This document shows, piece by piece, positions 1 through 52,816 of a DNA stretch of 52,816 nucleotides. Numbering within the stretch: the stretch's first letter is position 1; every line of letters starts with the position of its first letter. Source of the DNA: a virus (Duplodnaviria; Caudoviricetes); IMG/VR virus record IMGVR_UViG_3300032284_000652, positions 1-52,816 of that record, one strand, 5' to 3'. The notes under the pieces were generated by a model, which was not told where the DNA came from, did no database searches, and saw only the letters and a program-made list of their open reading frames with translations. A program made the translations under genes and the position numbers.

Positions 1-122
1 CCACGCCCGACACCGCGCCGCAGGGCGGCGGCCCGACAAGCAAGGCCACGCCCGACACCGCGCCGCAGGGCGGCGGCCCGACAAGCAAGGCCACGCCCGA
101 CACCGCGCCGCAGGGCGGCGGC
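1..122 (+). repeat. 45-bp coding tandem repeat (ATPDTAPQGGGPTSK), left end of contig
   Basis: Unit ccacgcccgacaccgcgccgcagggcggcggcccgacaagcaagg repeats ~2.7 times; bases 1-92 are identical to 52725-52816. Confidence 0.97.
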
Positions 123-1757
123 CTGATGGGCAAGGCCATGCACGCCGGGAGCGACATTCTGGGCGGTCTGGGCAGCGCCACAAAGCGGTACGGCGAAAGT
201 CTCGGCCGTGGCGAAGGGCAATCGTGGATACCGCTCCTGAGCGGCATTGCAGCCATGGGCGCGGCACCCACCCGCAGCCTCGGCGTGGCCCTTGCCAGTG
301 GCCTCGGGGCGGGCACGCAGGCCTACCAGAAGCAGCAAGGGTACGGCCTTGAAGGGCAAAAGGTCCAGAACGAGGCCAACCGCGTGGCGGCTATGGCTGA
401 TACCGCGCGCCTTGCGGGGATCAAGGCCGCAGTGGAGACGGCCGGTTCGCAGTTTATTGACATGACGGGTCAAGCTGGAAAAGTTGAGGGCCGCGATTAT
501 CCCGTTGGAAAAAATTGGTACTATCAGGGACTGTTCTTCTCCCCTCAGGAAAAGGCCCAGTACATGGCCCAATTGGTTTCGGAGCAGGGATCGCGTCAAA
601 TTGGGAAGATCAATACACCCCCGATTTCCTTCAAGATCGCGTCAAATAATTCTGGCACAGCCTTTGTTCCAAGCACTGATGGGGCCACGCCCGCCGTCCC
701 CGCGCCGCAGGGCGCTGAAGCGCAGCCGCAAGGCGGCGGAGTAGCTCAGCCACATATTGCCGGATCGACCGCGCAAGTTGGGCGCCCTCAAGTCCCCGCC
801 GCGCCTGATCCGCTGCAAAAGTATCGCTTTGGGCCCCAGCCCACTGTTGAAACTTCAGGCGTGGATGAAAGTGGCGTTCCCCTTGCGTCAAGGTATTCGG
901 CGCAGATGGCGCGGGCCAGAGCCGCCGCAAATTCAGGCGCTTCTCCCGAGGCCGTGGACGCTATCCGAAAATCTGCAGAAAGCGTGCTGGCCGATCCGCA
1001 ATATGCGTCGATATACGCGCCATATCTGACAAAGCTGAAGGCTTGGAAGGACAGGCAGGCGAGCGGCCAAGGCGTATATTCTGATGAGGCTCGAAACATG
1101 GGCGAATTCAAGCAGGCGGCAACGGCGGTTGAAAAATCTTTGCACGATATTGCATACGCCCGCGCCGACACTGACACCAACACCCTGTCGTCCGCAATGG
1201 CGAGCGGCGTCGGAAACATCGCCAGCTTGCCCATTGTTGGGGGCTTGCTGCCCCCTCAGGCGAAGAAGTTCCAGTCTGATGTAGTGACCATGGACAAGGC
1301 CGCCACGACCCTTACGGCCAAAGAGGCACAACTCAGCGGCCTTATCCGCGCGCCCAAGGCCGCGCTTCAGGCGGAGCAGCCTACGAGCATCACGTCAGAT
1401 AAGCCGCCCAATTCTGCCTATGAAATGATGACGACCAAGCAGGCAAATATCTTGCAAGGAAAAGCATGGGCCGACGAGGTTCAGCGCCTTGCCGGGCAAG
1501 ATATTGACTGGAACGCATACAAAAGTGACTGGTTTGATCAGCACCCTGTTCAATCTTACGTTACCGATGCGGCCAAAAATTACCCCTTCTCGCGTGGAAT
1601 GTCGCCAGACGAAAAGCTGAAATACATTGAAAAGTCTTCGGGCGTTTTCAATAAAAAGAAAGAGATCGTTTACCATCCGGCAACCAAGGATCAACTTGAC
1701 GCCATTCCAGTTGGGTCGGTCTGGATGTCTGCCAATGGTAAATATCACCGAAAGTAG
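3..1757 (+). CDS. C-terminal part of a giant internal-virion/ejection polyprotein that starts at 49706 and crosses the contig junction
   Basis: Frame is open from base 3 and in frame with track ORF 126..1757. The repeat peptide is the same one encoded at the right end. Hydrophobic Gly/Ala segment LLSGIAAMGAAPTRSLGVALASGLGAG followed by helical sequence. Confidence 0.8.
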   Translation, partial: TPDTAPQGGGPTSKATPDTAPQGGGPTSKATPDTAPQGGGLMGKAMHAGSDILGGLGSATKRYGESLGRGEGQSWIPLLSGIAAMGAAPTRSLGVALASGLGAGTQAYQKQQGYGLEGQKVQNEANRVAAMADTARLAGIKAAVETAGSQFIDMTGQAGKVEGRDYPVGKNWYYQGLFFSPQEKAQYMAQLVSEQGSRQIGKINTPPISFKIASNNSGTAFVPSTDGATPAVPAPQGAEAQPQGGGVAQPHIAGSTAQVGRPQVPAAPDPLQKYRFGPQPTVETSGVDESGVPLASRYSAQMARARAAANSGASPEAVDAIRKSAESVLADPQYASIYAPYLTKLKAWKDRQASGQGVYSDEARNMGEFKQAATAVEKSLHDIAYARADTDTNTLSSAMASGVGNIASLPIVGGLLPPQAKKFQSDVVTMDKAATTLTAKEAQLSGLIRAPKAALQAEQPTSITSDKPPNSAYEMMTTKQANILQGKAWADEVQRLAGQDIDWNAYKSDWFDQHPVQSYVTDAAKNYPFSRGMSPDEKLKYIEKSSGVFNKKKEIVYHPATKDQLDAIPVGSVWMSANGKYHRK

Positions 1758-1769
1758 GGGAGAGGCACC

Positions 1770-4253
1770 ATGCCCAGCGCTCAAAAACTAATCCCCCCTA
1801 ACTTTTGGCAAAAGGCAGGGGATGCCCTTTATGAAGGGGCGCAAAATTTTGGCCCCGAGTGGCTGAACACGGTCAATCCCAAAAACCTGCCCCAGACCAT
1901 TGAGGGCCTGAGCCGGTTGGGAGGGCTGGGCCTCACGCTTGATAAGGCCCTGTATGATCCCAACTACGCCAAGGACCATCCCAAAGATGCGGCGCTTATG
2001 GATGCGCTGCAGACCCACGGCCGGTTGGGGCTGAGCCTCACGGGTGAGGAGCCCCTGAATGGTCCCAACTACGCCAAGTACCATCCCGAAGAGGCGGCGA
2101 TTCGGGATGCGCTGCGGACCTACTATGGCAATTACGGATCGTGGCATGGCGTGTCTCAAAATGTGCGCCACCATCCGGTGGGAGCGCTGTCTGACGCGGC
2201 TCTGGCAGTTGAAATGGGGCTTGCCCCATTCACCGAGGGAGCGTCCATGTCCGTCGCCCCTCTCACAAGCGGCCTGACATTAAATCGCGTCTTGGCCATC
2301 GCAAATAGAGCGGCGTCCCTGACCGGAAAGGCCACTAGCCCCTTCCTTGTCCCCTCGGTTGCGGCCAAGGTGGCCAAGCCTGTCGCCAGCCGGGCGGCGG
2401 GACTGGTCATGCGGGTGCCCCGCGCAAACATTGTTGACAGCAGCGGAACACTTACCTCGACGGCGCGCAAGGCCATCGTGGACGCCTTTGGTGGCAAGGT
2501 GGACCCTCAAAAAGTTGTCGAGTTGCATCCCGGCTTGATTGATGACCTTCAAAAGGGCGGGGTAACCCCCGCCAACGTGCGGCAATCTGTCGCCCGAGCG
2601 CAGGGCGTTGATTTGACCAGATCGATGGCCACTGGGAAAAAGCCGCCGCAAGCGGCCGCCGACATTACCTCCAGCGCCAAGGAAAAGGCATCTGGAGACC
2701 TGTCATCCCATGTTGAAAGCATCGTTCCTCCGCCGACAATGTCAATTGGTGATTCAATATCTCAAGCATTTAATGCATCAAAGAGTAATGTAAAAAACCT
2801 TTACGACAAGTTCAAAGACAATAAAGGTGTAATTGATCCTAATTTTTCAGGCGATATTATGTCTTCAATTGACGACAGGCTGAAAAATTCTGGACTTACT
2901 CTTGGCGACCTTTCAGAAAAGCATGAAAGCGTTATCCCCAATGCCAAAATCGGCATGGCTGAAATTAAGCGCCTGACAGATAAACTGAACCGGGGGGAGC
3001 CTGTCGGCGCCCCTCAGGTGAACGATACCGCAAAGACACTGAACTCTCTCTGGGAGGGCTCCAGTAGCTATGATCGAGAGCTTCTGAGCGCTGTGCGCAA
3101 GGGATTCTACGATTCAATTGAGAACATTCCTCCGTGGAAATTTTCCGACGATGTAAAGCAGTTCGCGTCCGATTTTAAGAATGCGCGCGGGGCCTATGAG
3201 GCGCAAGCCAATCAGTTCTTGGGAAATGACGAAATTGCGAGGGCGCGGAAGCTGGCCGAGGCGGGGGACACTCCAGCCGCCACAAAGCTCATATCTGACA
3301 GCCTGATCCATCCCGAGACTGGAGAGATGAAGCCCAATTCAGACGCCATTTTGGACAGGCTGCACGCCATTGGGGTCGGCGATACGGCGGAGCGTCATGT
3401 CGCGCATGTAGCGGCTTCGATTGTGGGAGACCCCGGCTCTTCGGCCACCGCAGTCGAGAACGCCTCAACCAATCGGTTCCTCTCCCCCGATGAGGCCGAC
3501 AGACTTGCGCTTGCGCGTCAGACAAAAGAAATCGTCGGCCAGACCCCCACCCCGTCCAATGCGTGGACCCTTGGCCGCCTCGCCCGCACGGGGACGGGCG
3601 CGATGATCGGGGCCGGTACAAGCGCGTTCCTCGGACATCTCGGCCTGCCCCCGGCCATCTCCGTGCCCGCCTTCGGGGCTATCGGTGGCGCGCTCGAAAC
3701 TGCGGTCGATAAAAGAATTGCGGGCCCAATGGAGCGCAGGGCTGAAGCCGCCGGGGCTCCGGTGGAGCGAAACGTCATAAACCCCTCCGGTCTTACAGAT
3801 GGGAAAGCTGCCCCTGCGGTACGCCTGGCCAAGACTGCGGCCAATTATGCCGCGAGGCGAAGCGAGGAGCCCTACAATCCCCAAGAGGATGGGGCGCTTC
3901 CAATCGATGAGCGAATGAGGCCCCCCGAGCCACAGCCGTCTCAAGAGATCGCGCCAGACGCCGACCAGCCACCGGCCGAGCCTGTGAAAGACCCCCGAAT
4001 GGCCGCGCCGCCTGGATCGGATAATGATGTCATCACTCCAGATCAGCCCGAGCCTCACTTTGGCGGCGGCCGGGTGGGCCGGGCGTCGGGCGGCAAAGTC
4101 CACAACGTGCGCCGCCACGAATATCTGGTGGACCGCCTGCTGAAGGCCGCGAAAGATGCTAAGAAGATGACTGACAAGACCACCGAGCCGCTGCTGAACG
4201 TGCCGGACGAGCATATCGTCAAGGCGCTCGACGTGGCCCAGCGGGCAATCTGA
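1770..4253 (+). CDS. Large internal virion (ejection) protein with C-terminal RASGG-tagged module
   Basis: 827-aa ORF with RBS (ggagagg), located between the ejection polyprotein and the tail fibre. Ala-rich helical with a hydrophobic Gly-rich segment; HFGGG and RASGG precede the last ~50 aa. Confidence 0.7.
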   Translation: MPSAQKLIPPNFWQKAGDALYEGAQNFGPEWLNTVNPKNLPQTIEGLSRLGGLGLTLDKALYDPNYAKDHPKDAALMDALQTHGRLGLSLTGEEPLNGPNYAKYHPEEAAIRDALRTYYGNYGSWHGVSQNVRHHPVGALSDAALAVEMGLAPFTEGASMSVAPLTSGLTLNRVLAIANRAASLTGKATSPFLVPSVAAKVAKPVASRAAGLVMRVPRANIVDSSGTLTSTARKAIVDAFGGKVDPQKVVELHPGLIDDLQKGGVTPANVRQSVARAQGVDLTRSMATGKKPPQAAADITSSAKEKASGDLSSHVESIVPPPTMSIGDSISQAFNASKSNVKNLYDKFKDNKGVIDPNFSGDIMSSIDDRLKNSGLTLGDLSEKHESVIPNAKIGMAEIKRLTDKLNRGEPVGAPQVNDTAKTLNSLWEGSSSYDRELLSAVRKGFYDSIENIPPWKFSDDVKQFASDFKNARGAYEAQANQFLGNDEIARARKLAEAGDTPAATKLISDSLIHPETGEMKPNSDAILDRLHAIGVGDTAERHVAHVAASIVGDPGSSATAVENASTNRFLSPDEADRLALARQTKEIVGQTPTPSNAWTLGRLARTGTGAMIGAGTSAFLGHLGLPPAISVPAFGAIGGALETAVDKRIAGPMERRAEAAGAPVERNVINPSGLTDGKAAPAVRLAKTAANYAARRSEEPYNPQEDGALPIDERMRPPEPQPSQEIAPDADQPPAEPVKDPRMAAPPGSDNDVITPDQPEPHFGGGRVGRASGGKVHNVRRHEYLVDRLLKAAKDAKKMTDKTTEPLLNVPDEHIVKALDVAQRAI
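1923..2120 (+). repeat. Diverged 105-bp (35-aa) internal tandem duplication
   Basis: GLTL...PNYAKDHPKDAALMDALQT versus GLSL...PNYAKYHPEEAAIRDALRT. Confidence 0.85.
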
Positions 4254-4263
4254 GGGCTGAGCA

Positions 4264-6417
4264 ATGGCTTCCACTTACACGACGAACAAGGGCCTCGAAC
4301 AGCCCGCCAACAACGACTACGTCGGGAACTGGAACCTGCCGGTGAACGCCGACTGGTCCACCATCGATACCGCCTTTGGCGGGTATCAGGTGCTGAACCC
4401 GACCGGCCTGTCCGGCGTGGTGGCCCTCACGTCCTCTACGAGCGGCACACAGCCCTATACGCGCACGGCGCAGTGGCAGGCCCCGAACATCGTCATTGGC
4501 ACGTCCCTGAGCGGCGTGGCGACCCTGACGGCCAATGTGAACTACCAGCTTCCCTCCGGCATCGGCGGCGTCTGGACGATCTACAACAACACCACCGGGG
4601 CCTACACGATCACCTTCTCGTCGGCGGGCGGCGGATCGTCGGTGGTCCTGCCGCAAGGCTACCGCACTTCGGTGGTCAGCGACGGCACCAACGTGCAGGT
4701 GGCCGTCACGGGCTCCACCACGTTCGCCTCGACCGCCCACCGCTTCCTTGGCTCGACCAGCGGCTACATGGCCTTCCAAGGGCCCGCCGTGGGCAACAAC
4801 ACGACGTGGACCCTGCCCGGCACGGACGGATCGTCTGGGCAGGTGCTGTCCACCAACGGGTCGGCGGTCCTGTCGTGGGCGTCGGTGGCCGCCACAGCGT
4901 CGGCCCTGACTGCCGGGTCGGTGCTGTTTGGCAACGCCAGCGGCCAGATCGCGCAGGACAATGCCAAGCTCTACTGGGACGACACCAACTACCGGCTGGG
5001 GGTAGGGACCTCCAGCCCGATCAGCACTCTGGATGTTTTGGGGTCACAGGCGGCATTTCGCACGTCCGCCGGGCCGATCTTGGCCATCACCCCGTCAGGA
5101 TCGGCGGGTGGCGGCGCTGACATCTCGTCCAGCTTCTCCGCTGGTGGCTACGGTCCCCTGACGCTCACGACGAGCGGCACTGAGCGAATGCGTATCCTCG
5201 CCGCCGGTAACGTGTCTATTGGTGCCAGCGCCGCAGGCGGCTGGCTCAACGTGCAGGGCTTCTCGTCCTACCGGGGCGATGGCTACACCGTGGCCTCGTT
5301 CGCGGCCAACTCCACGCTGGCCCCGCTGAACATCGTCCAGAACAACAACGGCACATACCCCGGTATCGCGGCGGGGCAGAACTCGTCCGCCGCGTTCCAG
5401 CCGCTGGCGTTCTTCACGTCCGACACTGAACGGATGACCATCACGGTGGGCGGAAACGTCGGTATTGGAAATTCTAATCCCGCTTATCCGCTCGATGTTA
5501 CCGGACAAATGCGGGCGGGCGGCGGATATTTTGGCGCTGACGGCACCAACGGATACATCAGCATCGCTCAAGGCACCACGACCAACACCGGCTTTGTGGG
5601 CTTCTACCTCGGCAATGGCACCCGCAACGGCTACATTGGCTACGGCGGCGGCGCGGGCGGCACGATCAACTTCTGGGGCGAACTGTCGTCGGCCATGGTG
5701 TTTGCCACCAACGGCACCGAGCGCATGCGGATCAGTGGCGCTGGCCTTGTCGGCATTGGTACGTCCGCTCCCGGTTATCCGCTCGATGTTACTGGCCAAC
5801 TCCGAACCACGAACGCCATCTTTGCCGGCTATGACGGCACCAATGGCTTTACGGCGCTTGTTCAAGGAGGCGCTTCATACAGTGGATTTCTGGCATTCTA
5901 TAATGGTTCCAGTACTCGTTGGGGATATATTGGCAATAGTGGAGGCCCGGGCGGAACAATTAATCTTTGGGCCGATGTGTCAACCGCTTGGGTTATCGGC
6001 ACGAACGCTACTGAACGTATGCGTATTACAGGTGGCGGCGAAATCTACATGGCCGCAGCCCAATCCCCAACGCAGACTTATGACGTGGGGTATCTGGGCA
6101 TCCCGCAAGTCGGCGGCGCAGCTAAAACGGGAAATTACACGGCGGTCCTTGCGGACGCGGGACAGCAAATCCTGTTCAACGCCACAGGCCTCACGGGCAC
6201 CATCCCCGCCAACGGCTCAGTTGCCTACCCCATCGGCACCACGCTGACGTTCATCAACATTTTTGCGGGCAACCTGAGCATCGCCATCACAACCGACACC
6301 ATGACGCTGGCTAACTCCACCACCACCGGCACCCGCACGTTGGTTCAGAATGGCGTTGCCACGGCCATCAAGTATACCGCCACGTCGTGGATCATCTCCG
6401 GCGTGGGGCTCTCCTGA
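4264..6417 (+). CDS. Tail fibre protein
   Basis: Gly/Thr/Ser-rich; N-terminal attachment-like segment (MASTYT...W...VN..W..ID); four TERM(R/T)I...G.V.IG repeats typical of phage fibres. Confidence 0.85.
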   Translation: MASTYTTNKGLEQPANNDYVGNWNLPVNADWSTIDTAFGGYQVLNPTGLSGVVALTSSTSGTQPYTRTAQWQAPNIVIGTSLSGVATLTANVNYQLPSGIGGVWTIYNNTTGAYTITFSSAGGGSSVVLPQGYRTSVVSDGTNVQVAVTGSTTFASTAHRFLGSTSGYMAFQGPAVGNNTTWTLPGTDGSSGQVLSTNGSAVLSWASVAATASALTAGSVLFGNASGQIAQDNAKLYWDDTNYRLGVGTSSPISTLDVLGSQAAFRTSAGPILAITPSGSAGGGADISSSFSAGGYGPLTLTTSGTERMRILAAGNVSIGASAAGGWLNVQGFSSYRGDGYTVASFAANSTLAPLNIVQNNNGTYPGIAAGQNSSAAFQPLAFFTSDTERMTITVGGNVGIGNSNPAYPLDVTGQMRAGGGYFGADGTNGYISIAQGTTTNTGFVGFYLGNGTRNGYIGYGGGAGGTINFWGELSSAMVFATNGTERMRISGAGLVGIGTSAPGYPLDVTGQLRTTNAIFAGYDGTNGFTALVQGGASYSGFLAFYNGSSTRWGYIGNSGGPGGTINLWADVSTAWVIGTNATERMRITGGGEIYMAAAQSPTQTYDVGYLGIPQVGGAAKTGNYTAVLADAGQQILFNATGLTGTIPANGSVAYPIGTTLTFINIFAGNLSIAITTDTMTLANSTTTGTRTLVQNGVATAIKYTATSWIISGVGLS

Positions 6418-6941
6418 TGGCTGGCGCTGTTGCAGGGCTCATGGCCTCGTTTGGCGGTATCAACGTGGTCCGCACCTACACGTCTGGAAGCGGCAGCACG
6501 TCCATCCCCACGGGCGGGTCGTACGTCATCATTGAGGTCTACGGCGGCGGCGGCGCGGGCGGCACGGGATCGAGCCTTTGCGTTGGCTTTGCGGGTGGCG
6601 TCGGAGGAAATGGCGGCTACGTCAAGAAGACCCTCCCCCTGACCGGCGCGAATGTCGGCCAGACCTTCAACTATGTGGTCGGGCCCGGCGGCACCACGGC
6701 CGCAGGCACGGCCTCCACCGCCACCAATGGCACCTTCCCGACTTCTGTCTCCATGTCGGGCGGCGGCGGTGGGCGTGGCGTGAACGGCGCTAGTGGGGGC
6801 GCGGCCGGAACGCCGGGGACCGCCTCGGGCGGCGATGTCAACACGGCGGGCGGCGGATCGGCGGGCGGCAGCGGCGGCACTGTGCCAAATGGAACTGGCG
6901 GCGCTGGCTCCAACGGGATTGTCCGGTTCACGTTCCACTGA
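6417..6941 (+). CDS. Glycine-rich distal fibre/adhesin-like protein
   Basis: ATG overlaps the fibre stop (TGATG); GGGGAGG...GGNGGY glycine-rich pattern. Confidence 0.75.
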   Translation: MAGAVAGLMASFGGINVVRTYTSGSGSTSIPTGGSYVIIEVYGGGGAGGTGSSLCVGFAGGVGGNGGYVKKTLPLTGANVGQTFNYVVGPGGTTAAGTASTATNGTFPTSVSMSGGGGGRGVNGASGGAAGTPGTASGGDVNTAGGGSAGGSGGTVPNGTGGAGSNGIVRFTFH

Positions 6942-7267
6942 TGCTGCTCTACCGCTTCACGCGCGACGGCGAGGTCACCAGCCTCAATCTGCATTTCCAG
7001 TTCAAGGGCGACGTGCTGGAGCTTCACGCGCACCCGGAGAGCAGCTTCCATGACGTGCGGATCGACCGGGGCGCGGTGTCGATCTACGGGCCCGGCCGCA
7101 GGTGGGAGATCATCGGCAAGGCCGGAGACTTCGTGGCCCTGACCGACGAGCAGCAGGAGCATGAGATCACGGCACTGCAGGACGACACTCTGTTAGCAAA
7201 TGTGTATAAGGGTCCCCAGCCTCAAATGGAGGCGCTCATCAAGCCCGACTGGGCCCCCTACGAATAA
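6941..7267 (+). CDS. Cupin-like small protein
   Basis: Coupled start; GDVLELHAH...FH...HEITALQDDT metal-binding cupin-like pattern. Confidence 0.6.
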   Translation: MLLYRFTRDGEVTSLNLHFQFKGDVLELHAHPESSFHDVRIDRGAVSIYGPGRRWEIIGKAGDFVALTDEQQEHEITALQDDTLLANVYKGPQPQMEALIKPDWAPYE

Positions 7268-7277
7268 GGACCCCACC

Positions 7278-7607
7278 ATGGCCGTCACCTACACTTGGAC
7301 CTTCCCCCAGCTTAACGTGCAGACGAGCGCCTACGGCAAGACCGACGTGGTCTATAGCGTCAACTACGTCCTGACCGGGGACGACGGCGAGGGCCACACG
7401 GCTCAGGCCTACGGCACCTGCGCCATTCCTTACGACGCCGACGACCCCTTCATTGACTTCCCCGGCCTGACGCTGGATGTCGTGCAGGGCTGGGTGACCA
7501 AGAACCTCGGCGCGGATCAGGTGACCAGCATCGAGGCCTACCTCTCGACCCAGATCGCGGATCAGATTAATCCTCCGACTGCGACCCTGCCCCCGCCGTG
7601 GGGCTGA
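7278..7607 (+). CDS. Tail-fibre-associated protein (assembly/chaperone-like)
   Basis: RBS aaggac then ATG; MAVTYTW...VQGWV...NPPT..LPPPW pattern seen in genes next to phage fibres. Confidence 0.65.
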   Translation: MAVTYTWTFPQLNVQTSAYGKTDVVYSVNYVLTGDDGEGHTAQAYGTCAIPYDADDPFIDFPGLTLDVVQGWVTKNLGADQVTSIEAYLSTQIADQINPPTATLPPPWG

Positions 7608-7624
7608 TATCTCAGGAGACTGTC

Positions 7625-7777
7625 ATGGAAATGAATGCAGACCAGCGTATCCGTATGACCATCGGCGATCTCGTCGTGCAGATGGAAATCGCGCGCGACC
7701 AGATCAAAGACCTGCAGGCGCAGCTTGACGCCGAGAAGGCCAAGAACGCCCCGCAGGAGCCGCCCAAGGAGGACTGA
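7625..7777 (+). CDS. Small coiled-coil protein (50 aa, not in ORF track)
   Basis: RBS caggag; MEMNADQRIRMTIGDLVVQMEIARDQIKDLQAQLDAEKAKNAPQEPPKED. Confidence 0.7.
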   Translation: MEMNADQRIRMTIGDLVVQMEIARDQIKDLQAQLDAEKAKNAPQEPPKED

Positions 7778-7780
7778 GCC

Positions 7781-7966
7781 ATGATGCAGGAGATGAGCGA
7801 TGCCGTCATCCGACACGCCCTCACGGGCGCTGGCGCGGTCATGGTGGCCCATGGTTACGGAACCAATGACCAAGTGCAGGCTGTGGTCGGCGGTATCATG
7901 GCGGCAATCAGCATCTACATGTCCTACCGCCACAAGCAGGCCATGCTGGCCAAGCAAGGGAACTGA
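7781..7966 (+). CDS. Putative two-TM holin
   Basis: IRHALT..GA.MVA.G motif, two hydrophobic stretches, basic C-terminus. Confidence 0.6.
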   Translation: MMQEMSDAVIRHALTGAGAVMVAHGYGTNDQVQAVVGGIMAAISIYMSYRHKQAMLAKQGN

Positions 7967-7970
7967 AGTA

Positions 7971-8222
7971 ATGTCTCAACTCTCCTCCGCCGCCAAGGCG
8001 TTCAAGGCGACCGGCGACGTCGGCGCGCTGGTCACCAACATCGTCTCGGACCTCCAGAAGGACTTCGCGTGGCTCCAGAGTATCCCCGGCGTGACGCTGC
8101 TGGAGGGCTGGGTCGTGAACTTCATCGGGGCTGAACTGGCTGCCGCCGGGGCCTCGGCCACGCTGGTGGACTTCGTCAAGACGGCGATCCTGAATGCAAT
8201 CGATCCGCCACGGAACGGCTGA
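7971..8222 (+). CDS. Hypothetical protein
   Basis: ATG at 7971 just after the holin stop; phage-like codon usage; ends before a terminator. Confidence 0.65.
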   Translation: MSQLSSAAKAFKATGDVGALVTNIVSDLQKDFAWLQSIPGVTLLEGWVVNFIGAELAAAGASATLVDFVKTAILNAIDPPRNG

Positions 8223-8227
8223 AACAA

Positions 8228-8251
8228 AACGGGGGGCTTTCGCCCCCCGTT
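8228..8251. terminator. Terminator hairpin between convergent operons
   Basis: aacggggggc-tttc-gccccccgtt perfect 10-bp stem; A-tract on the left gives a U-tract on the minus strand. Confidence 0.85.
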
Positions 8252-8253
8252 CC

Positions 8254-8499
8254 TCACTTGAACACCTTGATCTTGCCGATGATCAAAGGATTGAGGGCCA
8301 CCTGCCCCGCGAAATAGTATTCTTTCGTCTCTGCGTTACGATACCACTCGTCCACGATCAGAAAGTCCACGGACGACAGGGCTTTGATGAAGTCCTCCAA
8401 GCTCCTGACGGGGTATTCCGCAATCACCTGATGGACCAGATTGCCCGCCGTGAAGCTGGGCATGTTCATCGTCACCTGAAATTTCATTCCATACTCCAA
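8254..8499 (-). CDS. Hypothetical protein
   Basis: Last gene of the leftward operon; probable start at the second Met (MKFQVTMNMPS) after ggag. Confidence 0.7.
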   Translation of the reverse strand: MEYGMKFQVTMNMPSFTAGNLVHQVIAEYPVRSLEDFIKALSSVDFLIVDEWYRNAETKEYYFAGQVALNPLIIGKIKVFK

Positions 8500-8538
8500 T
8501 AGATGGGCGGGCGACGGCTAAGCCGCCCGCCCGGTATA

Positions 8539-9192
8539 TTAGCCGAAGTCGTCGTCGTCCGCCGTAGTAGCGGGCGGGGCGGCCTTAGTCGAGCCTGTAG
8601 CCGGGGGCGTGTTCGCCGGACGGCCAGCAGACGGCGCGGGCCGGGGCTGGGCCTCCAGATCGGCGGGGCGGGGAGCCCACGACCCGATCTCGAACTTCGG
8701 GCAATAGTTGGTGGACTTCTGGCCCTTGCCCTCCGACACGATGGGGATGGTGTCCACCATGGTCACCACCGGCAGCTTGCCGGGGTTGGCCTTCATACCG
8801 GCCAGATAGGCGTCGTGAAGCTCGTCCATGCCGCGCAGGAAGGCCTTGGACACGCTGGCGACCTCGCGGACATCACCGCCGCAGGACGGGGCCAGCTTGA
8901 TCAGGATGCGGACGCCGCCCTTGTGCTTGTCGGTCGGCGGGGTGCGCTGGGGGTGGGTGTCCGGGTAGGTCACCACGTCGAAGTCCGGGGCTTGCCCGGC
9001 CACGAAGGCGATCCAGCCGGTCTGGACGTTCTCGAAGTCGAACACCGCCTTGAAGTCGCGGGTGATGTCCACTTCGTCGTTCATATTGTCCGTCCGGTCT
9101 ACGCGAGCCCACCGGCCTGCCTTCGCATTGTATTTCACGACCGGGATGATATCGCCGCCGGTCGCGGCTTCATAGTTCACGCCAAGAGCCAT
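8539..9192 (-). CDS. Putative single-stranded DNA-binding/annealing protein
   Basis: Downstream of a nuclease; aromatic-rich core, Pro/Ala linker and acidic tail ADDDDFG. Confidence 0.6.
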   Translation of the reverse strand: MALGVNYEAATGGDIIPVVKYNAKAGRWARVDRTDNMNDEVDITRDFKAVFDFENVQTGWIAFVAGQAPDFDVVTYPDTHPQRTPPTDKHKGGVRILIKLAPSCGGDVREVASVSKAFLRGMDELHDAYLAGMKANPGKLPVVTMVDTIPIVSEGKGQKSTNYCPKFEIGSWAPRPADLEAQPRPAPSAGRPANTPPATGSTKAAPPATTADDDDFG

Positions 9193-9252
9193 GTGCTCGT
9201 CTCCATGTGCGGCTATCTGGCCAGCCGCTTGCCTTACCCCGTGGTGGGGATT

Positions 9253-10002
9253 TCAGAGGCCCCAGACCTCGAACGCCGCTTGGCGGGTCAGGGGGTCATT
9301 AAAGTAGAAGCTGTCCACGTCGGGCACGACCATGGCCGCCAGTTCGCTGGGGTCGTCGCTGACGGCCAAGAACCGCTGGATGGCCTTGCCGATGGTCACC
9401 AGCGCCTGCAGGTGCTCTGCGGAGTTCTCAAGCTCGTAGCAGGCCACCTTCTTCGGCGTGGTGTAGCAGACGCGGGCGCTGGAGTTGCCCCGCACTGCCT
9501 TGTAGAGCGACACCTGCCGGGCGTGGTTGATGCTGATCTTGGACGGCAGGGCGTGGGTGGTCTTCAGGTCCACCAGAATGCCGTGCTGGCTCCACTCGAA
9601 GTCGAAGTAGCCGATGATCGGCACGTCGAGGCCCTCGACCGTATGCGAGACGGCCCCCTGCAACTCAGTCGGCACGCCGTACGGCCGAAGCTCCGCCAGC
9701 GCCTGCGCCACAAAGCCGGGGATGCCGTCCCGTTCCTTTTCCTTGCGGGGGTCGGTGTTCAGGGCGGTCAGCCGGTCGAACTGGGCCACAGCGGCCTCCA
9801 CGCACTCCGTGACGGGCGCGGAGGGGTTCAGCAGGCCGTGGGCCACACCGGTCTCGGAGGCCGTCCCACGGTGCGCTGCGGCCCCCACGGAGGTACTGCG
9901 CTTCAGGCACTTCTGCAGCACGAACATGGCCGGGCTGGCGATGAAGGTGTTGCAGGAGGACGGGGAGAGGTGCTCGATGCCGTGTGCGGCGAAGGATGAC
10001 AT
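9253..10002 (-). CDS. PD-(D/E)XK exonuclease (RecB/Cas4-like fold)
   Basis: HLSPSS, RGTASE, IIGYFDF...VDLKT...QVSLY motifs. Confidence 0.85.
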   Translation of the reverse strand: MSSFAAHGIEHLSPSSCNTFIASPAMFVLQKCLKRSTSVGAAAHRGTASETGVAHGLLNPSAPVTECVEAAVAQFDRLTALNTDPRKEKERDGIPGFVAQALAELRPYGVPTELQGAVSHTVEGLDVPIIGYFDFEWSQHGILVDLKTTHALPSKISINHARQVSLYKAVRGNSSARVCYTTPKKVACYELENSAEHLQALVTIGKAIQRFLAVSDDPSELAAMVVPDVDSFYFNDPLTRQAAFEVWGL

Positions 10003-10034
10003 GGCGTTCCAGATACGATTGCGATTGAGCCGCG

Positions 10035-10118
10035 ACACTGCCCGACCGGAAAAAAGGTGTCAAGCGGGCCTGAGGCCCTGTTTTTATCGTTGACACCCGA
10101 AAACAGCGCGATTAGAAC
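10035..10118. promoter_or_regulatory. Divergent sigma70-type promoters with a central palindrome
   Basis: TTGACA on minus strand (10058-10063); GGGCCTGAGGCCC (10066-10078); TTGACA-N17-TAGAAC on plus strand (10090-10118). Confidence 0.75.
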
Positions 10119-10168
10119 AATGACATTGATTGTATCGCTTAACGAAAACAACCCCATCGGAGATCGAC

Positions 10169-10444
10169 ATGAACATCCTCGAAATCGACGCCGCCCTCGC
10201 GGCTCAGGACGCCGCCGAAGCCGCAGCCCGCGTGCCGGTCGTCGTCACCACCAAGCGCCACGGCAGCCCCTTCGACCGTGGCAGCGCCGACTACTACTAT
10301 GGCCGCCTGTACCGCCCCCACTATTTCGTGGGCGACACCTACGGCAGCGCCGAGATCACTGACCTGACCGATCAGGAGCGGGCCGAGTACCGCGCCGGGT
10401 GGGAAGAGGCCGACCGCTACGGCGACCAGAAGGACTGGGGCTGA
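10169..10444 (+). CDS. Early hypothetical protein
   Basis: ATCGGAGATCGA RBS; HGSPFDRGSADYYYGR...GDQKDWG. Confidence 0.8.
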   Translation: MNILEIDAALAAQDAAEAAARVPVVVTTKRHGSPFDRGSADYYYGRLYRPHYFVGDTYGSAEITDLTDQERAEYRAGWEEADRYGDQKDWG

Positions 10445-10446
10445 AC

Positions 10447-10620
10447 ATGACCCCCTACGAAACCTTCGACTTTTTCATTCGCCGCCTTGGTGATGGGGCG
10501 CTCCTGCGCCTCATCGACGACGCCGAAGGCTCCTTCCACGATGACGCCGACTACGTCCGCGCCGTCGCCACCGAGGCCCTTATCGAGCGTGGATTTCTGA
10601 AAAACTGGGAGAGCATCTGA
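10447..10620 (+). CDS. Early hypothetical protein
   Basis: Tightly packed ORF starting MTPYETFDFF. Confidence 0.7.
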   Translation: MTPYETFDFFIRRLGDGALLRLIDDAEGSFHDDADYVRAVATEALIERGFLKNWESI

Positions 10621-10835
10621 TGACTTACGGAACCGTCGAATATCACCGCGAGCAGGTCAAGGACTGGGAGGAAATCCTGTCCGTCTGGATCGGCCACCTG
10701 CGCAATGACATCCGCAGGGACAACATCGCCGAGATCGCCCGCACCGTCGCGCACGTCGCCACCGCGAACGCCTCCCTCAAGGAGCACACCGACGCCCTGC
10801 TCGCCGCCACCACCACCGAAGGGGCCGCCGCGTGA
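10620..10835 (+). CDS. Early hypothetical protein
   Basis: TGATG coupling to the upstream gene. Confidence 0.7.
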   Translation: MTYGTVEYHREQVKDWEEILSVWIGHLRNDIRRDNIAEIARTVAHVATANASLKEHTDALLAATTTEGAAA

Positions 10836-11176
10836 GCGGCCCCACAACCCCCAAGGAGACCGACCACATGACCAAGCGCCAATTCGACAAGCTGACCGCC
10901 GCCCAGATCGTGGCCGTGGATAAGGTCCTGAGCGATTGCGTGATCGGGACCGGCCCCGAATCCTGCGAGTACATCGACGGCTGGGATGACGCGCGGGTCG
11001 CTGCAAAAGCCATCCCCGAGTACCAGTCCAACGGCACCGCCGCCGTGGGCCGCCTGCGCATCCAGCTTGGCCACGGCAAGCTGCGTGTCGGCCGCCCGGC
11101 CGCCGATTCCGTCGAGGACGCCTACAAGGACTTGGAGCGCCGGGTGGCGGCCATCGAGAAGGCCCTGCTCGCATGA
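10832..11176 (+). CDS. Early hypothetical protein
   Basis: GTGA coupling, or ATG at 10868 after aaggag. Confidence 0.7.
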   Translation: MSGPTTPKETDHMTKRQFDKLTAAQIVAVDKVLSDCVIGTGPESCEYIDGWDDARVAAKAIPEYQSNGTAAVGRLRIQLGHGKLRVGRPAADSVEDAYKDLERRVAAIEKALLA

Positions 11177-11319
11177 TCATCTTCGGCCGCTACGGCCCGC
11201 CGCCGAACCCGCCGGAGCCTCCCGACGAGAAGATTGCATGGGAGCGCATTCTGGTGATCCTGCTGAACCTGATCCTGTGGGGCTACGCCATCTGGCTTTT
11301 GAAGGGGTGCATCAAATGA
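11173..11319 (+). CDS. Small membrane protein (48 aa, not in ORF track)
   Basis: ATGA coupling at both ends; MIIFGRYGPPPNPPEPPDEKIAWERILVILLNLILWGYAIWLLKGCIK. Confidence 0.65.
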   Translation: MIIFGRYGPPPNPPEPPDEKIAWERILVILLNLILWGYAIWLLKGCIK

Positions 11320-11501
11320 CCGACGCCCAGGAGATCGAACACCTCAAGAGCGAACTGAAACGTATTCAGCAGGCCCTGTACTACGAGCAGTGGCTGGCTG
11401 GCCGTCAGGGCACGCATGGACCCGGCTGCTGGAAGTGGAGGCCAGCGCACTACCGCTGCGCCCTCAACCACATTGAGGAGATCGAGGGGAGGGGCAAGTG
11501 A
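11316..11501 (+). CDS. Early hypothetical protein with His/Cys motif
   Basis: ATGA coupling; THGPGCWKWRPAHYRCA. Confidence 0.7.
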   Translation: MTDAQEIEHLKSELKRIQQALYYEQWLAGRQGTHGPGCWKWRPAHYRCALNHIEEIEGRGK

Positions 11502-11713
11502 GCGACGGCCCGACCTTCAGCGCCTACCTCGGCGACAATCTCTACGCCGACTTCCCCAGAGACGTGAGGCTGGTCCGAATATGGGCCATGGCGGACGGTC
11601 AGGCGTCCGTGCCCCTGTACCTGAGCCCCGAAAGCCTCGCCGCCCTGCTTAACTATGCAGCCCGCTGTTATGCGGGCGATATCGGAGTACCGAATGCCCA
11701 ATCAGTACACTAA
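11498..11713 (+). CDS. Early hypothetical protein
   Basis: GTGA coupling; YLGDNLYADF motif. Confidence 0.65.
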   Translation: MSDGPTFSAYLGDNLYADFPRDVRLVRIWAMADGQASVPLYLSPESLAALLNYAARCYAGDIGVPNAQSVH

Positions 11714-12201
11714 CAACCCATGGACCGATGAACTGACCCGGCTGGTCGAGCGCCTCTGGATGGAGGGCAAATCCGCCAACCAGATCGACAAGCAGATCGG
11801 CCGGTCGCGGAAACTCCGTGATCGGCAAGGTCCACCGCATGGGCCTCAACAATGTCGTCCGGCAGCGGCCCACTATGGTGGTCTCCCGCTTCAATCCCCG
11901 CTTCGGACCTCCCAAGCCCCCTAAGCCCCGCCACAAGCCCGTCAGGAGCCTGCCTGCGGCCATCAAGGACAATGTCGTGCCCCCGTCTGTCAAACCCATC
12001 CAGAGGCCGCCAGAGGGCGGCGTGAGCCTTCTGTCGCTGAAGTACGGCATCCAGTGCGCCTATCCGGTCTCAGGCAAGGGTGCGGACACCGCCTACTGCG
12101 GCGGTGGGACGGGCGGCCATACCTACTGCGAAACTCATCGCAGGGTGATGTATGAGCGTCCGAAAAAGATGCACTCCTCTTCTATGTTCACACGAAAATA
12201 G
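11694..12201 (+). pseudogene. gcrA: GcrA-like cell-cycle regulator interrupted by a 1-nt frameshift
   Basis: WTDE...LWMEGKSANQI...GRSR in one frame continues as NSVIGKVHRMGL...CAYP...YCG...YCETH in another; one extra A at 11811-11813. Confidence 0.8.
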
Positions 12202-12204
12202 TTG

Positions 12205-12234
12205 TTGACAGGGCCTAAGGCCCTATGAGATAAC
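12205..12234 (+). promoter_or_regulatory. Sigma70-type promoter with palindromic spacer
   Basis: TTGACA-GGGCCTAAGGCCC-TATG-AGATAAC. Confidence 0.75.
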
Positions 12235-12282
12235 CCACCACATCGGGGGCGCGGTGCTCTCTACCTTATCGGAGATCGAACC

Positions 12283-12573
12283 ATGACCACCAACGCCCAC
12301 CCCGTCGATCAACTCGTCGCCCTCCGCGCCCAGATCAAGGCCCTGCAGGAGCACGAAGCCCTGCTCAAGACCGAGATCAGCCGCGCCATCGGCGACGGCT
12401 CCTGCCTCGTCGGCGACGAGTGGATCGCCGAGCAGTCGGTAACCACCCGCAAGGGCGGCATCGACGAGAAGGCCCTCAAGGCCGCTGGCATCGACGTGGA
12501 TGCCTTCCGCAAGGCCGACACGGCCGTCTTCACCCTGCGCACGGTCCTCAAGGTCTCGCGCATCGCCGCCTAA
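12283..12573 (+). CDS. Early hypothetical protein (coiled-coil N-terminus)
   Basis: ATCGGAGATCGA RBS; strong codon bias. Confidence 0.8.
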   Translation: MTTNAHPVDQLVALRAQIKALQEHEALLKTEISRAIGDGSCLVGDEWIAEQSVTTRKGGIDEKALKAAGIDVDAFRKADTAVFTLRTVLKVSRIAA

Positions 12574-12579
12574 TCACCC

Positions 12580-12601
12580 ACGGGGGGCTGCGGCCCCCCG
12601 T
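12580..12601 (+). terminator. GC-rich hairpin (no clear U-tract)
   Basis: acggggggc-tgcg-gccccccgt. Confidence 0.5.
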
Positions 12602-12629
12602 CCACCTCAACCCAGATCGGAGATCACAC

Positions 12630-13004
12630 ATGACCACCCAACACACCCCCGGCCCGTGGCGCATCGCTGAGATGCACGGCCTTAGCCTCTACATGAACGA
12701 CGTCGCTGTCTCGGTCGTTCAGGCGGATGAGGCCGCAGAGGAGGATAGGCCCATCCAGCACATCGCCTTCGTGTCCTGCCATGCCGACTACAAGCGGGGC
12801 ACCGGCCACAAGGCGCAGTGCGCGGAGCGTGACGCCAACGCCCGCCTGATCGCGGCCGCGCCAGAACTGTTGGCGGCCGCAAATCGGGTCCGCCGGTCCT
12901 ACCCCTTGTTTGAGCCAGATGCCGATGGCGAGTGTGTCCTGATCCGCAGATCGGACCTCGATGCGCTTATCGCCACCATCGACAAGGCGGAGGGCCGGGC
13001 ATGA
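12630..13004 (+). CDS. Early hypothetical protein (HTPGPW...ANARLIAAAPELL type)
   Basis: Common phage small-protein motif; ATCGGAGATCAC RBS. Confidence 0.8.
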   Translation: MTTQHTPGPWRIAEMHGLSLYMNDVAVSVVQADEAAEEDRPIQHIAFVSCHADYKRGTGHKAQCAERDANARLIAAAPELLAAANRVRRSYPLFEPDADGECVLIRRSDLDALIATIDKAEGRA

Positions 13005-13206
13005 CCAAATACACCGCCACCTGCTCCGAGTGCGGCCAGCGGTGGCACTGCTGGGCCGAGCGGGGAGCCCTGCCCGTGCCCGGAGTGTACCGCCCGTTCC
13101 TACGACTGGTGCAGCCATGACCACCCGGCGACTGCGCTGGGCCTGTTCGTCGAGATCGGCACCCTGACGTTCGAGGAGGAGCCCGAAAACATTTCCAAAT
13201 AATATC

Positions 13207-13245
13207 TTGTAGGATGTGAGGCCCTATGGCATACAGGGGGCCTCA
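13207..13245 (+). promoter_or_regulatory. Promoter-like element with two inverted TGAGGCCC half-sites
   Basis: TTGTAG-N17-CATACA; tgaggccc at 13217 and gggcctca ending at 13245. Confidence 0.55.
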
Positions 13246-13272
13246 ATCTATTCTGCTTTATCGGAGATCGAC

Positions 13273-14763
<1,491 letters not shown>

Positions 14764-14769
14764 CATCGG

Positions 14770-14794
14770 CGGGGGCTTTAAGCCCCCGTCCTTT
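14770..14794 (+). terminator. Terminator-like hairpin
   Basis: cgggggctt-t-aagcccccg followed by tccttt. Confidence 0.55.
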
Positions 14795-14807
14795 ATCGGA
14801 GATCGAA

Positions 14808-15317
14808 ATGCGAAGTGATTTGAAAGAATGCGTGATCGAGGCCCTGACGCACTCCGGCGATGATCCGGGTGCAGCAGTGGATACCATCGTCGAGTGGTCT
14901 GCGCAGGACCCGTCCCTGCGGGACAGGCTGCTGCGTCTGGGCGCTCAGCAGGTCGTCAGGACGTACTACAACGACCAGCGCGAGAGCGCGATGACCATGG
15001 CCATAGGCCGCGTGGCGGCCAGTCTGGACAATCCTAACGTCGCCCAGAGGGTCGCCGCCCGCATCGCCCGCAAGGCGTTTTGGGACAAGTACACCCTGTA
15101 CGGCCACATCCCGCTCAAGGGGGCCACCAAGGCCCAACTGCTGGAAAGCATCGGCAACCGCCGGGCCCAGATCACATCAGAGCAGCGCAACCTCAACTTC
15201 GAGCAGTTGATCGCCGACCGGCTGCCAGACGACGACGCGCGCGTGTCGGATCACCTGACGGAGGCGCAGGTAGAGCGCCTCGCCAACAAGGCCATGGGAG
15301 TGAAGCAGTATGCGTAA
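14808..15317 (+). CDS. Hypothetical protein
   Basis: ATCGGAGATCGA RBS before the ATG at 14808. Confidence 0.75.
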   Translation: MRSDLKECVIEALTHSGDDPGAAVDTIVEWSAQDPSLRDRLLRLGAQQVVRTYYNDQRESAMTMAIGRVAASLDNPNVAQRVAARIARKAFWDKYTLYGHIPLKGATKAQLLESIGNRRAQITSEQRNLNFEQLIADRLPDDDARVSDHLTEAQVERLANKAMGVKQYA

Positions 15318-15630
15318 GAACTCGTTCGCACGGACCAGCGACGGCCTGCGGGACGCCCTGATGTCAGAAATGGAGGATATCCGGGCAGGCATAGCCAGCG
15401 CCGCCGAGGCCACCGCCTTCGCCCTGCTGGCCAAGCAGGTCATTGGGTCCATGGAGGCCGATATCGCCATGCAGTCCCGCACTGACGCCTTGGAGAACCG
15501 CATGTACCGCCGCAAGCGGGAGGAGGAGGAGATCGCTTACCGCCGCGGGCAGGAGGAGCGTGAGCGCCTGATCGAAGAGCGAAGCGAGCACATGAATCTT
15601 TTCTTGGAGAGCCTCAATGAAACTCGCTGA
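15310..15630 (+). CDS. Hypothetical protein
   Basis: Overlaps both neighbours; charged helical C-terminus. Confidence 0.65.
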   Translation: MRKNSFARTSDGLRDALMSEMEDIRAGIASAAEATAFALLAKQVIGSMEADIAMQSRTDALENRMYRRKREEEEIAYRRGQEERERLIEERSEHMNLFLESLNETR

Positions 15631-16312
15631 GCGTGACTTCAACGAAATCCCCGATGGATATGTATACAGGGAGGGGGAGCATTCTGACCTGATCCAGTTT
15701 GGAAACAACAGAAGGTATACCCACCATCCAGTCGCGGCTTCGGCTGAATGCTTGGAAATGAAAGTTTTCCGCCATCTGAACGCAGAGGAAATTATTTACA
15801 TAATCCGAAAGTATGCGGGCACGAGAAGCATGGTCAATTTCTTTGACCGCATGCTTCAAGACAATCGAACCAGCTACGAATACGTCAGAGGCATTCAGGT
15901 AAACTTGCAGAATGCCATAGAAATGGTTGGCCTGCGTGGTGGGTGCTCCTGCGAGACCTGCGACAAGATGGCCTACAATCCGGTTCCTGACGTTGCCGGG
16001 AACTGGGAGGAGGTCGATGCCTTTTTCCAGAGGGACAAGTCCGACGCCGCAATCGGCAGGCTGTGCTACCCAAAATTTCATGGCAGGCTGCCGATCCTGT
16101 GCGACGACTGCATGAGCATTGTCCGGCAGGTGCAGATCGAGAACCCCCACCTTCCCGTGTGGAGAAACGGCGACGTGCTGGCGCTCAAGCAGCTTTTGAG
16201 GCTTGTTGAGGTTGCCGCTGGCATCCCGCCAGAAAAACGCAAACGAAAGAAGCGCGCTCCAGAGCCGCGAAATCTGGCAGAAGTTTACTGGTCGAAAGGC
16301 ATTGGAACGTGA
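15617..16312 (+). CDS. Hypothetical protein with two CxxC pairs (lower GC)
   Basis: CETC...CDDC; RBS ggag; coupled to rusA. Confidence 0.65.
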   Translation: MKLAERDFNEIPDGYVYREGEHSDLIQFGNNRRYTHHPVAASAECLEMKVFRHLNAEEIIYIIRKYAGTRSMVNFFDRMLQDNRTSYEYVRGIQVNLQNAIEMVGLRGGCSCETCDKMAYNPVPDVAGNWEEVDAFFQRDKSDAAIGRLCYPKFHGRLPILCDDCMSIVRQVQIENPHLPVWRNGDVLALKQLLRLVEVAAGIPPEKRKRKKRAPEPRNLAEVYWSKGIGT

Positions 16313-16749
16313 CCTACATCAGCTTCAAGGTTCCCGGCGAGCCCCGTGGCAAGGGCCGCCCCCGCGCCACCCGCATGGGCAACAACATCCGCCTGTACAC
16401 CGACGCCAAGACCTCCGCTTACGAGAACCTCGTCGCCCTTGCCTGCCAGCAGGCCATGCAGGCCGCTGGGCAGCCGCCCCTGACCGGCGCGCTGGCTCTC
16501 AGCGTGATCGCCTACGTCGGCATCCCCAAGTCCACCTCCAAGGCCAAACGGGAGCAGGCGGCCGAGGGATACTTGCGGCCGACCAAGAAGCCGGACCTCG
16601 ATAACATCATCAAGGCCGTCCTCGATGGCCTGAACGGCGTGGCGTTTGTGGACGACGTTCAGGTCGTCAATATTTCGGCAAAAAAACTGTATGCGATTGC
16701 TGAGCCCTACTTGCTGGTCAGCGTGGCGGCTCTGGAGACGCAAGCATGA
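16309..16749 (+). CDS. rusA: RusA-family Holliday junction resolvase
   Basis: VPGEPRGKGRPR and KPDLDNIIKAVLDGLNGVAFVDDVQV motifs. Confidence 0.93.
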   Translation: MTYISFKVPGEPRGKGRPRATRMGNNIRLYTDAKTSAYENLVALACQQAMQAAGQPPLTGALALSVIAYVGIPKSTSKAKREQAAEGYLRPTKKPDLDNIIKAVLDGLNGVAFVDDVQVVNISAKKLYAIAEPYLLVSVAALETQA

Positions 16750-17945
16750 GCGCCTACTACAACGAATTTGATCCTAACGCCGCAGCATGGTTGCGGGAAC
16801 TTATCAAGCAGGGACTGATCGCGCCCGGCGATGTTGACACGCGATCCATCAAGGAAGTGAACCCAGATGACCTCAAGGCGTACACGCAATGCCATTTCTT
16901 CGCGGGGATCGGAGGATGGTCCTACGCTCTTCGACTGGCTGGATGGCCAGATGATAGGCCCGTCTGGACAGGAAGCTGCCCCTGCCAGCCCTTCAGCGCC
17001 GCTGGCGCTGGCAAGCAAGCCGGATTCAATGACGAGCGGCACCTCTGGCCGACCTTCTTGGGCCTCATCCAAGAGCGCCGCCCTTCAATCGTTTTTGGAG
17101 AGCAGGTTGCGAGCAAGGACGGACTCAATTGGCTCGATCTTGTACAGGCTGACTTGGAAGCATCGAATTACGCCGTTGGGGCGGCAGATTTGTGCGCTGC
17201 GGGCGTCGGCGCGCCGCACATCCGTCAGCGACTCTGGTTTGTTGGGCTGGGGGACGCCGACGACGCGCGATTGGAAGGACGACGGGAAGTACGTGCGCGA
17301 CCCGAAGAAGGGCAACAGCCTTTCGGTTCTGCCTTATGCCGCCGGATTGGCCGCTTGGCCGACGCCGACGAAGAGCAACGGGGATGGCGGCCAGCACATG
17401 ACCGGATCATCGACGGGGCGGCGTCCGAACGGCACCAAGGAGACGGTGAGCTTGCCGGGGGTGGCGGACTTGGCTGGCTGGCCGATGGAGGGATGGAAGA
17501 GTCCGAAAGCATCCGAGGGGATGGGGCGATACAGCCAATTCAAAGGTATTCGCTATCCGGGGCTGTGGATGCAGACGGAGTTTGCGGGCTGGGGGACCCC
17601 TTTAACCAACCACGCAAACGGGGAACCGGAAGCCTTTTTGGAGCGGAAGCGCAAAAGTATGGCGAACGGGTCGCAGTCGATGGGCGTTTGCCTGAGCGAC
17701 CTGAACATGCAGGTGAAAGCATGGGTGCCGCCCCAACCGGCCCGACTAACGGCCTCTGGCGAGATGCTGACTGGCTCTTCTGCCGGGATGGAAAGTGGCG
17801 GCCAGTTGAACCCGGCACATTCCCGCTGGCTCATGGGTTACCCGCCAGAGTGGGACGACTGCGCGGTTACGGCAATGCCATTGTCCCGCAAGTCGCGGAA
17901 GTCTTCATCCGCACAGTGATGGAACATCAACATGACCTGCCCTGA
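16746..17945 (+). CDS. DNA (cytosine-5) methyltransferase, large subunit
   Basis: Motif [48 protein letters not shown]. Confidence 0.92.
16867..17919 (+). CDS. Nested alternative-frame ORF, putative second (TRD/motif IX) subunit of the methyltransferase
   Basis: 350 codons without a stop in the +1 frame; four W[PGK][TS]P repeats and [14 protein letters not shown]. True start may be an internal ATG such as 17029. Confidence 0.75.
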
Positions 17946-18330
17946 CTGCGCCAAGCTCAAGGCCCGCATCGCCGTCCTCGAAGGCAATCTGAATGACCTG
18001 ACGCTCATGCTTACCGACCCCGCGGCGGACCAGCGCCGGGCGCTGAAGGAGACCTACGGCCTGCAGCCCAACGAGGCATCGATCCTGCTGGCGCTGTACC
18101 GGGCCCATGGGCGGTGCGTGGGCCATGAGAACCTGCTGCAGGCCCGGATCAAGGACTACGCCAAACACGGCGGCACCGACGCCGTCCTGAAGGTCTACAT
18201 CGTCCGCATCCGCAAGAAGGTCGGCAAGGGGGCCGTCACCAACAACTGGGGCGTCGGCTACTCGATCACGCCGGAGGGCATCACGAAGGTGAAAGCCGCC
18301 TTGACGGCCCACGGGCTCGCGTCAGAATGA
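17932..18330 (+). CDS. Stand-alone OmpR/CtrA-type winged-helix DNA-binding protein
   Basis: LKVYIVRIRKKV...NNWGVGY resembles the OmpR-family C-terminal domain; no receiver domain. Confidence 0.75.
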   Translation: MTCPDCAKLKARIAVLEGNLNDLTLMLTDPAADQRRALKETYGLQPNEASILLALYRAHGRCVGHENLLQARIKDYAKHGGTDAVLKVYIVRIRKKVGKGAVTNNWGVGYSITPEGITKVKAALTAHGLASE

Positions 18331-18469
18331 AAAGGGGCCGGGTCGCCCGTCAATGCGTCCCGGCCCCAAGTCTAACCAACTAGAGCAACGCCGGAATAGT
18401 ATCAGCAGTGTCCACACACCGCAACATTTAGACACCGACGCTGCTCTCGAACCGTCAATCGAGAGCGAG

Positions 18470-21055
18470 ATGAACGAATCATTCGACCCCGACTTTTCGG
18501 GGATCACCGACTACGCCCGCCTGTACAGGTCACTGGGCCTGCAGGCGGTGCCCGCGCTCAGTCCGAAGCCCGGCGAGCAGTGGAAGCGCCCGGCCATCAA
18601 GTGGCGGGACCATGAGACGGCGCTGGCCGATCAGGCCACGTTCGACCAGTGGTTCGCGCCACGGCAGCGCCTGATCAATCTGGGCCTGATCACCGGCCGG
18701 TGCTCCAGCACCGTCATCAACGGCGTCCGCTACAAACTGTTCGTGGCTGACATGGACACCTACAAGTCCGACAAGGGGCCCCAGTGGCTTAACGCCCTGT
18801 GCGAGGTCCACAACAACGGCATGGAACTGGAGACGGTCACCCAGCGCACGGGCGGCGGTGGCCTGCAGATGTTCTTCTGGGCGCCATACGACTGGCAGGC
18901 CCCCACAAATCGTATCGCCGATCTGGACATGGACTTCCGGGGCGACGGGGGGTTTATCGTGGCCACCCCATCCCAGCACACCAGCGGCAATCCCTATGGC
19001 TTCCTGCTGGGCAGGGGGCCGCATGAGATCGAGATCATCATCGCCCCGGACTGGCTGCTGGAGGCTATCGACGGGCTGGTGGCCAAATACGGCGGCCGTG
19101 CCCCACAGATCGTCTCTGACGGCCAAGTCAGCCTGATCCGCACCCAAGCGCCCCAGAGCCAGCAGACGCTGTCTGGCCGCCTGCTGGACGGCCGGGAGGC
19201 CTACATGACGGCGCTGGTCTGGCGGGCGGTGTGCGACCTGCGGGCCGAGAGCCCGATCCTCGCCAACCTCGACGACGAGCGGGACGCCGCCTATCAGAGA
19301 TACGAGGACCATGTGGCCACGCGCATCCCGCCGGAAAACCGCCACAACATGACCCTCACTCAGGCCCTCGACGCCGAGGGCCGGGGCAAGGCCCTGTTCG
19401 ACCAGAAGTGGGCCACGGCCATCGCCCAGTGGGACACGCGGGTGAGGGAGGCAGTGGCGGCCCGACAGACCGCCCCGGAGCCCTTTCTCGTAGAGTACAT
19501 GGACCCCGAGACCGGGGAGGTTATCCAAGCCCCATACAAGGCCGCAGAGCCGCAGGACGACGATCCGGCTGTCACGCCCCCAGGGCATGGCTCAACGCCC
19601 CCAGGGCAGGGCTCAACGCCCGCCAGCGTCCTCCCTGAGCCGATCACGAATGTCTGGGACCCGTGGGAGCGGTTCCCCGTCCCCAAGTTTCCCCTCGATA
19701 CCCTGCCGCCGAAGGTCCGGGCCTATGTCGAGGTCAGCGCTCTGAGCGTGGGGGCCGATGTCAGCGCCTGCGCCATGACGGCGCTGGGCGTGGCGGGGTC
19801 GGCCATCGACCAGTCCTTCAGGCTCAAGATGCGCAAGGGCGGGACGTGGACCGTGCCCCCGATCCTGTGGATCATGCTGTTCGGCGATCCCAGCACCAAG
19901 AAGACCCCCGTCATCAAGCAGTTTCTGTGGGCTCTGGAGCGCGTTGAGGCCGACGCCCGCAAGGCCTACCAGCGTGAGGTCGCCCGGTGGCAGGCGGACG
20001 GCGGCAAGAAGGGCGATGGAGAGGAGCCCGAGAAGCCCACCCGCTACATCACGTCCGACGCCACGGTGGAGAAGATCGCCGACATCCTCACACGTCAGGA
20101 CCGGGGCATCCTGAACCACCGGGATGAGATGTCAGGCTGGTTCGCGGCCATCGACGGCAGCAAGAGCGGCAAGGAGGCGGAGAAGTCGTTCTGGACGAAG
20201 GCCTACAATGGCAACAGCCACGCAGTGGACCGCGTCATGCGCGGCGAGACGTTTGTCTCCAACCTCGCCGTATCCATCATCGGCGGCATGCAGCCGTCCG
20301 AGATGTCACGCATCCCTGACATGACCTCGAACGGCCTCATGCAGCGGTTCCTGCCGGTGGTCATGCGTCCGGCCGTCAAGGGGCGGGATGTGGATGACAC
20401 GCTGGAGGCGACGCAGTGGGAGACCATCATCCGCCGCCTCACGTCCCTGCAGCCTCACAATCTCATCGCCAGCCCGCAGGCCGTGGAGGTGTTTGACCGA
20501 TTTCAGGACCACTGCCTGTCGCTAGAGCGCGTCGAGGGGCTGGGGTCGAAGTTCACGACCTTCGTGGGCAAGCTGGCGGGCATGCAGGGCGCTCTCAGCC
20601 TCATCATGCACCTGATCGACTACAGGTGGGGCGAGCCCGTCTCCGGCGATGCTGCAGCCCGCGCGGAGCGCATCCTGACGCGCTTCGCCATCCCTCACGC
20701 CATGGCGTTCTACGGCGAGCACGGAGATGCGGGGGATATCGATGACCTGCGCTCCGTCGCCAGCTTCGTCCTGACCAGCGACAAGGACAGGTTCACGGCC
20801 CGCGACTTCACCCAGAACAGCCACAAGCTGCGGGGGCTGGGCATGTGGGAGATGGCCAAGCACATCAGCCCGCTGGTGGCCAATGGCTGGCTGGAGGAGG
20901 AGTACGCCAAGGGCGGGGGCGGCGTAAAGGCGTGGCTCATGCGTCCGGGCATCCGTGAGGCACTGCAGGCGCGGCGCGCGGAGCAGAAGGCCGACCGGCG
21001 CAGGCAGGCGGAGTTTCTGGCCGAGATGCGTCGGAATGCGGCGGAGGAGCCGTAA
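18470..21055 (+). CDS. Primase-polymerase (Prim-Pol) fused to DUF3987/YfjI-like helicase domain
   Basis: NLGLITG, ADMD, RTGGGGLQMFF, DFRGDGGFIVATPSQH; then GDPSTKKTP, SDATVEK, RDEMSGW, IGGMQP, NGLMQRFL. Confidence 0.88.
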   Translation: MNESFDPDFSGITDYARLYRSLGLQAVPALSPKPGEQWKRPAIKWRDHETALADQATFDQWFAPRQRLINLGLITGRCSSTVINGVRYKLFVADMDTYKSDKGPQWLNALCEVHNNGMELETVTQRTGGGGLQMFFWAPYDWQAPTNRIADLDMDFRGDGGFIVATPSQHTSGNPYGFLLGRGPHEIEIIIAPDWLLEAIDGLVAKYGGRAPQIVSDGQVSLIRTQAPQSQQTLSGRLLDGREAYMTALVWRAVCDLRAESPILANLDDERDAAYQRYEDHVATRIPPENRHNMTLTQALDAEGRGKALFDQKWATAIAQWDTRVREAVAARQTAPEPFLVEYMDPETGEVIQAPYKAAEPQDDDPAVTPPGHGSTPPGQGSTPASVLPEPITNVWDPWERFPVPKFPLDTLPPKVRAYVEVSALSVGADVSACAMTALGVAGSAIDQSFRLKMRKGGTWTVPPILWIMLFGDPSTKKTPVIKQFLWALERVEADARKAYQREVARWQADGGKKGDGEEPEKPTRYITSDATVEKIADILTRQDRGILNHRDEMSGWFAAIDGSKSGKEAEKSFWTKAYNGNSHAVDRVMRGETFVSNLAVSIIGGMQPSEMSRIPDMTSNGLMQRFLPVVMRPAVKGRDVDDTLEATQWETIIRRLTSLQPHNLIASPQAVEVFDRFQDHCLSLERVEGLGSKFTTFVGKLAGMQGALSLIMHLIDYRWGEPVSGDAAARAERILTRFAIPHAMAFYGEHGDAGDIDDLRSVASFVLTSDKDRFTARDFTQNSHKLRGLGMWEMAKHISPLVANGWLEEEYAKGGGGVKAWLMRPGIREALQARRAEQKADRRRQAEFLAEMRRNAAEEP

Positions 21056-21164
21056 ATGTTGGCAATGTTGGTACGCGCGCACTAGAGTATATATGATTTC
21101 TCTCTCTCTCTTTGGAATGCGCACATATATGGGGCCTTCGCGCGTACCAACATGTTCAACATTT
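21054..21164. other. Long inverted repeat, candidate replication origin
   Basis: 26-bp arms (21054-21079 and 21139-21164, 23/26 match) around an AT/CT-rich core, directly after the primase-helicase gene. Confidence 0.6.
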
Positions 21165-21499
21165 TGGAGGACCACACGCCTGATGAATTGGCCGATGGGA
21201 ACGAGATCGACGACCACATGTACAATGGCTAGTTCAGCCACCGCACGGCCAAGCAGTGGCGGGCCCTGCGCGCCAACCTGCGCCGGGAGTACATCCAGTG
21301 CCTCAGCGATCTCGCCAATGAAATCGTGCGCGACCTCGGCGAGGTGTCGAACAACAAGGGGCGCATGTCGTGGGCCACGCAGGAGCTTCTGGACGACCTG
21401 TCCCAGCTTCTGGTGGACATCGATGGGGACAAGGACGCAGCCCGCCGCAGCGGCGCTACGCTCGACCGTGTGAGGCGCAAGAAAAACGGAACGGTTTAG
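21152..21499 (+). pseudogene. Small gene interrupted by an in-frame TAG
   Basis: MFNILEDH...MYNG-stop-FSHRTAKQWRALRANLRREY...RKKNGTV; TAG at 21230-21232; phage-like codon usage downstream. Confidence 0.5.
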
Positions 21500-21605
21500 C
21501 AACGCCAACAGTCCACTTTGTTGAACAATATCTGAAATGTAAACAACACTTTACATCGTTCGGCAGTCGGCAAGTTCCGCCTCCGGCTATAAAGAGGGAA
21601 ATCGC

Positions 21606-22211
21606 ATGAGGCAGAAGCGGGATGAGAAGTGGACGCCGGAGCCGCGTCCGCCCATCAAAGCAGAGTGGCTGTCCAGCCATGGGGCCATGCTGTCAGGGCA
21701 GGCGTGGGTCGATGAGATGGACGTCGTCGCCCGCGACATGGAGCGGAAGTGGGGCGTGGACAGGCTGCGGCTGCTGGTCGGCCCTGAGCTTCGCGAGAAG
21801 TTTGACCGGCAGCGGTACAAGGTCAACCACGCCATGCATACCGGCGGCATCGAGGACGTGAAGCGCGAGTGCCAGCGCATGATCAAGGCATGGCAGGCGT
21901 GCGACCGTGCGGCCCGTGAGGCGGGCCACAAGCCTATCGATCCGCAGGTGTGGGAGATCGGCCTCGCTGACGGCTCTGTGCTGGCGCTGTGCCGGTCACA
22001 CGACGACGCGCGGGCCTACCAGCCCGGCGACCGTCGCGTGGTCGTGTGGACGCTGGAGGAGGTCGCCAGCATGGTGTGCGGCGCGCACTTCGTGCAGTCG
22101 GTCAAGCGGGAGTTCCCCGGCGCGTTCGTGACGGCGGCGCGCTCGACCATCGCCGACCCGCTGCGCGCGGTGGACGCGAGCGACCCGCTCGACGATCCAC
22201 TGCCGTTCTGA
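21606..22211 (+). CDS. Hypothetical phage protein
   Basis: RBS gaggg; MERKWGVDRL...DDPLPF. Confidence 0.8.
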   Translation: MRQKRDEKWTPEPRPPIKAEWLSSHGAMLSGQAWVDEMDVVARDMERKWGVDRLRLLVGPELREKFDRQRYKVNHAMHTGGIEDVKRECQRMIKAWQACDRAAREAGHKPIDPQVWEIGLADGSVLALCRSHDDARAYQPGDRRVVVWTLEEVASMVCGAHFVQSVKREFPGAFVTAARSTIADPLRAVDASDPLDDPLPF

Positions 22212-22318
22212 TGCCCATAGATGAAATCTATCGGCTCAAAATGGGTTGCCGATAATATAATTTTAGGCGCGAAAATCTGATAGAGTGCGTCTATGGGCAT
22301 CCATCAAGGGAGTGATTC

Positions 22319-22711
22319 ATGGACAGCATTGAAGAGTGGCGCGACATCCCCGGCGAGGCCGGGTATCAGGCATCGAACCTTGGCCGCATCAAGGGCAGGC
22401 GTGGCGTGCTGAAGCCGTCGTTCAATCCCGTCTCCGGCCACGGCACGGTGACGGTATCGGACAGGCGCACGCGGTACGTCCACCACATGGTCTGCATCGC
22501 CTTCCACGGCCTGCGCCCGGCTGACAGGCCGGTCTGCCTGCACCTCGACGGCGACAGCGCCAACAACCGCGCCGACAACCTCGCGTGGGGCACGCACAAG
22601 GAAAACGCCGCCCACCGCATGCGTGACCACGGGCGCATCATCGCCGAGGTCCGCGCACTGCGGTCGGAGGTCGGCGACCTGCGCCGCCGCCTCGAAGCCC
22701 TCGAACGGTAG
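22319..22711 (+). CDS. NUMOD4-HNH endonuclease
   Basis: EEWRDIPG..GYQASNLGRI (NUMOD4); VH..V..AF...HLDGDSANNRADNL.WGT..EN (HNH). Confidence 0.9.
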   Translation: MDSIEEWRDIPGEAGYQASNLGRIKGRRGVLKPSFNPVSGHGTVTVSDRRTRYVHHMVCIAFHGLRPADRPVCLHLDGDSANNRADNLAWGTHKENAAHRMRDHGRIIAEVRALRSEVGDLRRRLEALER

Positions 22712-22799
22712 CGGCCCGCCTCCCGCACGCCGCATGATCGTCCGTGTGCGGACGGTCGTGCGGCACGTCGGCGGCGCGCTCGACCGCGTCGAGGCAAAC

Positions 22800-23068
22800 G
22801 CGCTTGACATCAGAAAACCCAATGAAATCAATAGTTTTGCCCTCGTCGCCGTGGCGAGGCGGCCCCCCGGCACCCCCCCGCGCTGGGATTGAAGATACTA
22901 TATGAGGTTACCGCGCGCGCACCGCGAACATACCACAAAAACCAACCCATCAAAAAACAAAAACCCAATAATTTCAATAGCTTGACCCCCCGCACCCCCA
23001 AATGACCCCCCACCCCATCAAGTAAAAAGCGACCGGGGGGGGTACCCAGAATACCCCCATTGCCGGGG
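22800..23068. other. Non-coding region with direct repeats and G/C tracts, candidate packaging initiation/genome end
   Basis: AAAACCCAATnAnnTCAATAG at 22814 and 22960; poly-C and poly-G runs; GGGGGGGTACCC near 23036-23047. Confidence 0.45.
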
Positions 23069-23097
23069 TAGACAGGGCGTAACGGCCTATGTTACCG
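23069..23097 (+). promoter_or_regulatory. Degenerate copy of the early promoter cassette
   Basis: TAGACA-GGGCGTAACGGCCTATG aligns with TTGACA-GGGCCTAAGGCCCTATG at 12205; ATCGGAGA follows at 23115. Confidence 0.6.
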
Positions 23098-23130
23098 TGC
23101 CGGACCTTAACCCTATCGGAGAATGAAGCC

Positions 23131-23295
23131 ATGGAAAACAAGACCTTGCCCCTGCTGCCCTATGAGGTGGCCGAACTGACGCCCCGCACGCCGATCTGGC
23201 TGCGGGTGTTTTGCTTTGTGATGCAGGCTTTGGCCGTGGTGTCATTCATGGCGACCATGCTGGTGATTGTGGCGTTCGTGGAGGCTAGCCGGTGA
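23131..23295 (+). CDS. Small membrane protein
   Basis: RBS; one long hydrophobic segment. Confidence 0.65.
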   Translation: MENKTLPLLPYEVAELTPRTPIWLRVFCFVMQALAVVSFMATMLVIVAFVEASR

Positions 23296-23507
23296 CGACG
23301 GAGGAGTACCGCGACCTTCTGGACCGCAACCGCCTGCGTCAGGTGGACGCGGCGTGGATGTGTGGGATCGGGGAGCGGCATGCGCGCAGCATTGCGCTGG
23401 GGAAGTTCCCGGTGCCGCAATATGTGGCCGTGATCTTGATGGCGTATGACGAGGGGCTGATTGATGGCCAGTGGCTGGTCCGGCACATCGACCGGCCGGT
23501 GCCGTAG
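23292..23507 (+). CDS. Small HTH-like DNA-binding protein
   Basis: MTTEEYR..L....LRQVDAAWMCGIGERHARSI..G..PVP, Cro/XRE-like. Confidence 0.65.
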   Translation: MTTEEYRDLLDRNRLRQVDAAWMCGIGERHARSIALGKFPVPQYVAVILMAYDEGLIDGQWLVRHIDRPVP

Positions 23508-23513
23508 AGGAGG

Positions 23514-23804
23514 ATGATGAAGATGAAGATCGGACTGAGTATCGCGGCGATTGCCGTGCTTCTGGCGGGCTGCACGCAATCGCAGCCTGATGTGGCCGAG
23601 CAGCTTTCGGGCTACGGCATGACCAACGTCCAGACGGACGGGTATGACTTTTTTGCGTGCGGGCATGATGACACGTTCGCCACGCGCTTCAAGGCATTCA
23701 ACTCGCAAGGAATGCCGGTGTCGGGGGTCTTGTGCTTCGGCTGGTTCAGGGGCGGCGCCGTGCGCAATCTGCGCGTCAAGCAAATGGGGGGGAAACTGAC
23801 ATGA
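23514..23804 (+). CDS. Putative lipoprotein
   Basis: Signal peptide with lipobox LLAGC. Confidence 0.75.
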   Translation: MMKMKIGLSIAAIAVLLAGCTQSQPDVAEQLSGYGMTNVQTDGYDFFACGHDDTFATRFKAFNSQGMPVSGVLCFGWFRGGAVRNLRVKQMGGKLT

Positions 23805-23995
23805 GTACGATCAAGACCAGGGCCGAATTGACGGCCGAGATCGAGGAATTGAAGGGGCGCGCTGCCTCCTTGGTGAAGGAGTGCGACCACCTGCGCGGTG
23901 TGCTGAACTGCACGCTGGATGCCAATGTGGCGCTGCTGCAGGACTTGTTCCGCATTCCCAACTGGGTGCAGTGGCTCTTCGGGGTGCGGTGGTAG
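23801..23995 (+). CDS. Hypothetical protein
   Basis: ATGA coupling. Confidence 0.6.
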   Translation: MSTIKTRAELTAEIEELKGRAASLVKECDHLRGVLNCTLDANVALLQDLFRIPNWVQWLFGVRW

Positions 23996-23996
23996 G

Positions 23997-24248
23997 ATGG
24001 CCCTGACCGTCTGGTACAAGTGGACGTGCGATATCTGCAAGGGCGAGATCGCCAGTCCGTTCAACGACAAGACCAACGAGAAGACCAACGAGAAGACCTA
24101 CATGTCGGGGGCGGACCTGACGAGGCTGCCGCCGGTGGTCCGGTATGGGATGCAGGCCGGACACTGGGCCCTGTGCGACGAGTGCTGGGGCCCCATTGCG
24201 GACGCGCTGGAGAAGCGCGTTGCGGAGATGAAGGATATCAGAAAATGA
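23997..24248 (+). CDS. Small zinc-finger-like protein
   Basis: CDIC...CDEC; contains a 12-bp duplication (KTNE x2). Confidence 0.6.
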   Translation: MALTVWYKWTCDICKGEIASPFNDKTNEKTNEKTYMSGADLTRLPPVVRYGMQAGHWALCDECWGPIADALEKRVAEMKDIRK

Positions 24249-24577
24249 ACGAGTGCCAGAATTGTTTTTTCAGCCGGGTGACGACGCCCTCGCCGCACCT
24301 GCGGCCGAAGCTGACGTGCCGTGCGGCGCTGCCGTCCGTGGCGGAGGAGTATGTGTGGCCGGTGGTGCCGGGCGACGGGTGGTGTACGCACCACCGGCGG
24401 GCGAACGCGGACAAGGCGGCCACCGAGACTGAGGCAGCCATGCTGGAGATTGAGACTGAGGCAGCCATGCTGGAGATTGAGACTGAGGCGGCCATGCTGG
24501 AGATTGAGACTGAGGCGGCCATGCTGGAGATTGAGACTGCGGCCGCGCCGGTCAAGCCGAGGGGGAAGAAGGCATGA
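24245..24577 (+). CDS. Cys-motif protein with 9-aa tandem repeat
   Basis: CQNC...C...WPVV...WC..H then (ETEAAMLEI)x4. Confidence 0.65.
   Translation: MNECQNCFFSRVTTPSPHLRPKLTCRAALPSVAEEYVWPVVPGDGWCTHHRRANADKAATETEAAMLEIETEAAMLEIETEAAMLEIETEAAMLEIETAAAPVKPRGKKA
24425..24539 (+). repeat. 27-bp tandem repeat, ~4.3 copies
   Basis: gagactgaggc[ag]gccatgctggagatt at 24425, 24452, 24479, 24506, partial at 24533. Confidence 0.95.
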
Positions 24578-24819
24578 GTGAGATGCCGGAAGACATGGCC
24601 CGCGCCTATGCCGAGGCCTACCCCGACCGCGTGCCGGAGTATGTGCGGACCCGCGTGTGGGAGGCGGGGAAGAACTCCGCCGCCCGCATCACGGAGTTGG
24701 AGAAGCAACTTCAGTTTTACGCCGACGAGCATACCAAAGCGGGCAAATCGGAGAAGGCCGCGACCAATCAGCGTTTCGCCGATCTGTGCCGCTTTCACGC
24801 TGCGGAGGGTGAGGGATGA
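24574..24819 (+). CDS. Hypothetical protein
   Basis: ATGA coupling; ends AAEGEG. Confidence 0.6.
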   Translation: MSEMPEDMARAYAEAYPDRVPEYVRTRVWEAGKNSAARITELEKQLQFYADEHTKAGKSEKAATNQRFADLCRFHAAEGEG

Positions 24820-25007
24820 CTGTTTTCTTCTCGGTCGTGTTCGCGTGGGCCACGTTCGCGACCGGCGCGTCCATTTATTTGGCGAACCAATTGAACAACG
24901 AACAGCGCATGTGCATCAGGCGCGAGGAGTTCATCGCCCTACGCGGCTTGTGGCCCGAATTTAGTCAGTGGTTGTCGGAGCCTGACGCTGCGGAGGGTGA
25001 AGGATGA
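24816..25007 (+). CDS. Small membrane protein
   Basis: ATGA coupling; hydrophobic N-terminus; ends AAEGEG. Confidence 0.55.
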   Translation: MTVFFSVVFAWATFATGASIYLANQLNNEQRMCIRREEFIALRGLWPEFSQWLSEPDAAEGEG

Positions 25008-25198
25008 AAGACATTATCAGCCGAATGCCCGCATCCGATTGGGACGCGATTGTGCAGAACGATCCGCTAATCAGCAACGCTGCGGAGGATAAGAGCCATG
25101 ACGCTTAGAGATGCACTTGTAGACATTCTTTTGGACGCCGAGGCGTCTCATATATCCGGTCCCGCCGACATCATCCTCGCCGCTCTAGAAGGTGAGCC

Positions 25199-25714
25199 GT
25201 GACGAAAAAAATGATCAAGCGCCCGAGGGGCAACAAGCCCCACGTTCCGAACGGCAGGACCCGCGAGGCCGTCCGTGAGGCTTGCGCCAAGGGCATGACG
25301 CAGCCCGAGATCGGGGCCTTCATGGGCATTACCGACCGGACGCTGCGGAAATACTACAAGATCGAGCTTCGCGAAGGAAAGTACAGTTCGATCCTGAAGG
25401 TGGCGGACAAGCTGTTTTCCATCGCCATGGCCGAAGACAAGGAAACCGTCAGCCAGCAACTGGCCGCCAGCATCTTCATTTTGAAGACCCAAGGCGGCTG
25501 GCGTGAGGTCAACCGCACGGAGATCACCGGCAAGGACGGCGGGGCCATCAAGATCGAGGCGTCACGGGCCGTTCTGGACCCCCGCGACATGTCGCCGGAG
25601 GCGCGGGAGGAGTTCCGGGCCCTGCTGGAGGGCAAGATGGCCGAGATCGAGCAGGACGAAGCTATCGACGGCGAGTATGAAGAGATTGAGGACGACGACG
25701 GCGAGGAAGAATGA
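25199..25714 (+). CDS. terS: Terminase small subunit
   Basis: N-terminal HTH, ASIFILKTQGGWRE..R.EITGKDGGAIKI motif, directly upstream of terL. Confidence 0.85.
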   Translation: MTKKMIKRPRGNKPHVPNGRTREAVREACAKGMTQPEIGAFMGITDRTLRKYYKIELREGKYSSILKVADKLFSIAMAEDKETVSQQLAASIFILKTQGGWREVNRTEITGKDGGAIKIEASRAVLDPRDMSPEAREEFRALLEGKMAEIEQDEAIDGEYEEIEDDDGEEE

Positions 25715-27324
25715 CCGCGTTTGCCAGTTTCAACGGCGTCGATATCGACATCAAGGCCCAACTGAAGGCCTTGGACCGGGCTGAGTACGAGGACAGCCTG
25801 TACCTGTTCCTCACTCAAGCGTGGAAGTACATCGATTCGTCGCCGTGGACGGACGGGTGGGCAATTGAAGCAATTGCAGAGCATTTGCAGGCCGTTGCTG
25901 ATGGAGAAATTAAAAGACTTATAATAAATGTACCGCCTCGGTGTGGAAAATCTACAATTACATCTGTTGCATTTCCTGCTTGGGTATGGGCTCAACCTTA
26001 TCGCGGGCCGACGTCAGGCCCCGGAGTGCAGTTCCTGCACGCCTCCTACGCCCAGCAGTTGACCCTGCGGGACAGCGTGAAGTGCCGCAGGCTCATTGAA
26101 TCGCCGTGGTATCAGGACGTGTGGGGCGAGCGGTTCACGCTCAACAGCGACCAGAACACCAAGAGCCGCTTCTCCAACGATCAGGGCGGCGAGCGCCTGA
26201 TTACGTCGGTCGGCGCGGCCGTGACGGGTGAAGGCGGCTCGATCATCGTGGTCGACGACCCCAACGCGGCGTCGGAGGCCTTCTCCGAGGCCACCATTCA
26301 GGCCACCATCGACTGGTGGGACGGCGCCATGAGCACCCGCCTGAACGATCCGAAGACCGGCGCGTTCGTGATCATCCAGCAGCGCCTCGCCGAGGACGAC
26401 CTGACCGGCCACATCCTGTCGAAGGACGTGGGCGACTGGACGCATTTGTGCTTGCCCATGCGGTATGAGCCCGAGCGGGCGTTCCAGACCCGCATTGGAT
26501 GGAACGATCCCCGCACGACGCCCAACGAATTGCTGTGGCCGGAGCGGTTTGGCGAGCCGGAAGTCAATCTGCTGGAGAAGCAGCTTGGCCCTTTCAGCGC
26601 CGCCGGTCAGCTTCAACAGCGGCCTGAGCCCGCCGGGGGCGGTGTCATCAAGCGGGACTGGTGGAAGCTGTGGGACAGCCCCGTTTTCCCGCCCATGGAC
26701 TTCATCATCGCCTCTCTGGACACCGCCTATACCCTGAAAACGTCGAACGACTTCTCCGCCATGACCGTATGGGGGGTATTCTCCGGCGACACGGTGGCCA
26801 ATGACATCCGGGGCATGGATGGCACGGTCGAGCGGCGCTACACCGAAGACGTGCCCCGCGTCATGCTCATGTTTGCGTGGCAGAAGCGGCTGGAACTGCA
26901 CGAACTGGTCGAGGAAGTAGCGTCAACCTGCCGAAGATTGAAGGTCGATAAGCTGATTATCGAAAACAAGGCCGCCGGGCACTCGGTGAGCCAAGAATTG
27001 CGCCGACTTTACAACAATGAGCGGTTTTCCGTCCAGCTTCACGACCCCAAGAGCATCGACAAGCTGTCGCGCCTATACTCGGTGCAGCATTTGTTCTCCG
27101 AGGGCATGGTATTTGCCCCCGACAAGGCTTGGGCTGAGATGACCATGACCCAAGTGGGCCAGTTCCCAAAGGGCAAGCACGATGACATAGTGGATACTGT
27201 GTCTCAAGCCTTGCGGCACCTGCGCGATCTGGGCCTTTTGACCCGAGCGCCAGAGCGTATTGAAGAAATTGAGGCCATGAAGGCATACCCCGGCGGCCGT
27301 GAACAGCCGCTCTACCCTGCGTGA
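25711..27324 (+). CDS. terL: Terminase large subunit
   Basis: Walker A NVPPRCGKS, Walker B IIVVDDP, IQQR, nuclease motifs SLDTA, IENKAAG and FPKGKHDDIVD. Confidence 0.97.
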   Translation: MTAFASFNGVDIDIKAQLKALDRAEYEDSLYLFLTQAWKYIDSSPWTDGWAIEAIAEHLQAVADGEIKRLIINVPPRCGKSTITSVAFPAWVWAQPYRGPTSGPGVQFLHASYAQQLTLRDSVKCRRLIESPWYQDVWGERFTLNSDQNTKSRFSNDQGGERLITSVGAAVTGEGGSIIVVDDPNAASEAFSEATIQATIDWWDGAMSTRLNDPKTGAFVIIQQRLAEDDLTGHILSKDVGDWTHLCLPMRYEPERAFQTRIGWNDPRTTPNELLWPERFGEPEVNLLEKQLGPFSAAGQLQQRPEPAGGGVIKRDWWKLWDSPVFPPMDFIIASLDTAYTLKTSNDFSAMTVWGVFSGDTVANDIRGMDGTVERRYTEDVPRVMLMFAWQKRLELHELVEEVASTCRRLKVDKLIIENKAAGHSVSQELRRLYNNERFSVQLHDPKSIDKLSRLYSVQHLFSEGMVFAPDKAWAEMTMTQVGQFPKGKHDDIVDTVSQALRHLRDLGLLTRAPERIEEIEAMKAYPGGREQPLYPA

Positions 27325-27548
27325 GGCTGGAAATGATCGAGCAGACCCAAGTCAAGGCCAGCGCCACGGCCGAGATGGTGAAATTCGGAAATCCGCCGAC
27401 GTGGGAAGTGTCGGTCTGGGGCGAGGAGCCCCACGACCACCGCCGCAGCTACATCATCAAGACGAAAACTGATAATGATGCCGCGTTTGAGGGCATCCGC
27501 CTCTTTGTGGAGGAAATGGAAAACCTCGACTCTGTAAAGGACGCCTGA
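27321..27548 (+). CDS. Hypothetical protein
   Basis: Fills the terL-portal gap; coupled start. Confidence 0.6.
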   Translation: MRLEMIEQTQVKASATAEMVKFGNPPTWEVSVWGEEPHDHRRSYIIKTKTDNDAAFEGIRLFVEEMENLDSVKDA

Positions 27549-27549
27549 A

Positions 27550-29856
27550 ATGGCCATGACGCCGGGACTTATGCCGAACCTTCGCCAAGGCGGTCTCGGC
27601 GGCGCTGAGCCCATGAACGACGATGACGTGCAGGTCGAAGTTGCCGACAGCGATGGCGACGTTCCAAACATTGATGAAGACGGAAACGTCATCCAGATTG
27701 AGCACGATGACGGCTCGATCACCATTTCCCTCGACGGCAAGCCCCTGAACGAGCCGGAAGACCGCGCCCCCAAGGGTTGGTTTGACAATCTGGTGGAGGA
27801 CATCGACCAGAACGAACTGACCCGGATCGCCGAAGACCTGTTGCGCGGCATTGATGAGGACATCAATAGCCGCCGGGACTGGATCGAGGAGCGCGCTCTG
27901 GGCGTGAAACTCCTTGGCCTGAAGATCGAGATACCGGGGCTTCAAGGGGCCGCTGACGGGGCTCCGGTGGAGGGCATGAGCAAGGTCCGTCACCCGCTTC
28001 TGCTGGAGGCCGTGCTGCGGTTTCAGGCCAACGCCCGGTCGGAGCTTCTGCCGACTGACGGCCCCCTGAAGATCAGGAACGACAACAACCGCGCCGAGCT
28101 TAACGAGGACCAGCTTGCCAACGCGCTGGAGCGGGACCTGAACCACTACCTGACGTCCGTGGCGACCGAGTATTACCCCGACACGGATCGCATGCTGTTG
28201 ATGGTAGGTTTCGGGGGGACGCAGTTCAAGAAAGTCTATTTCTGCCCGCTGCGGAACCGGCCTGTCAGTGAGACGGTAGATGCCGACGATCTGATCGTCA
28301 ACAACAACGCCACCGATCTGGCCAACTCCAAGCGGATCACTCATCGCATCATGATGCGCCCGTCCGTGGTCAAGCGCATGCAGATACTGGGCGTCTATCA
28401 TGACGTCGATCTGGGATCAGCGCGGGCTCCAAAGCTGGACAGTCTGCAGCGGGAAGAGCGGACCCAGCAGGGCGTCTCGGCTGAAAGCAAGCCCGACGAC
28501 TACGACCGCGAGATTTATGAGTGTTACTGCGAACTCGACATCAAGGGCTACGAGCACAAGTGGAAGGGCAAGGCCTCCGGTCTCGAAATTCCCTACCGCG
28601 TGACCATCGACGTCTCGTCCCGCAAGGTCCTGTCCATCGTCCGCAACTACAACGACACCGAGCGCCTGCCGGAGCCCCGTGAGACGTTTGTGGACTACAC
28701 CTTCGTGCCGGGCATGGGCTTCTACGGCATCGGCCTGCTGCATATCCTCGGCAACACCACCAATGCCATCACGGCGGCGTGGCGGGAGATGCTGGACAAC
28801 GGCATGTACGCCAACTTCCCCGGCTTCCTGATGGCAAAGTCCGGCTCTCGCCAGAACACCAACATCTTCCGCGTACCCCCCGGCGGTGGCGCACAGATCG
28901 ACACAGGCGGCCTTCCCATCAATCAGGCCATCATGCCCCTGCCGTACCAGACGGGCGGCATGGGGCCGCTCATGCAGTTGACTGACAGCATGGCCCAGAC
29001 GGGCATGCGGATCGGCGGCACGTCGGAGCAGCAGGTCGGCGAGGGCCGTGCAGAGGCCCCTGTGGGCACGACGCTCGCCATGATTGAGCAGGCGACCAAG
29101 GTCATGAATGCCGTCCACAAGCGCCTCCACGCCGCTCAGGCGCGGGAGTTCAAGCTGCTGGTTGAGGTGTTCAAGGAGCACCCGGAGGCGTTCTGGCAGC
29201 GCAACGGGCCGTCCAAGACCCAGTGGGACGAGGACACGTTCCTGAAGGCGTTGGAGGACTGCGATCTGGTGCCGCAGGCGGACCCGAACACCGCCTCCCA
29301 TGGGCAGCGGGTCATGAAGATCATGGCGCTGAAGCAGCTTCAGGGCGCAAACCCGTCCATGTACGACCCCATCGCCGTGGACCGGGCTGCGCTGCAGGCC
29401 ATCGGCTGGAACAACCCCGAGCAGTTCCTTGTGCCGCAGGGTGCCCAGCAACAGCCGCCGCCTGAGCTTATCAAGATGCAGTCCGACGCCAAGGTCAACC
29501 AGCAGAAGGCCGACGCCGAGACCATGACGGCGCAGGCCAAGGCGAAGGAAGTGGACGCCAAGATACAGCAGGGCGCGTTCGCCCCCAAGCCCGCCGCTGG
29601 CGGCCTTGCCGGTAGCGAGCAGAAGCAGCCCGACCCTGCCGCTCAGATGACCGCACAGGCCAAGTTGATGGACGCCCAGACCAAGGGTCAGCAGATACAG
29701 GTCCAGCACGCCACGGCGCAGATGGAGGACCAGAACCGCGATCTGGACCGCCAGTCCCGCGAGCGCGTCGAGATGCTGTCGCTGGCCAAGGACGTGGCGT
29801 TACACCCTGAAGCGGCCCCAGCCGTCCGGTCGGTCGAGAAGGAAAGCAAATCGTGA
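27550..29856 (+). CDS. Portal protein (podovirus type)
   Basis: 768 aa after terL; HPLLLEAVLRFQA, FKKVY, GFYGIGLLH, PVGTTLAMIEQ motifs; Gln/Ala-rich C-terminal barrel. Confidence 0.92.
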   Translation: MAMTPGLMPNLRQGGLGGAEPMNDDDVQVEVADSDGDVPNIDEDGNVIQIEHDDGSITISLDGKPLNEPEDRAPKGWFDNLVEDIDQNELTRIAEDLLRGIDEDINSRRDWIEERALGVKLLGLKIEIPGLQGAADGAPVEGMSKVRHPLLLEAVLRFQANARSELLPTDGPLKIRNDNNRAELNEDQLANALERDLNHYLTSVATEYYPDTDRMLLMVGFGGTQFKKVYFCPLRNRPVSETVDADDLIVNNNATDLANSKRITHRIMMRPSVVKRMQILGVYHDVDLGSARAPKLDSLQREERTQQGVSAESKPDDYDREIYECYCELDIKGYEHKWKGKASGLEIPYRVTIDVSSRKVLSIVRNYNDTERLPEPRETFVDYTFVPGMGFYGIGLLHILGNTTNAITAAWREMLDNGMYANFPGFLMAKSGSRQNTNIFRVPPGGGAQIDTGGLPINQAIMPLPYQTGGMGPLMQLTDSMAQTGMRIGGTSEQQVGEGRAEAPVGTTLAMIEQATKVMNAVHKRLHAAQAREFKLLVEVFKEHPEAFWQRNGPSKTQWDEDTFLKALEDCDLVPQADPNTASHGQRVMKIMALKQLQGANPSMYDPIAVDRAALQAIGWNNPEQFLVPQGAQQQPPPELIKMQSDAKVNQQKADAETMTAQAKAKEVDAKIQQGAFAPKPAAGGLAGSEQKQPDPAAQMTAQAKLMDAQTKGQQIQVQHATAQMEDQNRDLDRQSRERVEMLSLAKDVALHPEAAPAVRSVEKESKS

Positions 29857-31433
29857 CGACATCCGCCAACCAGCGCATGCAAAAGGTCATCGATCTGGCG
29901 CGCGAAATCGCCGCCAAGACGTCCCCCGGCGTGGAAGACGTGCCCATGCCCAAGCCCGGCCAGCCGATCCCTGTGCTGCACTATCCAGTGCCGGGGTTTG
30001 CGAACGGCGGAAAGACCGTGCGGCGGGCGGTTATGGCGGCTAAAGGCAAGGGCGGCTCAACCGGAAAGCAAAACCTACCCATGGATGCGCAAAGCCGTGA
30101 AGAGCGCGCCGCTCAAATGGGTTTTTCGGGTCCGTGGTATCACGGCTCCGCTCGATTGGATCGGGTTGTTTCAGGCGACAAAATTGACCCCAAGCGCGCC
30201 ACGTCCGGTCCTATGCCTTTCTTCACCGACAATCCGGCCATGGCTTCCAATTACGCTACAGGAAAACAGGACACATCGCTGTCGGCTGGCGACACGGGTG
30301 AGACGGCAAATTATTTTACGGTTCATCCGAAAGACTTGGGTTTTTCAGGAAGGAATCCCATTCCGGTTGAAAAAAGCTGGCATTATCTGCCGCCGCACAT
30401 CAGATCACAAATCGCTCAAAGCGCCATGCGGGTGGGTTATCAAGATCAAGATGCCCATGACGGCGACCTTGTCTTGCATCCTGACTTTGGCTCTATCTCA
30501 TCGCCTGATCATTACGCCCATGTGCTAAAGGAACATCGGGGCAACCATTTGGCCGCTTTGCGCGATCTTTGGGTGGATTCGGGCACCCTGCACGGAGAAG
30601 AAGACAAGTTGGCCCACATCTACCGGCTGGCAGGGTATCCGCACCCCATCAGCCAAGAAACAGCCCCATGGGTTGGAGCGAGCGGCGTTCTTCCAGCCAA
30701 GCTCCAAATGAAAAACCCGCTCCGCACATCAGATACAGATTATTTGCATAAAACAGTCATTCCGCATTTGGAGCGCACGTTCAAAAATGATCGGACGCGC
30801 AAATCGCAATATGGCGCTGACATGTGGGATAAAAACCACCGCTACACACCCAAGGAATGGACCGAAACCTTGAAACAAGAATTGGCCAGAGGTGCCAATC
30901 CCATGGTTTTCACTTCCATCCCCGATAAAGTGACCAACGCGCTTCGTGCGCTGGGACATGACGGCATCATAGATACGGGCGGAAAACAGGGGGGCGAAGG
31001 CCACACGGTAGCCATTCCATTTGATGCCCATCAGGTTAGATCGCAATTCGCCAAGTTCGACCCTAAGGATGAGGGGAAATCCGGCTTTAGCAAGGCGGGC
31101 GGCGGATCGGCAGATTGGGATTCGTTGCTTCGACGGCAAAGAGACGTCGAGGGGCTTAAGGCGGCGATCAGGGACCCCCAAACGGGGGAAATCCATTATG
31201 GCCACACTCACAAATCCGTAATGGACGCAGCCTCTCGGCATCCTGATGCGGGTAAATGGAGCAGACTGTCGTGGGAATGGGGAAGTGATGATTCCCCTCA
31301 CGTTGGTTTTGTAACCCAAGAAGGTGATTTTCTGACTCGCGATGAAGCTAATGACAAATTAAAATTTGGTTACACCGCCGAAGATGCGCGCGATTTCCTT
31401 CGTAGAAAAAGGAACAATGGCGGGACGGTTTAA
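29853..31433 (+). CDS. Modular GG-motif protein with ADP-ribosyltransferase-like (ART-PolyVal-like) domain plus a second small domain
   Basis: WYHGS...FFTDNPAMASNYA...VLPAKLQMKNP...GHDGII...PFDAHQVRSQFAKFDP; modules bounded by FANGG/KGKGG, KAGGG and RNNGG. Confidence 0.7.
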   Translation: MTTSANQRMQKVIDLAREIAAKTSPGVEDVPMPKPGQPIPVLHYPVPGFANGGKTVRRAVMAAKGKGGSTGKQNLPMDAQSREERAAQMGFSGPWYHGSARLDRVVSGDKIDPKRATSGPMPFFTDNPAMASNYATGKQDTSLSAGDTGETANYFTVHPKDLGFSGRNPIPVEKSWHYLPPHIRSQIAQSAMRVGYQDQDAHDGDLVLHPDFGSISSPDHYAHVLKEHRGNHLAALRDLWVDSGTLHGEEDKLAHIYRLAGYPHPISQETAPWVGASGVLPAKLQMKNPLRTSDTDYLHKTVIPHLERTFKNDRTRKSQYGADMWDKNHRYTPKEWTETLKQELARGANPMVFTSIPDKVTNALRALGHDGIIDTGGKQGGEGHTVAIPFDAHQVRSQFAKFDPKDEGKSGFSKAGGGSADWDSLLRRQRDVEGLKAAIRDPQTGEIHYGHTHKSVMDAASRHPDAGKWSRLSWEWGSDDSPHVGFVTQEGDFLTRDEANDKLKFGYTAEDARDFLRRKRNNGGTV

Positions 31434-31507
31434 AAACCGCCTCGCACTTGACACAAGGTGTGGTATTTGTAGCGGATAGCCGGGACGCCGGTTGACTGGA
31501 GATTGCC

Positions 31508-32833
31508 ATGTCCGAGCACAAAAGCATCAGGGAGAGCCTGCCTCATGGGGGTCGTGGTCGCACCCGCGCCAAAGTCCTTCTCCGGTCTGACCCGCACAAG
31601 GGCAGCAAGGTCGATGCTTCGGACTACTCTCCGCCGGACGCTCTTGATCCTGATGTAAAGACGGGCATGCGCCCGCTCCGCACGCGCCTCTACAAGCGCG
31701 GTGGCAAGATCGTGAAGGTCCACGGCGAAAACGCCAAGCACCACGCCGGTCGCAAGCCCCGCAAGAGCGGCGGTCGTGCCATCGAGATGATGAACCGCGA
31801 CCAGCGAGACGCCAACGAGGAGCGCGAAGGCTCCAAGCATGAAGGCGCGTTCAAGCGCGGCGGCCGCGCCCACCGGTCTGACGGCGGGTCCTTTGTCCCC
31901 ACCGAGCGCATGAACTTCGGTTCCGCCGGGTCCAGCCGCATGTCCAAGGCCGCCGGTCTGAAGCGCGGCGGCATGGCACATCACGACGACGCCGCCGAAG
32001 ACATGGCGCTGATCAAGAAGACCGTGAAGGCCGACGCCCTGAAGCGCAAGCATGGCGGCAAGGCCCACCGCAAGCACCGTGACATGGGCGACATGCTCGA
32101 TGAGGACGGCGGCGGATACAGCAGCCCCGTCGATCACTCGATGGACGACAACATGCCGGTGTTTACGCCGCGCAAGCGTCCGCAAGACCCGTCCGTGATC
32201 CGTGGCCGTGACATCTACGAGCCGGTCCCGCCGCGCGCCCACGGCGGCAAGGTCGAAATCCACCACGCATCTTGCAAGTGCCACAAGTGCTCCGGCGGCA
32301 GCGCCCACGCCCATGGCGGCAAGGTCGAAGTCCACCACGTTAATTGCGAATGCACCAAGTGCAAGGCGGCTGACCGCAAGGGCCGCTCGACCGGCGGATC
32401 GCTCGACGTGATGGACGGCGAGATGGAGGGCACGCGCCCCACCGGCTATCGCGAAGTCGGCCACCGCTCTGCCCGCAAGCATGGCGGTCGCGCCAAGGGC
32501 AAGACCAACATCAACATCGTGATCGGAGCGCCCGGTCACCACGCTGACGCGGCTCCCGGCGTGGGAATGCCACCTCCTCCTCCCCGTGGCGTTCCCGTGC
32601 CTCCCCCCGCCCCGCCCATGGGCGGCATGCCTCCGGGGATGCCTCCGGGCGGCCCTCCCGGCATGATGCCCCCCGGCATGATGCCTCCCGGCGGAGCGCC
32701 GCCCATGCCACGCAAGCGTGGCGGTCGTGCCATTCCCATGGCGGCTGCGGCGGCTCTGGGCGAGCATGACACAGGCAGCGGCGGCGGTCTGGGCCGCCTC
32801 GCTAAAATTCGGTCCTATGGCCACTACGACTGA
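31508..32833 (+). CDS. His/Arg/Lys-rich protein with ~11 xxxGG motifs and a Pro/Met/Gly-rich tail
   Basis: RBS ggag; YKRGG, RKSGG, FKRGG, RSDGG, LKRGG, RKHGG, RAHGG, HAHGG, RSTGG, RKHGG, RKRGG. Confidence 0.85.
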   Translation: MSEHKSIRESLPHGGRGRTRAKVLLRSDPHKGSKVDASDYSPPDALDPDVKTGMRPLRTRLYKRGGKIVKVHGENAKHHAGRKPRKSGGRAIEMMNRDQRDANEEREGSKHEGAFKRGGRAHRSDGGSFVPTERMNFGSAGSSRMSKAAGLKRGGMAHHDDAAEDMALIKKTVKADALKRKHGGKAHRKHRDMGDMLDEDGGGYSSPVDHSMDDNMPVFTPRKRPQDPSVIRGRDIYEPVPPRAHGGKVEIHHASCKCHKCSGGSAHAHGGKVEVHHVNCECTKCKAADRKGRSTGGSLDVMDGEMEGTRPTGYREVGHRSARKHGGRAKGKTNINIVIGAPGHHADAAPGVGMPPPPPRGVPVPPPAPPMGGMPPGMPPGGPPGMMPPGMMPPGGAPPMPRKRGGRAIPMAAAAALGEHDTGSGGGLGRLAKIRSYGHYD

Positions 32834-32844
32834 CGAAAGGATGC

Positions 32845-32875
32845 ACGGCGGTGTCGTTTGATGCCGCCGTTTTTA
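32845..32875 (+). terminator. Rho-independent terminator
   Basis: acggcggtgtc-gttt-gatgccgccgt followed by a T-tract. Confidence 0.8.
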
Positions 32876-32879
32876 TTAT

Positions 32880-33077
32880 ATGCTGACGTACAATACCTTA
32901 TTTGAGCATGAGCTTAAAAAGATTATCCTCGCCGAGATCGAGCGGATGACAGACATATTGGCCAATGGCTCTGCCATTGACTACGCCGAGTACAAGCAAC
33001 AGGTTGGACGTATTCAGGGCCTGAAAACGGCCTTGGACTACTGCGACGAAGCCTCATCCATCATCTCAAAAAGGTAA
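32880..33077 (+). CDS. Small head-module protein
   Basis: G.A.DYAEYKQQVGRIQGL motif, upstream of the GroES-like gene. Confidence 0.75.
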   Translation: MLTYNTLFEHELKKIILAEIERMTDILANGSAIDYAEYKQQVGRIQGLKTALDYCDEASSIISKR

Positions 33078-33080
33078 CCT

Positions 33081-33470
33081 ATGCCCTACATGGTTATGAC
33101 CCACGACGTCGATCCAAAAGAGGCCCTCCTCAAGGAGATCGGCGACATCGACAGCGTCGAAATCTTCAACAATCAGGTGCTGTGCGCCGTCTACGTGCGC
33201 CCGGAGAAGACCAAGAGCGGCCTTTACATCACCTCCGCCAGCCGCGACGAGGACAAGATTCAGGGCAAGGTCGGCCTGATCCTGAAGAAGGGCCCGGCGG
33301 CCTTCATCGACGACGGCCAGTGGTTTGCCGACACGACGTTTGAGGACGGGGAGTGGGTCGTTTTCCGCCCGTCTGATGGCTGGAGCATCACCGTCAACGG
33401 TGTCCAGTGCCGCATGATCGATGATGTCAATATCCGGGGGCGCATCCAGCACCCCGACCAAGTGTGGTAG
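33081..33470 (+). CDS. groES: GroES-like co-chaperonin
   Basis: VL....PEKTKSGLYI...VGLILKKGP...GEWVVF...RMIDD..I.G pattern of Cpn10. Confidence 0.8.
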   Translation: MPYMVMTHDVDPKEALLKEIGDIDSVEIFNNQVLCAVYVRPEKTKSGLYITSASRDEDKIQGKVGLILKKGPAAFIDDGQWFADTTFEDGEWVVFRPSDGWSITVNGVQCRMIDDVNIRGRIQHPDQVW

Positions 33471-33478
33471 GAGACAAC

Positions 33479-34372
33479 ATGAGCACGAAAGACGAAGATC
33501 AGATCGAAATTGAGATTGATGACCCCTCCGCCCCCGCCTCTGACGAGGTCAAGGTCGAGGTCATTCCCGAAAGCACCAAGAAGCGGGTCGTGGAGCCCGA
33601 TGACGGTCTCGAAGCCTTGAAGGTTGCCCTTCAACAGGAAAAGGCGGCCCGTCTGGCCGCTGAACAACGGGCTCAGGACGCTGCGCAGTTTGCCTACAGC
33701 GCCCAGAACGAGGCGCATGACAGCAATCTGAGCCTTGTGTCCAACGCCATTGCCACGGTCGGTCAAACCAACGAAATTCTGAAGGCAAACTATCGCGAAG
33801 CGATGTCCGTGGGCGACTACGACCGCGCTTCCGACATTCAAGTCGAGATGGCCAGCAATCAGGCGAAGCTCTTGCAGCTTGAGCAGGGCAAGCAGGCGCT
33901 GGAGAACCAGTCCCGCCCGCAGGCTCCGCAGCCGTATCAGTCCGATCCGGTCGAAGCATTGGCGTCTCAGCTTTCTCCGCGCTCCGCAAACTGGCTGCGG
34001 GCGCATCCTGAGTTCGCCACGGACCAGCGTCTCTATCAAAAGATGCTGGCGGCGCACAATCTGGCGGTCGCAGACGGCCATCCGGTGGACAGCGACGACT
34101 ACTTCTCCGAGATCGAGGGCACGCTCCGCATCAACCGCTCTGAATCCCGGTCTGATCACTCCGATCCGACCCAGCAGGCGGCTCAAGTGACGCAGCGCCG
34201 GTCGGCACCGCCTGCCGCGCCGGTCTCGCGCAGCGGAACCGCGCCCGGCACCCGTCCCAACACCGTCCGGCTGACCGCCCAGCAGATCGAGATGGCTGAA
34301 CTCATGGGCATGACCCCGCAGCAATACGCCAAGAACCTCTTGGCGCTGCAGAAGGAAGGGAAGCTCAACTAA
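33479..34372 (+). CDS. Putative capsid scaffolding protein
   Basis: Acidic N-terminus, coiled coil, C-terminal VRLT..Q...A..MGMT..QYAK; located upstream of the capsid genes. Confidence 0.75.
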   Translation: MSTKDEDQIEIEIDDPSAPASDEVKVEVIPESTKKRVVEPDDGLEALKVALQQEKAARLAAEQRAQDAAQFAYSAQNEAHDSNLSLVSNAIATVGQTNEILKANYREAMSVGDYDRASDIQVEMASNQAKLLQLEQGKQALENQSRPQAPQPYQSDPVEALASQLSPRSANWLRAHPEFATDQRLYQKMLAAHNLAVADGHPVDSDDYFSEIEGTLRINRSESRSDHSDPTQQAAQVTQRRSAPPAAPVSRSGTAPGTRPNTVRLTAQQIEMAELMGMTPQQYAKNLLALQKEGKLN

Positions 34373-34971
34373 TGTCTGAAGCACCGCTGAAAGCCCCGCG
34401 CCCCAAGCGCAAGATGAGCCCGATCCAGAAGGCCGCCGAAGTTGTGGCAGCCGCCCTTGAGCCCGTGGCCGTGGACCGGCCCGCAATGCGTGAGCCGATC
34501 CGTGAGGAAGACCCCCGCGCCCGCGCTGCCCGCCGCGCCGCCGAAATCCGTGGCAACATTGGCTCTCTCGATGAGGGCACCGACGACTTCTACATCGACC
34601 AGAACTCCATCCCTGATGGCTGGTCGTATGAGTGGAAGCGCCGGACGGTTCTGGGGCAGGAAGACCCGGCATATCAAGTCTCCCTGGCCCGCATGGGCTG
34701 GGAGCCGGTGCCCGCGTCCCGCCATCCGGCCTACATGCCCGACAATGGCAAGTACACGACCATCGAGCGCAAGGGCATGGTCCTGATGGAGCGCCCGAAG
34801 GAACTGACCGACGAGGCCAAGACCATCGAACTGAAGAAGGCCCGCAATCAGGTCCGCCAGAAGGAGCAGCAGCTTGCCTCCGCGCCCGATGGGCAGTTTG
34901 GCCGCAACAACAAGGACGCCGCGCTGGTGAAGGTCGGCAAGTCCTACGAGGCCATGCCAATCCCTGATTGA
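34372..34971 (+). CDS. Conserved head-module protein, function unknown
   Basis: IPDGWSYEWKR...GWEPV...HP...GMVLMERP. Confidence 0.75.
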   Translation: MSEAPLKAPRPKRKMSPIQKAAEVVAAALEPVAVDRPAMREPIREEDPRARAARRAAEIRGNIGSLDEGTDDFYIDQNSIPDGWSYEWKRRTVLGQEDPAYQVSLARMGWEPVPASRHPAYMPDNGKYTTIERKGMVLMERPKELTDEAKTIELKKARNQVRQKEQQLASAPDGQFGRNNKDAALVKVGKSYEAMPIPD

Positions 34972-35001
34972 CGAGGGCCTGTCTGGGGTTGGACATGGAT
35001 C

Positions 35002-35036
35002 GGGGCCGGTGAATGACGCACCGGCCCCTTTTCTTT
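35002..35036 (+). terminator. Rho-independent terminator
   Basis: ggggccggtg-aatgacg-caccggcccc followed by ttttcttt. Confidence 0.85.
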
Positions 35037-35077
35037 GCCCGCTATAGGTTGTTACGCCCTGTCAACATCTTTTTTGT

Positions 35078-35105
35078 TTGACGGCGTCTTAAAACCGCAT
35101 ATAGC
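35078..35105 (+). promoter_or_regulatory. Probable promoter of the capsid operon
   Basis: TTGACG-N16-TATAGC downstream of a terminator. Confidence 0.55.
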
Positions 35106-35204
35106 CTGCGTCATCACCTCCCCCGGCGTGGAGGTTTGCAATGATTTCCCGATCCTAGTCGCCCCGGCGCGCGATGATGGCTCTTCCCCAAAGGAGAACC
35201 CGTC

Positions 35205-36110
35205 ATGGCGAATACGTTCGCGCCGAACGGATTTCAGCAGTATCAGGGCACCGGCTCCTCGCCGACCTATGAACAGACCCAGCTTGCCATCGCGAGCACC
35301 AACACCACCCCCATTTTCTCCGGCGACCCGGTAGTTCAGGCTGTCAACACGACCGGCGTCGGCACTGGTTACATTACGCAGGCCGCCGCCCAGCAGTCGC
35401 TGGCTATCTCCGGCTTTGCCCTGTCGAACGGTGTCGTGACCGCGACCTTCACCGCCGTGACCGCTGTCCCGCCGGTTGGCTCGTATCTGGTCCTCACCGG
35501 CCTGACGACCGCCACCACCCTGAACGGTGCGTGGCAGGTGCTGTCGGCCTCGACCACCACGGTCACTTTCGCCTACTCGGGCGCGGCGCTCTCGACGCAG
35601 GCCACCACTGGCTACCTGCTCACCCCGGTTGCGGGCATCTTTGTTGGCTGCCACTACCTGTCCACCGCGAACAAGTATCCGGTGTGGCGCAACTACTGGC
35701 CGGGCTATGACGCCAACGGCGACGTGATCGCCTACGTCATCACCGACCCGAACGCCCAGTTCTCGATCATGACAGGCAACTCCAACACCACCGCCACGGC
35801 GGTCGGCCTTGCCAACATCGGCCAGAACATCGGCTTCAACTACAGCCAGTCGGGCGTGACCACGACCAACGGCGTCACCGCCAACGGCCTGTCCACCTAC
35901 TTCGCTGACCAGTACACGCTGGTGGCCAATAACCCGGCGGGTTACGCGGCCAACAACCTGCTGCCCTTCCGCATCATCGCGCTCCAGAACTACGTTCCCG
36001 GCGCGACCAGCCCGCTCGTTTCGATCAACGGAAACGACAACACCACCGCGTATAACCGCATCGTCGTCGGGTTTAACAACTCGATGCCGCGCGGCTTCGC
36101 TGGCGTCTAA
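35205..36110 (+). CDS. Capsid decoration/minor capsid protein
   Basis: Strong RBS aaggag; MAN..AP.GF...IFSGDPV...YVITDPN; directly before the major capsid gene. Confidence 0.7.
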   Translation: MANTFAPNGFQQYQGTGSSPTYEQTQLAIASTNTTPIFSGDPVVQAVNTTGVGTGYITQAAAQQSLAISGFALSNGVVTATFTAVTAVPPVGSYLVLTGLTTATTLNGAWQVLSASTTTVTFAYSGAALSTQATTGYLLTPVAGIFVGCHYLSTANKYPVWRNYWPGYDANGDVIAYVITDPNAQFSIMTGNSNTTATAVGLANIGQNIGFNYSQSGVTTTNGVTANGLSTYFADQYTLVANNPAGYAANNLLPFRIIALQNYVPGATSPLVSINGNDNTTAYNRIVVGFNNSMPRGFAGV

Positions 36111-36123
36111 GGAGTAAGGACCA

Positions 36124-37038
36124 ATGGCTGTTAACCTTTCAGCAATTAAAGACCTTCTCCTTCCGGGCCTGCGGGGGATTGAAGGCAAGTACGAGATGAT
36201 CCCGTCTCAGTACGACAAGATTTTCACCAAGCACGACTCGAAGCTGGCGCTCGAACGTACCGCTGAAATGCGCTACCTCGGGCTGGCCCAGCTTAAGACC
36301 GAGGGCGGCCAGACCTCCTTCGACAACGGCGCTGGTGAGCGGTACGTGTACAACCAAGAGCACTCGGAAATCGCTCTGGGCTACGCGATCACCCGCAAGG
36401 CCATCGACGACAACCTCTACAAGACGCAGTTCCACCCGTCGAACCTCGGCCTGATTGAATCCTTCCAGCAGACCAAGGAAATCTACGGCGCGTCGATCCT
36501 GAACACGGCTCAGACCTACAACAACCAAGTCGGCGGCGACGGCGTGGCGCTCTGCTCCACCGCCCACCCCATCGACGGTGGTACGGTCGCCAACACCCCG
36601 CTGACGCAGGTTGACCTCAACGAGAGCACCCTGCTGAACGGCATGATCTCCATCCGCACGAACTTCAAGGACCAAGCCGGTCTGAAGGTGTTCGCTCGCG
36701 GCCGGAAGCTGATCATCCCGCCGCAGCTTGAGCCGGTGGCGATCCGCCTGACCAAGACCGAGCTTCGTCCCGGCACCGCCGACAACGATGTGAACGCAAT
36801 CCTGACGACCGCTGGCGGTCTGCCGGAAGGCTACATGGTTGACGACTTCCTCACCTCGTCCTTCGCGTGGTTCCTGCTGACCAACATCGACGGCCTCTCC
36901 TACATGGAGCGGGTCAAGTTCGAGACGGACATGCAAGTGGACTTCGTGACCGACAACCTGCTGGTCAAGGGTTACGAGCGGTACAGCTTCGGCTACTATA
37001 ACTGGCGCGCGATCTACGGCGCGTTCCCGACCTCGTAA
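36124..37038 (+). CDS. Major capsid protein (HK97 fold, Mu gpT-like)
   Basis: LLLPGL, KTEGG, IALGYAITRKAIDDNLY, GDGVALCSTAHP, KLIIPPQL, ERYSFG..NWR. Confidence 0.92.
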   Translation: MAVNLSAIKDLLLPGLRGIEGKYEMIPSQYDKIFTKHDSKLALERTAEMRYLGLAQLKTEGGQTSFDNGAGERYVYNQEHSEIALGYAITRKAIDDNLYKTQFHPSNLGLIESFQQTKEIYGASILNTAQTYNNQVGGDGVALCSTAHPIDGGTVANTPLTQVDLNESTLLNGMISIRTNFKDQAGLKVFARGRKLIIPPQLEPVAIRLTKTELRPGTADNDVNAILTTAGGLPEGYMVDDFLTSSFAWFLLTNIDGLSYMERVKFETDMQVDFVTDNLLVKGYERYSFGYYNWRAIYGAFPTS

Positions 37039-37050
37039 GGAGATAGCGGC

Positions 37051-38259
37051 ATGGCCATTTCTGGCATTTCCGGCCCGCTGATCGTTTTTGGCCAGTCGCC
37101 CTTCCCGGCGATTGAATACAACCCCGACCTTGGCCCGTCCATGTTCTGGGGCGGAGTGGCCATTCTCGATCCGCGCACGCCGTACACCTACTTACCCGGC
37201 GAATCCTACGCGCAGGTCGATTACGGCTGGCTCGGCATTGACAACATCACCACGCTCAGTGTCGTCCCCTATACCAAGGCCGTGGCTGCAATTTCCGCCA
37301 GCGCCAACGCCACCAGCGCCACCCTGACGCTGGTGACGGCCAACTCGTCCACGACCGGCGTCTACGTCACTCCGTCCGTCCCCCGCGCCGACACTGGCGT
37401 GATTGATACCGGCGTGAACGGCGCGGGCCTGATTGCACTCGACGCCTACACGTCCGTCACGGCGTCGATTACCAACGGCGTCATGACCATCACGGCGAAC
37501 TCCGCCATGCCCGTCTCCAACGGCATGGTGCTGCTGTCGTCCACTGGCACCACGTCTTCGGGCGCGATTGCGGGAACGTATATCGTGTCTCAGCTTACGG
37601 GCGGCACGGTTGGGCAGGGGTTTGTTGGAACCTACCAACTTTCCAGCAGCAATCTGACGATCACGTCGGGCACTGTGAACTTGGCGTTCCAAAACCCTTC
37701 GACCTGCATTGTTCCGTTTGGTAATACGGGCTCGCCCGAAATTGCCATGTGGAACCCGCAGGCCTTGATTGCGCGCGCTGTGGCGGTCACCACGGCGACG
37801 GGTGCCACCGCCACTTCGGCGACCGTGTCTGGCTACGACATCTATGGCTTCCCCATGGTGGAAACCATCACGCTCGTCGCCAACACGCAAAACGTCGGCA
37901 AGAAGGCGTTCAAGTACATCAGGTCCGTGGTCCTGAACGCCGCCGACGCGACCCACGCCTACTCCGTTGACACGCTCGATGTCTTCGGGCTCCCGCTCCG
38001 GTCGGATACGTTTGCGGACATCGCGATCAATTCGGCCGCCTCCATGACTGCTGTCACGGCCGTTACAGCGGCCACTGGCTACCTGCCTAGCGACCGGACT
38101 GCCCCCAGTGCCACCACTGGCGATGTTCGTGGAACCTATGCATTTACGTCCGCCACCGGATCGGGCGGAAACAAGTTGGCGGTCCGTCAATCTCCGCAGG
38201 CCCAGAATATCGGGTTCACTGCTGGCCTCTTTGGGGCCACGCAGTACAGCAACTTCTAA
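37051..38259 (+). CDS. Virion structural protein (Thr/Ser-rich, decoration-like)
   Basis: Follows the capsid gene; GYDIYGFPMVETI...GKKAFKYI...SATTGDVRGTY. Confidence 0.7.
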   Translation: MAISGISGPLIVFGQSPFPAIEYNPDLGPSMFWGGVAILDPRTPYTYLPGESYAQVDYGWLGIDNITTLSVVPYTKAVAAISASANATSATLTLVTANSSTTGVYVTPSVPRADTGVIDTGVNGAGLIALDAYTSVTASITNGVMTITANSAMPVSNGMVLLSSTGTTSSGAIAGTYIVSQLTGGTVGQGFVGTYQLSSSNLTITSGTVNLAFQNPSTCIVPFGNTGSPEIAMWNPQALIARAVAVTTATGATATSATVSGYDIYGFPMVETITLVANTQNVGKKAFKYIRSVVLNAADATHAYSVDTLDVFGLPLRSDTFADIAINSAASMTAVTAVTAATGYLPSDRTAPSATTGDVRGTYAFTSATGSGGNKLAVRQSPQAQNIGFTAGLFGATQYSNF

Positions 38260-38273
38260 GGAAGGCATGAGCT

Positions 38274-38831
38274 ATGAAGCATCATGAACATCACGGACGT
38301 CACCACCGGGCTACCGGCGGCATCAACGAGGCAGAGATGGACCTGCGCGACAAGCCGGAAGCCCGGACTGAAGCCAGGGAAATCGATCACGAAGCCGAAG
38401 AGCGCAAGCACGGCGGCCATGTGAAGCACAAGCGCCATGCCCGCAAGCACGGCGGCGGCATTATGCATGCCCACGGCCATGCCCACCACGGCATCCACGG
38501 CAAGCATCACGAAGGCTTTGGCGCTGAGCACCACACCACCACGAAGCGGACTGCCCGCAAGCGTGGCGGCAAGGCCCTGCACGGCTCTCAAGAGGGCGAG
38601 GGCTTTGGCCCGCAAGACGAGGGCACCAAGATGCGCCGCCGTCATGGTGGTCATGTGAAGCACCACATGGCCAAGCATGTCGGCCACGTCCACGGTGAGC
38701 ATGCCAAGCATCACGCTGGCCGCAAGCCTCGCAAGTCCGGCGGCAAGGTTGGCTCCGACAGCCACCCCTTCACCTCCGCCTTCCACGGCGAGGTCCCGAA
38801 GGGTCGCAAGCTCGACATGGAAATGGACTGA
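38274..38831 (+). CDS. His-rich basic protein with six xxxGG motifs
   Basis: RATGG, RKHGG x2, RKRGG, RRHGG, RKSGG. Confidence 0.85.
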   Translation: MKHHEHHGRHHRATGGINEAEMDLRDKPEARTEAREIDHEAEERKHGGHVKHKRHARKHGGGIMHAHGHAHHGIHGKHHEGFGAEHHTTTKRTARKRGGKALHGSQEGEGFGPQDEGTKMRRRHGGHVKHHMAKHVGHVHGEHAKHHAGRKPRKSGGKVGSDSHPFTSAFHGEVPKGRKLDMEMD

Positions 38832-38861
38832 GGCTCCGGCCTCGGAAGCGAAGCTACGCGG

Positions 38862-38887
38862 ACGGGGGCCTTAGCGCCCCCGTTTTG
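38862..38887 (+). terminator. Rho-independent terminator
   Basis: acgggggc-cttagc-gcccccgt followed by ttt. Confidence 0.7.
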
Positions 38888-38903
38888 CCGTAAGGAGGCA
38901 AAA

Positions 38904-39173
38904 ATGTCTGGAGCTTGGACCCGAGACGAAGGGAAGTCCCCGCAGGGCGGCCTGAACGACCGTGGGCGGGCATCTCTGCGGGCCGAGGGTCATGACATCA
39001 AGAAGCCCGTGCGGGCCTCTGAGGCGGCCCACAGCCCCGAGGCGGCCCAGCGCCGGGATAACTTTCGGACCCGCATGTGCGGCATGAAGGAAAAACTCAC
39101 GTCCGCCAAGACGGCGCACGACCCCAACAGCCGGATCAATCTGGCCCTTAAGCGTTGGGACGTTAAGTGCTAG
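38904..39173 (+). CDS. Small basic phage protein (DUF6321-like)
   Basis: AWTR.EGK.P.GGLN..GRAS...RM.GMK.KLTSAKTA.DPNSRIN.AL..W..C. Confidence 0.7.
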   Translation: MSGAWTRDEGKSPQGGLNDRGRASLRAEGHDIKKPVRASEAAHSPEAAQRRDNFRTRMCGMKEKLTSAKTAHDPNSRINLALKRWDVKC

Positions 39174-39203
39174 TCTGGTGTGAATTTTTGAGAGGTTGAA
39201 CGA

Positions 39204-40064
39204 ATGCGCCCAGTAACAGTTTCTGTCGGCCCTCTCGCCACCGCGTCGGCCACGAACATCTGCGCCTCGCAGACCCCCAACGCCTCCACGACCTTTGTGC
39301 TCAATGGCGGCCTCGTTACCTCTTTCGCCACTGTCACCGCCTCCATTTCCGGCAATGTGATGACCGTCACCGCCCTGACCGCTGGGGCGATCCAGATCGG
39401 GCAGGCCCTGAACGGGTCGCAAGTGTCCGTCGGCACCACCGTGACCGGCGTGATTACGGGAACCGGCGGCGTCGGCACCTATGTCGTCACTCCGGCGCAG
39501 ACGGTCTCCTCAACGACCATCTACGCCAATGCGGTGGCAACGCTCGACACGCCGCGCTTCATCCTGTTCACCGCCTCGGCCAACGAGAGCGCGAAGACGC
39601 TCACGATCACGGGCGTTGACGCCAACGGATCGACCACTACCGAATTGCTGACCGCGCCGAACGCGACGACGGGGGCCTCAGTGACAAGCTGGCGCTCGAT
39701 TTCGTCCATTTCGCTCTCGGCCACGGCCGCCGGTACATTCACGGTCGGCACCACCACCACGGCCGCCAGCCCGTGGGTGCGTCTGGATGAGTACGCAAAC
39801 GCCCAGACCTCGATTCAGAATGCCGTTTCCGGCACCGTGAATTACACGGTCCAGACCAGCAATCAGGACCCCAACAGCCCGACGAACCCCGTGCAGCCCT
39901 ATCAGGTCACATGGAACTCCAGTCTGGACACGAACGCCGTCGGTGCCAGCGCCAACGTCTCCTCGTTCTTGGCCTACGCCCCCACCTACGTCCGGCTCCT
40001 GCTTAATAGCGGCACCGGAACGGTGACGATGAACGTCGTCCAGATGGGGGTCGTACCCTACTAG
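39204..40064 (+). CDS. Virion structural protein (Thr/Ser-rich)
   Basis: Composition and position; contains an inserted beta-rich module shared with other virion genes. Confidence 0.7.
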   Translation: MRPVTVSVGPLATASATNICASQTPNASTTFVLNGGLVTSFATVTASISGNVMTVTALTAGAIQIGQALNGSQVSVGTTVTGVITGTGGVGTYVVTPAQTVSSTTIYANAVATLDTPRFILFTASANESAKTLTITGVDANGSTTTELLTAPNATTGASVTSWRSISSISLSATAAGTFTVGTTTTAASPWVRLDEYANAQTSIQNAVSGTVNYTVQTSNQDPNSPTNPVQPYQVTWNSSLDTNAVGASANVSSFLAYAPTYVRLLLNSGTGTVTMNVVQMGVVPY

Positions 40065-40072
40065 GAGCTTAA

Positions 40073-40762
40073 ATGGCCATCTCGGGGACTTATACGTTCA
40101 ACCCGTCGCTCGGCGAGATCACCCTCTACGCCTTCAACTTGTGCGGCATCCGGGGGACTGCGATCCTGCAGGAGCACATGGAATCGGCCCGCATGGCCGC
40201 CAACATGATGCTGGGCCGGTGGTCGTCTCAGGGCGTGAACCTGTGGGCAGTCGATCTCCAGACCATCCCGCTGGTGCAAGGACAGGCGACCTACAGCGTA
40301 CTGTCCAGTACGGTTGCGATGCTCGACGCCTATATCGTCACGACCTCCAGCGGCGTGACGACGAACCGCCTGATCCTGCCGATCAGCCGCACGGAGTACG
40401 CCAGTTACCCCAACCCAAACCAGCAGGGTTTCCCAACCACCTACTGGTTCGACCGCCTGCTCGCCCCCACCGTGACGCTATGGCCAGTGCCGGACGGCAA
40501 CGAGACCTCGTTCAACTTCTACCGGGTCCGGCAGCTTTCCGACGCCAACTTCACCAACGGCCAGCAGATCGAGATGCCCTACTACTTCCAAGAGGCTTTC
40601 GCCTACGGTCTTGCGGAGCGTTTGGCCATGATCTGGGCCCCCGAGAAGGTGCAGATCATCAAGCCGCTGGCGGACGAGGCCTACAGCATCGCCGCCACGC
40701 AGAACGTCGAGACGGCCAACTTCTACATCTCGCCCATGGTCTCTGGTTACTGGAGGCCCTGA
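40073..40762 (+). CDS. Head-tail adaptor/connector-like protein
   Basis: SGTYTFN...AR...N.M...W...GVNLW...ISR.EY...PN...G.P..YW...LWPVPD. Confidence 0.7.
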   Translation: MAISGTYTFNPSLGEITLYAFNLCGIRGTAILQEHMESARMAANMMLGRWSSQGVNLWAVDLQTIPLVQGQATYSVLSSTVAMLDAYIVTTSSGVTTNRLILPISRTEYASYPNPNQQGFPTTYWFDRLLAPTVTLWPVPDGNETSFNFYRVRQLSDANFTNGQQIEMPYYFQEAFAYGLAERLAMIWAPEKVQIIKPLADEAYSIAATQNVETANFYISPMVSGYWRP

Positions 40763-41409
40763 TGGCTTATGCGTCTCAGGCGGGCAGAGCCCGCACAAAT
40801 CCAAGCAACCCACAGGCCCATGCCATCTGCGACCGTTGTGGCTTCCGCTACAACTGGGTCGATCTGAAGTGGCAGATGGACTGGCGGGGTGCTGCACTGC
40901 AGAACTTGCGCATTCTGGTGTGCAGCGATTGCTACGACACGCCGCAGGAGCAGCTTCGGGCCATCGTAGTGCCTGCAGACCCCACGCCCATCATCAACGC
41001 CCGCGTCGAGGACTTTGTGGCGGCCTCTGCGGGCTCCGCTACGGGCCTGCCCTACGGCCAGCCGACCAGCCTGTCGCAGCAGGGTGCGATCATGCCCCTG
41101 CAGAGCGGCGTGACCTATGGGCAGGTCATCCCGGTGTTGTCCGTAACGGCTAACGGCACCACCACCATCACGGTCACCTGCAGCACGGCCCACGGCCTCT
41201 CCACGGGCGCTCAGATCAGCGTTGAGGGCCTGACGAATGTGGGCGCGACCGGCATGTACAGCATCACGGTGACGACCGGCACGGCCTTCACCTACACGAC
41301 CTACGCGGCGGTCCCCAGCGGGCCGCTCCAGACCTCGACCACCAGAATGGTGACCGCGATTGTGGGGCTGCCCTATGGTTACACGACAATTCCCGAAGTG
41401 GGTCCCTGA
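40762..41409 (+). CDS. Virion-associated protein with CxxC pairs and C-terminal beta module
   Basis: TGATG coupling; AICDRCGFRY...VCSDCYD.PQ.Q; TAHGLSTG module. Confidence 0.7.
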   Translation: MAYASQAGRARTNPSNPQAHAICDRCGFRYNWVDLKWQMDWRGAALQNLRILVCSDCYDTPQEQLRAIVVPADPTPIINARVEDFVAASAGSATGLPYGQPTSLSQQGAIMPLQSGVTYGQVIPVLSVTANGTTTITVTCSTAHGLSTGAQISVEGLTNVGATGMYSITVTTGTAFTYTTYAAVPSGPLQTSTTRMVTAIVGLPYGYTTIPEVGP

Positions 41410-41410
41410 C

Positions 41411-41644
41411 ATGACATTCGACCAACTCCTCCAGTGGAGCATCGCATTTGTGTCGGCGGCCCTCGGCTACGCCATCAGGGAGCTTTGGGTGGCCACCCAG
41501 AAGCTGCGGCAGGACATCTCCGATCTGGAGAACCGACTGCCCATACAATTTGTCCAGAAGGACGACTATCGGAACGACATCAACCGGGTCATGGAGCAAC
41601 TGGACCGCATCTATAACAAGCTCGACAAGAAGGTGGACAGGTGA
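41411..41644 (+). CDS. Single-TM coiled-coil protein, possible holin/anti-holin
   Basis: One N-terminal TM then charged coiled coil; coupled to the endolysin. Confidence 0.6.
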   Translation: MTFDQLLQWSIAFVSAALGYAIRELWVATQKLRQDISDLENRLPIQFVQKDDYRNDINRVMEQLDRIYNKLDKKVDR

Positions 41645-42054
41645 GCAGCCGCAGCCTCATAGACCTGCATCCGACTGTGATGGCCAAGTGTGTGGCCCAC
41701 ATCGCGGCGTGCAAGAACGCAGGCATCGACCTCCTGATCACCTGCACCTACCGCTCGCCCGAAGAGCAGGACGCCCTGTACGCGCAGGGCCGCACGACGC
41801 CGGGCGCGATTGTCACCAATGCCAAGGGCGGGCAGTCGATGCACCAGTACCGCCTCGCCTACGACTGCGTGCCGATCCGCAATGGCAAGTGCGTCTGGGA
41901 TGGCTCCGATCCGGCGTGGGCGACTGTCGGCGAACTGGGCAAGGCGCAGGGCCTCGAATGGGGCCACGACTGGCCCACGTTTCGCGAAATGCCACATTTT
42001 GAACTGACCAACGGCCACCCGCTCTCGTATTTTGAAGGCGGCGGCACGCTGTAG
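41641..42054 (+). CDS. Endolysin, peptidase M15 (L-Ala-D-Glu type)
   Basis: YRSPEEQDALYAQGRT...VTNAKGGQSMH...AYD...LEWG..W..FREMPHFE. Confidence 0.92.
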   Translation: MSSRSLIDLHPTVMAKCVAHIAACKNAGIDLLITCTYRSPEEQDALYAQGRTTPGAIVTNAKGGQSMHQYRLAYDCVPIRNGKCVWDGSDPAWATVGELGKAQGLEWGHDWPTFREMPHFELTNGHPLSYFEGGGTL

Positions 42055-42104
42055 CGCCAAGGGGTGCGATCTGCTACCCTGTCAAGACAATTTCGGGGTA
42101 ATCC

Positions 42105-42857
42105 ATGGCCGCCAGCACCACTGCCCTGACGTACAACTCCTACGTCACTCAGATCGCCACCATGGCGGTGGTCAACACCACTACCAGCGGCGGCCTGACC
42201 GTGTTCTCGGACACGGCCATGCAGAACGCCCTGCCCCAGATGCTGAACTATGCCGAGCTTCGCATCCAGCGCGACCTTGACCTGCTGCCCCTGCAGACCA
42301 CCAACACCACCTACAGCCTTTCCACAGGCAGCAACACCCTGTCGATCCTGACCAGCGACTTCGTGACGCTGCAGAATATCATCCTGACCGGCACCGGCCA
42401 GCCGCTTCTGCCAGTGACCAAGGAGTGGCTGCAGAACGTCTACGGCATCGGATCGACGCGGGGCCCGCCCGCGTACTTTGCGCCCTACGGCGGGGACACC
42501 AGCGGCGGCAACACCAACCAGTATTTCATCGTGGGCCCGATCCCCGATCAGGCCTACGCTTTGACGCTGGTAGGAACGATCCGCATGCCCACGCTTTACG
42601 TGACCAGCGGCACCGGCACCAACACCACCTTCATCTCGACTTACCTGCCGGACCTGCTGATCATGGCCAGCATGATCTACGTCAGCGCCTACCAGCGCAA
42701 CTTTGGACGCCAGAGCGATGATCCGGCCATGGCCCAGTCCTACGAGAGCCAGTACCAAGCCCTCATGAAGGGCGCGATGGTTGAGGAGTATCGGAAACGT
42801 TTTGAAGCTTATGCATGGTCCTCTGAATCGGTCTCGCCCGCAGCAACGAAAGGGTGA
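42105..42857 (+). CDS. Head-tail adaptor-like protein
   Basis: AELRIQRDL...GPPAYFA...VGPIPDQAY...PDLLIMASM. Confidence 0.7.
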   Translation: MAASTTALTYNSYVTQIATMAVVNTTTSGGLTVFSDTAMQNALPQMLNYAELRIQRDLDLLPLQTTNTTYSLSTGSNTLSILTSDFVTLQNIILTGTGQPLLPVTKEWLQNVYGIGSTRGPPAYFAPYGGDTSGGNTNQYFIVGPIPDQAYALTLVGTIRMPTLYVTSGTGTNTTFISTYLPDLLIMASMIYVSAYQRNFGRQSDDPAMAQSYESQYQALMKGAMVEEYRKRFEAYAWSSESVSPAATKG

Positions 42858-42859
42858 CC

Positions 42860-43411
42860 ATGTTTTATGTTTATGAGCATTGGCGTCCTGATCGTAACGA
42901 ATGTTTTTACGTGGGAAAGGGTAAGGGCTCTCGCGCCAACATGATGCGCCGAAGGAATAAATTCCACGCGGCCATTCAAAACAAATTGGCCCGACTTGGT
43001 CTTGCGGTTGAGGTCCGCATTATTGCTCACGGCCTTACAGAAGCCGAGGCATTCGATTTGGAGAGAACGCGCATTGCCTTGTGGCAATCAGACGGAGCCG
43101 ATTTGGCCAATATGACCAAAGGCGGAGATGGCATTTTTGGATTTTCCCATTCCAAAGAAACCCGTGAAAAAATGTCCCGATCTGCGCTTGGCGTAAAAAA
43201 ATCGGACGAAGCTAAAAAAAATATGTCCCTTGCTAAAAGGGGGAAATCTTGTTTTCCGCCATCGCTTCAAAAAGCGATTTTGGCCAAAACTGGAAGGCCC
43301 ACTCCTCCAGAGGTGCGCGCAAAAATGTCCGAAGCTGCTAAGCGACGAGACCCAAAATGTTATGCTCGCATGGTTGCCACTCGCCGGGCTAAAAAGGTCG
43401 AGGAGCAGTAA
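42860..43411 (+). mobile_element. Free-standing GIY-YIG homing endonuclease with NUMOD3-like repeats
   Basis: FYVY.H......FYVGKG...R...E...N.T.GG; HSKETREKMS repeats; AT-rich relative to flanks. Confidence 0.85.
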
Positions 43412-43414
43412 GCC

Positions 43415-45712
43415 ATGCCCCACGCCTCCCTCAAGCTCAAGCCGGGTCTGGATGAGAACGAGACGTTCGCCCTCAACGAGGCGGGCTTCTCGCAGTCCCA
43501 GCTTGTGCGCTTCATCTACGACCGCACGCAGGGCGCTCTGGTGCAGAAGCTGGGCGGCTGGACCAAATACTACTCTACAGCCCTCCCGGCCATCGTGCGG
43601 GCCCTGTGGGCGTGGGTGGACCCCAATCTCAACAGCCACCTCGCCTTCGGCACGCAGACGCTCTCGGGCCAGTCCTACGCGCAGCTTGGCGTCCTGACGA
43701 ACAACAATCTGGCCGTCATCACTCCGTCCACGACCACTGATAACGTGGCCCTCAGTCTCGCCACGACGGCCGGATCGAGCACGGTTACCATCACGGACGG
43801 CACCACCACCGGCATCACGCAATACGATGCTGTGTTCATTCAGACGCACATCGCGGTTGGCGGCACGGTCCTCTACGGCCTGTATCAGACCTTCAATCCG
43901 ACGCTGTCCACGACCACCTACAACGTGGTCGCGCAGGACGCTCTGGGAAACCCCCTTCTGCTGCTCCAGACGGCCTCTACAGCCGTTTTCACGGGCTCCA
44001 TAAGCGGAACCACCCTGACCGTCTCGGCGACCACCAGCGGCACGATACAGGCCAACCAGACGGTCACGGGCGGCACAACCTCAACCGCCACCTTCATCGT
44101 GGCGCAGCTTACCGGCACTGTGGGCGGCATCGGCACCTATCAAGTCAACAACAGCCAGACGGTGGGATCGGCCACCCTGACCGGCACGCCCTACACTGTG
44201 GCGGCTTTCACGACTACCAATGCGCTCAACACGGTCACCGTGACCCTACCCAACCACGGCTACAGCGTCGGCAGCACCTACCCGCTGCTGGTGACGACCA
44301 CGATCAGCGGCATCACGCTCTACGGCAACTACGTGGTCCAGTCGGTTCCCAATAGCTGGTCCTTCGTCATCAACGGCCCGCAGGTCGCCACGTCCTCAAC
44401 TACCGCCTACGTCAATGGCGGCCTTGCGCGATACCTCTACAGCTTCGGCGTTGGTGCAAACCCGGCGGGTACCGGCTACGGCATCAACGGCTACGGCATC
44501 GGCGGTTATGGCACGGGCGCGTCAATCTCTCCCAGCCTCGGAACGCCGATCCCGGCCATCGACTGGACCATGGACAACTGGGGCGGCTACCTCATTTCCT
44601 GCCCTATCAACAGCACCGGCTTCCAGCCGATCTACGTCTACGATCCCACGTCTGGCGGCACGGAGGCGACCTGCATCCCGCAGGGCCCGACCGTCAATGA
44701 TGGCATCTTCGTGGCCATGCCCCAGCGGCAGATCATCGCGTGGGGTTCCAGCTTCACCGGCATTCAGGACCCACTCCTGATCCGGTGGTGCGATGTGAAC
44801 AACTTCACCACATGGATCGCCCAAATCACGAACCAAGCGGGCTCCTACCGCCTGCCGAAGGGCTCCAAGATCGTCGGGGCCATGCAGGGTCCGCAGCAGG
44901 GTCTGGTATGGACTGACGTGGACGTGTGGGCCATGCAGTACGTCGGCCAGCCCTACATCTACAGCTTCAACGAAATCGGCTCCGGGTGCGGCCTGATCGG
45001 GCGCAAAGCCATGGCCTCGATCAACGGCTCCATCTACTGGATGGGCACGTCGTCCTTCTTCTCCCTGACCGGCGGCGGCGTGCAGCCGGTGGCGTGCCCG
45101 ATCTGGGACGTGATCTTCCAGCAACTGGACCAGACCAACCTCTACAAGATCAGGACAGCAGTGAACTCGCTCTTCGGGGAGATCACATGGTACTACCCCA
45201 CCACGTCGTCCGGGGGCGAAGTGACGGCCTATGCCAAGTACAATGTGAACCTTGGCGTCTGGGACTTCGGCAACCTTGGCCGGTCGGCGTGGATTGACAA
45301 GTCCGTGCTGGGAAACCCCATTGGGGCTGATCCGTCGAGCCTGTACCTGTATCAGCATGAGACCTCGAACGACGCGGACGGCACGGCCATGGCCAGCAAC
45401 TTCCAGACCGGCTATTTCGCGACCAGCGAGGGCGACTACAAGGTCTTCGTCGATCAGGTGTGGCCCGACATGAAGTGGGGCACATATGGGGGCACCCAGA
45501 ACGCCACGGTGAACATCACCTTTTCAACGGCGGATTACCCCGGCGGCACGGTCACGACCTATGGCCCCTACCCCGTGGTTCAGGGAACCAGCTTCATCAG
45601 TCCCCGGTTCCGGGCACGCCTGATGTCCATTACCATCGGCAGCAGTGACGTTGGCAGCTTCTGGCGTCTGGGCAACATTCGCTATCGCCTCCAGCAAGAT
45701 GGGAAATACTGA
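43415..45712 (+). CDS. Tail nozzle/stabilisation protein (P22 gp10-like)
   Basis: 765 aa beta-rich; LKPG...VRF...QKLGGW; DPLLIRWCD...W.....NQAGS.RL..GS.I; ends RLG..R.....DG. Confidence 0.75.
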   Translation: MPHASLKLKPGLDENETFALNEAGFSQSQLVRFIYDRTQGALVQKLGGWTKYYSTALPAIVRALWAWVDPNLNSHLAFGTQTLSGQSYAQLGVLTNNNLAVITPSTTTDNVALSLATTAGSSTVTITDGTTTGITQYDAVFIQTHIAVGGTVLYGLYQTFNPTLSTTTYNVVAQDALGNPLLLLQTASTAVFTGSISGTTLTVSATTSGTIQANQTVTGGTTSTATFIVAQLTGTVGGIGTYQVNNSQTVGSATLTGTPYTVAAFTTTNALNTVTVTLPNHGYSVGSTYPLLVTTTISGITLYGNYVVQSVPNSWSFVINGPQVATSSTTAYVNGGLARYLYSFGVGANPAGTGYGINGYGIGGYGTGASISPSLGTPIPAIDWTMDNWGGYLISCPINSTGFQPIYVYDPTSGGTEATCIPQGPTVNDGIFVAMPQRQIIAWGSSFTGIQDPLLIRWCDVNNFTTWIAQITNQAGSYRLPKGSKIVGAMQGPQQGLVWTDVDVWAMQYVGQPYIYSFNEIGSGCGLIGRKAMASINGSIYWMGTSSFFSLTGGGVQPVACPIWDVIFQQLDQTNLYKIRTAVNSLFGEITWYYPTTSSGGEVTAYAKYNVNLGVWDFGNLGRSAWIDKSVLGNPIGADPSSLYLYQHETSNDADGTAMASNFQTGYFATSEGDYKVFVDQVWPDMKWGTYGGTQNATVNITFSTADYPGGTVTTYGPYPVVQGTSFISPRFRARLMSITIGSSDVGSFWRLGNIRYRLQQDGKY

Positions 45713-46164
45713 TGGCGCTCGGACCCGTCACCCTTGGCCCAAACATGGGCGGAGCCTCGGTCTCCGACATCCTGACCGCGTTCAAGAACAACGTGGTCGC
45801 GATCTCGAACCTCGGGACCTACATCCAGAGCATCTACAACAACGTGCCGACCCAGCAGTTGTCCGGCGGCGCGGCCACCACGGCCACGTCCACCCTGTTC
45901 ACGGCCTCATCCGGCGCGCGGGCGCACCTGAACACCATCAATGTCTGCAACACGTCGTCGTCGGCGGTGACTTTCTCGATCTACATTGTCGCGCCCGGCG
46001 GCACGGCCAGCGCCGCCAATGCTATCTTCTATAACTGCCCCTTGACGCCCAACACGACCACGCTCTGGACCGGCACGCTCATCGTGCCCGCAGGCGGCTC
46101 GATACAGGCCTCGGCCTCCTCCACGGCCGTGACGTTCAATCTGGCTGGGGGGAATGCGGTATGA
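45712..46164 (+). CDS. Virion structural protein
   Basis: TGATG coupling; short helix followed by a Thr/Ser beta domain. Confidence 0.7.
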   Translation: MALGPVTLGPNMGGASVSDILTAFKNNVVAISNLGTYIQSIYNNVPTQQLSGGAATTATSTLFTASSGARAHLNTINVCNTSSSAVTFSIYIVAPGGTASAANAIFYNCPLTPNTTTLWTGTLIVPAGGSIQASASSTAVTFNLAGGNAV

Positions 46165-46940
46165 GCCTGTCATCCTTTCCCGCCTTTGCCGGATCGACCG
46201 AGAGCACGCTCACAGCGCCGTGGTACATGCAGGTGGCGCGCGGGCTGGTGCCGGGCGCGTCGGTGATCAACATCTACGGCTACCAGACCGCCCTGCCTGC
46301 CAGCGGCGGCGCGACCTACTATCCGGTGTGGGAGAACACTACCGCGTACACCTACCCCGTGTCGGCCACGACCATGCTGCTCTGGTCATCGTCGGCGTCT
46401 GACACCAACGTGTCGGTGCTGATCCAAGGCCTCGACGCCTCATACAACCAGATTTCCGAGACGCTGGTTCTGACCAATGGCACGACGGGCGTGACCACGG
46501 TCAACAGCTACCTGCGGATCAACGGCATCCAGACCACCGGCTCAGTTAACGCAGTCGGCACCATCAATTTGGGTAACGCCGGAAAGACGATCCAATACGC
46601 TGAAATTGTTGCGGGCAACGGCAAGTCCCAGATGATGATCTACACCGTGCCGAATGGGTACACGTTCTATTTGACGCGGTCGAATGCCTACTCCAGCCTC
46701 AACGGCAACACGGCGGGCAACTACGCCAACTACCGGGTGCAGACGTTCTCATCCACTGGCCTTGTCCAAAATGTGCTGCAGGCCCCCTTTACGACCAACT
46801 ACCAGACCATGCGCGTGGCCCCTCGGGCGTACACGCAGAAGACCGACATCCAATGGCAGGCCGCAGGCAACCCGGCGTCCGGCACCTTCTCTGTCGGCAT
46901 CGGCGTCGAGGGCGTCCTGATCCTCAACGGCAGCGCATAA
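46161..46940 (+). CDS. Virion structural protein
   Basis: QVARGLVPG...SSSASDT...GLDASYN..SE...YTVPNGYTFY. Confidence 0.7.
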   Translation: MSLSSFPAFAGSTESTLTAPWYMQVARGLVPGASVINIYGYQTALPASGGATYYPVWENTTAYTYPVSATTMLLWSSSASDTNVSVLIQGLDASYNQISETLVLTNGTTGVTTVNSYLRINGIQTTGSVNAVGTINLGNAGKTIQYAEIVAGNGKSQMMIYTVPNGYTFYLTRSNAYSSLNGNTAGNYANYRVQTFSSTGLVQNVLQAPFTTNYQTMRVAPRAYTQKTDIQWQAAGNPASGTFSVGIGVEGVLILNGSA

Positions 46941-46950
46941 GGGGCTCACC

Positions 46951-49140
46951 ATGCCACTGACCAAGGGCAAATCCCAGAAGACCATCAGCCACAACATCAG
47001 CGAGATGATCGACGCTGGACATCCGAGGGATGTTGCCATCGCCGCTGCGCTGAACACGGCGCGGAAGGTGGCGAAGGCGGGCGGGGGTCCGACAGAGGCG
47101 CAGAAAGAGGCCGGAAACTACAAGAAGCATCACATGCGGTTTCAGGGCCTCGACATTGCCATTGAAAATCTCAAGGGCTCTACGCGCAGCGGCGTCGGCC
47201 CCACAGGTGCGCGGTGGTCTGTCGTCATGCCCGCCGACTATGGCTACATCAAACGGACGGAGGGCGCAGACGGCGACCATGTCGATTGCTATGTCGGACC
47301 TCACTCCGATAGCAGAGAGATTTACGTCGTTGATCAGATCGACCCCCGCACCAAAAAGTTTGACGAGCACAAATGCTTCCTCGGCTTCAAGTCGGAGGCT
47401 GACGCCGTCAAGACCTACGACCGTGGGTTCAGCGACGGCAGCGGCCCCCGCCGCCGCGCTTCTGTCCACACTATGACAATGCAGGAATTCAAGCATTGGT
47501 TGGAGTTCGGCGACACGACAAAGCGCGTAGCCCGCGCCTCCGGCGGCGGCCTCTACGCCAACATCCACGCCAAGCAGGAGCGCATCGCCCACGGCTCCAA
47601 GGAGCACATGCGCAAGCCCGGTGCGGCGGGAGCGCCCACGGCGGCGGCCTTCAAGCAGTCGGCGCGGACGGCCAAGGCGGGTGGCGGTGAGACTGAGAAC
47701 AAGAACTACGGCTCTCACAAGGGCCGTCCGTTCTGGTCTGGGATTTATGACACGCGAGATGGATTCATCCGAGAGACCCACCCTTATGAAAGGGCGGAAA
47801 AAGTAGACTTCCATCATTCGTACTATGTCAGCCCGCAGTCTCAGGATGCCATGCGCCATGGCGAGGCTGGGTTCTTCTGGATGGAACCCGACAAGTCCAT
47901 TCAAACGCATTGGCGCGATGGCGAAGCCCCTCCGCACATTGTCCGCGCTATCAAAGCGCAGCTTGATCCCGTCATCCAGAACGCGGGTGGCGGCGATGTG
48001 GAAGGTCGCTACCTAAATGCTCAAGGACTTTACAGCGCCCGCGCCTCCGGCGGAGGCCTCTACGCCAACATCCACGCCAAGCAGCAGCGCATCGCCCACG
48101 GCTCCAAGGAGCACATGCGCAAGCCCGGCAGCCCCGGCGCTCCCACGGCGGCGGCCTTCAAGCAGTCCGAACGCACCGCCCGCGCTGACGGCGGCCCCGT
48201 CCTCACGCCCCACGGCACGGTGGAGGACCACGGCCGCACCATGCCGGAGACGGCCCACACGCTGGCCCTGCAGCATCAGGCGCTGCTGGAGGGCCGCAAG
48301 GCGGCGGTCCTGTACCCCCACAATGGCCACAAGCCGCCCCACCCCGCCCACGGGCAGGGCGTGACCAGCATCAAGGACGGCATTGTCCACTACAACCCGG
48401 CCGTGCTGACCGAGCATCAAATCCACGCGGCGGCCGACGCTGACCGGCTCAACGAAATTCTGGGCCTCGGGCCGTTCAACAAGAACGACGTCTGGCAGCG
48501 GGTGCAAAACGGGGAGCGGTCTGTGGGCGTGGTGTCGCGCGACAGGCACGGCCATGAGGCATCGGCGGCGTTGGGCACTGAGGAGACCGCCCCCGCCCAA
48601 ATGGAAGCCCTGCAGGCCCACATGCCCGAGGGCGGCAGCGTCAGCATCGAGCACCCCATGGAAACTCTACAAGGACGCCAAGCGCACGCCTCCGGCGGCC
48701 AAGTGACCGAGAAGCTGCACACGGGCCCGATTTACTCCCCGGTGGCCGGGCGCACCGATCACCTGCCCATGCACGTCCCCAGCGGCTCCTATGTGATCCC
48801 GGCGGACATCATCAGCGCCATGGGCGAGGGCAACACCATGGCGGGCTTCAAGCACATGCGGCGCATGTTCTCGGGCGCTCCCTACGGCGGCGACGGGGAC
48901 GTGCCCTACGGCGGCTCCGGCGGGCCCTACAACGAGCCCCTGAAGGCGAGCGGCGGCTCGACCCAGTCGGTGCCCATCGTGGCCGCTGGCGGTGAATATG
49001 TGTTGGCACCCCATGAGGTGAAATATGCGGGCGGCGGCGACCTTGACGCTGGCCACCGCGTTCTGGATGACTTCGTGAAGCGTTATCGTTCCCAGACCAT
49101 CAAGACGTTGTCTAAACTTCCGGGGCCAAAGCGCGATTAA
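46951..49140 (+). CDS. Modular GG-delimited polyprotein including an inorganic-pyrophosphatase-like domain
   Basis: Eight xAxGG boundaries; PTEAQKEAGNYKK...IEN.KGS.RSG...DYGYI..T.GADGDHVD...FDEHK..LGF domain; duplicated LYANIHAK module. Confidence 0.8.
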   Translation: MPLTKGKSQKTISHNISEMIDAGHPRDVAIAAALNTARKVAKAGGGPTEAQKEAGNYKKHHMRFQGLDIAIENLKGSTRSGVGPTGARWSVVMPADYGYIKRTEGADGDHVDCYVGPHSDSREIYVVDQIDPRTKKFDEHKCFLGFKSEADAVKTYDRGFSDGSGPRRRASVHTMTMQEFKHWLEFGDTTKRVARASGGGLYANIHAKQERIAHGSKEHMRKPGAAGAPTAAAFKQSARTAKAGGGETENKNYGSHKGRPFWSGIYDTRDGFIRETHPYERAEKVDFHHSYYVSPQSQDAMRHGEAGFFWMEPDKSIQTHWRDGEAPPHIVRAIKAQLDPVIQNAGGGDVEGRYLNAQGLYSARASGGGLYANIHAKQQRIAHGSKEHMRKPGSPGAPTAAAFKQSERTARADGGPVLTPHGTVEDHGRTMPETAHTLALQHQALLEGRKAAVLYPHNGHKPPHPAHGQGVTSIKDGIVHYNPAVLTEHQIHAAADADRLNEILGLGPFNKNDVWQRVQNGERSVGVVSRDRHGHEASAALGTEETAPAQMEALQAHMPEGGSVSIEHPMETLQGRQAHASGGQVTEKLHTGPIYSPVAGRTDHLPMHVPSGSYVIPADIISAMGEGNTMAGFKHMRRMFSGAPYGGDGDVPYGGSGGPYNEPLKASGGSTQSVPIVAAGGEYVLAPHEVKYAGGGDLDAGHRVLDDFVKRYRSQTIKTLSKLPGPKRD
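47530..48167 (+). repeat. Two near-identical 131-bp direct repeats (47530-47660 and 48037-48167)
   Basis: Both encode ARASGGGLYANIHAKQ.RIAHGSKEHMRKPG..GAPTAAAFKQS. Confidence 0.95.
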
Positions 49141-49186
49141 GGATGATGAAATTCCCCATGAACCTTAATGGCCGCAAGGATTGAAT

Positions 49187-49702
49187 ATGACCGAGACCCC
49201 AGAGAAGCTGTCCGTCCGCATCGGCACGCCGGAGGATGTCCACCGCATGATGGACATCGCGCTCATGGCCACGTCCGAGAACAGCTTCGCGTCTCCCAAC
49301 AAGATGAAGCTGCTGCAGGAAATCTGGGCCGCCCTGAACCTGCGCCATGGCCTTGTCGGCATCATCGGCGAGCCCGGCGAGATGATCGAGGGCGCGGTCC
49401 TGCTGCGCATCGGGCAGGTCTGGTACAGCGACGAGCCGATCCTTGAGGAGAAGGCCATCTTCATCCACCCGGACTATCGCAGCGCCAAGGGAGGGCGTGC
49501 GGCCCGGTTGTGTGAGTTTTCCAAGAAGGCTTCCGATGAATTGGGCATCCCCTTGACCATCGGGGTCATGAGCAACGAAAGAACTGCAGCCAAGGTGCGG
49601 ATGTATACCCGCATTATGGGGCCTCCCAGCGGGGCATATTGGTTGTATAACACCACGACCGGCGGGCACGGCATCGCTGCACCTGTGGCAGAAAAGGACT
49701 AA
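49187..49702 (+). CDS. GNAT-fold acyltransferase-like protein
   Basis: VRIGTPEDV...IFIHPDYRS..G.RAARL...K; directly upstream of the first ejection gene. Confidence 0.65.
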   Translation: MTETPEKLSVRIGTPEDVHRMMDIALMATSENSFASPNKMKLLQEIWAALNLRHGLVGIIGEPGEMIEGAVLLRIGQVWYSDEPILEEKAIFIHPDYRSAKGGRAARLCEFSKKASDELGIPLTIGVMSNERTAAKVRMYTRIMGPPSGAYWLYNTTTGGHGIAAPVAEKD

Positions 49703-49705
49703 GCT

Positions 49706-52700
49706 ATGGGCGGCAAGAGCAGCACTTCAACACAGCAGGTTTCGATCCCCCCCGAAGTGCTGGCCCGTTATAACTCCGTCAACGCCACGGCGGAGCAGGC
49801 TGCCGCCCAGCCCTTTCAGGCCTACAACGGCCAGTTCGTGGCCCCGCTGTCCTCCACGCAGGAGGCCGGGATCGCCAACACCAACACCGCCGCCGGTCAG
49901 GCGCAGCCCTACTATCAGCAAGCCACAGGCACTCTCATGGGCGCGCAGCAGGCGACCTCGCCCTACTATCAGGCCGCCACGCAGGCCCTGATGTCCGGCC
50001 TCGGACAGGGCGGCTACGGCACGCAGGCCGCTTACGGATCGCTCTACGGCGCGAACGCCGCTGCCGCGCCCCTGCAGGCCGCCGGGGCCTACAACATGGG
50101 CGCAGCCTACGCTGGGGCCCAGCCGTTCAATCGGCAGGCTGCTCAGGGCCTCGGGGCCGCGCAGCAGGCTGGCGCTGGCTATACCGCGCAGGGCTACAAC
50201 AGCGCCCAGCCCTACAACATGGCCGCTACCGGGCTTGCGGCGGCGGGCGCTGCTCCGGTGAATGCCCAGCAGATCGGCGGGCAGCAGATCGGCCAGTTCA
50301 TGTCGCCCTATATCGGGTCGGTCCTGCAGGGCACTGAGGGCATCCTGAATCAGCAGAACCAGCAGGCCCTGTCCGGCCAGCTTGGCAATGCGATCCAGTC
50401 CGGGGCCTTCGGCGGGGACCGGGCCGGGCTGGCGGCCGCGAACCTTGCGCAGCAGCAGCAACTGGCGAACGCCCAGACCTACTCCGGCATCCTGAACCAA
50501 GGCTACGGGCAGGCGCTGGCGGCCGCGCAGCAGCAGCAGGGCGTGAACTTGAGCGCCGAGCAGGCGAACCGCGCCGCCCTGCAGCAGGCGTCGGGCCAGA
50601 TGCTGGGCATCGGCCAGCAGGGATACGCGCAAGGCCTCGGGGCCGGGCAGCAGCTTTACGGGCAGGGCCTGTCCGCAGCCCAGCAGCAGGCCGCGCTTGG
50701 CCAGCAGCTTTACGGGCAGGGCATGGGCCTCGCCTCGGCGCAGACCGGCCTCGGGCAGCAGCTTTACGGGCAGGGCGCGACGACATCCCAGCAGCAGGCT
50801 GCGCTGGCCCAGCAGCAATACGCTCAGGGCCTCGGCGGCGCGAGCGGGCTGTCCAGCCTCGGCCAGAACATTTACGGCACTGGCGCTCAGACCGCGCAGC
50901 AACTGGCCGCACTGGGGACCGGCGCTCAGGGCGCGTCCCTCGCCGGGGCTCAGGCCCAGCTTGCCGCCGGTCAGCAGCAACAGCAGACCCAACAGGCGCA
51001 GGATCAGGCTCTCTACAACCAGTTTCTGCAGCAACAGTCCTATCCGTTCCAGACGGCCCAGTTCCTCGCGAACATCGCGGAGGGCACCGGCTCGCTGTCT
51101 GGCTCGACCACGACCACGACGCAGCCGGGCGGCTTCTTCTCCGACGAGCGGCTGAAGGAGAACATCAAGCCCATCGGTAAGACGAACGACGGGCAGACGA
51201 TCTACAGCTACAACTACAAGGGCGACCACCGCACCCAGATCGGCCTGCTGGCGCAGGAGGTCGAGAAGCGCCACCCCGAGGCCGTGGGCCTCGCGGGCGG
51301 CTATAAGACCGTGGACTACGCCAAGGCGACCCACGACGCCGAGCGCCATCGCCGGGCCTCTGGCGGCGGTCTGGTGGGCGCTGGAGACGCCTACAGGGGC
51401 TTCGCTGACGGCGGCGTGCCCGGCTTCGACCCCACGCTGGCCCAGAGCATGGCCGCCACCGAGACCGGCATGTTTGGCCCCTATGGCACGTCCGGTGGCC
51501 TTGGCGGCGGCCACAGCCGCGTGCCCGGCGCGACCCTGCCGGTCGGCCATCTGCAGACCGCTGGCGCCCTCGCGCCGCAGAAGTCCGGCCTTGAGCAAGG
51601 GGCCGAGATGGCCAACCTGCTGGGAACCGCCGAAAAGGATTACGACTGGGCCAAGAAGACGTTTGCCGGCTCATGGCGCGGTGGGCTGCGCGGCGGTTAC
51701 GCCGATGGCGGCATGCCTTACGGCCAAGAGACGCAGGGCCTCGACATTCCCGACGAACAAAAGTCCACGCCTCAACTTGCGACGGCCCAAGGCTCGCCCG
51801 GCAAGGGCCGCAGCGGCATGGACGATGTCATGGACATGGCAAAGATCGCGACCATGGCTATGAAACTCAAGCGTGGCGGCCGGATCGGCAAGGCGGACGG
51901 CGGCGGCTTTGACGACGACTCGTGGGATGCGAACTGGGACGACGACGGCACGCCCTTTGGCGATACGACGGCAGATTCATCCGCCACCAATACGTACGAT
52001 ATCGCCGCGCTGTTGAACAAGATTAACCCCTTCGCCTCGCATCAGCAAAATGTGCAGCATCCTGCCGCGCCTGCGCCCGCGCCCACCAACATGACTGGTG
52101 GATTGGCTGGAGCCATCGCCAAAGTCGAGGGCGTCGGCAAAAACCCGACCTCCTCCGCCAAGGGGATGTATCAACTGACCGACCCCACCTTCATTGACAT
52201 GTACCGCAAGAACTTCGGCGATCAGGCCAAGGCCATGAGCGACAAGCAGATCATTGCCCTGCGCAACAGTCCGCAAGGTGAGCAACTTTCCGAAGCGCTG
52301 GGCCCGAAGCTGATCCAGCACAACATCAATGTCCTGCGTCAGAACGGCGTGAACACCACCGCTGGCAATGTCTACCTTGCGCACTTCCTCGGGCCGTTTG
52401 CGGCCATCAGGGTGCTGAATGCCCACCCCGACCAGAACGTGGCCGATATTGTGTCTCACAGCGCTATTCACGCCAACAAAAGCATCCTTCAGGGCAAGAG
52501 CGTCCGCGATGTGATCAATTGGGCGCAGCAGAAGATGGCCCATGCCGGGGCCGACCCGCGCACCGCCTTCGCCAAGGGCGGGCTGGCCGGATCACGCAAG
52601 GGCTACAGTGGAGACGATGGCGACAGCTACGTCGATGGCGCGTTCCCGGGCGACACCGATCCATACGCACCGGATCAGGCGACGCCCTACACGCCGCCGC

Positions 52701-52816
52701 CGGGCGGCGGCCCGACAAGCAAGGCCACGCCCGACACCGCGCCGCAGGGCGGCGGCCCGACAAGCAAGGCCACGCCCGACACCGCGCCGCAGGGCGGCGG
52801 CCCGACAAGCAAGGCC
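49706..52816 (+). CDS. N-terminal part of giant ejection polyprotein: Gln-rich DNA-transfer region, S74 autoprocessing domain, GG-linked segments, lytic transglycosylase-like domain
   Basis: Open from ATG 49706 (MGGKSSTSTQQVSIPPEV) to the contig end; SDERLKENI...IGLLAQEVEKRHPEAV at 51140; AIAKVEG..KNPTSSAKGMYQ...VYLAHFLGP at ~52110-52400. Absent from the ORF track because it has no stop in the window. Confidence 0.88.
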   Translation, partial: MGGKSSTSTQQVSIPPEVLARYNSVNATAEQAAAQPFQAYNGQFVAPLSSTQEAGIANTNTAAGQAQPYYQQATGTLMGAQQATSPYYQAATQALMSGLGQGGYGTQAAYGSLYGANAAAAPLQAAGAYNMGAAYAGAQPFNRQAAQGLGAAQQAGAGYTAQGYNSAQPYNMAATGLAAAGAAPVNAQQIGGQQIGQFMSPYIGSVLQGTEGILNQQNQQALSGQLGNAIQSGAFGGDRAGLAAANLAQQQQLANAQTYSGILNQGYGQALAAAQQQQGVNLSAEQANRAALQQASGQMLGIGQQGYAQGLGAGQQLYGQGLSAAQQQAALGQQLYGQGMGLASAQTGLGQQLYGQGATTSQQQAALAQQQYAQGLGGASGLSSLGQNIYGTGAQTAQQLAALGTGAQGASLAGAQAQLAAGQQQQQTQQAQDQALYNQFLQQQSYPFQTAQFLANIAEGTGSLSGSTTTTTQPGGFFSDERLKENIKPIGKTNDGQTIYSYNYKGDHRTQIGLLAQEVEKRHPEAVGLAGGYKTVDYAKATHDAERHRRASGGGLVGAGDAYRGFADGGVPGFDPTLAQSMAATETGMFGPYGTSGGLGGGHSRVPGATLPVGHLQTAGALAPQKSGLEQGAEMANLLGTAEKDYDWAKKTFAGSWRGGLRGGYADGGMPYGQETQGLDIPDEQKSTPQLATAQGSPGKGRSGMDDVMDMAKIATMAMKLKRGGRIGKADGGGFDDDSWDANWDDDGTPFGDTTADSSATNTYDIAALLNKINPFASHQQNVQHPAAPAPAPTNMTGGLAGAIAKVEGVGKNPTSSAKGMYQLTDPTFIDMYRKNFGDQAKAMSDKQIIALRNSPQGEQLSEALGPKLIQHNINVLRQNGVNTTAGNVYLAHFLGPFAAIRVLNAHPDQNVADIVSHSAIHANKSILQGKSVRDVINWAQQKMAHAGADPRTAFAKGGLAGSRKGYSGDDGDSYVDGAFPGDTDPYAPDQATPYTPPPGGGPTSKATPDTAPQGGGPTSKATPDTAPQGGGPTSKA
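52702..52816 (+). repeat. 45-bp coding tandem repeat, right end of contig
   Basis: Same unit as at 1-122. Confidence 0.97.

Follow-up and report, generated by a model that had tools for sequence, protein, structure and literature searches.

The window, the whole stretch of 52,816 nucleotides that was analysed, is a complete circular podophage genome (100% complete according to CheckV) whose ends overlap by 92 nt. With its portal protein as query, 67 related IMG/VR loci were found. The genes and features considered here are the following.

27550..29856, plus strand: portal protein (SU10-type; Pfam PF23899 SU10_portal, E=4.3e-12)
29853..31433, plus strand: post-portal polyvalent cargo protein, ORF 29853 (weak ART-PolyVal match, DNA and protein comparisons)
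31508..32833, plus strand: basic protein, predicted disordered, ORF 31508 (10 strict and 1 loose motifs)
33464..34372, plus strand: scaffold-like protein (phrog_28737, unknown function; no motif)
36124..37038, plus strand: major capsid protein (MCP; phrog_371, E=6e-11; no motif)
38274..38831, plus strand: small His/Lys/Arg-rich protein, ORF 38274 (5 strict and 1 loose motifs)
46951..49140, plus strand: carrier with inserted cargo, ORF 46951 (Pfam, PHROG, homologues, AlphaFold2)
47530-47687 and 48037-48194, plus strand: duplicated 158-nt block, 87% identical in a repeat search, encoding a 50-aa module
49181..49702, plus strand: 173-aa protein encoded between ORFs 46951 and 49706; no motif
49706..52816, across the circular junction into 93-1757, plus strand: large ejection-type protein, ~1,591 aa in all, ORF 49706
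1770..4253, plus strand: virion-type protein of 827 aa, ORF 1770 (conserved RASGG at 4080, loose HFGGG at 4056)

Six of these proteins share a short motif with the core [R/K/H/F/Y]-[A/K]-x-G-G, usually followed by x-[V/I/A]. The strict pattern [RKHFY][AKS].GG matches 31 times in the 3,745 aa of these six proteins against 3 times in the 11,473 aa of the 41 other ORFs (binomial p=3.5e-16), a 32-fold difference in density within one genome. Strict matches number 1 in ORF 1770 (at 4080), 2 in ORF 29853, 10 in ORF 31508, 5 in ORF 38274, 8 in ORF 46951 and 5 in ORF 49706. An earlier sequence-only reading had reported 2, 4, 11, 6, 8 and 6 copies for the same proteins; these counts are recovered once looser variants are included (HFGGG 4056, KGKGG 30042, RNNGG 31410, LKRGG 31958, RRHGG 38637 and LKRGG 51866), and the positions it listed in ORFs 1770 and 49706 are reproduced without deviation. 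The loose pattern finds one further word, LGQGG at 50000 in ORF 49706. The same reading had seen no motif clusters in the capsid, terminase, nozzle and replication proteins, which agrees with the absence of strict matches from the portal, TerL, MCP, nozzle and helicase. Its observation of the motif is thus confirmed; no description of the motif was found in the literature searched.

As the motif was defined post hoc, after seeing the sequence, it might be argued that a Gly- and Arg/Lys-rich, high-GC genome yields such words accidentally. We therefore compared 29 proteins with composition-matched controls (5,000 residue shuffles per protein). The expected enrichment holds in four proteins: the observed count is reached by none of the 5,000 shuffles for ORF 31508 (10 against a shuffle mean of 0.62), ORF 38274 (5 against 0.41) and ORF 46951 (8 against 0.61), and ORF 49706 follows with 5 against 0.77 (p=0.0016). 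It is marginal in ORF 29853 (2 against 0.25, p=0.023) and fails for ORF 1770 alone (1 against 0.27, p=0.23), so that these two proteins individually leave some room for chance. On the other side stand the density difference, the tail fibre 4264 (16% Gly and 20 GG, yet only 2 strict matches) and the conservation of the motif in 60 aligned homologues of ORF 46951 and 70 of ORF 31508. Given the shuffles and this conservation, an origin by chance or composition is ruled out for practical purposes.

An unbiased tally around every GG in 240 homologues gave the same preferences: position -3 favours R/K/F and position -2 favours A or K, and the GG is followed by R/K and next by A/V. Unrelated polyvalent proteins behave differently: the InPase polyvalent protein of Rhizobium phage RHph_TM3_14A (2,307 aa) has 1 motif where 0.72 are expected, and that of Agrobacterium phage Atu_ph08 has none in 4,378 aa (1.66 expected; the locus ends within this CDS). 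The head and cargo region of CRP-902 contains 2 matches in 17 CDS. Given this lack of enrichment, generic linker composition does not explain the motif, which is a genuine lineage-wide short linear motif, specific to the lineage of SU10-portal, HTVC023P-related podophages. It is usually accompanied by a short amphipathic helix of the type VRRALMIAR, which the sequence-only reading had not mentioned. Leaders consisting of helix and GG form the extreme N-terminus of post-portal proteins and minimal carriers, and tails of GG and helix are found at C-termini.

The arrangement is clearest in ORF 46951, which reads from N- to C-terminus as follows.

aa 1-42, then KAGGG: N-module (PHROG 2423 covers aa 1-42)
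aa 49-185, then RASGG: InPase (Pfam InPase, E=4e-51)
50-aa module, first copy, then KAGGG (PHROG 16028, two stretches match, best 200-242)
aa 247-363, then RASGG: module of no assigned kind
50-aa module, second copy, then RADGG (second PHROG 16028 match, in the 158-nt repeat)
aa 416-578, then HASGG: further module
aa 588-644, then a G/P/Y-rich linker and KASGG: C1
aa 670-729: C2

Both copies of the duplicated block run from a RASGG motif to a KAGGG or RADGG motif, as had been claimed for the edges of the duplication. The profiles of PHROG 2423 (52 positions) and PHROG 16028 (50 positions) are short, so that both represent families of small proteins. The N-module exists as a separate 48-aa ORF in Pseudomonas phage O4, and the first 37 of the 46 residues searched are 57% identical to the N-terminus of a DUF2213 'head maturation protease' of Acinetobacter phage AbP2. 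The C1/C2 domain matched none of the solved folds (best Foldseek E=0.18; best VIA Z=5.8, a helical hairpin) and therefore cannot be called an enzyme. In the AlphaFold2 model pLDDT exceeds 90 at aa 1-43, 430-577, 610-640 and 680-720, reaches 76-85 for the blocks 590-609 and 671-680, and falls below 50 at the motif sites (aa 45-71, 578-585 and 645-670): the motif sits in predicted disordered linkers. For the 173-aa product of the next gene (49181..49702) we found no Pfam or PHROG match; by eye it is homologous to a MW202675 protein labelled 'putative acetyltransferase' by the depositor.

The homologue family of ORF 46951 comprises at least 2,062 clusters. In 60 homologues G582 is invariant and G45, G46, A580, G583, G668 and G669 are each at least 90% conserved, with variable flanks. 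The MW202675 homologue is a cargo-free carrier of 193 aa that keeps the GG joints, and minimal forms of 171-215 aa retain both joints. Hence the carrier has a constant N-module and C-module, and its fixed joints (N-module, C1, C2) bear the motif even when empty; the motif is thus not only a cargo boundary, and its presence in cargo-free forms suggests an independent function. By our own reading of the comparison, 16 of 120 homologues hold cargo between C1 and C2, flanked by the motif at either end. InPase, ART, NUDIX, GNAT and zeta toxin domains are all inserted at carrier joints, each flanked by the motif, so that enzyme domains have been inserted there repeatedly in evolution with a motif copy kept on both sides. 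Mosaic breakpoints follow the same pattern: when ORF 46951 is compared with 120 homologues, 245 of 314 internal HSP ends lie no more than 8 aa from a motif (59.2 expected), and 79 of 211 do so in a set of 28 proteins, each 500 aa or longer, from related loci (20.6 expected). The suggestion that points of domain gain and loss coincide with the motif in relatives is thereby borne out.

ORF 29853, which overlaps the stop of the portal gene by 4 nt, is built along similar lines.

N-terminal adaptor, constant, 53 aa, ending in FANGG (29997-30011)
after the adaptor: KTVRRAVMAAKGKGG, motif at 30042-30056
ART-like module, low GC, ending at KAGGG (31092-31106)
C-terminal module, 108 aa, ending ...RNNGGTV

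The ART-PolyVal match is weak (E=2.9e-4, below the Pfam cut-off). Alignment of the N-termini shows conservation as far as the GG and divergence beyond. At the DNA level, homology to the related locus L002 (~90% identical in the portal region) breaks off at the codon for the second Gly of FANGG (position 30010) and resumes at 31431, after the gene. A blastp comparison shows the module at query residues 67-421 to be common to locus L020 and bounded by the motif in both proteins. GC content is 45-61% from ~30100 to 31450 against 62-69% in the flanks, the low-GC part starting just past the motifs at 29997 and 30042, as expected if shifts in GC content occur at motifs.

The large ejection-type protein, ORF 49706, has five parts.

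N-terminal part, Gln/Ala-rich
aa 479-527: self-cleaving S74 domain (Pfam Peptidase_S74, E=5e-9)
motif-rich linkers: RASGG, FADGG, YADGG, LKRGG, KADGG
aa 812-949, then FAKGG: transglycosylase (phrog_4067, E=6.9e-19)
remainder: tandem repeats of 14 aa, followed by 550 C-terminal aa that contain no motif

In ORF 1770 the RASGG lies ~55 aa ahead of a helical C-terminal tail ending ...ALDVAQRAI, and the MW202675 homologue has RKSGG at the same place. Taken with the proteins above, Pfam and PHROG domain calls and homologue comparisons uphold the view that motifs lie at the edges of recognisable domains.

ORFs 31508 and 38274 share the segment HAKHHAGRKPRKSGG. In the AlphaFold2 model of ORF 31508 mean pLDDT is 51.5, and 239 of its 441 residues score below 50. 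The protein contains two CxCxxC pairs, a stretch rich in Pro, Met and Gly, and the conserved C-terminal tail GGGLGRLAKIRSYG (family consensus GGGLGRLEKIKxYG). At least 2,756 metagenomic homologues exist, all unnamed, and none of the 120 listed carries a Pfam domain; in 70 aligned homologues, five GG pairs are invariant and three more are at least 90% conserved. The five homologues of ORF 38274, from four distinct loci (two are identical), keep the motifs.

Which process uses the motif is a separate question, and one possibility is that selection acts on the DNA: the coding word (…GGCGGC… plus a helix-coding stretch) would be a microhomology for cassette exchange, and its coincidence with junctions a by-product. 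The L002 breakpoint exactly at the motif and the duplication of the motif on either side of inserts would fit. Motif DNA words are slightly more alike than recoded controls (0.611 against 0.559; 0 of 500 controls reach the observed value), helix words give 0.728 against 0.692, and GGC encodes the first Gly of the motif in 28 of 30 copies (background 221 of 332), so that there may be a DNA-level contribution. However, synonymous codons vary at the motif (Ala, Arg, Ser), non-synonymous variation is plentiful too (the helix has 19 distinct DNA words among 27 copies), the peptide is degenerate, 15 nt is short for homologous exchange, and the motif keeps fixed positions in non-mosaic proteins and cargo-free carriers. 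Conservation is mainly at the protein level and we consider the recombination adaptor very unlikely. Alternatively, the motif may be an uncleaved hinge: Gly-Gly, the simplest of flexible hinges, would form tethers that permit loop insertions while preserving the fold of the carrier, and that let the chain unfold and thread through the tail channel with the proteins staying intact. The motifs lie in low-pLDDT linkers that separate confidently modelled domains, the C1-C2 inserts have a motif on either side as loop insertion predicts, and some motifs lie too near the C-terminus for a useful cut (2-3 residues away in ...NNGGTV of ORF 29853 and in ...HARGGVAK of the MW202675 protein), which also speaks against cleavage. 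The protease searches point the same way: none of nine Pfam families (C39, C48, C5, S14, S49, S77, S78, MPTase-PolyVal and DUF2213) matched the complete genome in any of the six frames at E<=10, and the only peptidase to emerge when ~50 ORFs were scanned against Pfam and PHROGs is the in-cis S74 domain of ORF 49706. The sequence-only reading was therefore right in recognising no canonical prohead protease, and an enzyme reading the motif belongs to no recognisable protease family; podophages that use a scaffolding protein for assembly commonly lack a prohead protease. Flexibility, however, needs no conserved residues at -3 (R/K/F/Y), -2 (A/K) and +2 (V/I/A), other polyvalent proteins work without the motif, cargo-free forms keep it, and ORFs 31508 and 38274 are disordered throughout, with no domains to hinge, yet have 6-11 conserved copies. 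A hinge thus seems somewhat unlikely.

A docking role without cleavage, in which the motif (with or without the helix) is a multivalent capsid-targeting or cargo-loading peptide recruiting proteins to scaffold, portal or inner capsid during assembly, or in its basic form RKxGGRA instead binds packaged DNA, is in our view unlikely, even though several observations suit it. The motif is confined to proteins expected inside the capsid, the helix and GG elements occupy the termini, the AbP2 match links the N-module to the head interior, and the start of the post-portal gene overlaps the stop codon of the portal gene. In the scaffold-like protein the N-terminus is strongly acidic (the Ala/Gln/Glu-rich middle looks coiled-coil-like by eye, and the C-terminus is HTH-like), whereas ORFs 31508 and 38274 are very basic; the position of the scaffold-like gene is conserved in CRP-902 and DSL-LC04, and its product is a candidate partner of the basic motif proteins. 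Nevertheless, no partner was found, and many polyvalent-type copies of the motif are acidic (YADGG, KAEGG), so that DNA binding cannot be its general role. The capsid protein, which shares 82% nucleotide identity with the MCP annotated in MW202675, remains well conserved where relatives do not have the motif and is therefore not an obvious lineage-specific reader.

Overall, the plug-in architecture of capsid-internal, injected proteins first proposed from the sequence is strongly supported: the motif marks mosaic junctions in close and distant relatives and flanks inserted enzymes on both sides. It is a feature of proteins expected to reside inside the capsid and to be ejected (29853, 46951, 49706 and 1770), and the cargo types are enzymes acting in the cytoplasm (InPase, ART-PolyVal, NUDIX, GNAT, zeta toxin, methyltransferase). 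Its place at the joints of swappable modules points to a plug-in effector delivery system. That the motif directs cleavage and/or capsid targeting, with the result that whatever lies between two copies would be packaged and released, as the sequence-only reading proposed, is a tentative interpretation drawn by analogy. The joints would be endoproteolytic processing sites, cut inside the capsid or after ejection; inserted effectors and small modules would each be freed as a polypeptide of their own, and ORFs 31508 and 38274, the disordered basic proteins, would be broken up into peptides. The adjoining helix may be a leader or anchor drawing the protein into the procapsid. In passages of Iyer et al. 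2017 (PMC5512222), polyvalent proteins are likewise argued to need processing into units.

The carrier 46951 occupies the position of T7 gp14. Precedents are T4 CTS and gp21, and the cleavage at GG-X in adenovirus.

The di-glycine motif [RKHFY][AKS]xGG, usually followed by x-[V/I/A], is a lineage-specific conserved linear motif in the flexible joints of capsid-internal, ejection-type proteins. In a small carrier protein these joints are fixed and enzyme domains have been inserted there many times, and the motif is retained without cargo. The record holds the genome in full (52,816 bases, with ends that overlap by 92 bases within a 42-nt tandem repeat); it is classed in IMG/VR under direct terminal repeats and is 100% complete according to CheckV. 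The genome is podophage-type, with a GC content of ~62% and all accepted genes on the + strand, and includes:

portal, SU10-type (PF23899)
terminase, small and large subunits
GroES-like protein, scaffold-like protein and major capsid protein
nozzle-type virion protein (phrog_3287)
tail fibre
replication genes: UvrD-type helicase, Prim-Pol/DUF3987 primase, C5 methylase and RusA

A homing-endonuclease-like gene (phrog_314; window 42854-43411) lies within the tail module, and an HNH endonuclease gene (22319-22711) ahead of the packaging genes. The region 8500-10100 is unannotated; the translation of the ORF at 8503-9999 (+ strand, 498 aa) abounds in Arg, Gly, Ala, Val and Leu, as wrong frames of high-GC DNA typically do; long - strand ORFs overlap this ORF, and it probably does not represent a gene.

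The strict pattern yields 34 matches in the greedy + strand ORF set, 31 of which fall in six proteins (ORFs 1770, 29853, 31508, 38274, 46951 and 49706, named by their start coordinates). The sequence-only reading had counted 2, 4, 11, 6, 8 and 6 copies in these proteins, and both counts and coordinates are reproduced once a few looser words are added. Pooled density per 1,000 aa is 8.3 in the six proteins against 0.26 in the 41 other ORFs. The clustering described by that reading is enriched over composition-matched controls (5,000 residue shuffles per protein) in four of the six: the observed value was reached by no shuffle for ORF 31508 (10 motifs, shuffle mean 0.62), ORF 38274 (5 against 0.41) and ORF 46951 (8 against 0.61), and ORF 49706 has 5 against 0.77 (p=0.0016). 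Enrichment is marginal in ORF 29853 (2 against 0.25, p=0.023) and not significant for ORF 1770 by itself (p=0.23). The tail fibre consists of 16% Gly and has 20 GG pairs, yet only 2 motif matches, so that Gly richness is not the cause of the clusters. When the residues around every GG in 240 homologues were tallied independently of the pattern, the same preferences emerged: R/K/F at -3, A (polyvalent type) or K (basic type) at -2 and, in the basic type, R/K then A/V after GG.

Related loci were fetched from IMG/VR through the portal (67 in total; identity is 56-95% for the 66 in which the portal is represented by more than a short end fragment, and 53% for L068, which has only such a fragment). 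Among these 67 loci, 55 ORFs carry at least three motifs. Homologues of ORF 31508 occur in 30 distinct loci by manual count (35 matching ORFs, several of them identical pairs) with 11-27 motifs per 1,000 aa, or 6.8 in L056, where the contig end cuts the ORF; those of ORF 38274 occur in four distinct loci (five matches, two identical) with 29-35. A large protein collection contains at least 2,756 proteins of the 31508 family, with neither names nor Pfam domains among the 120 matches listed. Across an alignment of 70 of these sequences, five GG pairs never vary and another three reach at least 90% conservation. On these counts the motif is a property of a lineage, not of one genome.

At the DNA level GenBank contains a single relative, the uncultured MW202675.1, and the lineage has no cultured member; remoter portal relatives are the Pelagibacter phages HTVC027P and HTVC023P, the Roseobacter phages CRP-901 and CRP-902, DSL-LC04 and some Caulobacter podophages. 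The 2,307-aa InPase-bearing polyvalent protein of Rhizobium phage RHph_TM3_14A has 1 motif (0.72 expected), and that of Agrobacterium phage Atu_ph08, 4,378 aa in the fetched locus with the CDS cut by the locus end, has 0 (1.66 expected). The head and cargo regions of CRP-902 and DSL-LC04 hold 2 motifs in 17 CDS and 3 in 11 CDS. Going by the proteins compared, the motif is not a general feature of polyvalent proteins. Two proteins from the portal-to-capsid region of the motif-poor CRP-902, gp72 and gp65 (L069 7550-8860 and 11260-12801), share an N-terminal leader, MANPVK...G.GVID, unlike that of the window, and different lineages may thus use different leaders for packaged proteins. The protein encoded directly after the CRP-902 portal, gp77 (102 aa; L069 4874-5182), is similar to the C-terminal part of 31508 in a stretch rich in Pro, Met and Gly and in a GAGDLGGL segment. 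The basic N-terminal portion of 31508, with its many motifs, may accordingly have expanded only in the lineage of the window.

The arrangement is clearest in the carrier, ORF 46951, which combines an InPase and at least four other modules in one polypeptide (+ strand, in order):

aa 1-42: N-module (PHROG 2423), then KAGGG
aa 49-185: InPase (E=4e-51), then RASGG
50-aa module, copy 1 (PHROG 16028), then KAGGG
module without assigned family, then RASGG
50-aa module, copy 2, then RADGG
163-aa module, then HASGG
C1, then a Gly/Pro/Tyr-rich linker and KASGG, then C2

The PHROG 2423 profile has 52 positions and so describes a small-protein family. The two 50-aa modules are a 158-nt repeat, and this is the duplicated DNA block that had been proposed, correctly, to be bounded by motifs. 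An AlphaFold2 model (60 homologues) shows confident domains at aa 1-43, 430-577, 590-644 and 671-722 and falls to pLDDT values under 50 at the motif sites (aa 45-71, 578-585 and 645-670); low values at aa 117-175 and 180-417 are probably due to the thin alignment there. In the 60-homologue alignment G582 is invariant, and G45, G46, A580, G583, G668 and G669 are at least 90% conserved. C1 and C2 (aa 588-729, window 48712-49137) are two copies of one small strand-strand-helix-helix unit (G-S/E-Y-V-I/L-P...) with numerous invariant polar residues, including D603, D619, N628, E682, H702 and D706. No PHROG or Pfam family was found over aa 583-729, and Pfam at E<=1 returned chance-level matches only for the modules 247-363, 416-578 and 583-729. 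Foldseek of the whole 729-residue model against the PDB gave nothing at E<=0.001 (best E=0.18), and the best VIA-align score among 48,161 chains was Z=5.8; it fell on the helical hairpin at the N-terminus, with no match to C1/C2, which may still have a known fold. For the HTGP...TDH segment in C1 an M23-like reading was dropped, with nothing in its support.

When the carrier is compared with 120 homologues, 73 HSPs begin at residue 1 and 49 of the 61 HSP ends of that region lie at residues 45-57; likewise, 117 HSPs finish at residue 729 and HSP starts cluster at 576-592. In total 245 of 314 internal HSP ends fall within 8 aa of a motif (59.2 expected), in agreement with the earlier claim that the motifs lie at module edges. 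For 28 proteins of at least 500 aa from the related loci the figure is 79 of 211 collapsed mosaic HSP ends within 8 aa (20.6 expected); the excess is smaller in motif-dense proteins of 200-499 aa (153 of 346 HSP ends near a motif against 107).

Carriers also exist in a cargo-free form. The homologue in MW202675 is only 193 aa long (N-module, GG, C1, linker, KAAGG, C2) and is encoded between the nozzle-like and acetyltransferase-like genes, followed by a 1,185-aa protein annotated by its depositors as 'internal virion protein D'; the order nozzle-like, carrier, acetyltransferase-like, large protein is the same in the window. The C-module family comprises 2,062 clusters at 50% identity (E<=0.001), with lengths of 116-1,500 aa in the best 150, and the 133 newly fetched C-module proteins divide into 32 of at most 230 aa, 72 of 231-400, 24 of 401-800 and 5 longer ones. 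Minimal carriers keep a short N-terminal helix ending in GG (for instance MNAIDNAIRIARAEGG), and a basic/aromatic-x-x-GG word precedes C2 in most of the 22 listed (it is absent in the proteins P0342, P0365 and P0359). In longer carriers the enzymes occupy one of two places, the joint from the N-module to C1 or that from C1 to C2, the latter in 16 of 120 homologues by manual reading, with a motif copy flanking each side of the insert. The cargo domains seen in the carrier homologues are ART-PolyVal, GNAT, InPase, NUDIX, zeta toxin, methyltransferase, GP88, DUF7178 and DUF6098, and no peptidase is found among these domains.

The post-portal protein, ORF 29853, whose gene overlaps the portal stop codon, shows a comparable joint. 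Against L002, a related locus ~90% identical over the portal region, DNA homology spans the portal and the first 53 codons, ends at window position 30010 (the second Gly codon of FANGG) and restarts at 31431. The GC shift that had been noticed at the motif is real: GC content is 45-61% between ~30100 and 31450 and 62-69% in the flanks, and the cargo part of this ORF looks recently acquired. Its ART-like module (q67-421) is common to the related locus L020 and motif-bounded in both proteins. A complex prediction of the portal (21-sequence alignment) with the first 75 aa of 29853 (5-sequence alignment) gave no answer (score 0.00 in both runs, controls not folded) and counts neither for nor against contact.

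ORF 31508 has a different character. Its model has a mean pLDDT of 51.5, with 239 of 441 residues below 50 and six short helices only; the protein is predicted to be largely disordered, so that its 11 motif copies would be linear motifs rather than parts of a repeat fold. The segment HAKHHAGRKPRKSGG is common to ORFs 31508 and 38274. Two CxCxxC pairs in 31508, CKCHKCS and CECTKCK (window 32267-32290 and 32339-32362), each follow [R/H]AHGGKVE[I/V]HH; CxCxKC also occurs in the family consensus, and the pairs may bind zinc.

The contig is circular and broken inside a tandem repeat of 42 nt (14 aa, GGGPTSKATPDTAPQ), its overlapping ends being window 1-92 and 52725-52816; ORF 49706 therefore runs on into 93-1757 (~1,591 aa), and the copy number of the repeat is uncertain. 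This ORF combines an S74 domain and a transglycosylase in one polypeptide:

window 51140-51286, + strand (aa 479-527): Peptidase_S74 (PF13884, E=5e-9), with the SDxRxK motif in FFSDERLKENI
aa 812-949, + strand: transglycosylase (phrog_4067)

The usual place of an S74 domain is the C-terminus of a fibre. Here it stands mid-protein, with more than 1,000 aa after it including the transglycosylase, and MW202675 is arranged alike. Self-cleavage at SDERLK would split the Gln/Ala-rich N-terminal part from the rest. Directly 5' of ORF 49706 lies an acetyltransferase-like gene (49181-49702), which takes its label from the MW202675 homologue and has no Pfam or PHROG match. The N-terminus of ORF 49706 (49706-49730) reads MGGKSSTS, and that of MW202675 MGGKTSTT; a Gly directly behind the initial Met, with Ser/Thr further on, is reminiscent of N-terminal acylation signals, which is speculation only. 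For the linkers and wrap-around part of 49706 and for ORFs 34372, 35205, 37051, 33464 and 1770, Pfam at E<=1 gave chance-level matches only, and the ESM Atlas returned unnamed viral clusters only for ORF 34372.

Leaders ending in GG are common to several predicted packaged proteins. The post-portal proteins of related loci start with leaders such as MAKDVRRALMIAKAKGG, VSADIRRALMIARKISKAEGG or NYRKALLTVKRLKRAEGG, and that of the window (29853) has a longer leader ending in PVPGFANGG, followed by KTVRRAVMAAKGKGG. An amphipathic helix directly precedes the GG in the leaders MAKDVRRALMIAKAKGG, MNAIDNAIRIARAEGG and ...AIAAALNTARKVAKAGGG, and in the AlphaFold2 model of 46951 helix 26-43 stops at the motif. 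The polyvalent proteins usually follow the order module, [Y/K/R/F]-A-[D/E]-G-G, a few residues, K/R-R-A-L-M-I-A-R, next module, sometimes with a second motif between this helix and the next module. Several proteins finish with the motif and a helix of 14-20 aa (for instance FAHGGAIDYAVRLAAQYRR), and the second helix of the 46951 N-module (AIAAALNTARKVAKAGGG) is of the same type.

The small modules are also found elsewhere. A search with 46 residues of the N-module matched the first 37 to the N-terminus of the 'head maturation protease' of Acinetobacter phage AbP2 (57% identity, E=2e-5; window 46951-47088, L074 3501-3611), and relatives of AbP2 match too. The AbP2 protein (442 aa) is made up of the N-module-like segment, a DUF2213 domain and an acidic tail; its gene lies immediately ahead of those for the head proteins, a lead that connects the N-module with the interior of the head. 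Pseudomonas phage O4 encodes the N-module as a separate 48-aa ORF, and the 50-aa module matches residues ~7-49, the N-terminal part, of a 170-aa protein in the portal-to-capsid cluster of Synechococcus phage S-RIP2.

That no canonical prohead protease is recognisable, as the sequence-only reading stated, holds after database searches. None of nine families (C39, C48, C5, S14, S49, S77, S78, MPTase-PolyVal and DUF2213) was matched at E<=10 when the complete genome was searched in six frames, using PF03412 (C39), PF02902 (C48), PF00770 (C5) and PF18818 (MPTase-PolyVal) together with the prohead-protease profiles PF03420, PF04586, PF00574, PF01343 and DUF2213. Pfam and PHROG scans of ~50 ORFs and modules revealed no peptidase except the S74 of 49706, which acts in cis on its own chain and is not a candidate reader of the GG motif. 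The GroES-like ORF 33081 was considered as a hidden protease and dropped: it matches Cpn10 and phrog_3188 and lacks a catalytic signature. A host-encoded C39 enzyme is conceivable.

Several explanations have to be weighed. We tentatively favour the reading that the joints are cut, with or without a role in targeting, and we infer that the helix-GG unit is a leader. In favour of cleavage are the conserved residues that flank the motif, the fact that carriers without cargo retain it, the occurrence of the small modules as proteins of their own elsewhere, the fact that the cargo enzymes are cytoplasmic and the density of sites in two disordered basic proteins; the main weakness of this reading is that no protease is found in the genome. 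If nothing cuts the joints, they might serve as uncleaved hinges, which we regard as rather unlikely, or the motif might act in docking without cleavage, which is unlikely. Chance is scarcely credible as an explanation of the clusters. AT-hook or RGG-type DNA binding was dropped as a general role because the polyvalent-type motifs are acidic, and 2A-like ribosome skipping because it is not a bacterial mechanism.

The motif could also owe its conservation to its DNA, as a recombination adaptor. Motif DNA words have a likeness of 0.611 against 0.559±0.012 for words recoded with the codon usage of the genes themselves, and 28 of 30 copies use GGC for the first Gly (background 221 of 332); the helix-coding words reach 0.728 against 0.692±0.011 when recoded, with 19 distinct words among 27 copies. 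Since both kinds of word lie only slightly above their recoded controls, conservation is mostly at the peptide level; a small DNA-level component is possible, and we consider a recombination adaptor improbable. Returning to cleavage, a bolder version, which we hold to be doubtful, is a GG-specific maturation in which a protease of a new family cuts [R/K/F/Y]-[A/K]-x-G-G joints, frees plug-in effectors and chops the two disordered basic proteins into DNA-condensing peptides, with the helix-GG leader as a portable capsid-loading tag. Such an enzyme would be the phage counterpart of the adenovirus protease, and candidates would be an unassigned head-module protein or the tandem C1/C2 domain of the carrier itself, rich in invariant residues.

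If the joints are processing and/or loading signals, they would provide a simple, portable rule for what these podophages, an abundant group in freshwater and soil, deliver into the cell: anything between two motifs in the carrier. This would explain how polyvalent effectors are split into working units in phages without the MPTase domain, would imply an undiscovered protease or receptor, and could be exploited to engineer phage capsids that take up foreign proteins. Even uncleaved, fixed joints in a protein of ~190 aa are a clean natural example of domain insertion at defined adaptors, and searching between motifs in metagenomes is a way to new anti-host effectors.

Polyvalent proteins were predicted to be packaged and injected by Iyer, Burroughs, Anand, de Souza and Aravind (2017; PMC5512222), who also defined the ART-PolyVal and InPase families. 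According to the main text of that paper, polyvalent proteins must be processed into units, a role given to a zincin-like MPTase domain that is frequent, though not obligatory, in them; the motif is not mentioned there, nor are glycine, linkers, disorder or low complexity. By domain content and gene context the window proteins fit the definition in PMC5512222: they are likewise products of late genes, close to the portal or within the virion genes, and combine enzyme domains that are unrelated to each other, with 29853 overlapping the portal stop and 46951 and 49706 following the nozzle-like gene. They differ in that the genome lacks an MPTase domain, that two such proteins of other phages are without the motif and that a small carrier receives the modules at fixed joints. 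In the literature searched (main texts) we found no description of the motif: among the matches listed, no phage paper contained its five-letter words by title, and no paper on phage virion Gly-Gly cleavage or ejection proteins had such a motif by title or abstract. The HTVC023P-type paper (PMC9599517) contains none of the terms looked for, and the CRP-901 paper (PMC10149686) has no mention of protease or mass spectrometry. MuF or portal-fused polymorphic toxin/effector proteins, as cited in the main text of PMC5512222, combine a constant head-associated adaptor with variable effectors in a gene by the portal. The window also has a constant adaptor followed by variable effectors beside the portal; no MuF domain was detected in its proteins, and the adaptor of this lineage is instead a leader of 17-53 aa ending in GG.

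In MW202675 the order nozzle-like protein, a small protein, the 193-aa protein, large transglycosylase protein is like that of T7 gp14-gp15-gp16, and the window agrees with it. The likeness is positional: no match of the small carrier protein to T7 gp14 was obtained in the family scans or in the fold searches with the whole model, and an acetyltransferase-like gene is interposed. The T7 core proteins are not known to carry inserted enzymes or to be processed.

By analogy, the T4 capsid-targeting sequence with gp21 is the closest functional parallel. In T4, Alt (an ADP-ribosyltransferase) and other internal proteins reach the prohead by means of a short N-terminal leader, which gp21, an S77 protease, cleaves off at a short consensus (L/I-x-E); core proteins are chopped to peptides, and addition of the leader allows foreign proteins to be targeted as well. 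Unlike T4, the window genome has no S77 match and belongs to a podovirus with a scaffold-like protein, and its motif is also internal and at C-termini. The closest chemical analogies are GG-X cleavage in adenovirus and double-glycine leaders. The adenovirus protease, which is packaged, cuts (M/I/L)-x-G-G|x in substrates that include basic DNA-associated core proteins, whereas position -4 from the cut would be Ala or Lys in the window motif rather than a large hydrophobic residue. Unlike these GG-processing systems the window genome has no C5, C39 or C48 domain, and its substrates are not exported peptides as those with double-glycine leaders are. Bacteriocin leaders of the latter kind, cut by C39 peptidase domains, carry the GG after a short amphipathic helix, and in this they resemble the leaders of the window's lineage, such as MAKDVRRALMIAKAKGG.

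Follow-up and report, generated by a model that had tools for sequence, protein, structure and literature searches.

A putative virion-carried polyvalent protein with fixed ends, variable cargo and a conserved junction motif in an uncultured podovirus

Introduction

How should one understand a phage gene whose successive domains are separated, each time, by nearly the same five residues? The question is raised by a gene of 729 codons on the plus strand (46951..49140) of the window, the whole stretch of 52,816 nucleotides analyzed here (IMG/VR virus record IMGVR_UViG_3300032284_000652). The initial annotation had read it as a nine-segment polyprotein in which module shuffling was caught in the act. 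Polyvalent proteins are thought to deliver ready-made counter-defence enzymes along with the phage DNA. We consider it likely that the gene encodes a protein of this kind, namely, a virion-carried effector of an uncultured podovirus in which a constant leader and a constant anchor enclose swappable cargo joined by the motif.

Results

Matches to a large terminase, a portal and a major head protein are present in the window, and the head module is matched by GroES-like, scaffold-like and major head proteins only. The gene (start MPLTKGKSQKTISHNI in the ORF list) encodes a modular putative virion protein and is placed after structural genes (a phrog_3287 virion protein and phrog_8198). One ORF downstream lies a large internal or ejection-type protein (49706..52816, plus strand), which runs off the window end and matches phrog_4067 (transglycosylase), phrog_4287 (DNA ejection protein) and PF13884 (Peptidase_S74, a self-cleaving chaperone domain). 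MW202675 has the same gene order, with a homolog of 193 aa and a syntenic gene annotated "internal virion protein D." Apart from S74, no peptidase family was matched in the 43 listed window ORFs, which were compared with Pfam, PHROGs or both, many of them with one of the two. Acetyltransferase was considered and rejected as an identity for the downstream 173-aa ORF, which has no similarity to the GNAT cargo of relatives and no Pfam or PHROG match.

The 729-aa protein contains eight [KRHN]AxGG motifs, where 0.25 would be expected, a count that 0/500 composition-preserving shuffles reach. A regular expression run on the translation places all eight, which fit [KRNH]A[GSD]GG, at exactly the bases that the initial annotation had given. 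The same search finds none in 35 of the 42 other window ORFs and one or two in the remaining 7. On the plus strand, the junctions are KAGGG (junction 1, 47074..47088), RASGGG (junction 2, 47533..47550), KAGGG (junction 3, 47674..47688), NAGGG (junction 4, 47980..47994), RASGGG (junction 5, 48040..48057), RADGG (junction 6, 48181..48195), HASGG (junction 7, 48685..48699) and KASGG (junction 8, 48943..48957), the last lying within the anchor. Additional motif-like strings are YAGGG at nucleotide 49024 and VAAGG at residue 678.

The gene belongs to a large family from uncultured podoviruses distantly related to pelagiphages HTVC023P/027P, in which a constant N-terminal leader of ~40 aa and a constant C-terminal anchor of 146 aa enclose a cargo array that varies. 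We retrieved 411 IMG/VR relatives using the C-terminal part and counted architectures in the best 80 of these 411 (lengths of 190 to 517 aa). The leader stands at the start in 78, a different N terminus without leader is found in 2, and the anchor stands at the end in 80/80; cargo is absent in 53, a single LYANIHAK unit in 13, LYANIHAK plus other cargo in 7 and only other cargo in 5. Family members include a 192-aa form without cargo (P0394), a 392-aa form with InPase and LYANIHAK (L003/P0129), the window gene with 729 aa, and longer forms of 734 aa (P0395), 964 aa (P0136) and 1,088 aa (P0142). Their leaders are 98% (P0394 and P0129), 95% (P0395 and P0142) and 85% (P0136) identical to that of the window gene. 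The order of the cargo also differs, P0462 having LYANIHAK and then InPase, the opposite of the window order. At least six distinct architectures are built on near-identical ends. Cargo in relatives includes ART-PolyVal (PF18760) and GNAT domains, as well as a "GHEGRHR" cargo (L029 and L035) that may be ParB-like and for which Pfam gives no match. When the census is widened to 195 distinct members it becomes biased, as LYANIHAK or leader queries had retrieved many of them. No cultured phage in a collection of 50,697 records has the anchor, beyond weak matches of 35 residues.

Every cargo type, that is, InPase, LYANIHAK and the two unnamed domains, also exists free-standing and in other fusion orders, which bears out the proposal that the motif-bounded segments are real independent modules. 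We looked for segments that always keep the same order and have no stand-alone form, and no segment behaves in this way.

The leader (aa 1-41; 46951..47073, plus strand) matches, over aa 1-42, positions 1-42 of 52 of phrog_2423, the profile of a 52-aa small phage protein (E = 1e-13). It had been described as a stand-alone small ORF of other phages, and it is indeed a free-standing 52-aa ORF in phiCbK. Leader-type sequence also forms the N terminus of head maturation (prohead) proteases in Acinetobacter phage AbP2 and Burkholderia phage BcepB1A; by eye, the residues past the leader in BcepB1A gp26 read like a Nudix box. An AF2 model of a 191-aa relative, which consists of the leader-anchor frame, has moderate confidence (pLDDT of 65) and predicts the leader to be a two-helix hairpin (helices 9-21 and 26-39).

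The anchor begins with repeat C1 (HTGPIxSxVAGRTDHLPMHVPSGSYVIPADI...) and its PY/G-rich spacer (48700..48942, plus strand), and ends with repeat C2 (VPIVAAGGEYVL...LPGPKRD; 48958..49137, plus strand). C1 is near-invariant in 25 aligned relatives and is modeled as two strands and two helices followed by a disordered spacer; C2 is modeled with the same strand-strand-helix-helix pattern. Aligned by hhalign, the two give a probability of 57% and an E value of 1e-4 over 37 columns. On these models, the anchor would be two copies of one small strand-strand-helix-helix unit. One relative (P0247) carries an unk102 domain as an insertion at the anchor-internal junction 8 (KASGG). PHROG searches matched the leader-anchor frame to no named internal-virion or ejection protein family, and the frame model found no match in the PDB at E ≤ 0.001. 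In BFVD, the same threshold left only three matches, all to uncharacterised proteins from uncultured phages, and the weaker matches to the frame model were small leader-like proteins and the N termini of larger proteins.

The first cargo module is a type I inorganic-pyrophosphatase-like (InPase) domain (aa 49-185; 47095..47505, plus strand). PF18823 covers it with model positions 1-135 of 135 (E = 4e-51; 172.8 bits versus a cutoff of 26.8), which substantiates its earlier reading as a pyrophosphatase-like domain of the polyvalent-protein type. It also matches chain L of PDB entry 9b41, a solved phage portal of 765 aa, over the C-terminal 125 residues (636-760; E = 3.8e-26), and phrog_4660, a "minor head protein" (E = 2e-34). 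In the portal alignment, GADGDHVDCYVG (GADGDHVDC) of the window InPase aligns with GADGDEVDCFVG (GADGDEVDC) of 9b41_L; the acidic metal-binding residues, of which the family has a conserved set of four, were judged from this one conserved Asp-rich stretch. Domains of the PF18823 type differ from cellular type I pyrophosphatases in having no beta-hairpin insert. Since this portal chain ends in InPase, an InPase-type domain is placed inside capsids. In the main text of Iyer et al. 2017 (PMC5512222), InPase is restricted to phage-type polyvalent proteins that are likely packaged in the virion, and BcepF1 gp124 is cited as a head-protein InPase fusion.

InPase is followed by the basic LYANIHAK unit, present as copy 1 (47551..47673) and copy 2 (48058..48180), both on the plus strand. 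The unit matches phrog_16028, a 50-aa small phage protein, at positions 5-47 of 50 (E = 5e-23), and the full protein contains two such stretches. Its description as a stand-alone small ORF is confirmed by Roseobacter phages CRP-5 (50 aa) and CRP-810 (52 aa) and by 387 LYANIHAK-matching protein clusters of stand-alone size (26 to 84 aa), alongside 1,124 longer ones. The two copies lie in a direct repeat (47530-47687 and 48037-48194) that runs from 3 nucleotides ahead of the first motif codon to the final codon of the motif that follows. A 131-bp duplication starting at the motif had been proposed; the repeat is real, but it is longer (158 nucleotides), more diverged (86.7% identity) and starts 3 nucleotides earlier. 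The copies are 89.9% and 90.8% identical to the single copy of L003, and the two phages share 92.9% identity in the flanking DNA. The duplication is therefore not recent, since the copies differ from each other by 13% and each is nearer to the L003 copy, and a fresh tandem duplication was rejected. Shuffling "caught in the act" is better evidenced by two other events, the difference of ~1 kb from L003 and the 15-aa remnant described below.

Searched singly against Pfam with E values of up to 10, the non-InPase segments matched no family. The unk102 domain (aa 247-343; 47689..47979, plus strand), which has neither a Pfam nor a PHROG match, has homologs that stand alone (92 to 114 aa; P0288, P0308, P0319 and P0334) and homologs that lie N-terminal to ART-PolyVal in proteins of 663 to 1,165 aa. 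Its matches in the ESM Atlas were unnamed clusters with scores of 0.81 to 0.83 only. The segment 47689-47994 had been described as AT-richer, and it does have the lowest GC content (0.56; GC3 of 0.65) relative to the seven other segments of more than 20 codons (GC of 0.59 to 0.73; GC3 of 0.67 to 0.94); the 20-codon remnant segment has a GC of 0.60 and a GC3 of 0.50.

The unk169 domain (aa 416-578; 48196..48684, plus strand) is predicted by AF2 to have a confident alpha/beta fold (pLDDT of 92.4; pTM of 0.83), and its homologs are either free-standing (163 to 178 aa) or contained in proteins of up to 5,599 aa. No clear solved relative emerged from structure comparison (best Foldseek E value of 0.14; best VIA-align Z score of 5.2 over 73 residues), its profile gave one chance-level match among PDB sequences (E = 0.33), and the ESM Atlas gave no usable match. 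Pattern scans of IMG/VR with unk169 and unk102 returned no relative, and this reflects a limit of the pattern method, because an exhaustive HMMER search with the two domains found 1,736 matching cluster representatives. Both domains are widespread and without a Pfam name.

Between junctions 4 and 5 lies a segment of 15 aa, DVEGRYLNAQGLYSA (47995..48039, plus strand), which is identical at 13/15 positions to residues 94-108 of P0136 (964 aa) and matches the same position, more weakly, in P0167, P0395, P0458 and P0252. By these matches, it is made up of the first 15 residues of a module of ~560 aa that is whole in relatives, the stump of a large module deleted here. DNA of a relative with the intact module was sought to map the deletion, and only versions with 24 to 29% identity were found.

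The motif itself is tightly conserved. After the leader, GG is present in 95/97 distinct family members, with R/K at position -3 in 67, A at position -2 in 68 and the middle position free. For LYANIHAK units (best 80 of 411 loci, and the window), GGG directly precedes and xxxGG follows the unit in 22/22. The two junction Gly residues are encoded by four synonymous codons in proportions like those of control conserved Gly codons, in genes of 48 to 68% GC; conservation of the motif concerns its amino acids and not its DNA. In nine proteins related to those of this virion, unk169 is flanked by xxxGG, on both sides in eight and downstream only in P0256. In contrast, four giant proteins of other lineages have no xxxGG adjoining unk169 and instead have ordinary P/T/A/E-rich linkers. 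On this sequence comparison, the [K/R]AxGG motif is particular to this phage lineage.

Cassette boundaries fall at the motif as well. L003 aligns to window positions 41694-47699 (92.9%) and 48694-51366 (90.8%), and the two alignments overlap by 20 junction-coding nucleotides, which puts both ends of the ~1-kb difference within motif codons, the left breakpoint at junction 3 and the right one at junction 7. Among 82 cargo-bearing members, 981/2,802 BLAST alignment ends lie no more than 4 aa from a motif, versus 440 expected, this being a crude measure. Three window junctions have 13 to 15 of 15 nucleotides in common. The junction past the leader (residues 41-49) has a pLDDT of <50 in the AF2 model of the 191-aa relative and is therefore predicted to be exposed or flexible.

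The motif extends beyond this gene. More than 10 [KR]xxGG repeats are found in the ORFs 31508-32833 and 38274-38831, and the 49706-52816 protein contains RASGG, KADGG and several xADGG motifs. The open frame 3-1757 begins with the same repeat peptide as that protein. The same cargo modules, flanked by the motif, also occur within three other virion-protein scaffolds of this virion type: homologs of a post-portal 526-aa ORF (with unk169 or LYANIHAK), of a basic 441-aa ORF (with LYANIHAK) and of the transglycosylase protein (with unk169). A word search, which cannot detect sequence motifs, found no literature description of the motif or family, and PMC9599517, on HTVC023P-type phages, has no relevant term for either.

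Discussion

The gene has a modular anatomy, its cargo varies between relatives, breakpoints lie at the motif, its modules have stand-alone counterparts, and the motif is conserved as protein. We infer from gene order and analogies that the protein is located in the virion, and the following pathway would fit. The leader and anchor may direct the packing of the protein in the capsid or internal core and its later exit through the tail. The array between them, which differs from phage to phage, would be the cargo: in a cell that has just been infected, InPase likely hydrolyses pyrophosphate or a signal derived from nucleotides, and the LYANIHAK units, very basic and 45 aa long, possibly bind nucleic acid. 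Each module is linked to the next by a short, predicted-exposed [K/R]-A-x-G-G. Since every junction codes for these residues, motif codons allow in-frame gain, loss and reordering of cassettes.

A cytoplasmic late protein, neither virion-borne nor injected and merely located within the structural gene block, would agree with the lack of a match to any named internal virion protein family in the PHROG searches. We regard it as improbable. The position near the ejection-type transglycosylase protein is conserved between the window and MW202675, the leader is common to prohead proteases, both InPase and ART-PolyVal are known from descriptions of packaged polyvalent proteins, and an InPase domain lies within a solved portal chain. 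Equally improbable is a motif devoid of protein function, as a microhomology footprint of cassette exchange that has moved with the modules. The location of both window/L003 breakpoints in the junction-coding overlap of ~20 nucleotides and the near identity of three window junctions (13 to 15 of 15 nucleotides) are what such a scar would leave. However, the junction Gly codons vary synonymously like the controls, the motif persists over 48 to 68% GC, and the 53 genes without cargo (among the best 80 of 411), where nothing is inserted, also have it behind the leader.

What, then, would the motif do in a virion-carried polyvalent protein? The term "polyprotein," taken as a cleaved precursor, was not upheld: the 43 window ORFs yielded no protease other than the S74 domain of the neighboring gene, so the term is unproven. 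A true polyprotein, in which [K/R]-A-x-G-G is a protease site cut after Gly-Gly at head maturation or after injection, freeing the modules, and in which the neighboring basic repeat proteins are cut into short peptides, is in our opinion doubtful. It would explain why the motif is far more constrained than an ordinary linker (in 95 junctions, GG never varies, A stands at position -2 in 68 and R/K at position -3 in 67), with selection on its amino acids and not its DNA, within a segment predicted to be exposed. It would also suit the free-standing homologs, whose two ends lie close to the expected cut sites at the motifs, and the presence of the motif in one lineage only, across several presumed internal proteins (including the ORFs 31508-32833 and 38274-38831 with their >10 [KR]xxGG repeats). 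Moreover, the main text of Iyer et al. (PMC5512222) proposes that polyvalent proteins need processing into units. Against cleavage, the head module looks protease-free, the only peptidase-type domain in the 43 scanned ORFs is the intramolecular S74 chaperone, and VAAGG and YAGGG occur inside the conserved C2 fold, which cutting there would destroy. It is possible, and we put it forward tentatively, that the chain instead stays uncleaved as beads on a string, the motif acting as a helix cap and hinge that allows independent folding and then unfolding and threading through the portal and tail channel; in a variant, the motif may be a short docking site for another virion component. Modules ending in a basic helical tail before GG (leader helix 26-39 and unk169 helix 154-162), the predicted disorder of the junction and the lack of a protease other than S74 in the scanned ORFs are consistent with this, as is the motif preceding both anchor repeats, which must remain attached for the frame to work. 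Nevertheless, plain flexibility leaves the conserved Ala, the basic residue and the lineage specificity unaccounted for, and unk169 manages with ordinary P/T/A/E-rich linkers in other lineages.

In its broadest form, the cleavage reading makes the motif the code of a Gly-Gly-specific phage or host protease in a lineage that packs true polyproteins, with the leader-anchor carrier and the post-portal ART-like, basic KRGG-repeat and transglycosylase proteins all cut. We think this rather unlikely. Were it true, each phage would deliver its own effector cocktail together with short basic peptides, and any domain between motifs would be deliverable; a word search, which cannot detect sequence motifs, found no description of such a processing system in tailed phages. 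If it serves as a code for cleavage or docking, the motif would account for the way in which arbitrary domains turn into injectable cargo. New effectors could then be sought by a simple rule, namely, as whatever sits between two motifs. The family is a clean natural system in this respect, with near-identical frames, zero to at least six cassettes and cassettes moving among four virion-protein scaffolds.

Several known systems resemble parts of this arrangement. With the T7-type internal core or ejection proteins gp14-gp16, the window gene agrees in its position only, just upstream of a large transglycosylase-bearing protein; the Pfam and PHROG scans (15 PHROG matches of the protein) gave no family-level similarity to them. 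T4 internal proteins, which are packed into the head and injected, begin with a capsid-targeting sequence that the prohead protease cuts off. A short leader at the N terminus is what the window gene has in common with them, and the window leader also heads prohead proteases; in contrast to T4, it is predicted to be a folded hairpin of 40 aa, it also exists as a free small protein, and no protease was found in the window ORFs. Adenovirus core-protein precursors are cut at (M/I/L)XGG-X by a viral cysteine protease. This analogy, relevant to the cleavage reading only, concerns basic DNA-associated virion proteins with repeated Gly-Gly sites; adenovirus is a eukaryotic virus, the residues before GG differ, and no related protease was found in the window ORFs. 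The InPase-head fusions (the 9b41 portal, phrog_4660 and BcepF1 gp124) share the InPase domain type with the window gene. However, the portal InPase is a fixed C-terminal extension, whereas the window InPase is an optional cassette of a separate carrier protein.

The closest correspondence is with the polyvalent proteins as set out in the main text of Iyer et al. (PMC5512222). In both, one chain contains several unrelated effector-type domains, the domain sets differ between relatives, and the genes lie in a late or structural context; the repertoire domains in common are InPase in the window gene and, among its relatives, ART-PolyVal and GNAT. Polyvalent proteins comprise two to fifteen distinct domains, and here we find the leader, InPase, two LYANIHAK units, unk102, unk169 and a two-repeat anchor. 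They originate from phages or conjugative elements, and the gene comes from a virus record with terminase, portal and head matches; they use repertoire domains in varying combinations, as does this family. In the 729-aa protein, Pfam and PHROG searches matched neither a peptidase (MPTase or any other) nor MuF nor a helicase/methylase core, and the processing peptidase (MPTase) is described as frequent, not obligatory, in polyvalent proteins (PMC5512222). The main text of that study names no junction motif and uses "linker" and "glycine" 0 times. The protein is a clear case of the known class, and what is new is the placing of the cargo between a single constant leader and a single constant anchor, together with a strictly kept junction signal, the same [K/R]AxGG element at every junction.

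Results

The ORF at 46951-49140 (+) encodes a 729-aa protein in which a leader of about 40 aa and a 146-aa C-terminal anchor (repeats C1 and C2) enclose, in order, an InPase domain, a basic 45-aa LYANIHAK unit, the unnamed domain unk102, a 15-aa remnant, a second LYANIHAK unit, and the unnamed domain unk169. The eight [K/R]-A-x-G-G-type junction motifs listed in the initial annotation were each found in place, along with two extra motif-like strings (YAGGG at 49024 and VAAGG at aa 678). Scanned as [KRHN]AxGG, the motif occurs 8 times versus 0.25 expected from composition, a count reached in 0 of 500 shuffles, and is absent from 35 of the 42 other window ORFs. InPase (PF18823; aa 49-185, E 4e-51) is the sole Pfam family present, the other segments giving no Pfam match even at E 10; in PHROGs, the leader matches phrog_2423 (a 52-aa profile), and the LYANIHAK unit matches phrog_16028 (a 50-aa profile) in two stretches.

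An IMG/VR search with the last 146 aa returned 411 relatives, the best 80 of which were fetched. Among these 80, the anchor is C-terminal in all and the leader N-terminal in 78; 53 consist of leader and anchor alone (190-236 aa), 13 have a single LYANIHAK unit as well, 7 combine LYANIHAK with a further module, 5 have only other cargo, and 2 have a different N-terminus. At loci L042 and L049, a ~130-aa S/T/P/G-rich N-terminus replaces the leader, and no leader-type ORF lies upstream of either gene. Relatives' cargo includes ART-PolyVal (PF18760) and GNAT. The window gene is longer than that of every fetched locus; protein databases, though, contain versions with 734, 964, 1088, and 1220 residues, whose leaders share 85-95% identity with the window's, as well as a cargo-free 192-aa form (leader 98% identical). 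In the related protein P0462, LYANIHAK precedes InPase, reversing the window order. Cargo order and content are thus both variable among relatives, the opposite of the fixed arrangement that would have refuted the initial annotation.

Locus L003 is 92.9% identical to the window over 41694-47699 and 90.8% over 48694-51366, and it lacks 47700-48693; its two alignments share 20 junction-coding nucleotides. Alignment ends fall near motifs about twofold above expectation by a crude test. The LYANIHAK duplication is a 158-nt direct repeat (47530-47687 and 48037-48194; 86.7% identical) running from motif to next motif, and two copies occur in the window alone among 81 genes. The single L003 copy shares 89.9% identity with the first window copy and 90.8% with the second, versus ~92.9% for the flanking DNA; the copies therefore either predate the split of the two phages or were acquired separately.

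The modules also occur elsewhere. The leader is a free 52-aa ORF in phiCbK, and in Acinetobacter phage AbP2 and Burkholderia phage BcepB1A it forms the N-terminus of head maturation proteases. These proteins (AbP2 gp43, L083; BcepB1A gp26, L084) are Mu-I-like head maturation protease/scaffold proteins headed by the leader, and the residues between leader and protease in gp26, read by eye, resemble a Nudix box. The pair suggests that a leader-plus-cargo arrangement is in use outside the family. LYANIHAK is free-standing in CRP-5 and CRP-810, is N-terminal in a 170-aa S-RIP2 protein, and has 387 matching clusters in the 26-84 aa size range and 1124 in the 85-2000 aa range, the latter with DUF6321, ART-PolyVal, InPase, or GNAT. 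Its fusion to DUF6321 (PF19846) is very frequent in proteins of 130-190 aa (P0147, P0169, and ~50 others), with K-x-x-GG flanks on both sides. At 2400-2814 of an unrelated 38.8-kb podovirus (MW202483.1, L089), between its terminase and its portal gene, a LYANIHAK-type ORF is directly followed by a leader-type small ORF; the two modules keep company even when unfused.

An exhaustive search with unk102 and unk169 yielded 1736 representatives at E <= 0.001, among them free-standing forms of 92-114 and 163-178 aa and copies within proteins of up to 5599 aa. The predicted fold of unk169 (pLDDT 92.4) has no clear solved structural relative that we could find. A portal chain of 765 aa with a solved structure also ends in InPase (PDB 9b41_L, E 3.8e-26). 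The remnant agrees at 13 of 15 residues with the beginning of a ~560-aa module, which P0136 has whole; a related 56.5-kb phage carries a distant (29%) version in another gene ~30 kb off (L103, same contig as L070).

In the AF2 model of a 191-aa relative (pLDDT 65), a two-helix leader and a disordered junction precede the anchor, a strand-strand-helix-helix unit occurring twice around a PY/G-rich spacer. Profile comparison of C1 and C2 gave 57% probability (E 1e-4, 37 columns), and their internal KASGG junction takes an insert in P0247.

The window covers one entire IMG/VR record, and all recognized genes are on the + strand: UvrD-type helicase, C5 methylase, PrimPol-DUF3987, large terminase, portal, major head protein, tail-fibre-like proteins, a virion structural protein (phrog_3287), and, within the head gene block, a GroES-like co-chaperonin (33081-33470; phrog_3188, E 4e-10). 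The portal shares 62% identity with its counterpart in uncultured phage MW202675 and 30-34% with those in Pelagibacter phages HTVC027P/023P, Roseobacter phages CRP-901/902, and Caulobacter phage RW. The syntenic MW202675 gene is limited to the leader and the C-terminal part (193 aa) and precedes genes annotated "putative acetyltransferase" and "internal virion protein D". Downstream of our gene lie a 173-aa ORF without family match and a >1037-aa protein (49706-52816, past the window end; +) with transglycosylase, ejection-protein, and Peptidase_S74 matches. Positions 1-92 repeat 52725-52816 exactly; the repeated stretch is built from a 45-nt tandem repeat (peptide PDTAPQGGGPTSKAT) within this gene. 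Because its frame is unfinished and the open frame 3-1757 begins with the same peptide, this "direct terminal repeat" may reflect assembly closure within repeats of the gene and not a genuine end of the genome.

Discussion

The junction motif belongs to the lineage rather than to the cargo: it flanks unk169 in 9 proteins related to those of this virion (downstream only in P0256), whereas ordinary linkers adjoin the domain in 4 giant proteins of other lineages. After the leader, GG is found in 95 of 97 distinct family members (R/K at -3 in 67, A at -2 in 68), and all 22 LYANIHAK units of the fetched loci and window are preceded by GGG and followed by xxxGG. The transglycosylase protein carries RASGG, KADGG, and xADGG. 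Two very basic, His-rich ORFs (31508-32833, 441 aa; 38274-38831, 185 aa), matched by neither Pfam nor PHROG, bear many [KR]-x-x-G-G-[KR] repeats and a common stretch, HGE.AKHHAGRKPRKSGG; the former adds two HH..C.C.KC knuckles and a Pro/Gly/Met-rich tail, and homologs elsewhere have a LYANIHAK insert (P0243). Homologs of three of this phage's motif-sharing scaffolds hold LYANIHAK or unk169 inserts. The 526-aa ORF after the portal (29853-31433; ART-PolyVal sub-threshold, 22 bits versus a cut-off of 31) matches part of P0279 (792 aa) at 57% identity. Because P0279 continues with unk169 and an anchor-like HVGPIKSDVAGRTDH segment, this ORF looks like a second polyvalent scaffold of the phage.

What the motif does can be weighed as follows. 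An uncut hinge or docking element is plausible, if short of even odds; the junction is predicted to be flexible. That the motif is a cleavage site seems rather doubtful: a protease search of 43 window ORFs found none other than the self-cleaving S74 domain of the neighbouring gene, so the "polyprotein" of the initial annotation, in the sense of a cleaved precursor, is at most putative. A pure recombination scar is improbable: the motif goes beyond mere DNA microhomology, given that junction Gly codons vary as control Gly codons do in genes of 48-68% GC.

The observation made in the initial annotation holds. Word searches of the literature found no published description of this leader-anchor frame or its motif. 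The gene probably encodes a polyvalent virion effector carrier, a kind already described (PMC5512222). What is new is its very regular form, in which the leader and the anchor are fixed and a single conserved, lineage-specific motif links the cassettes.
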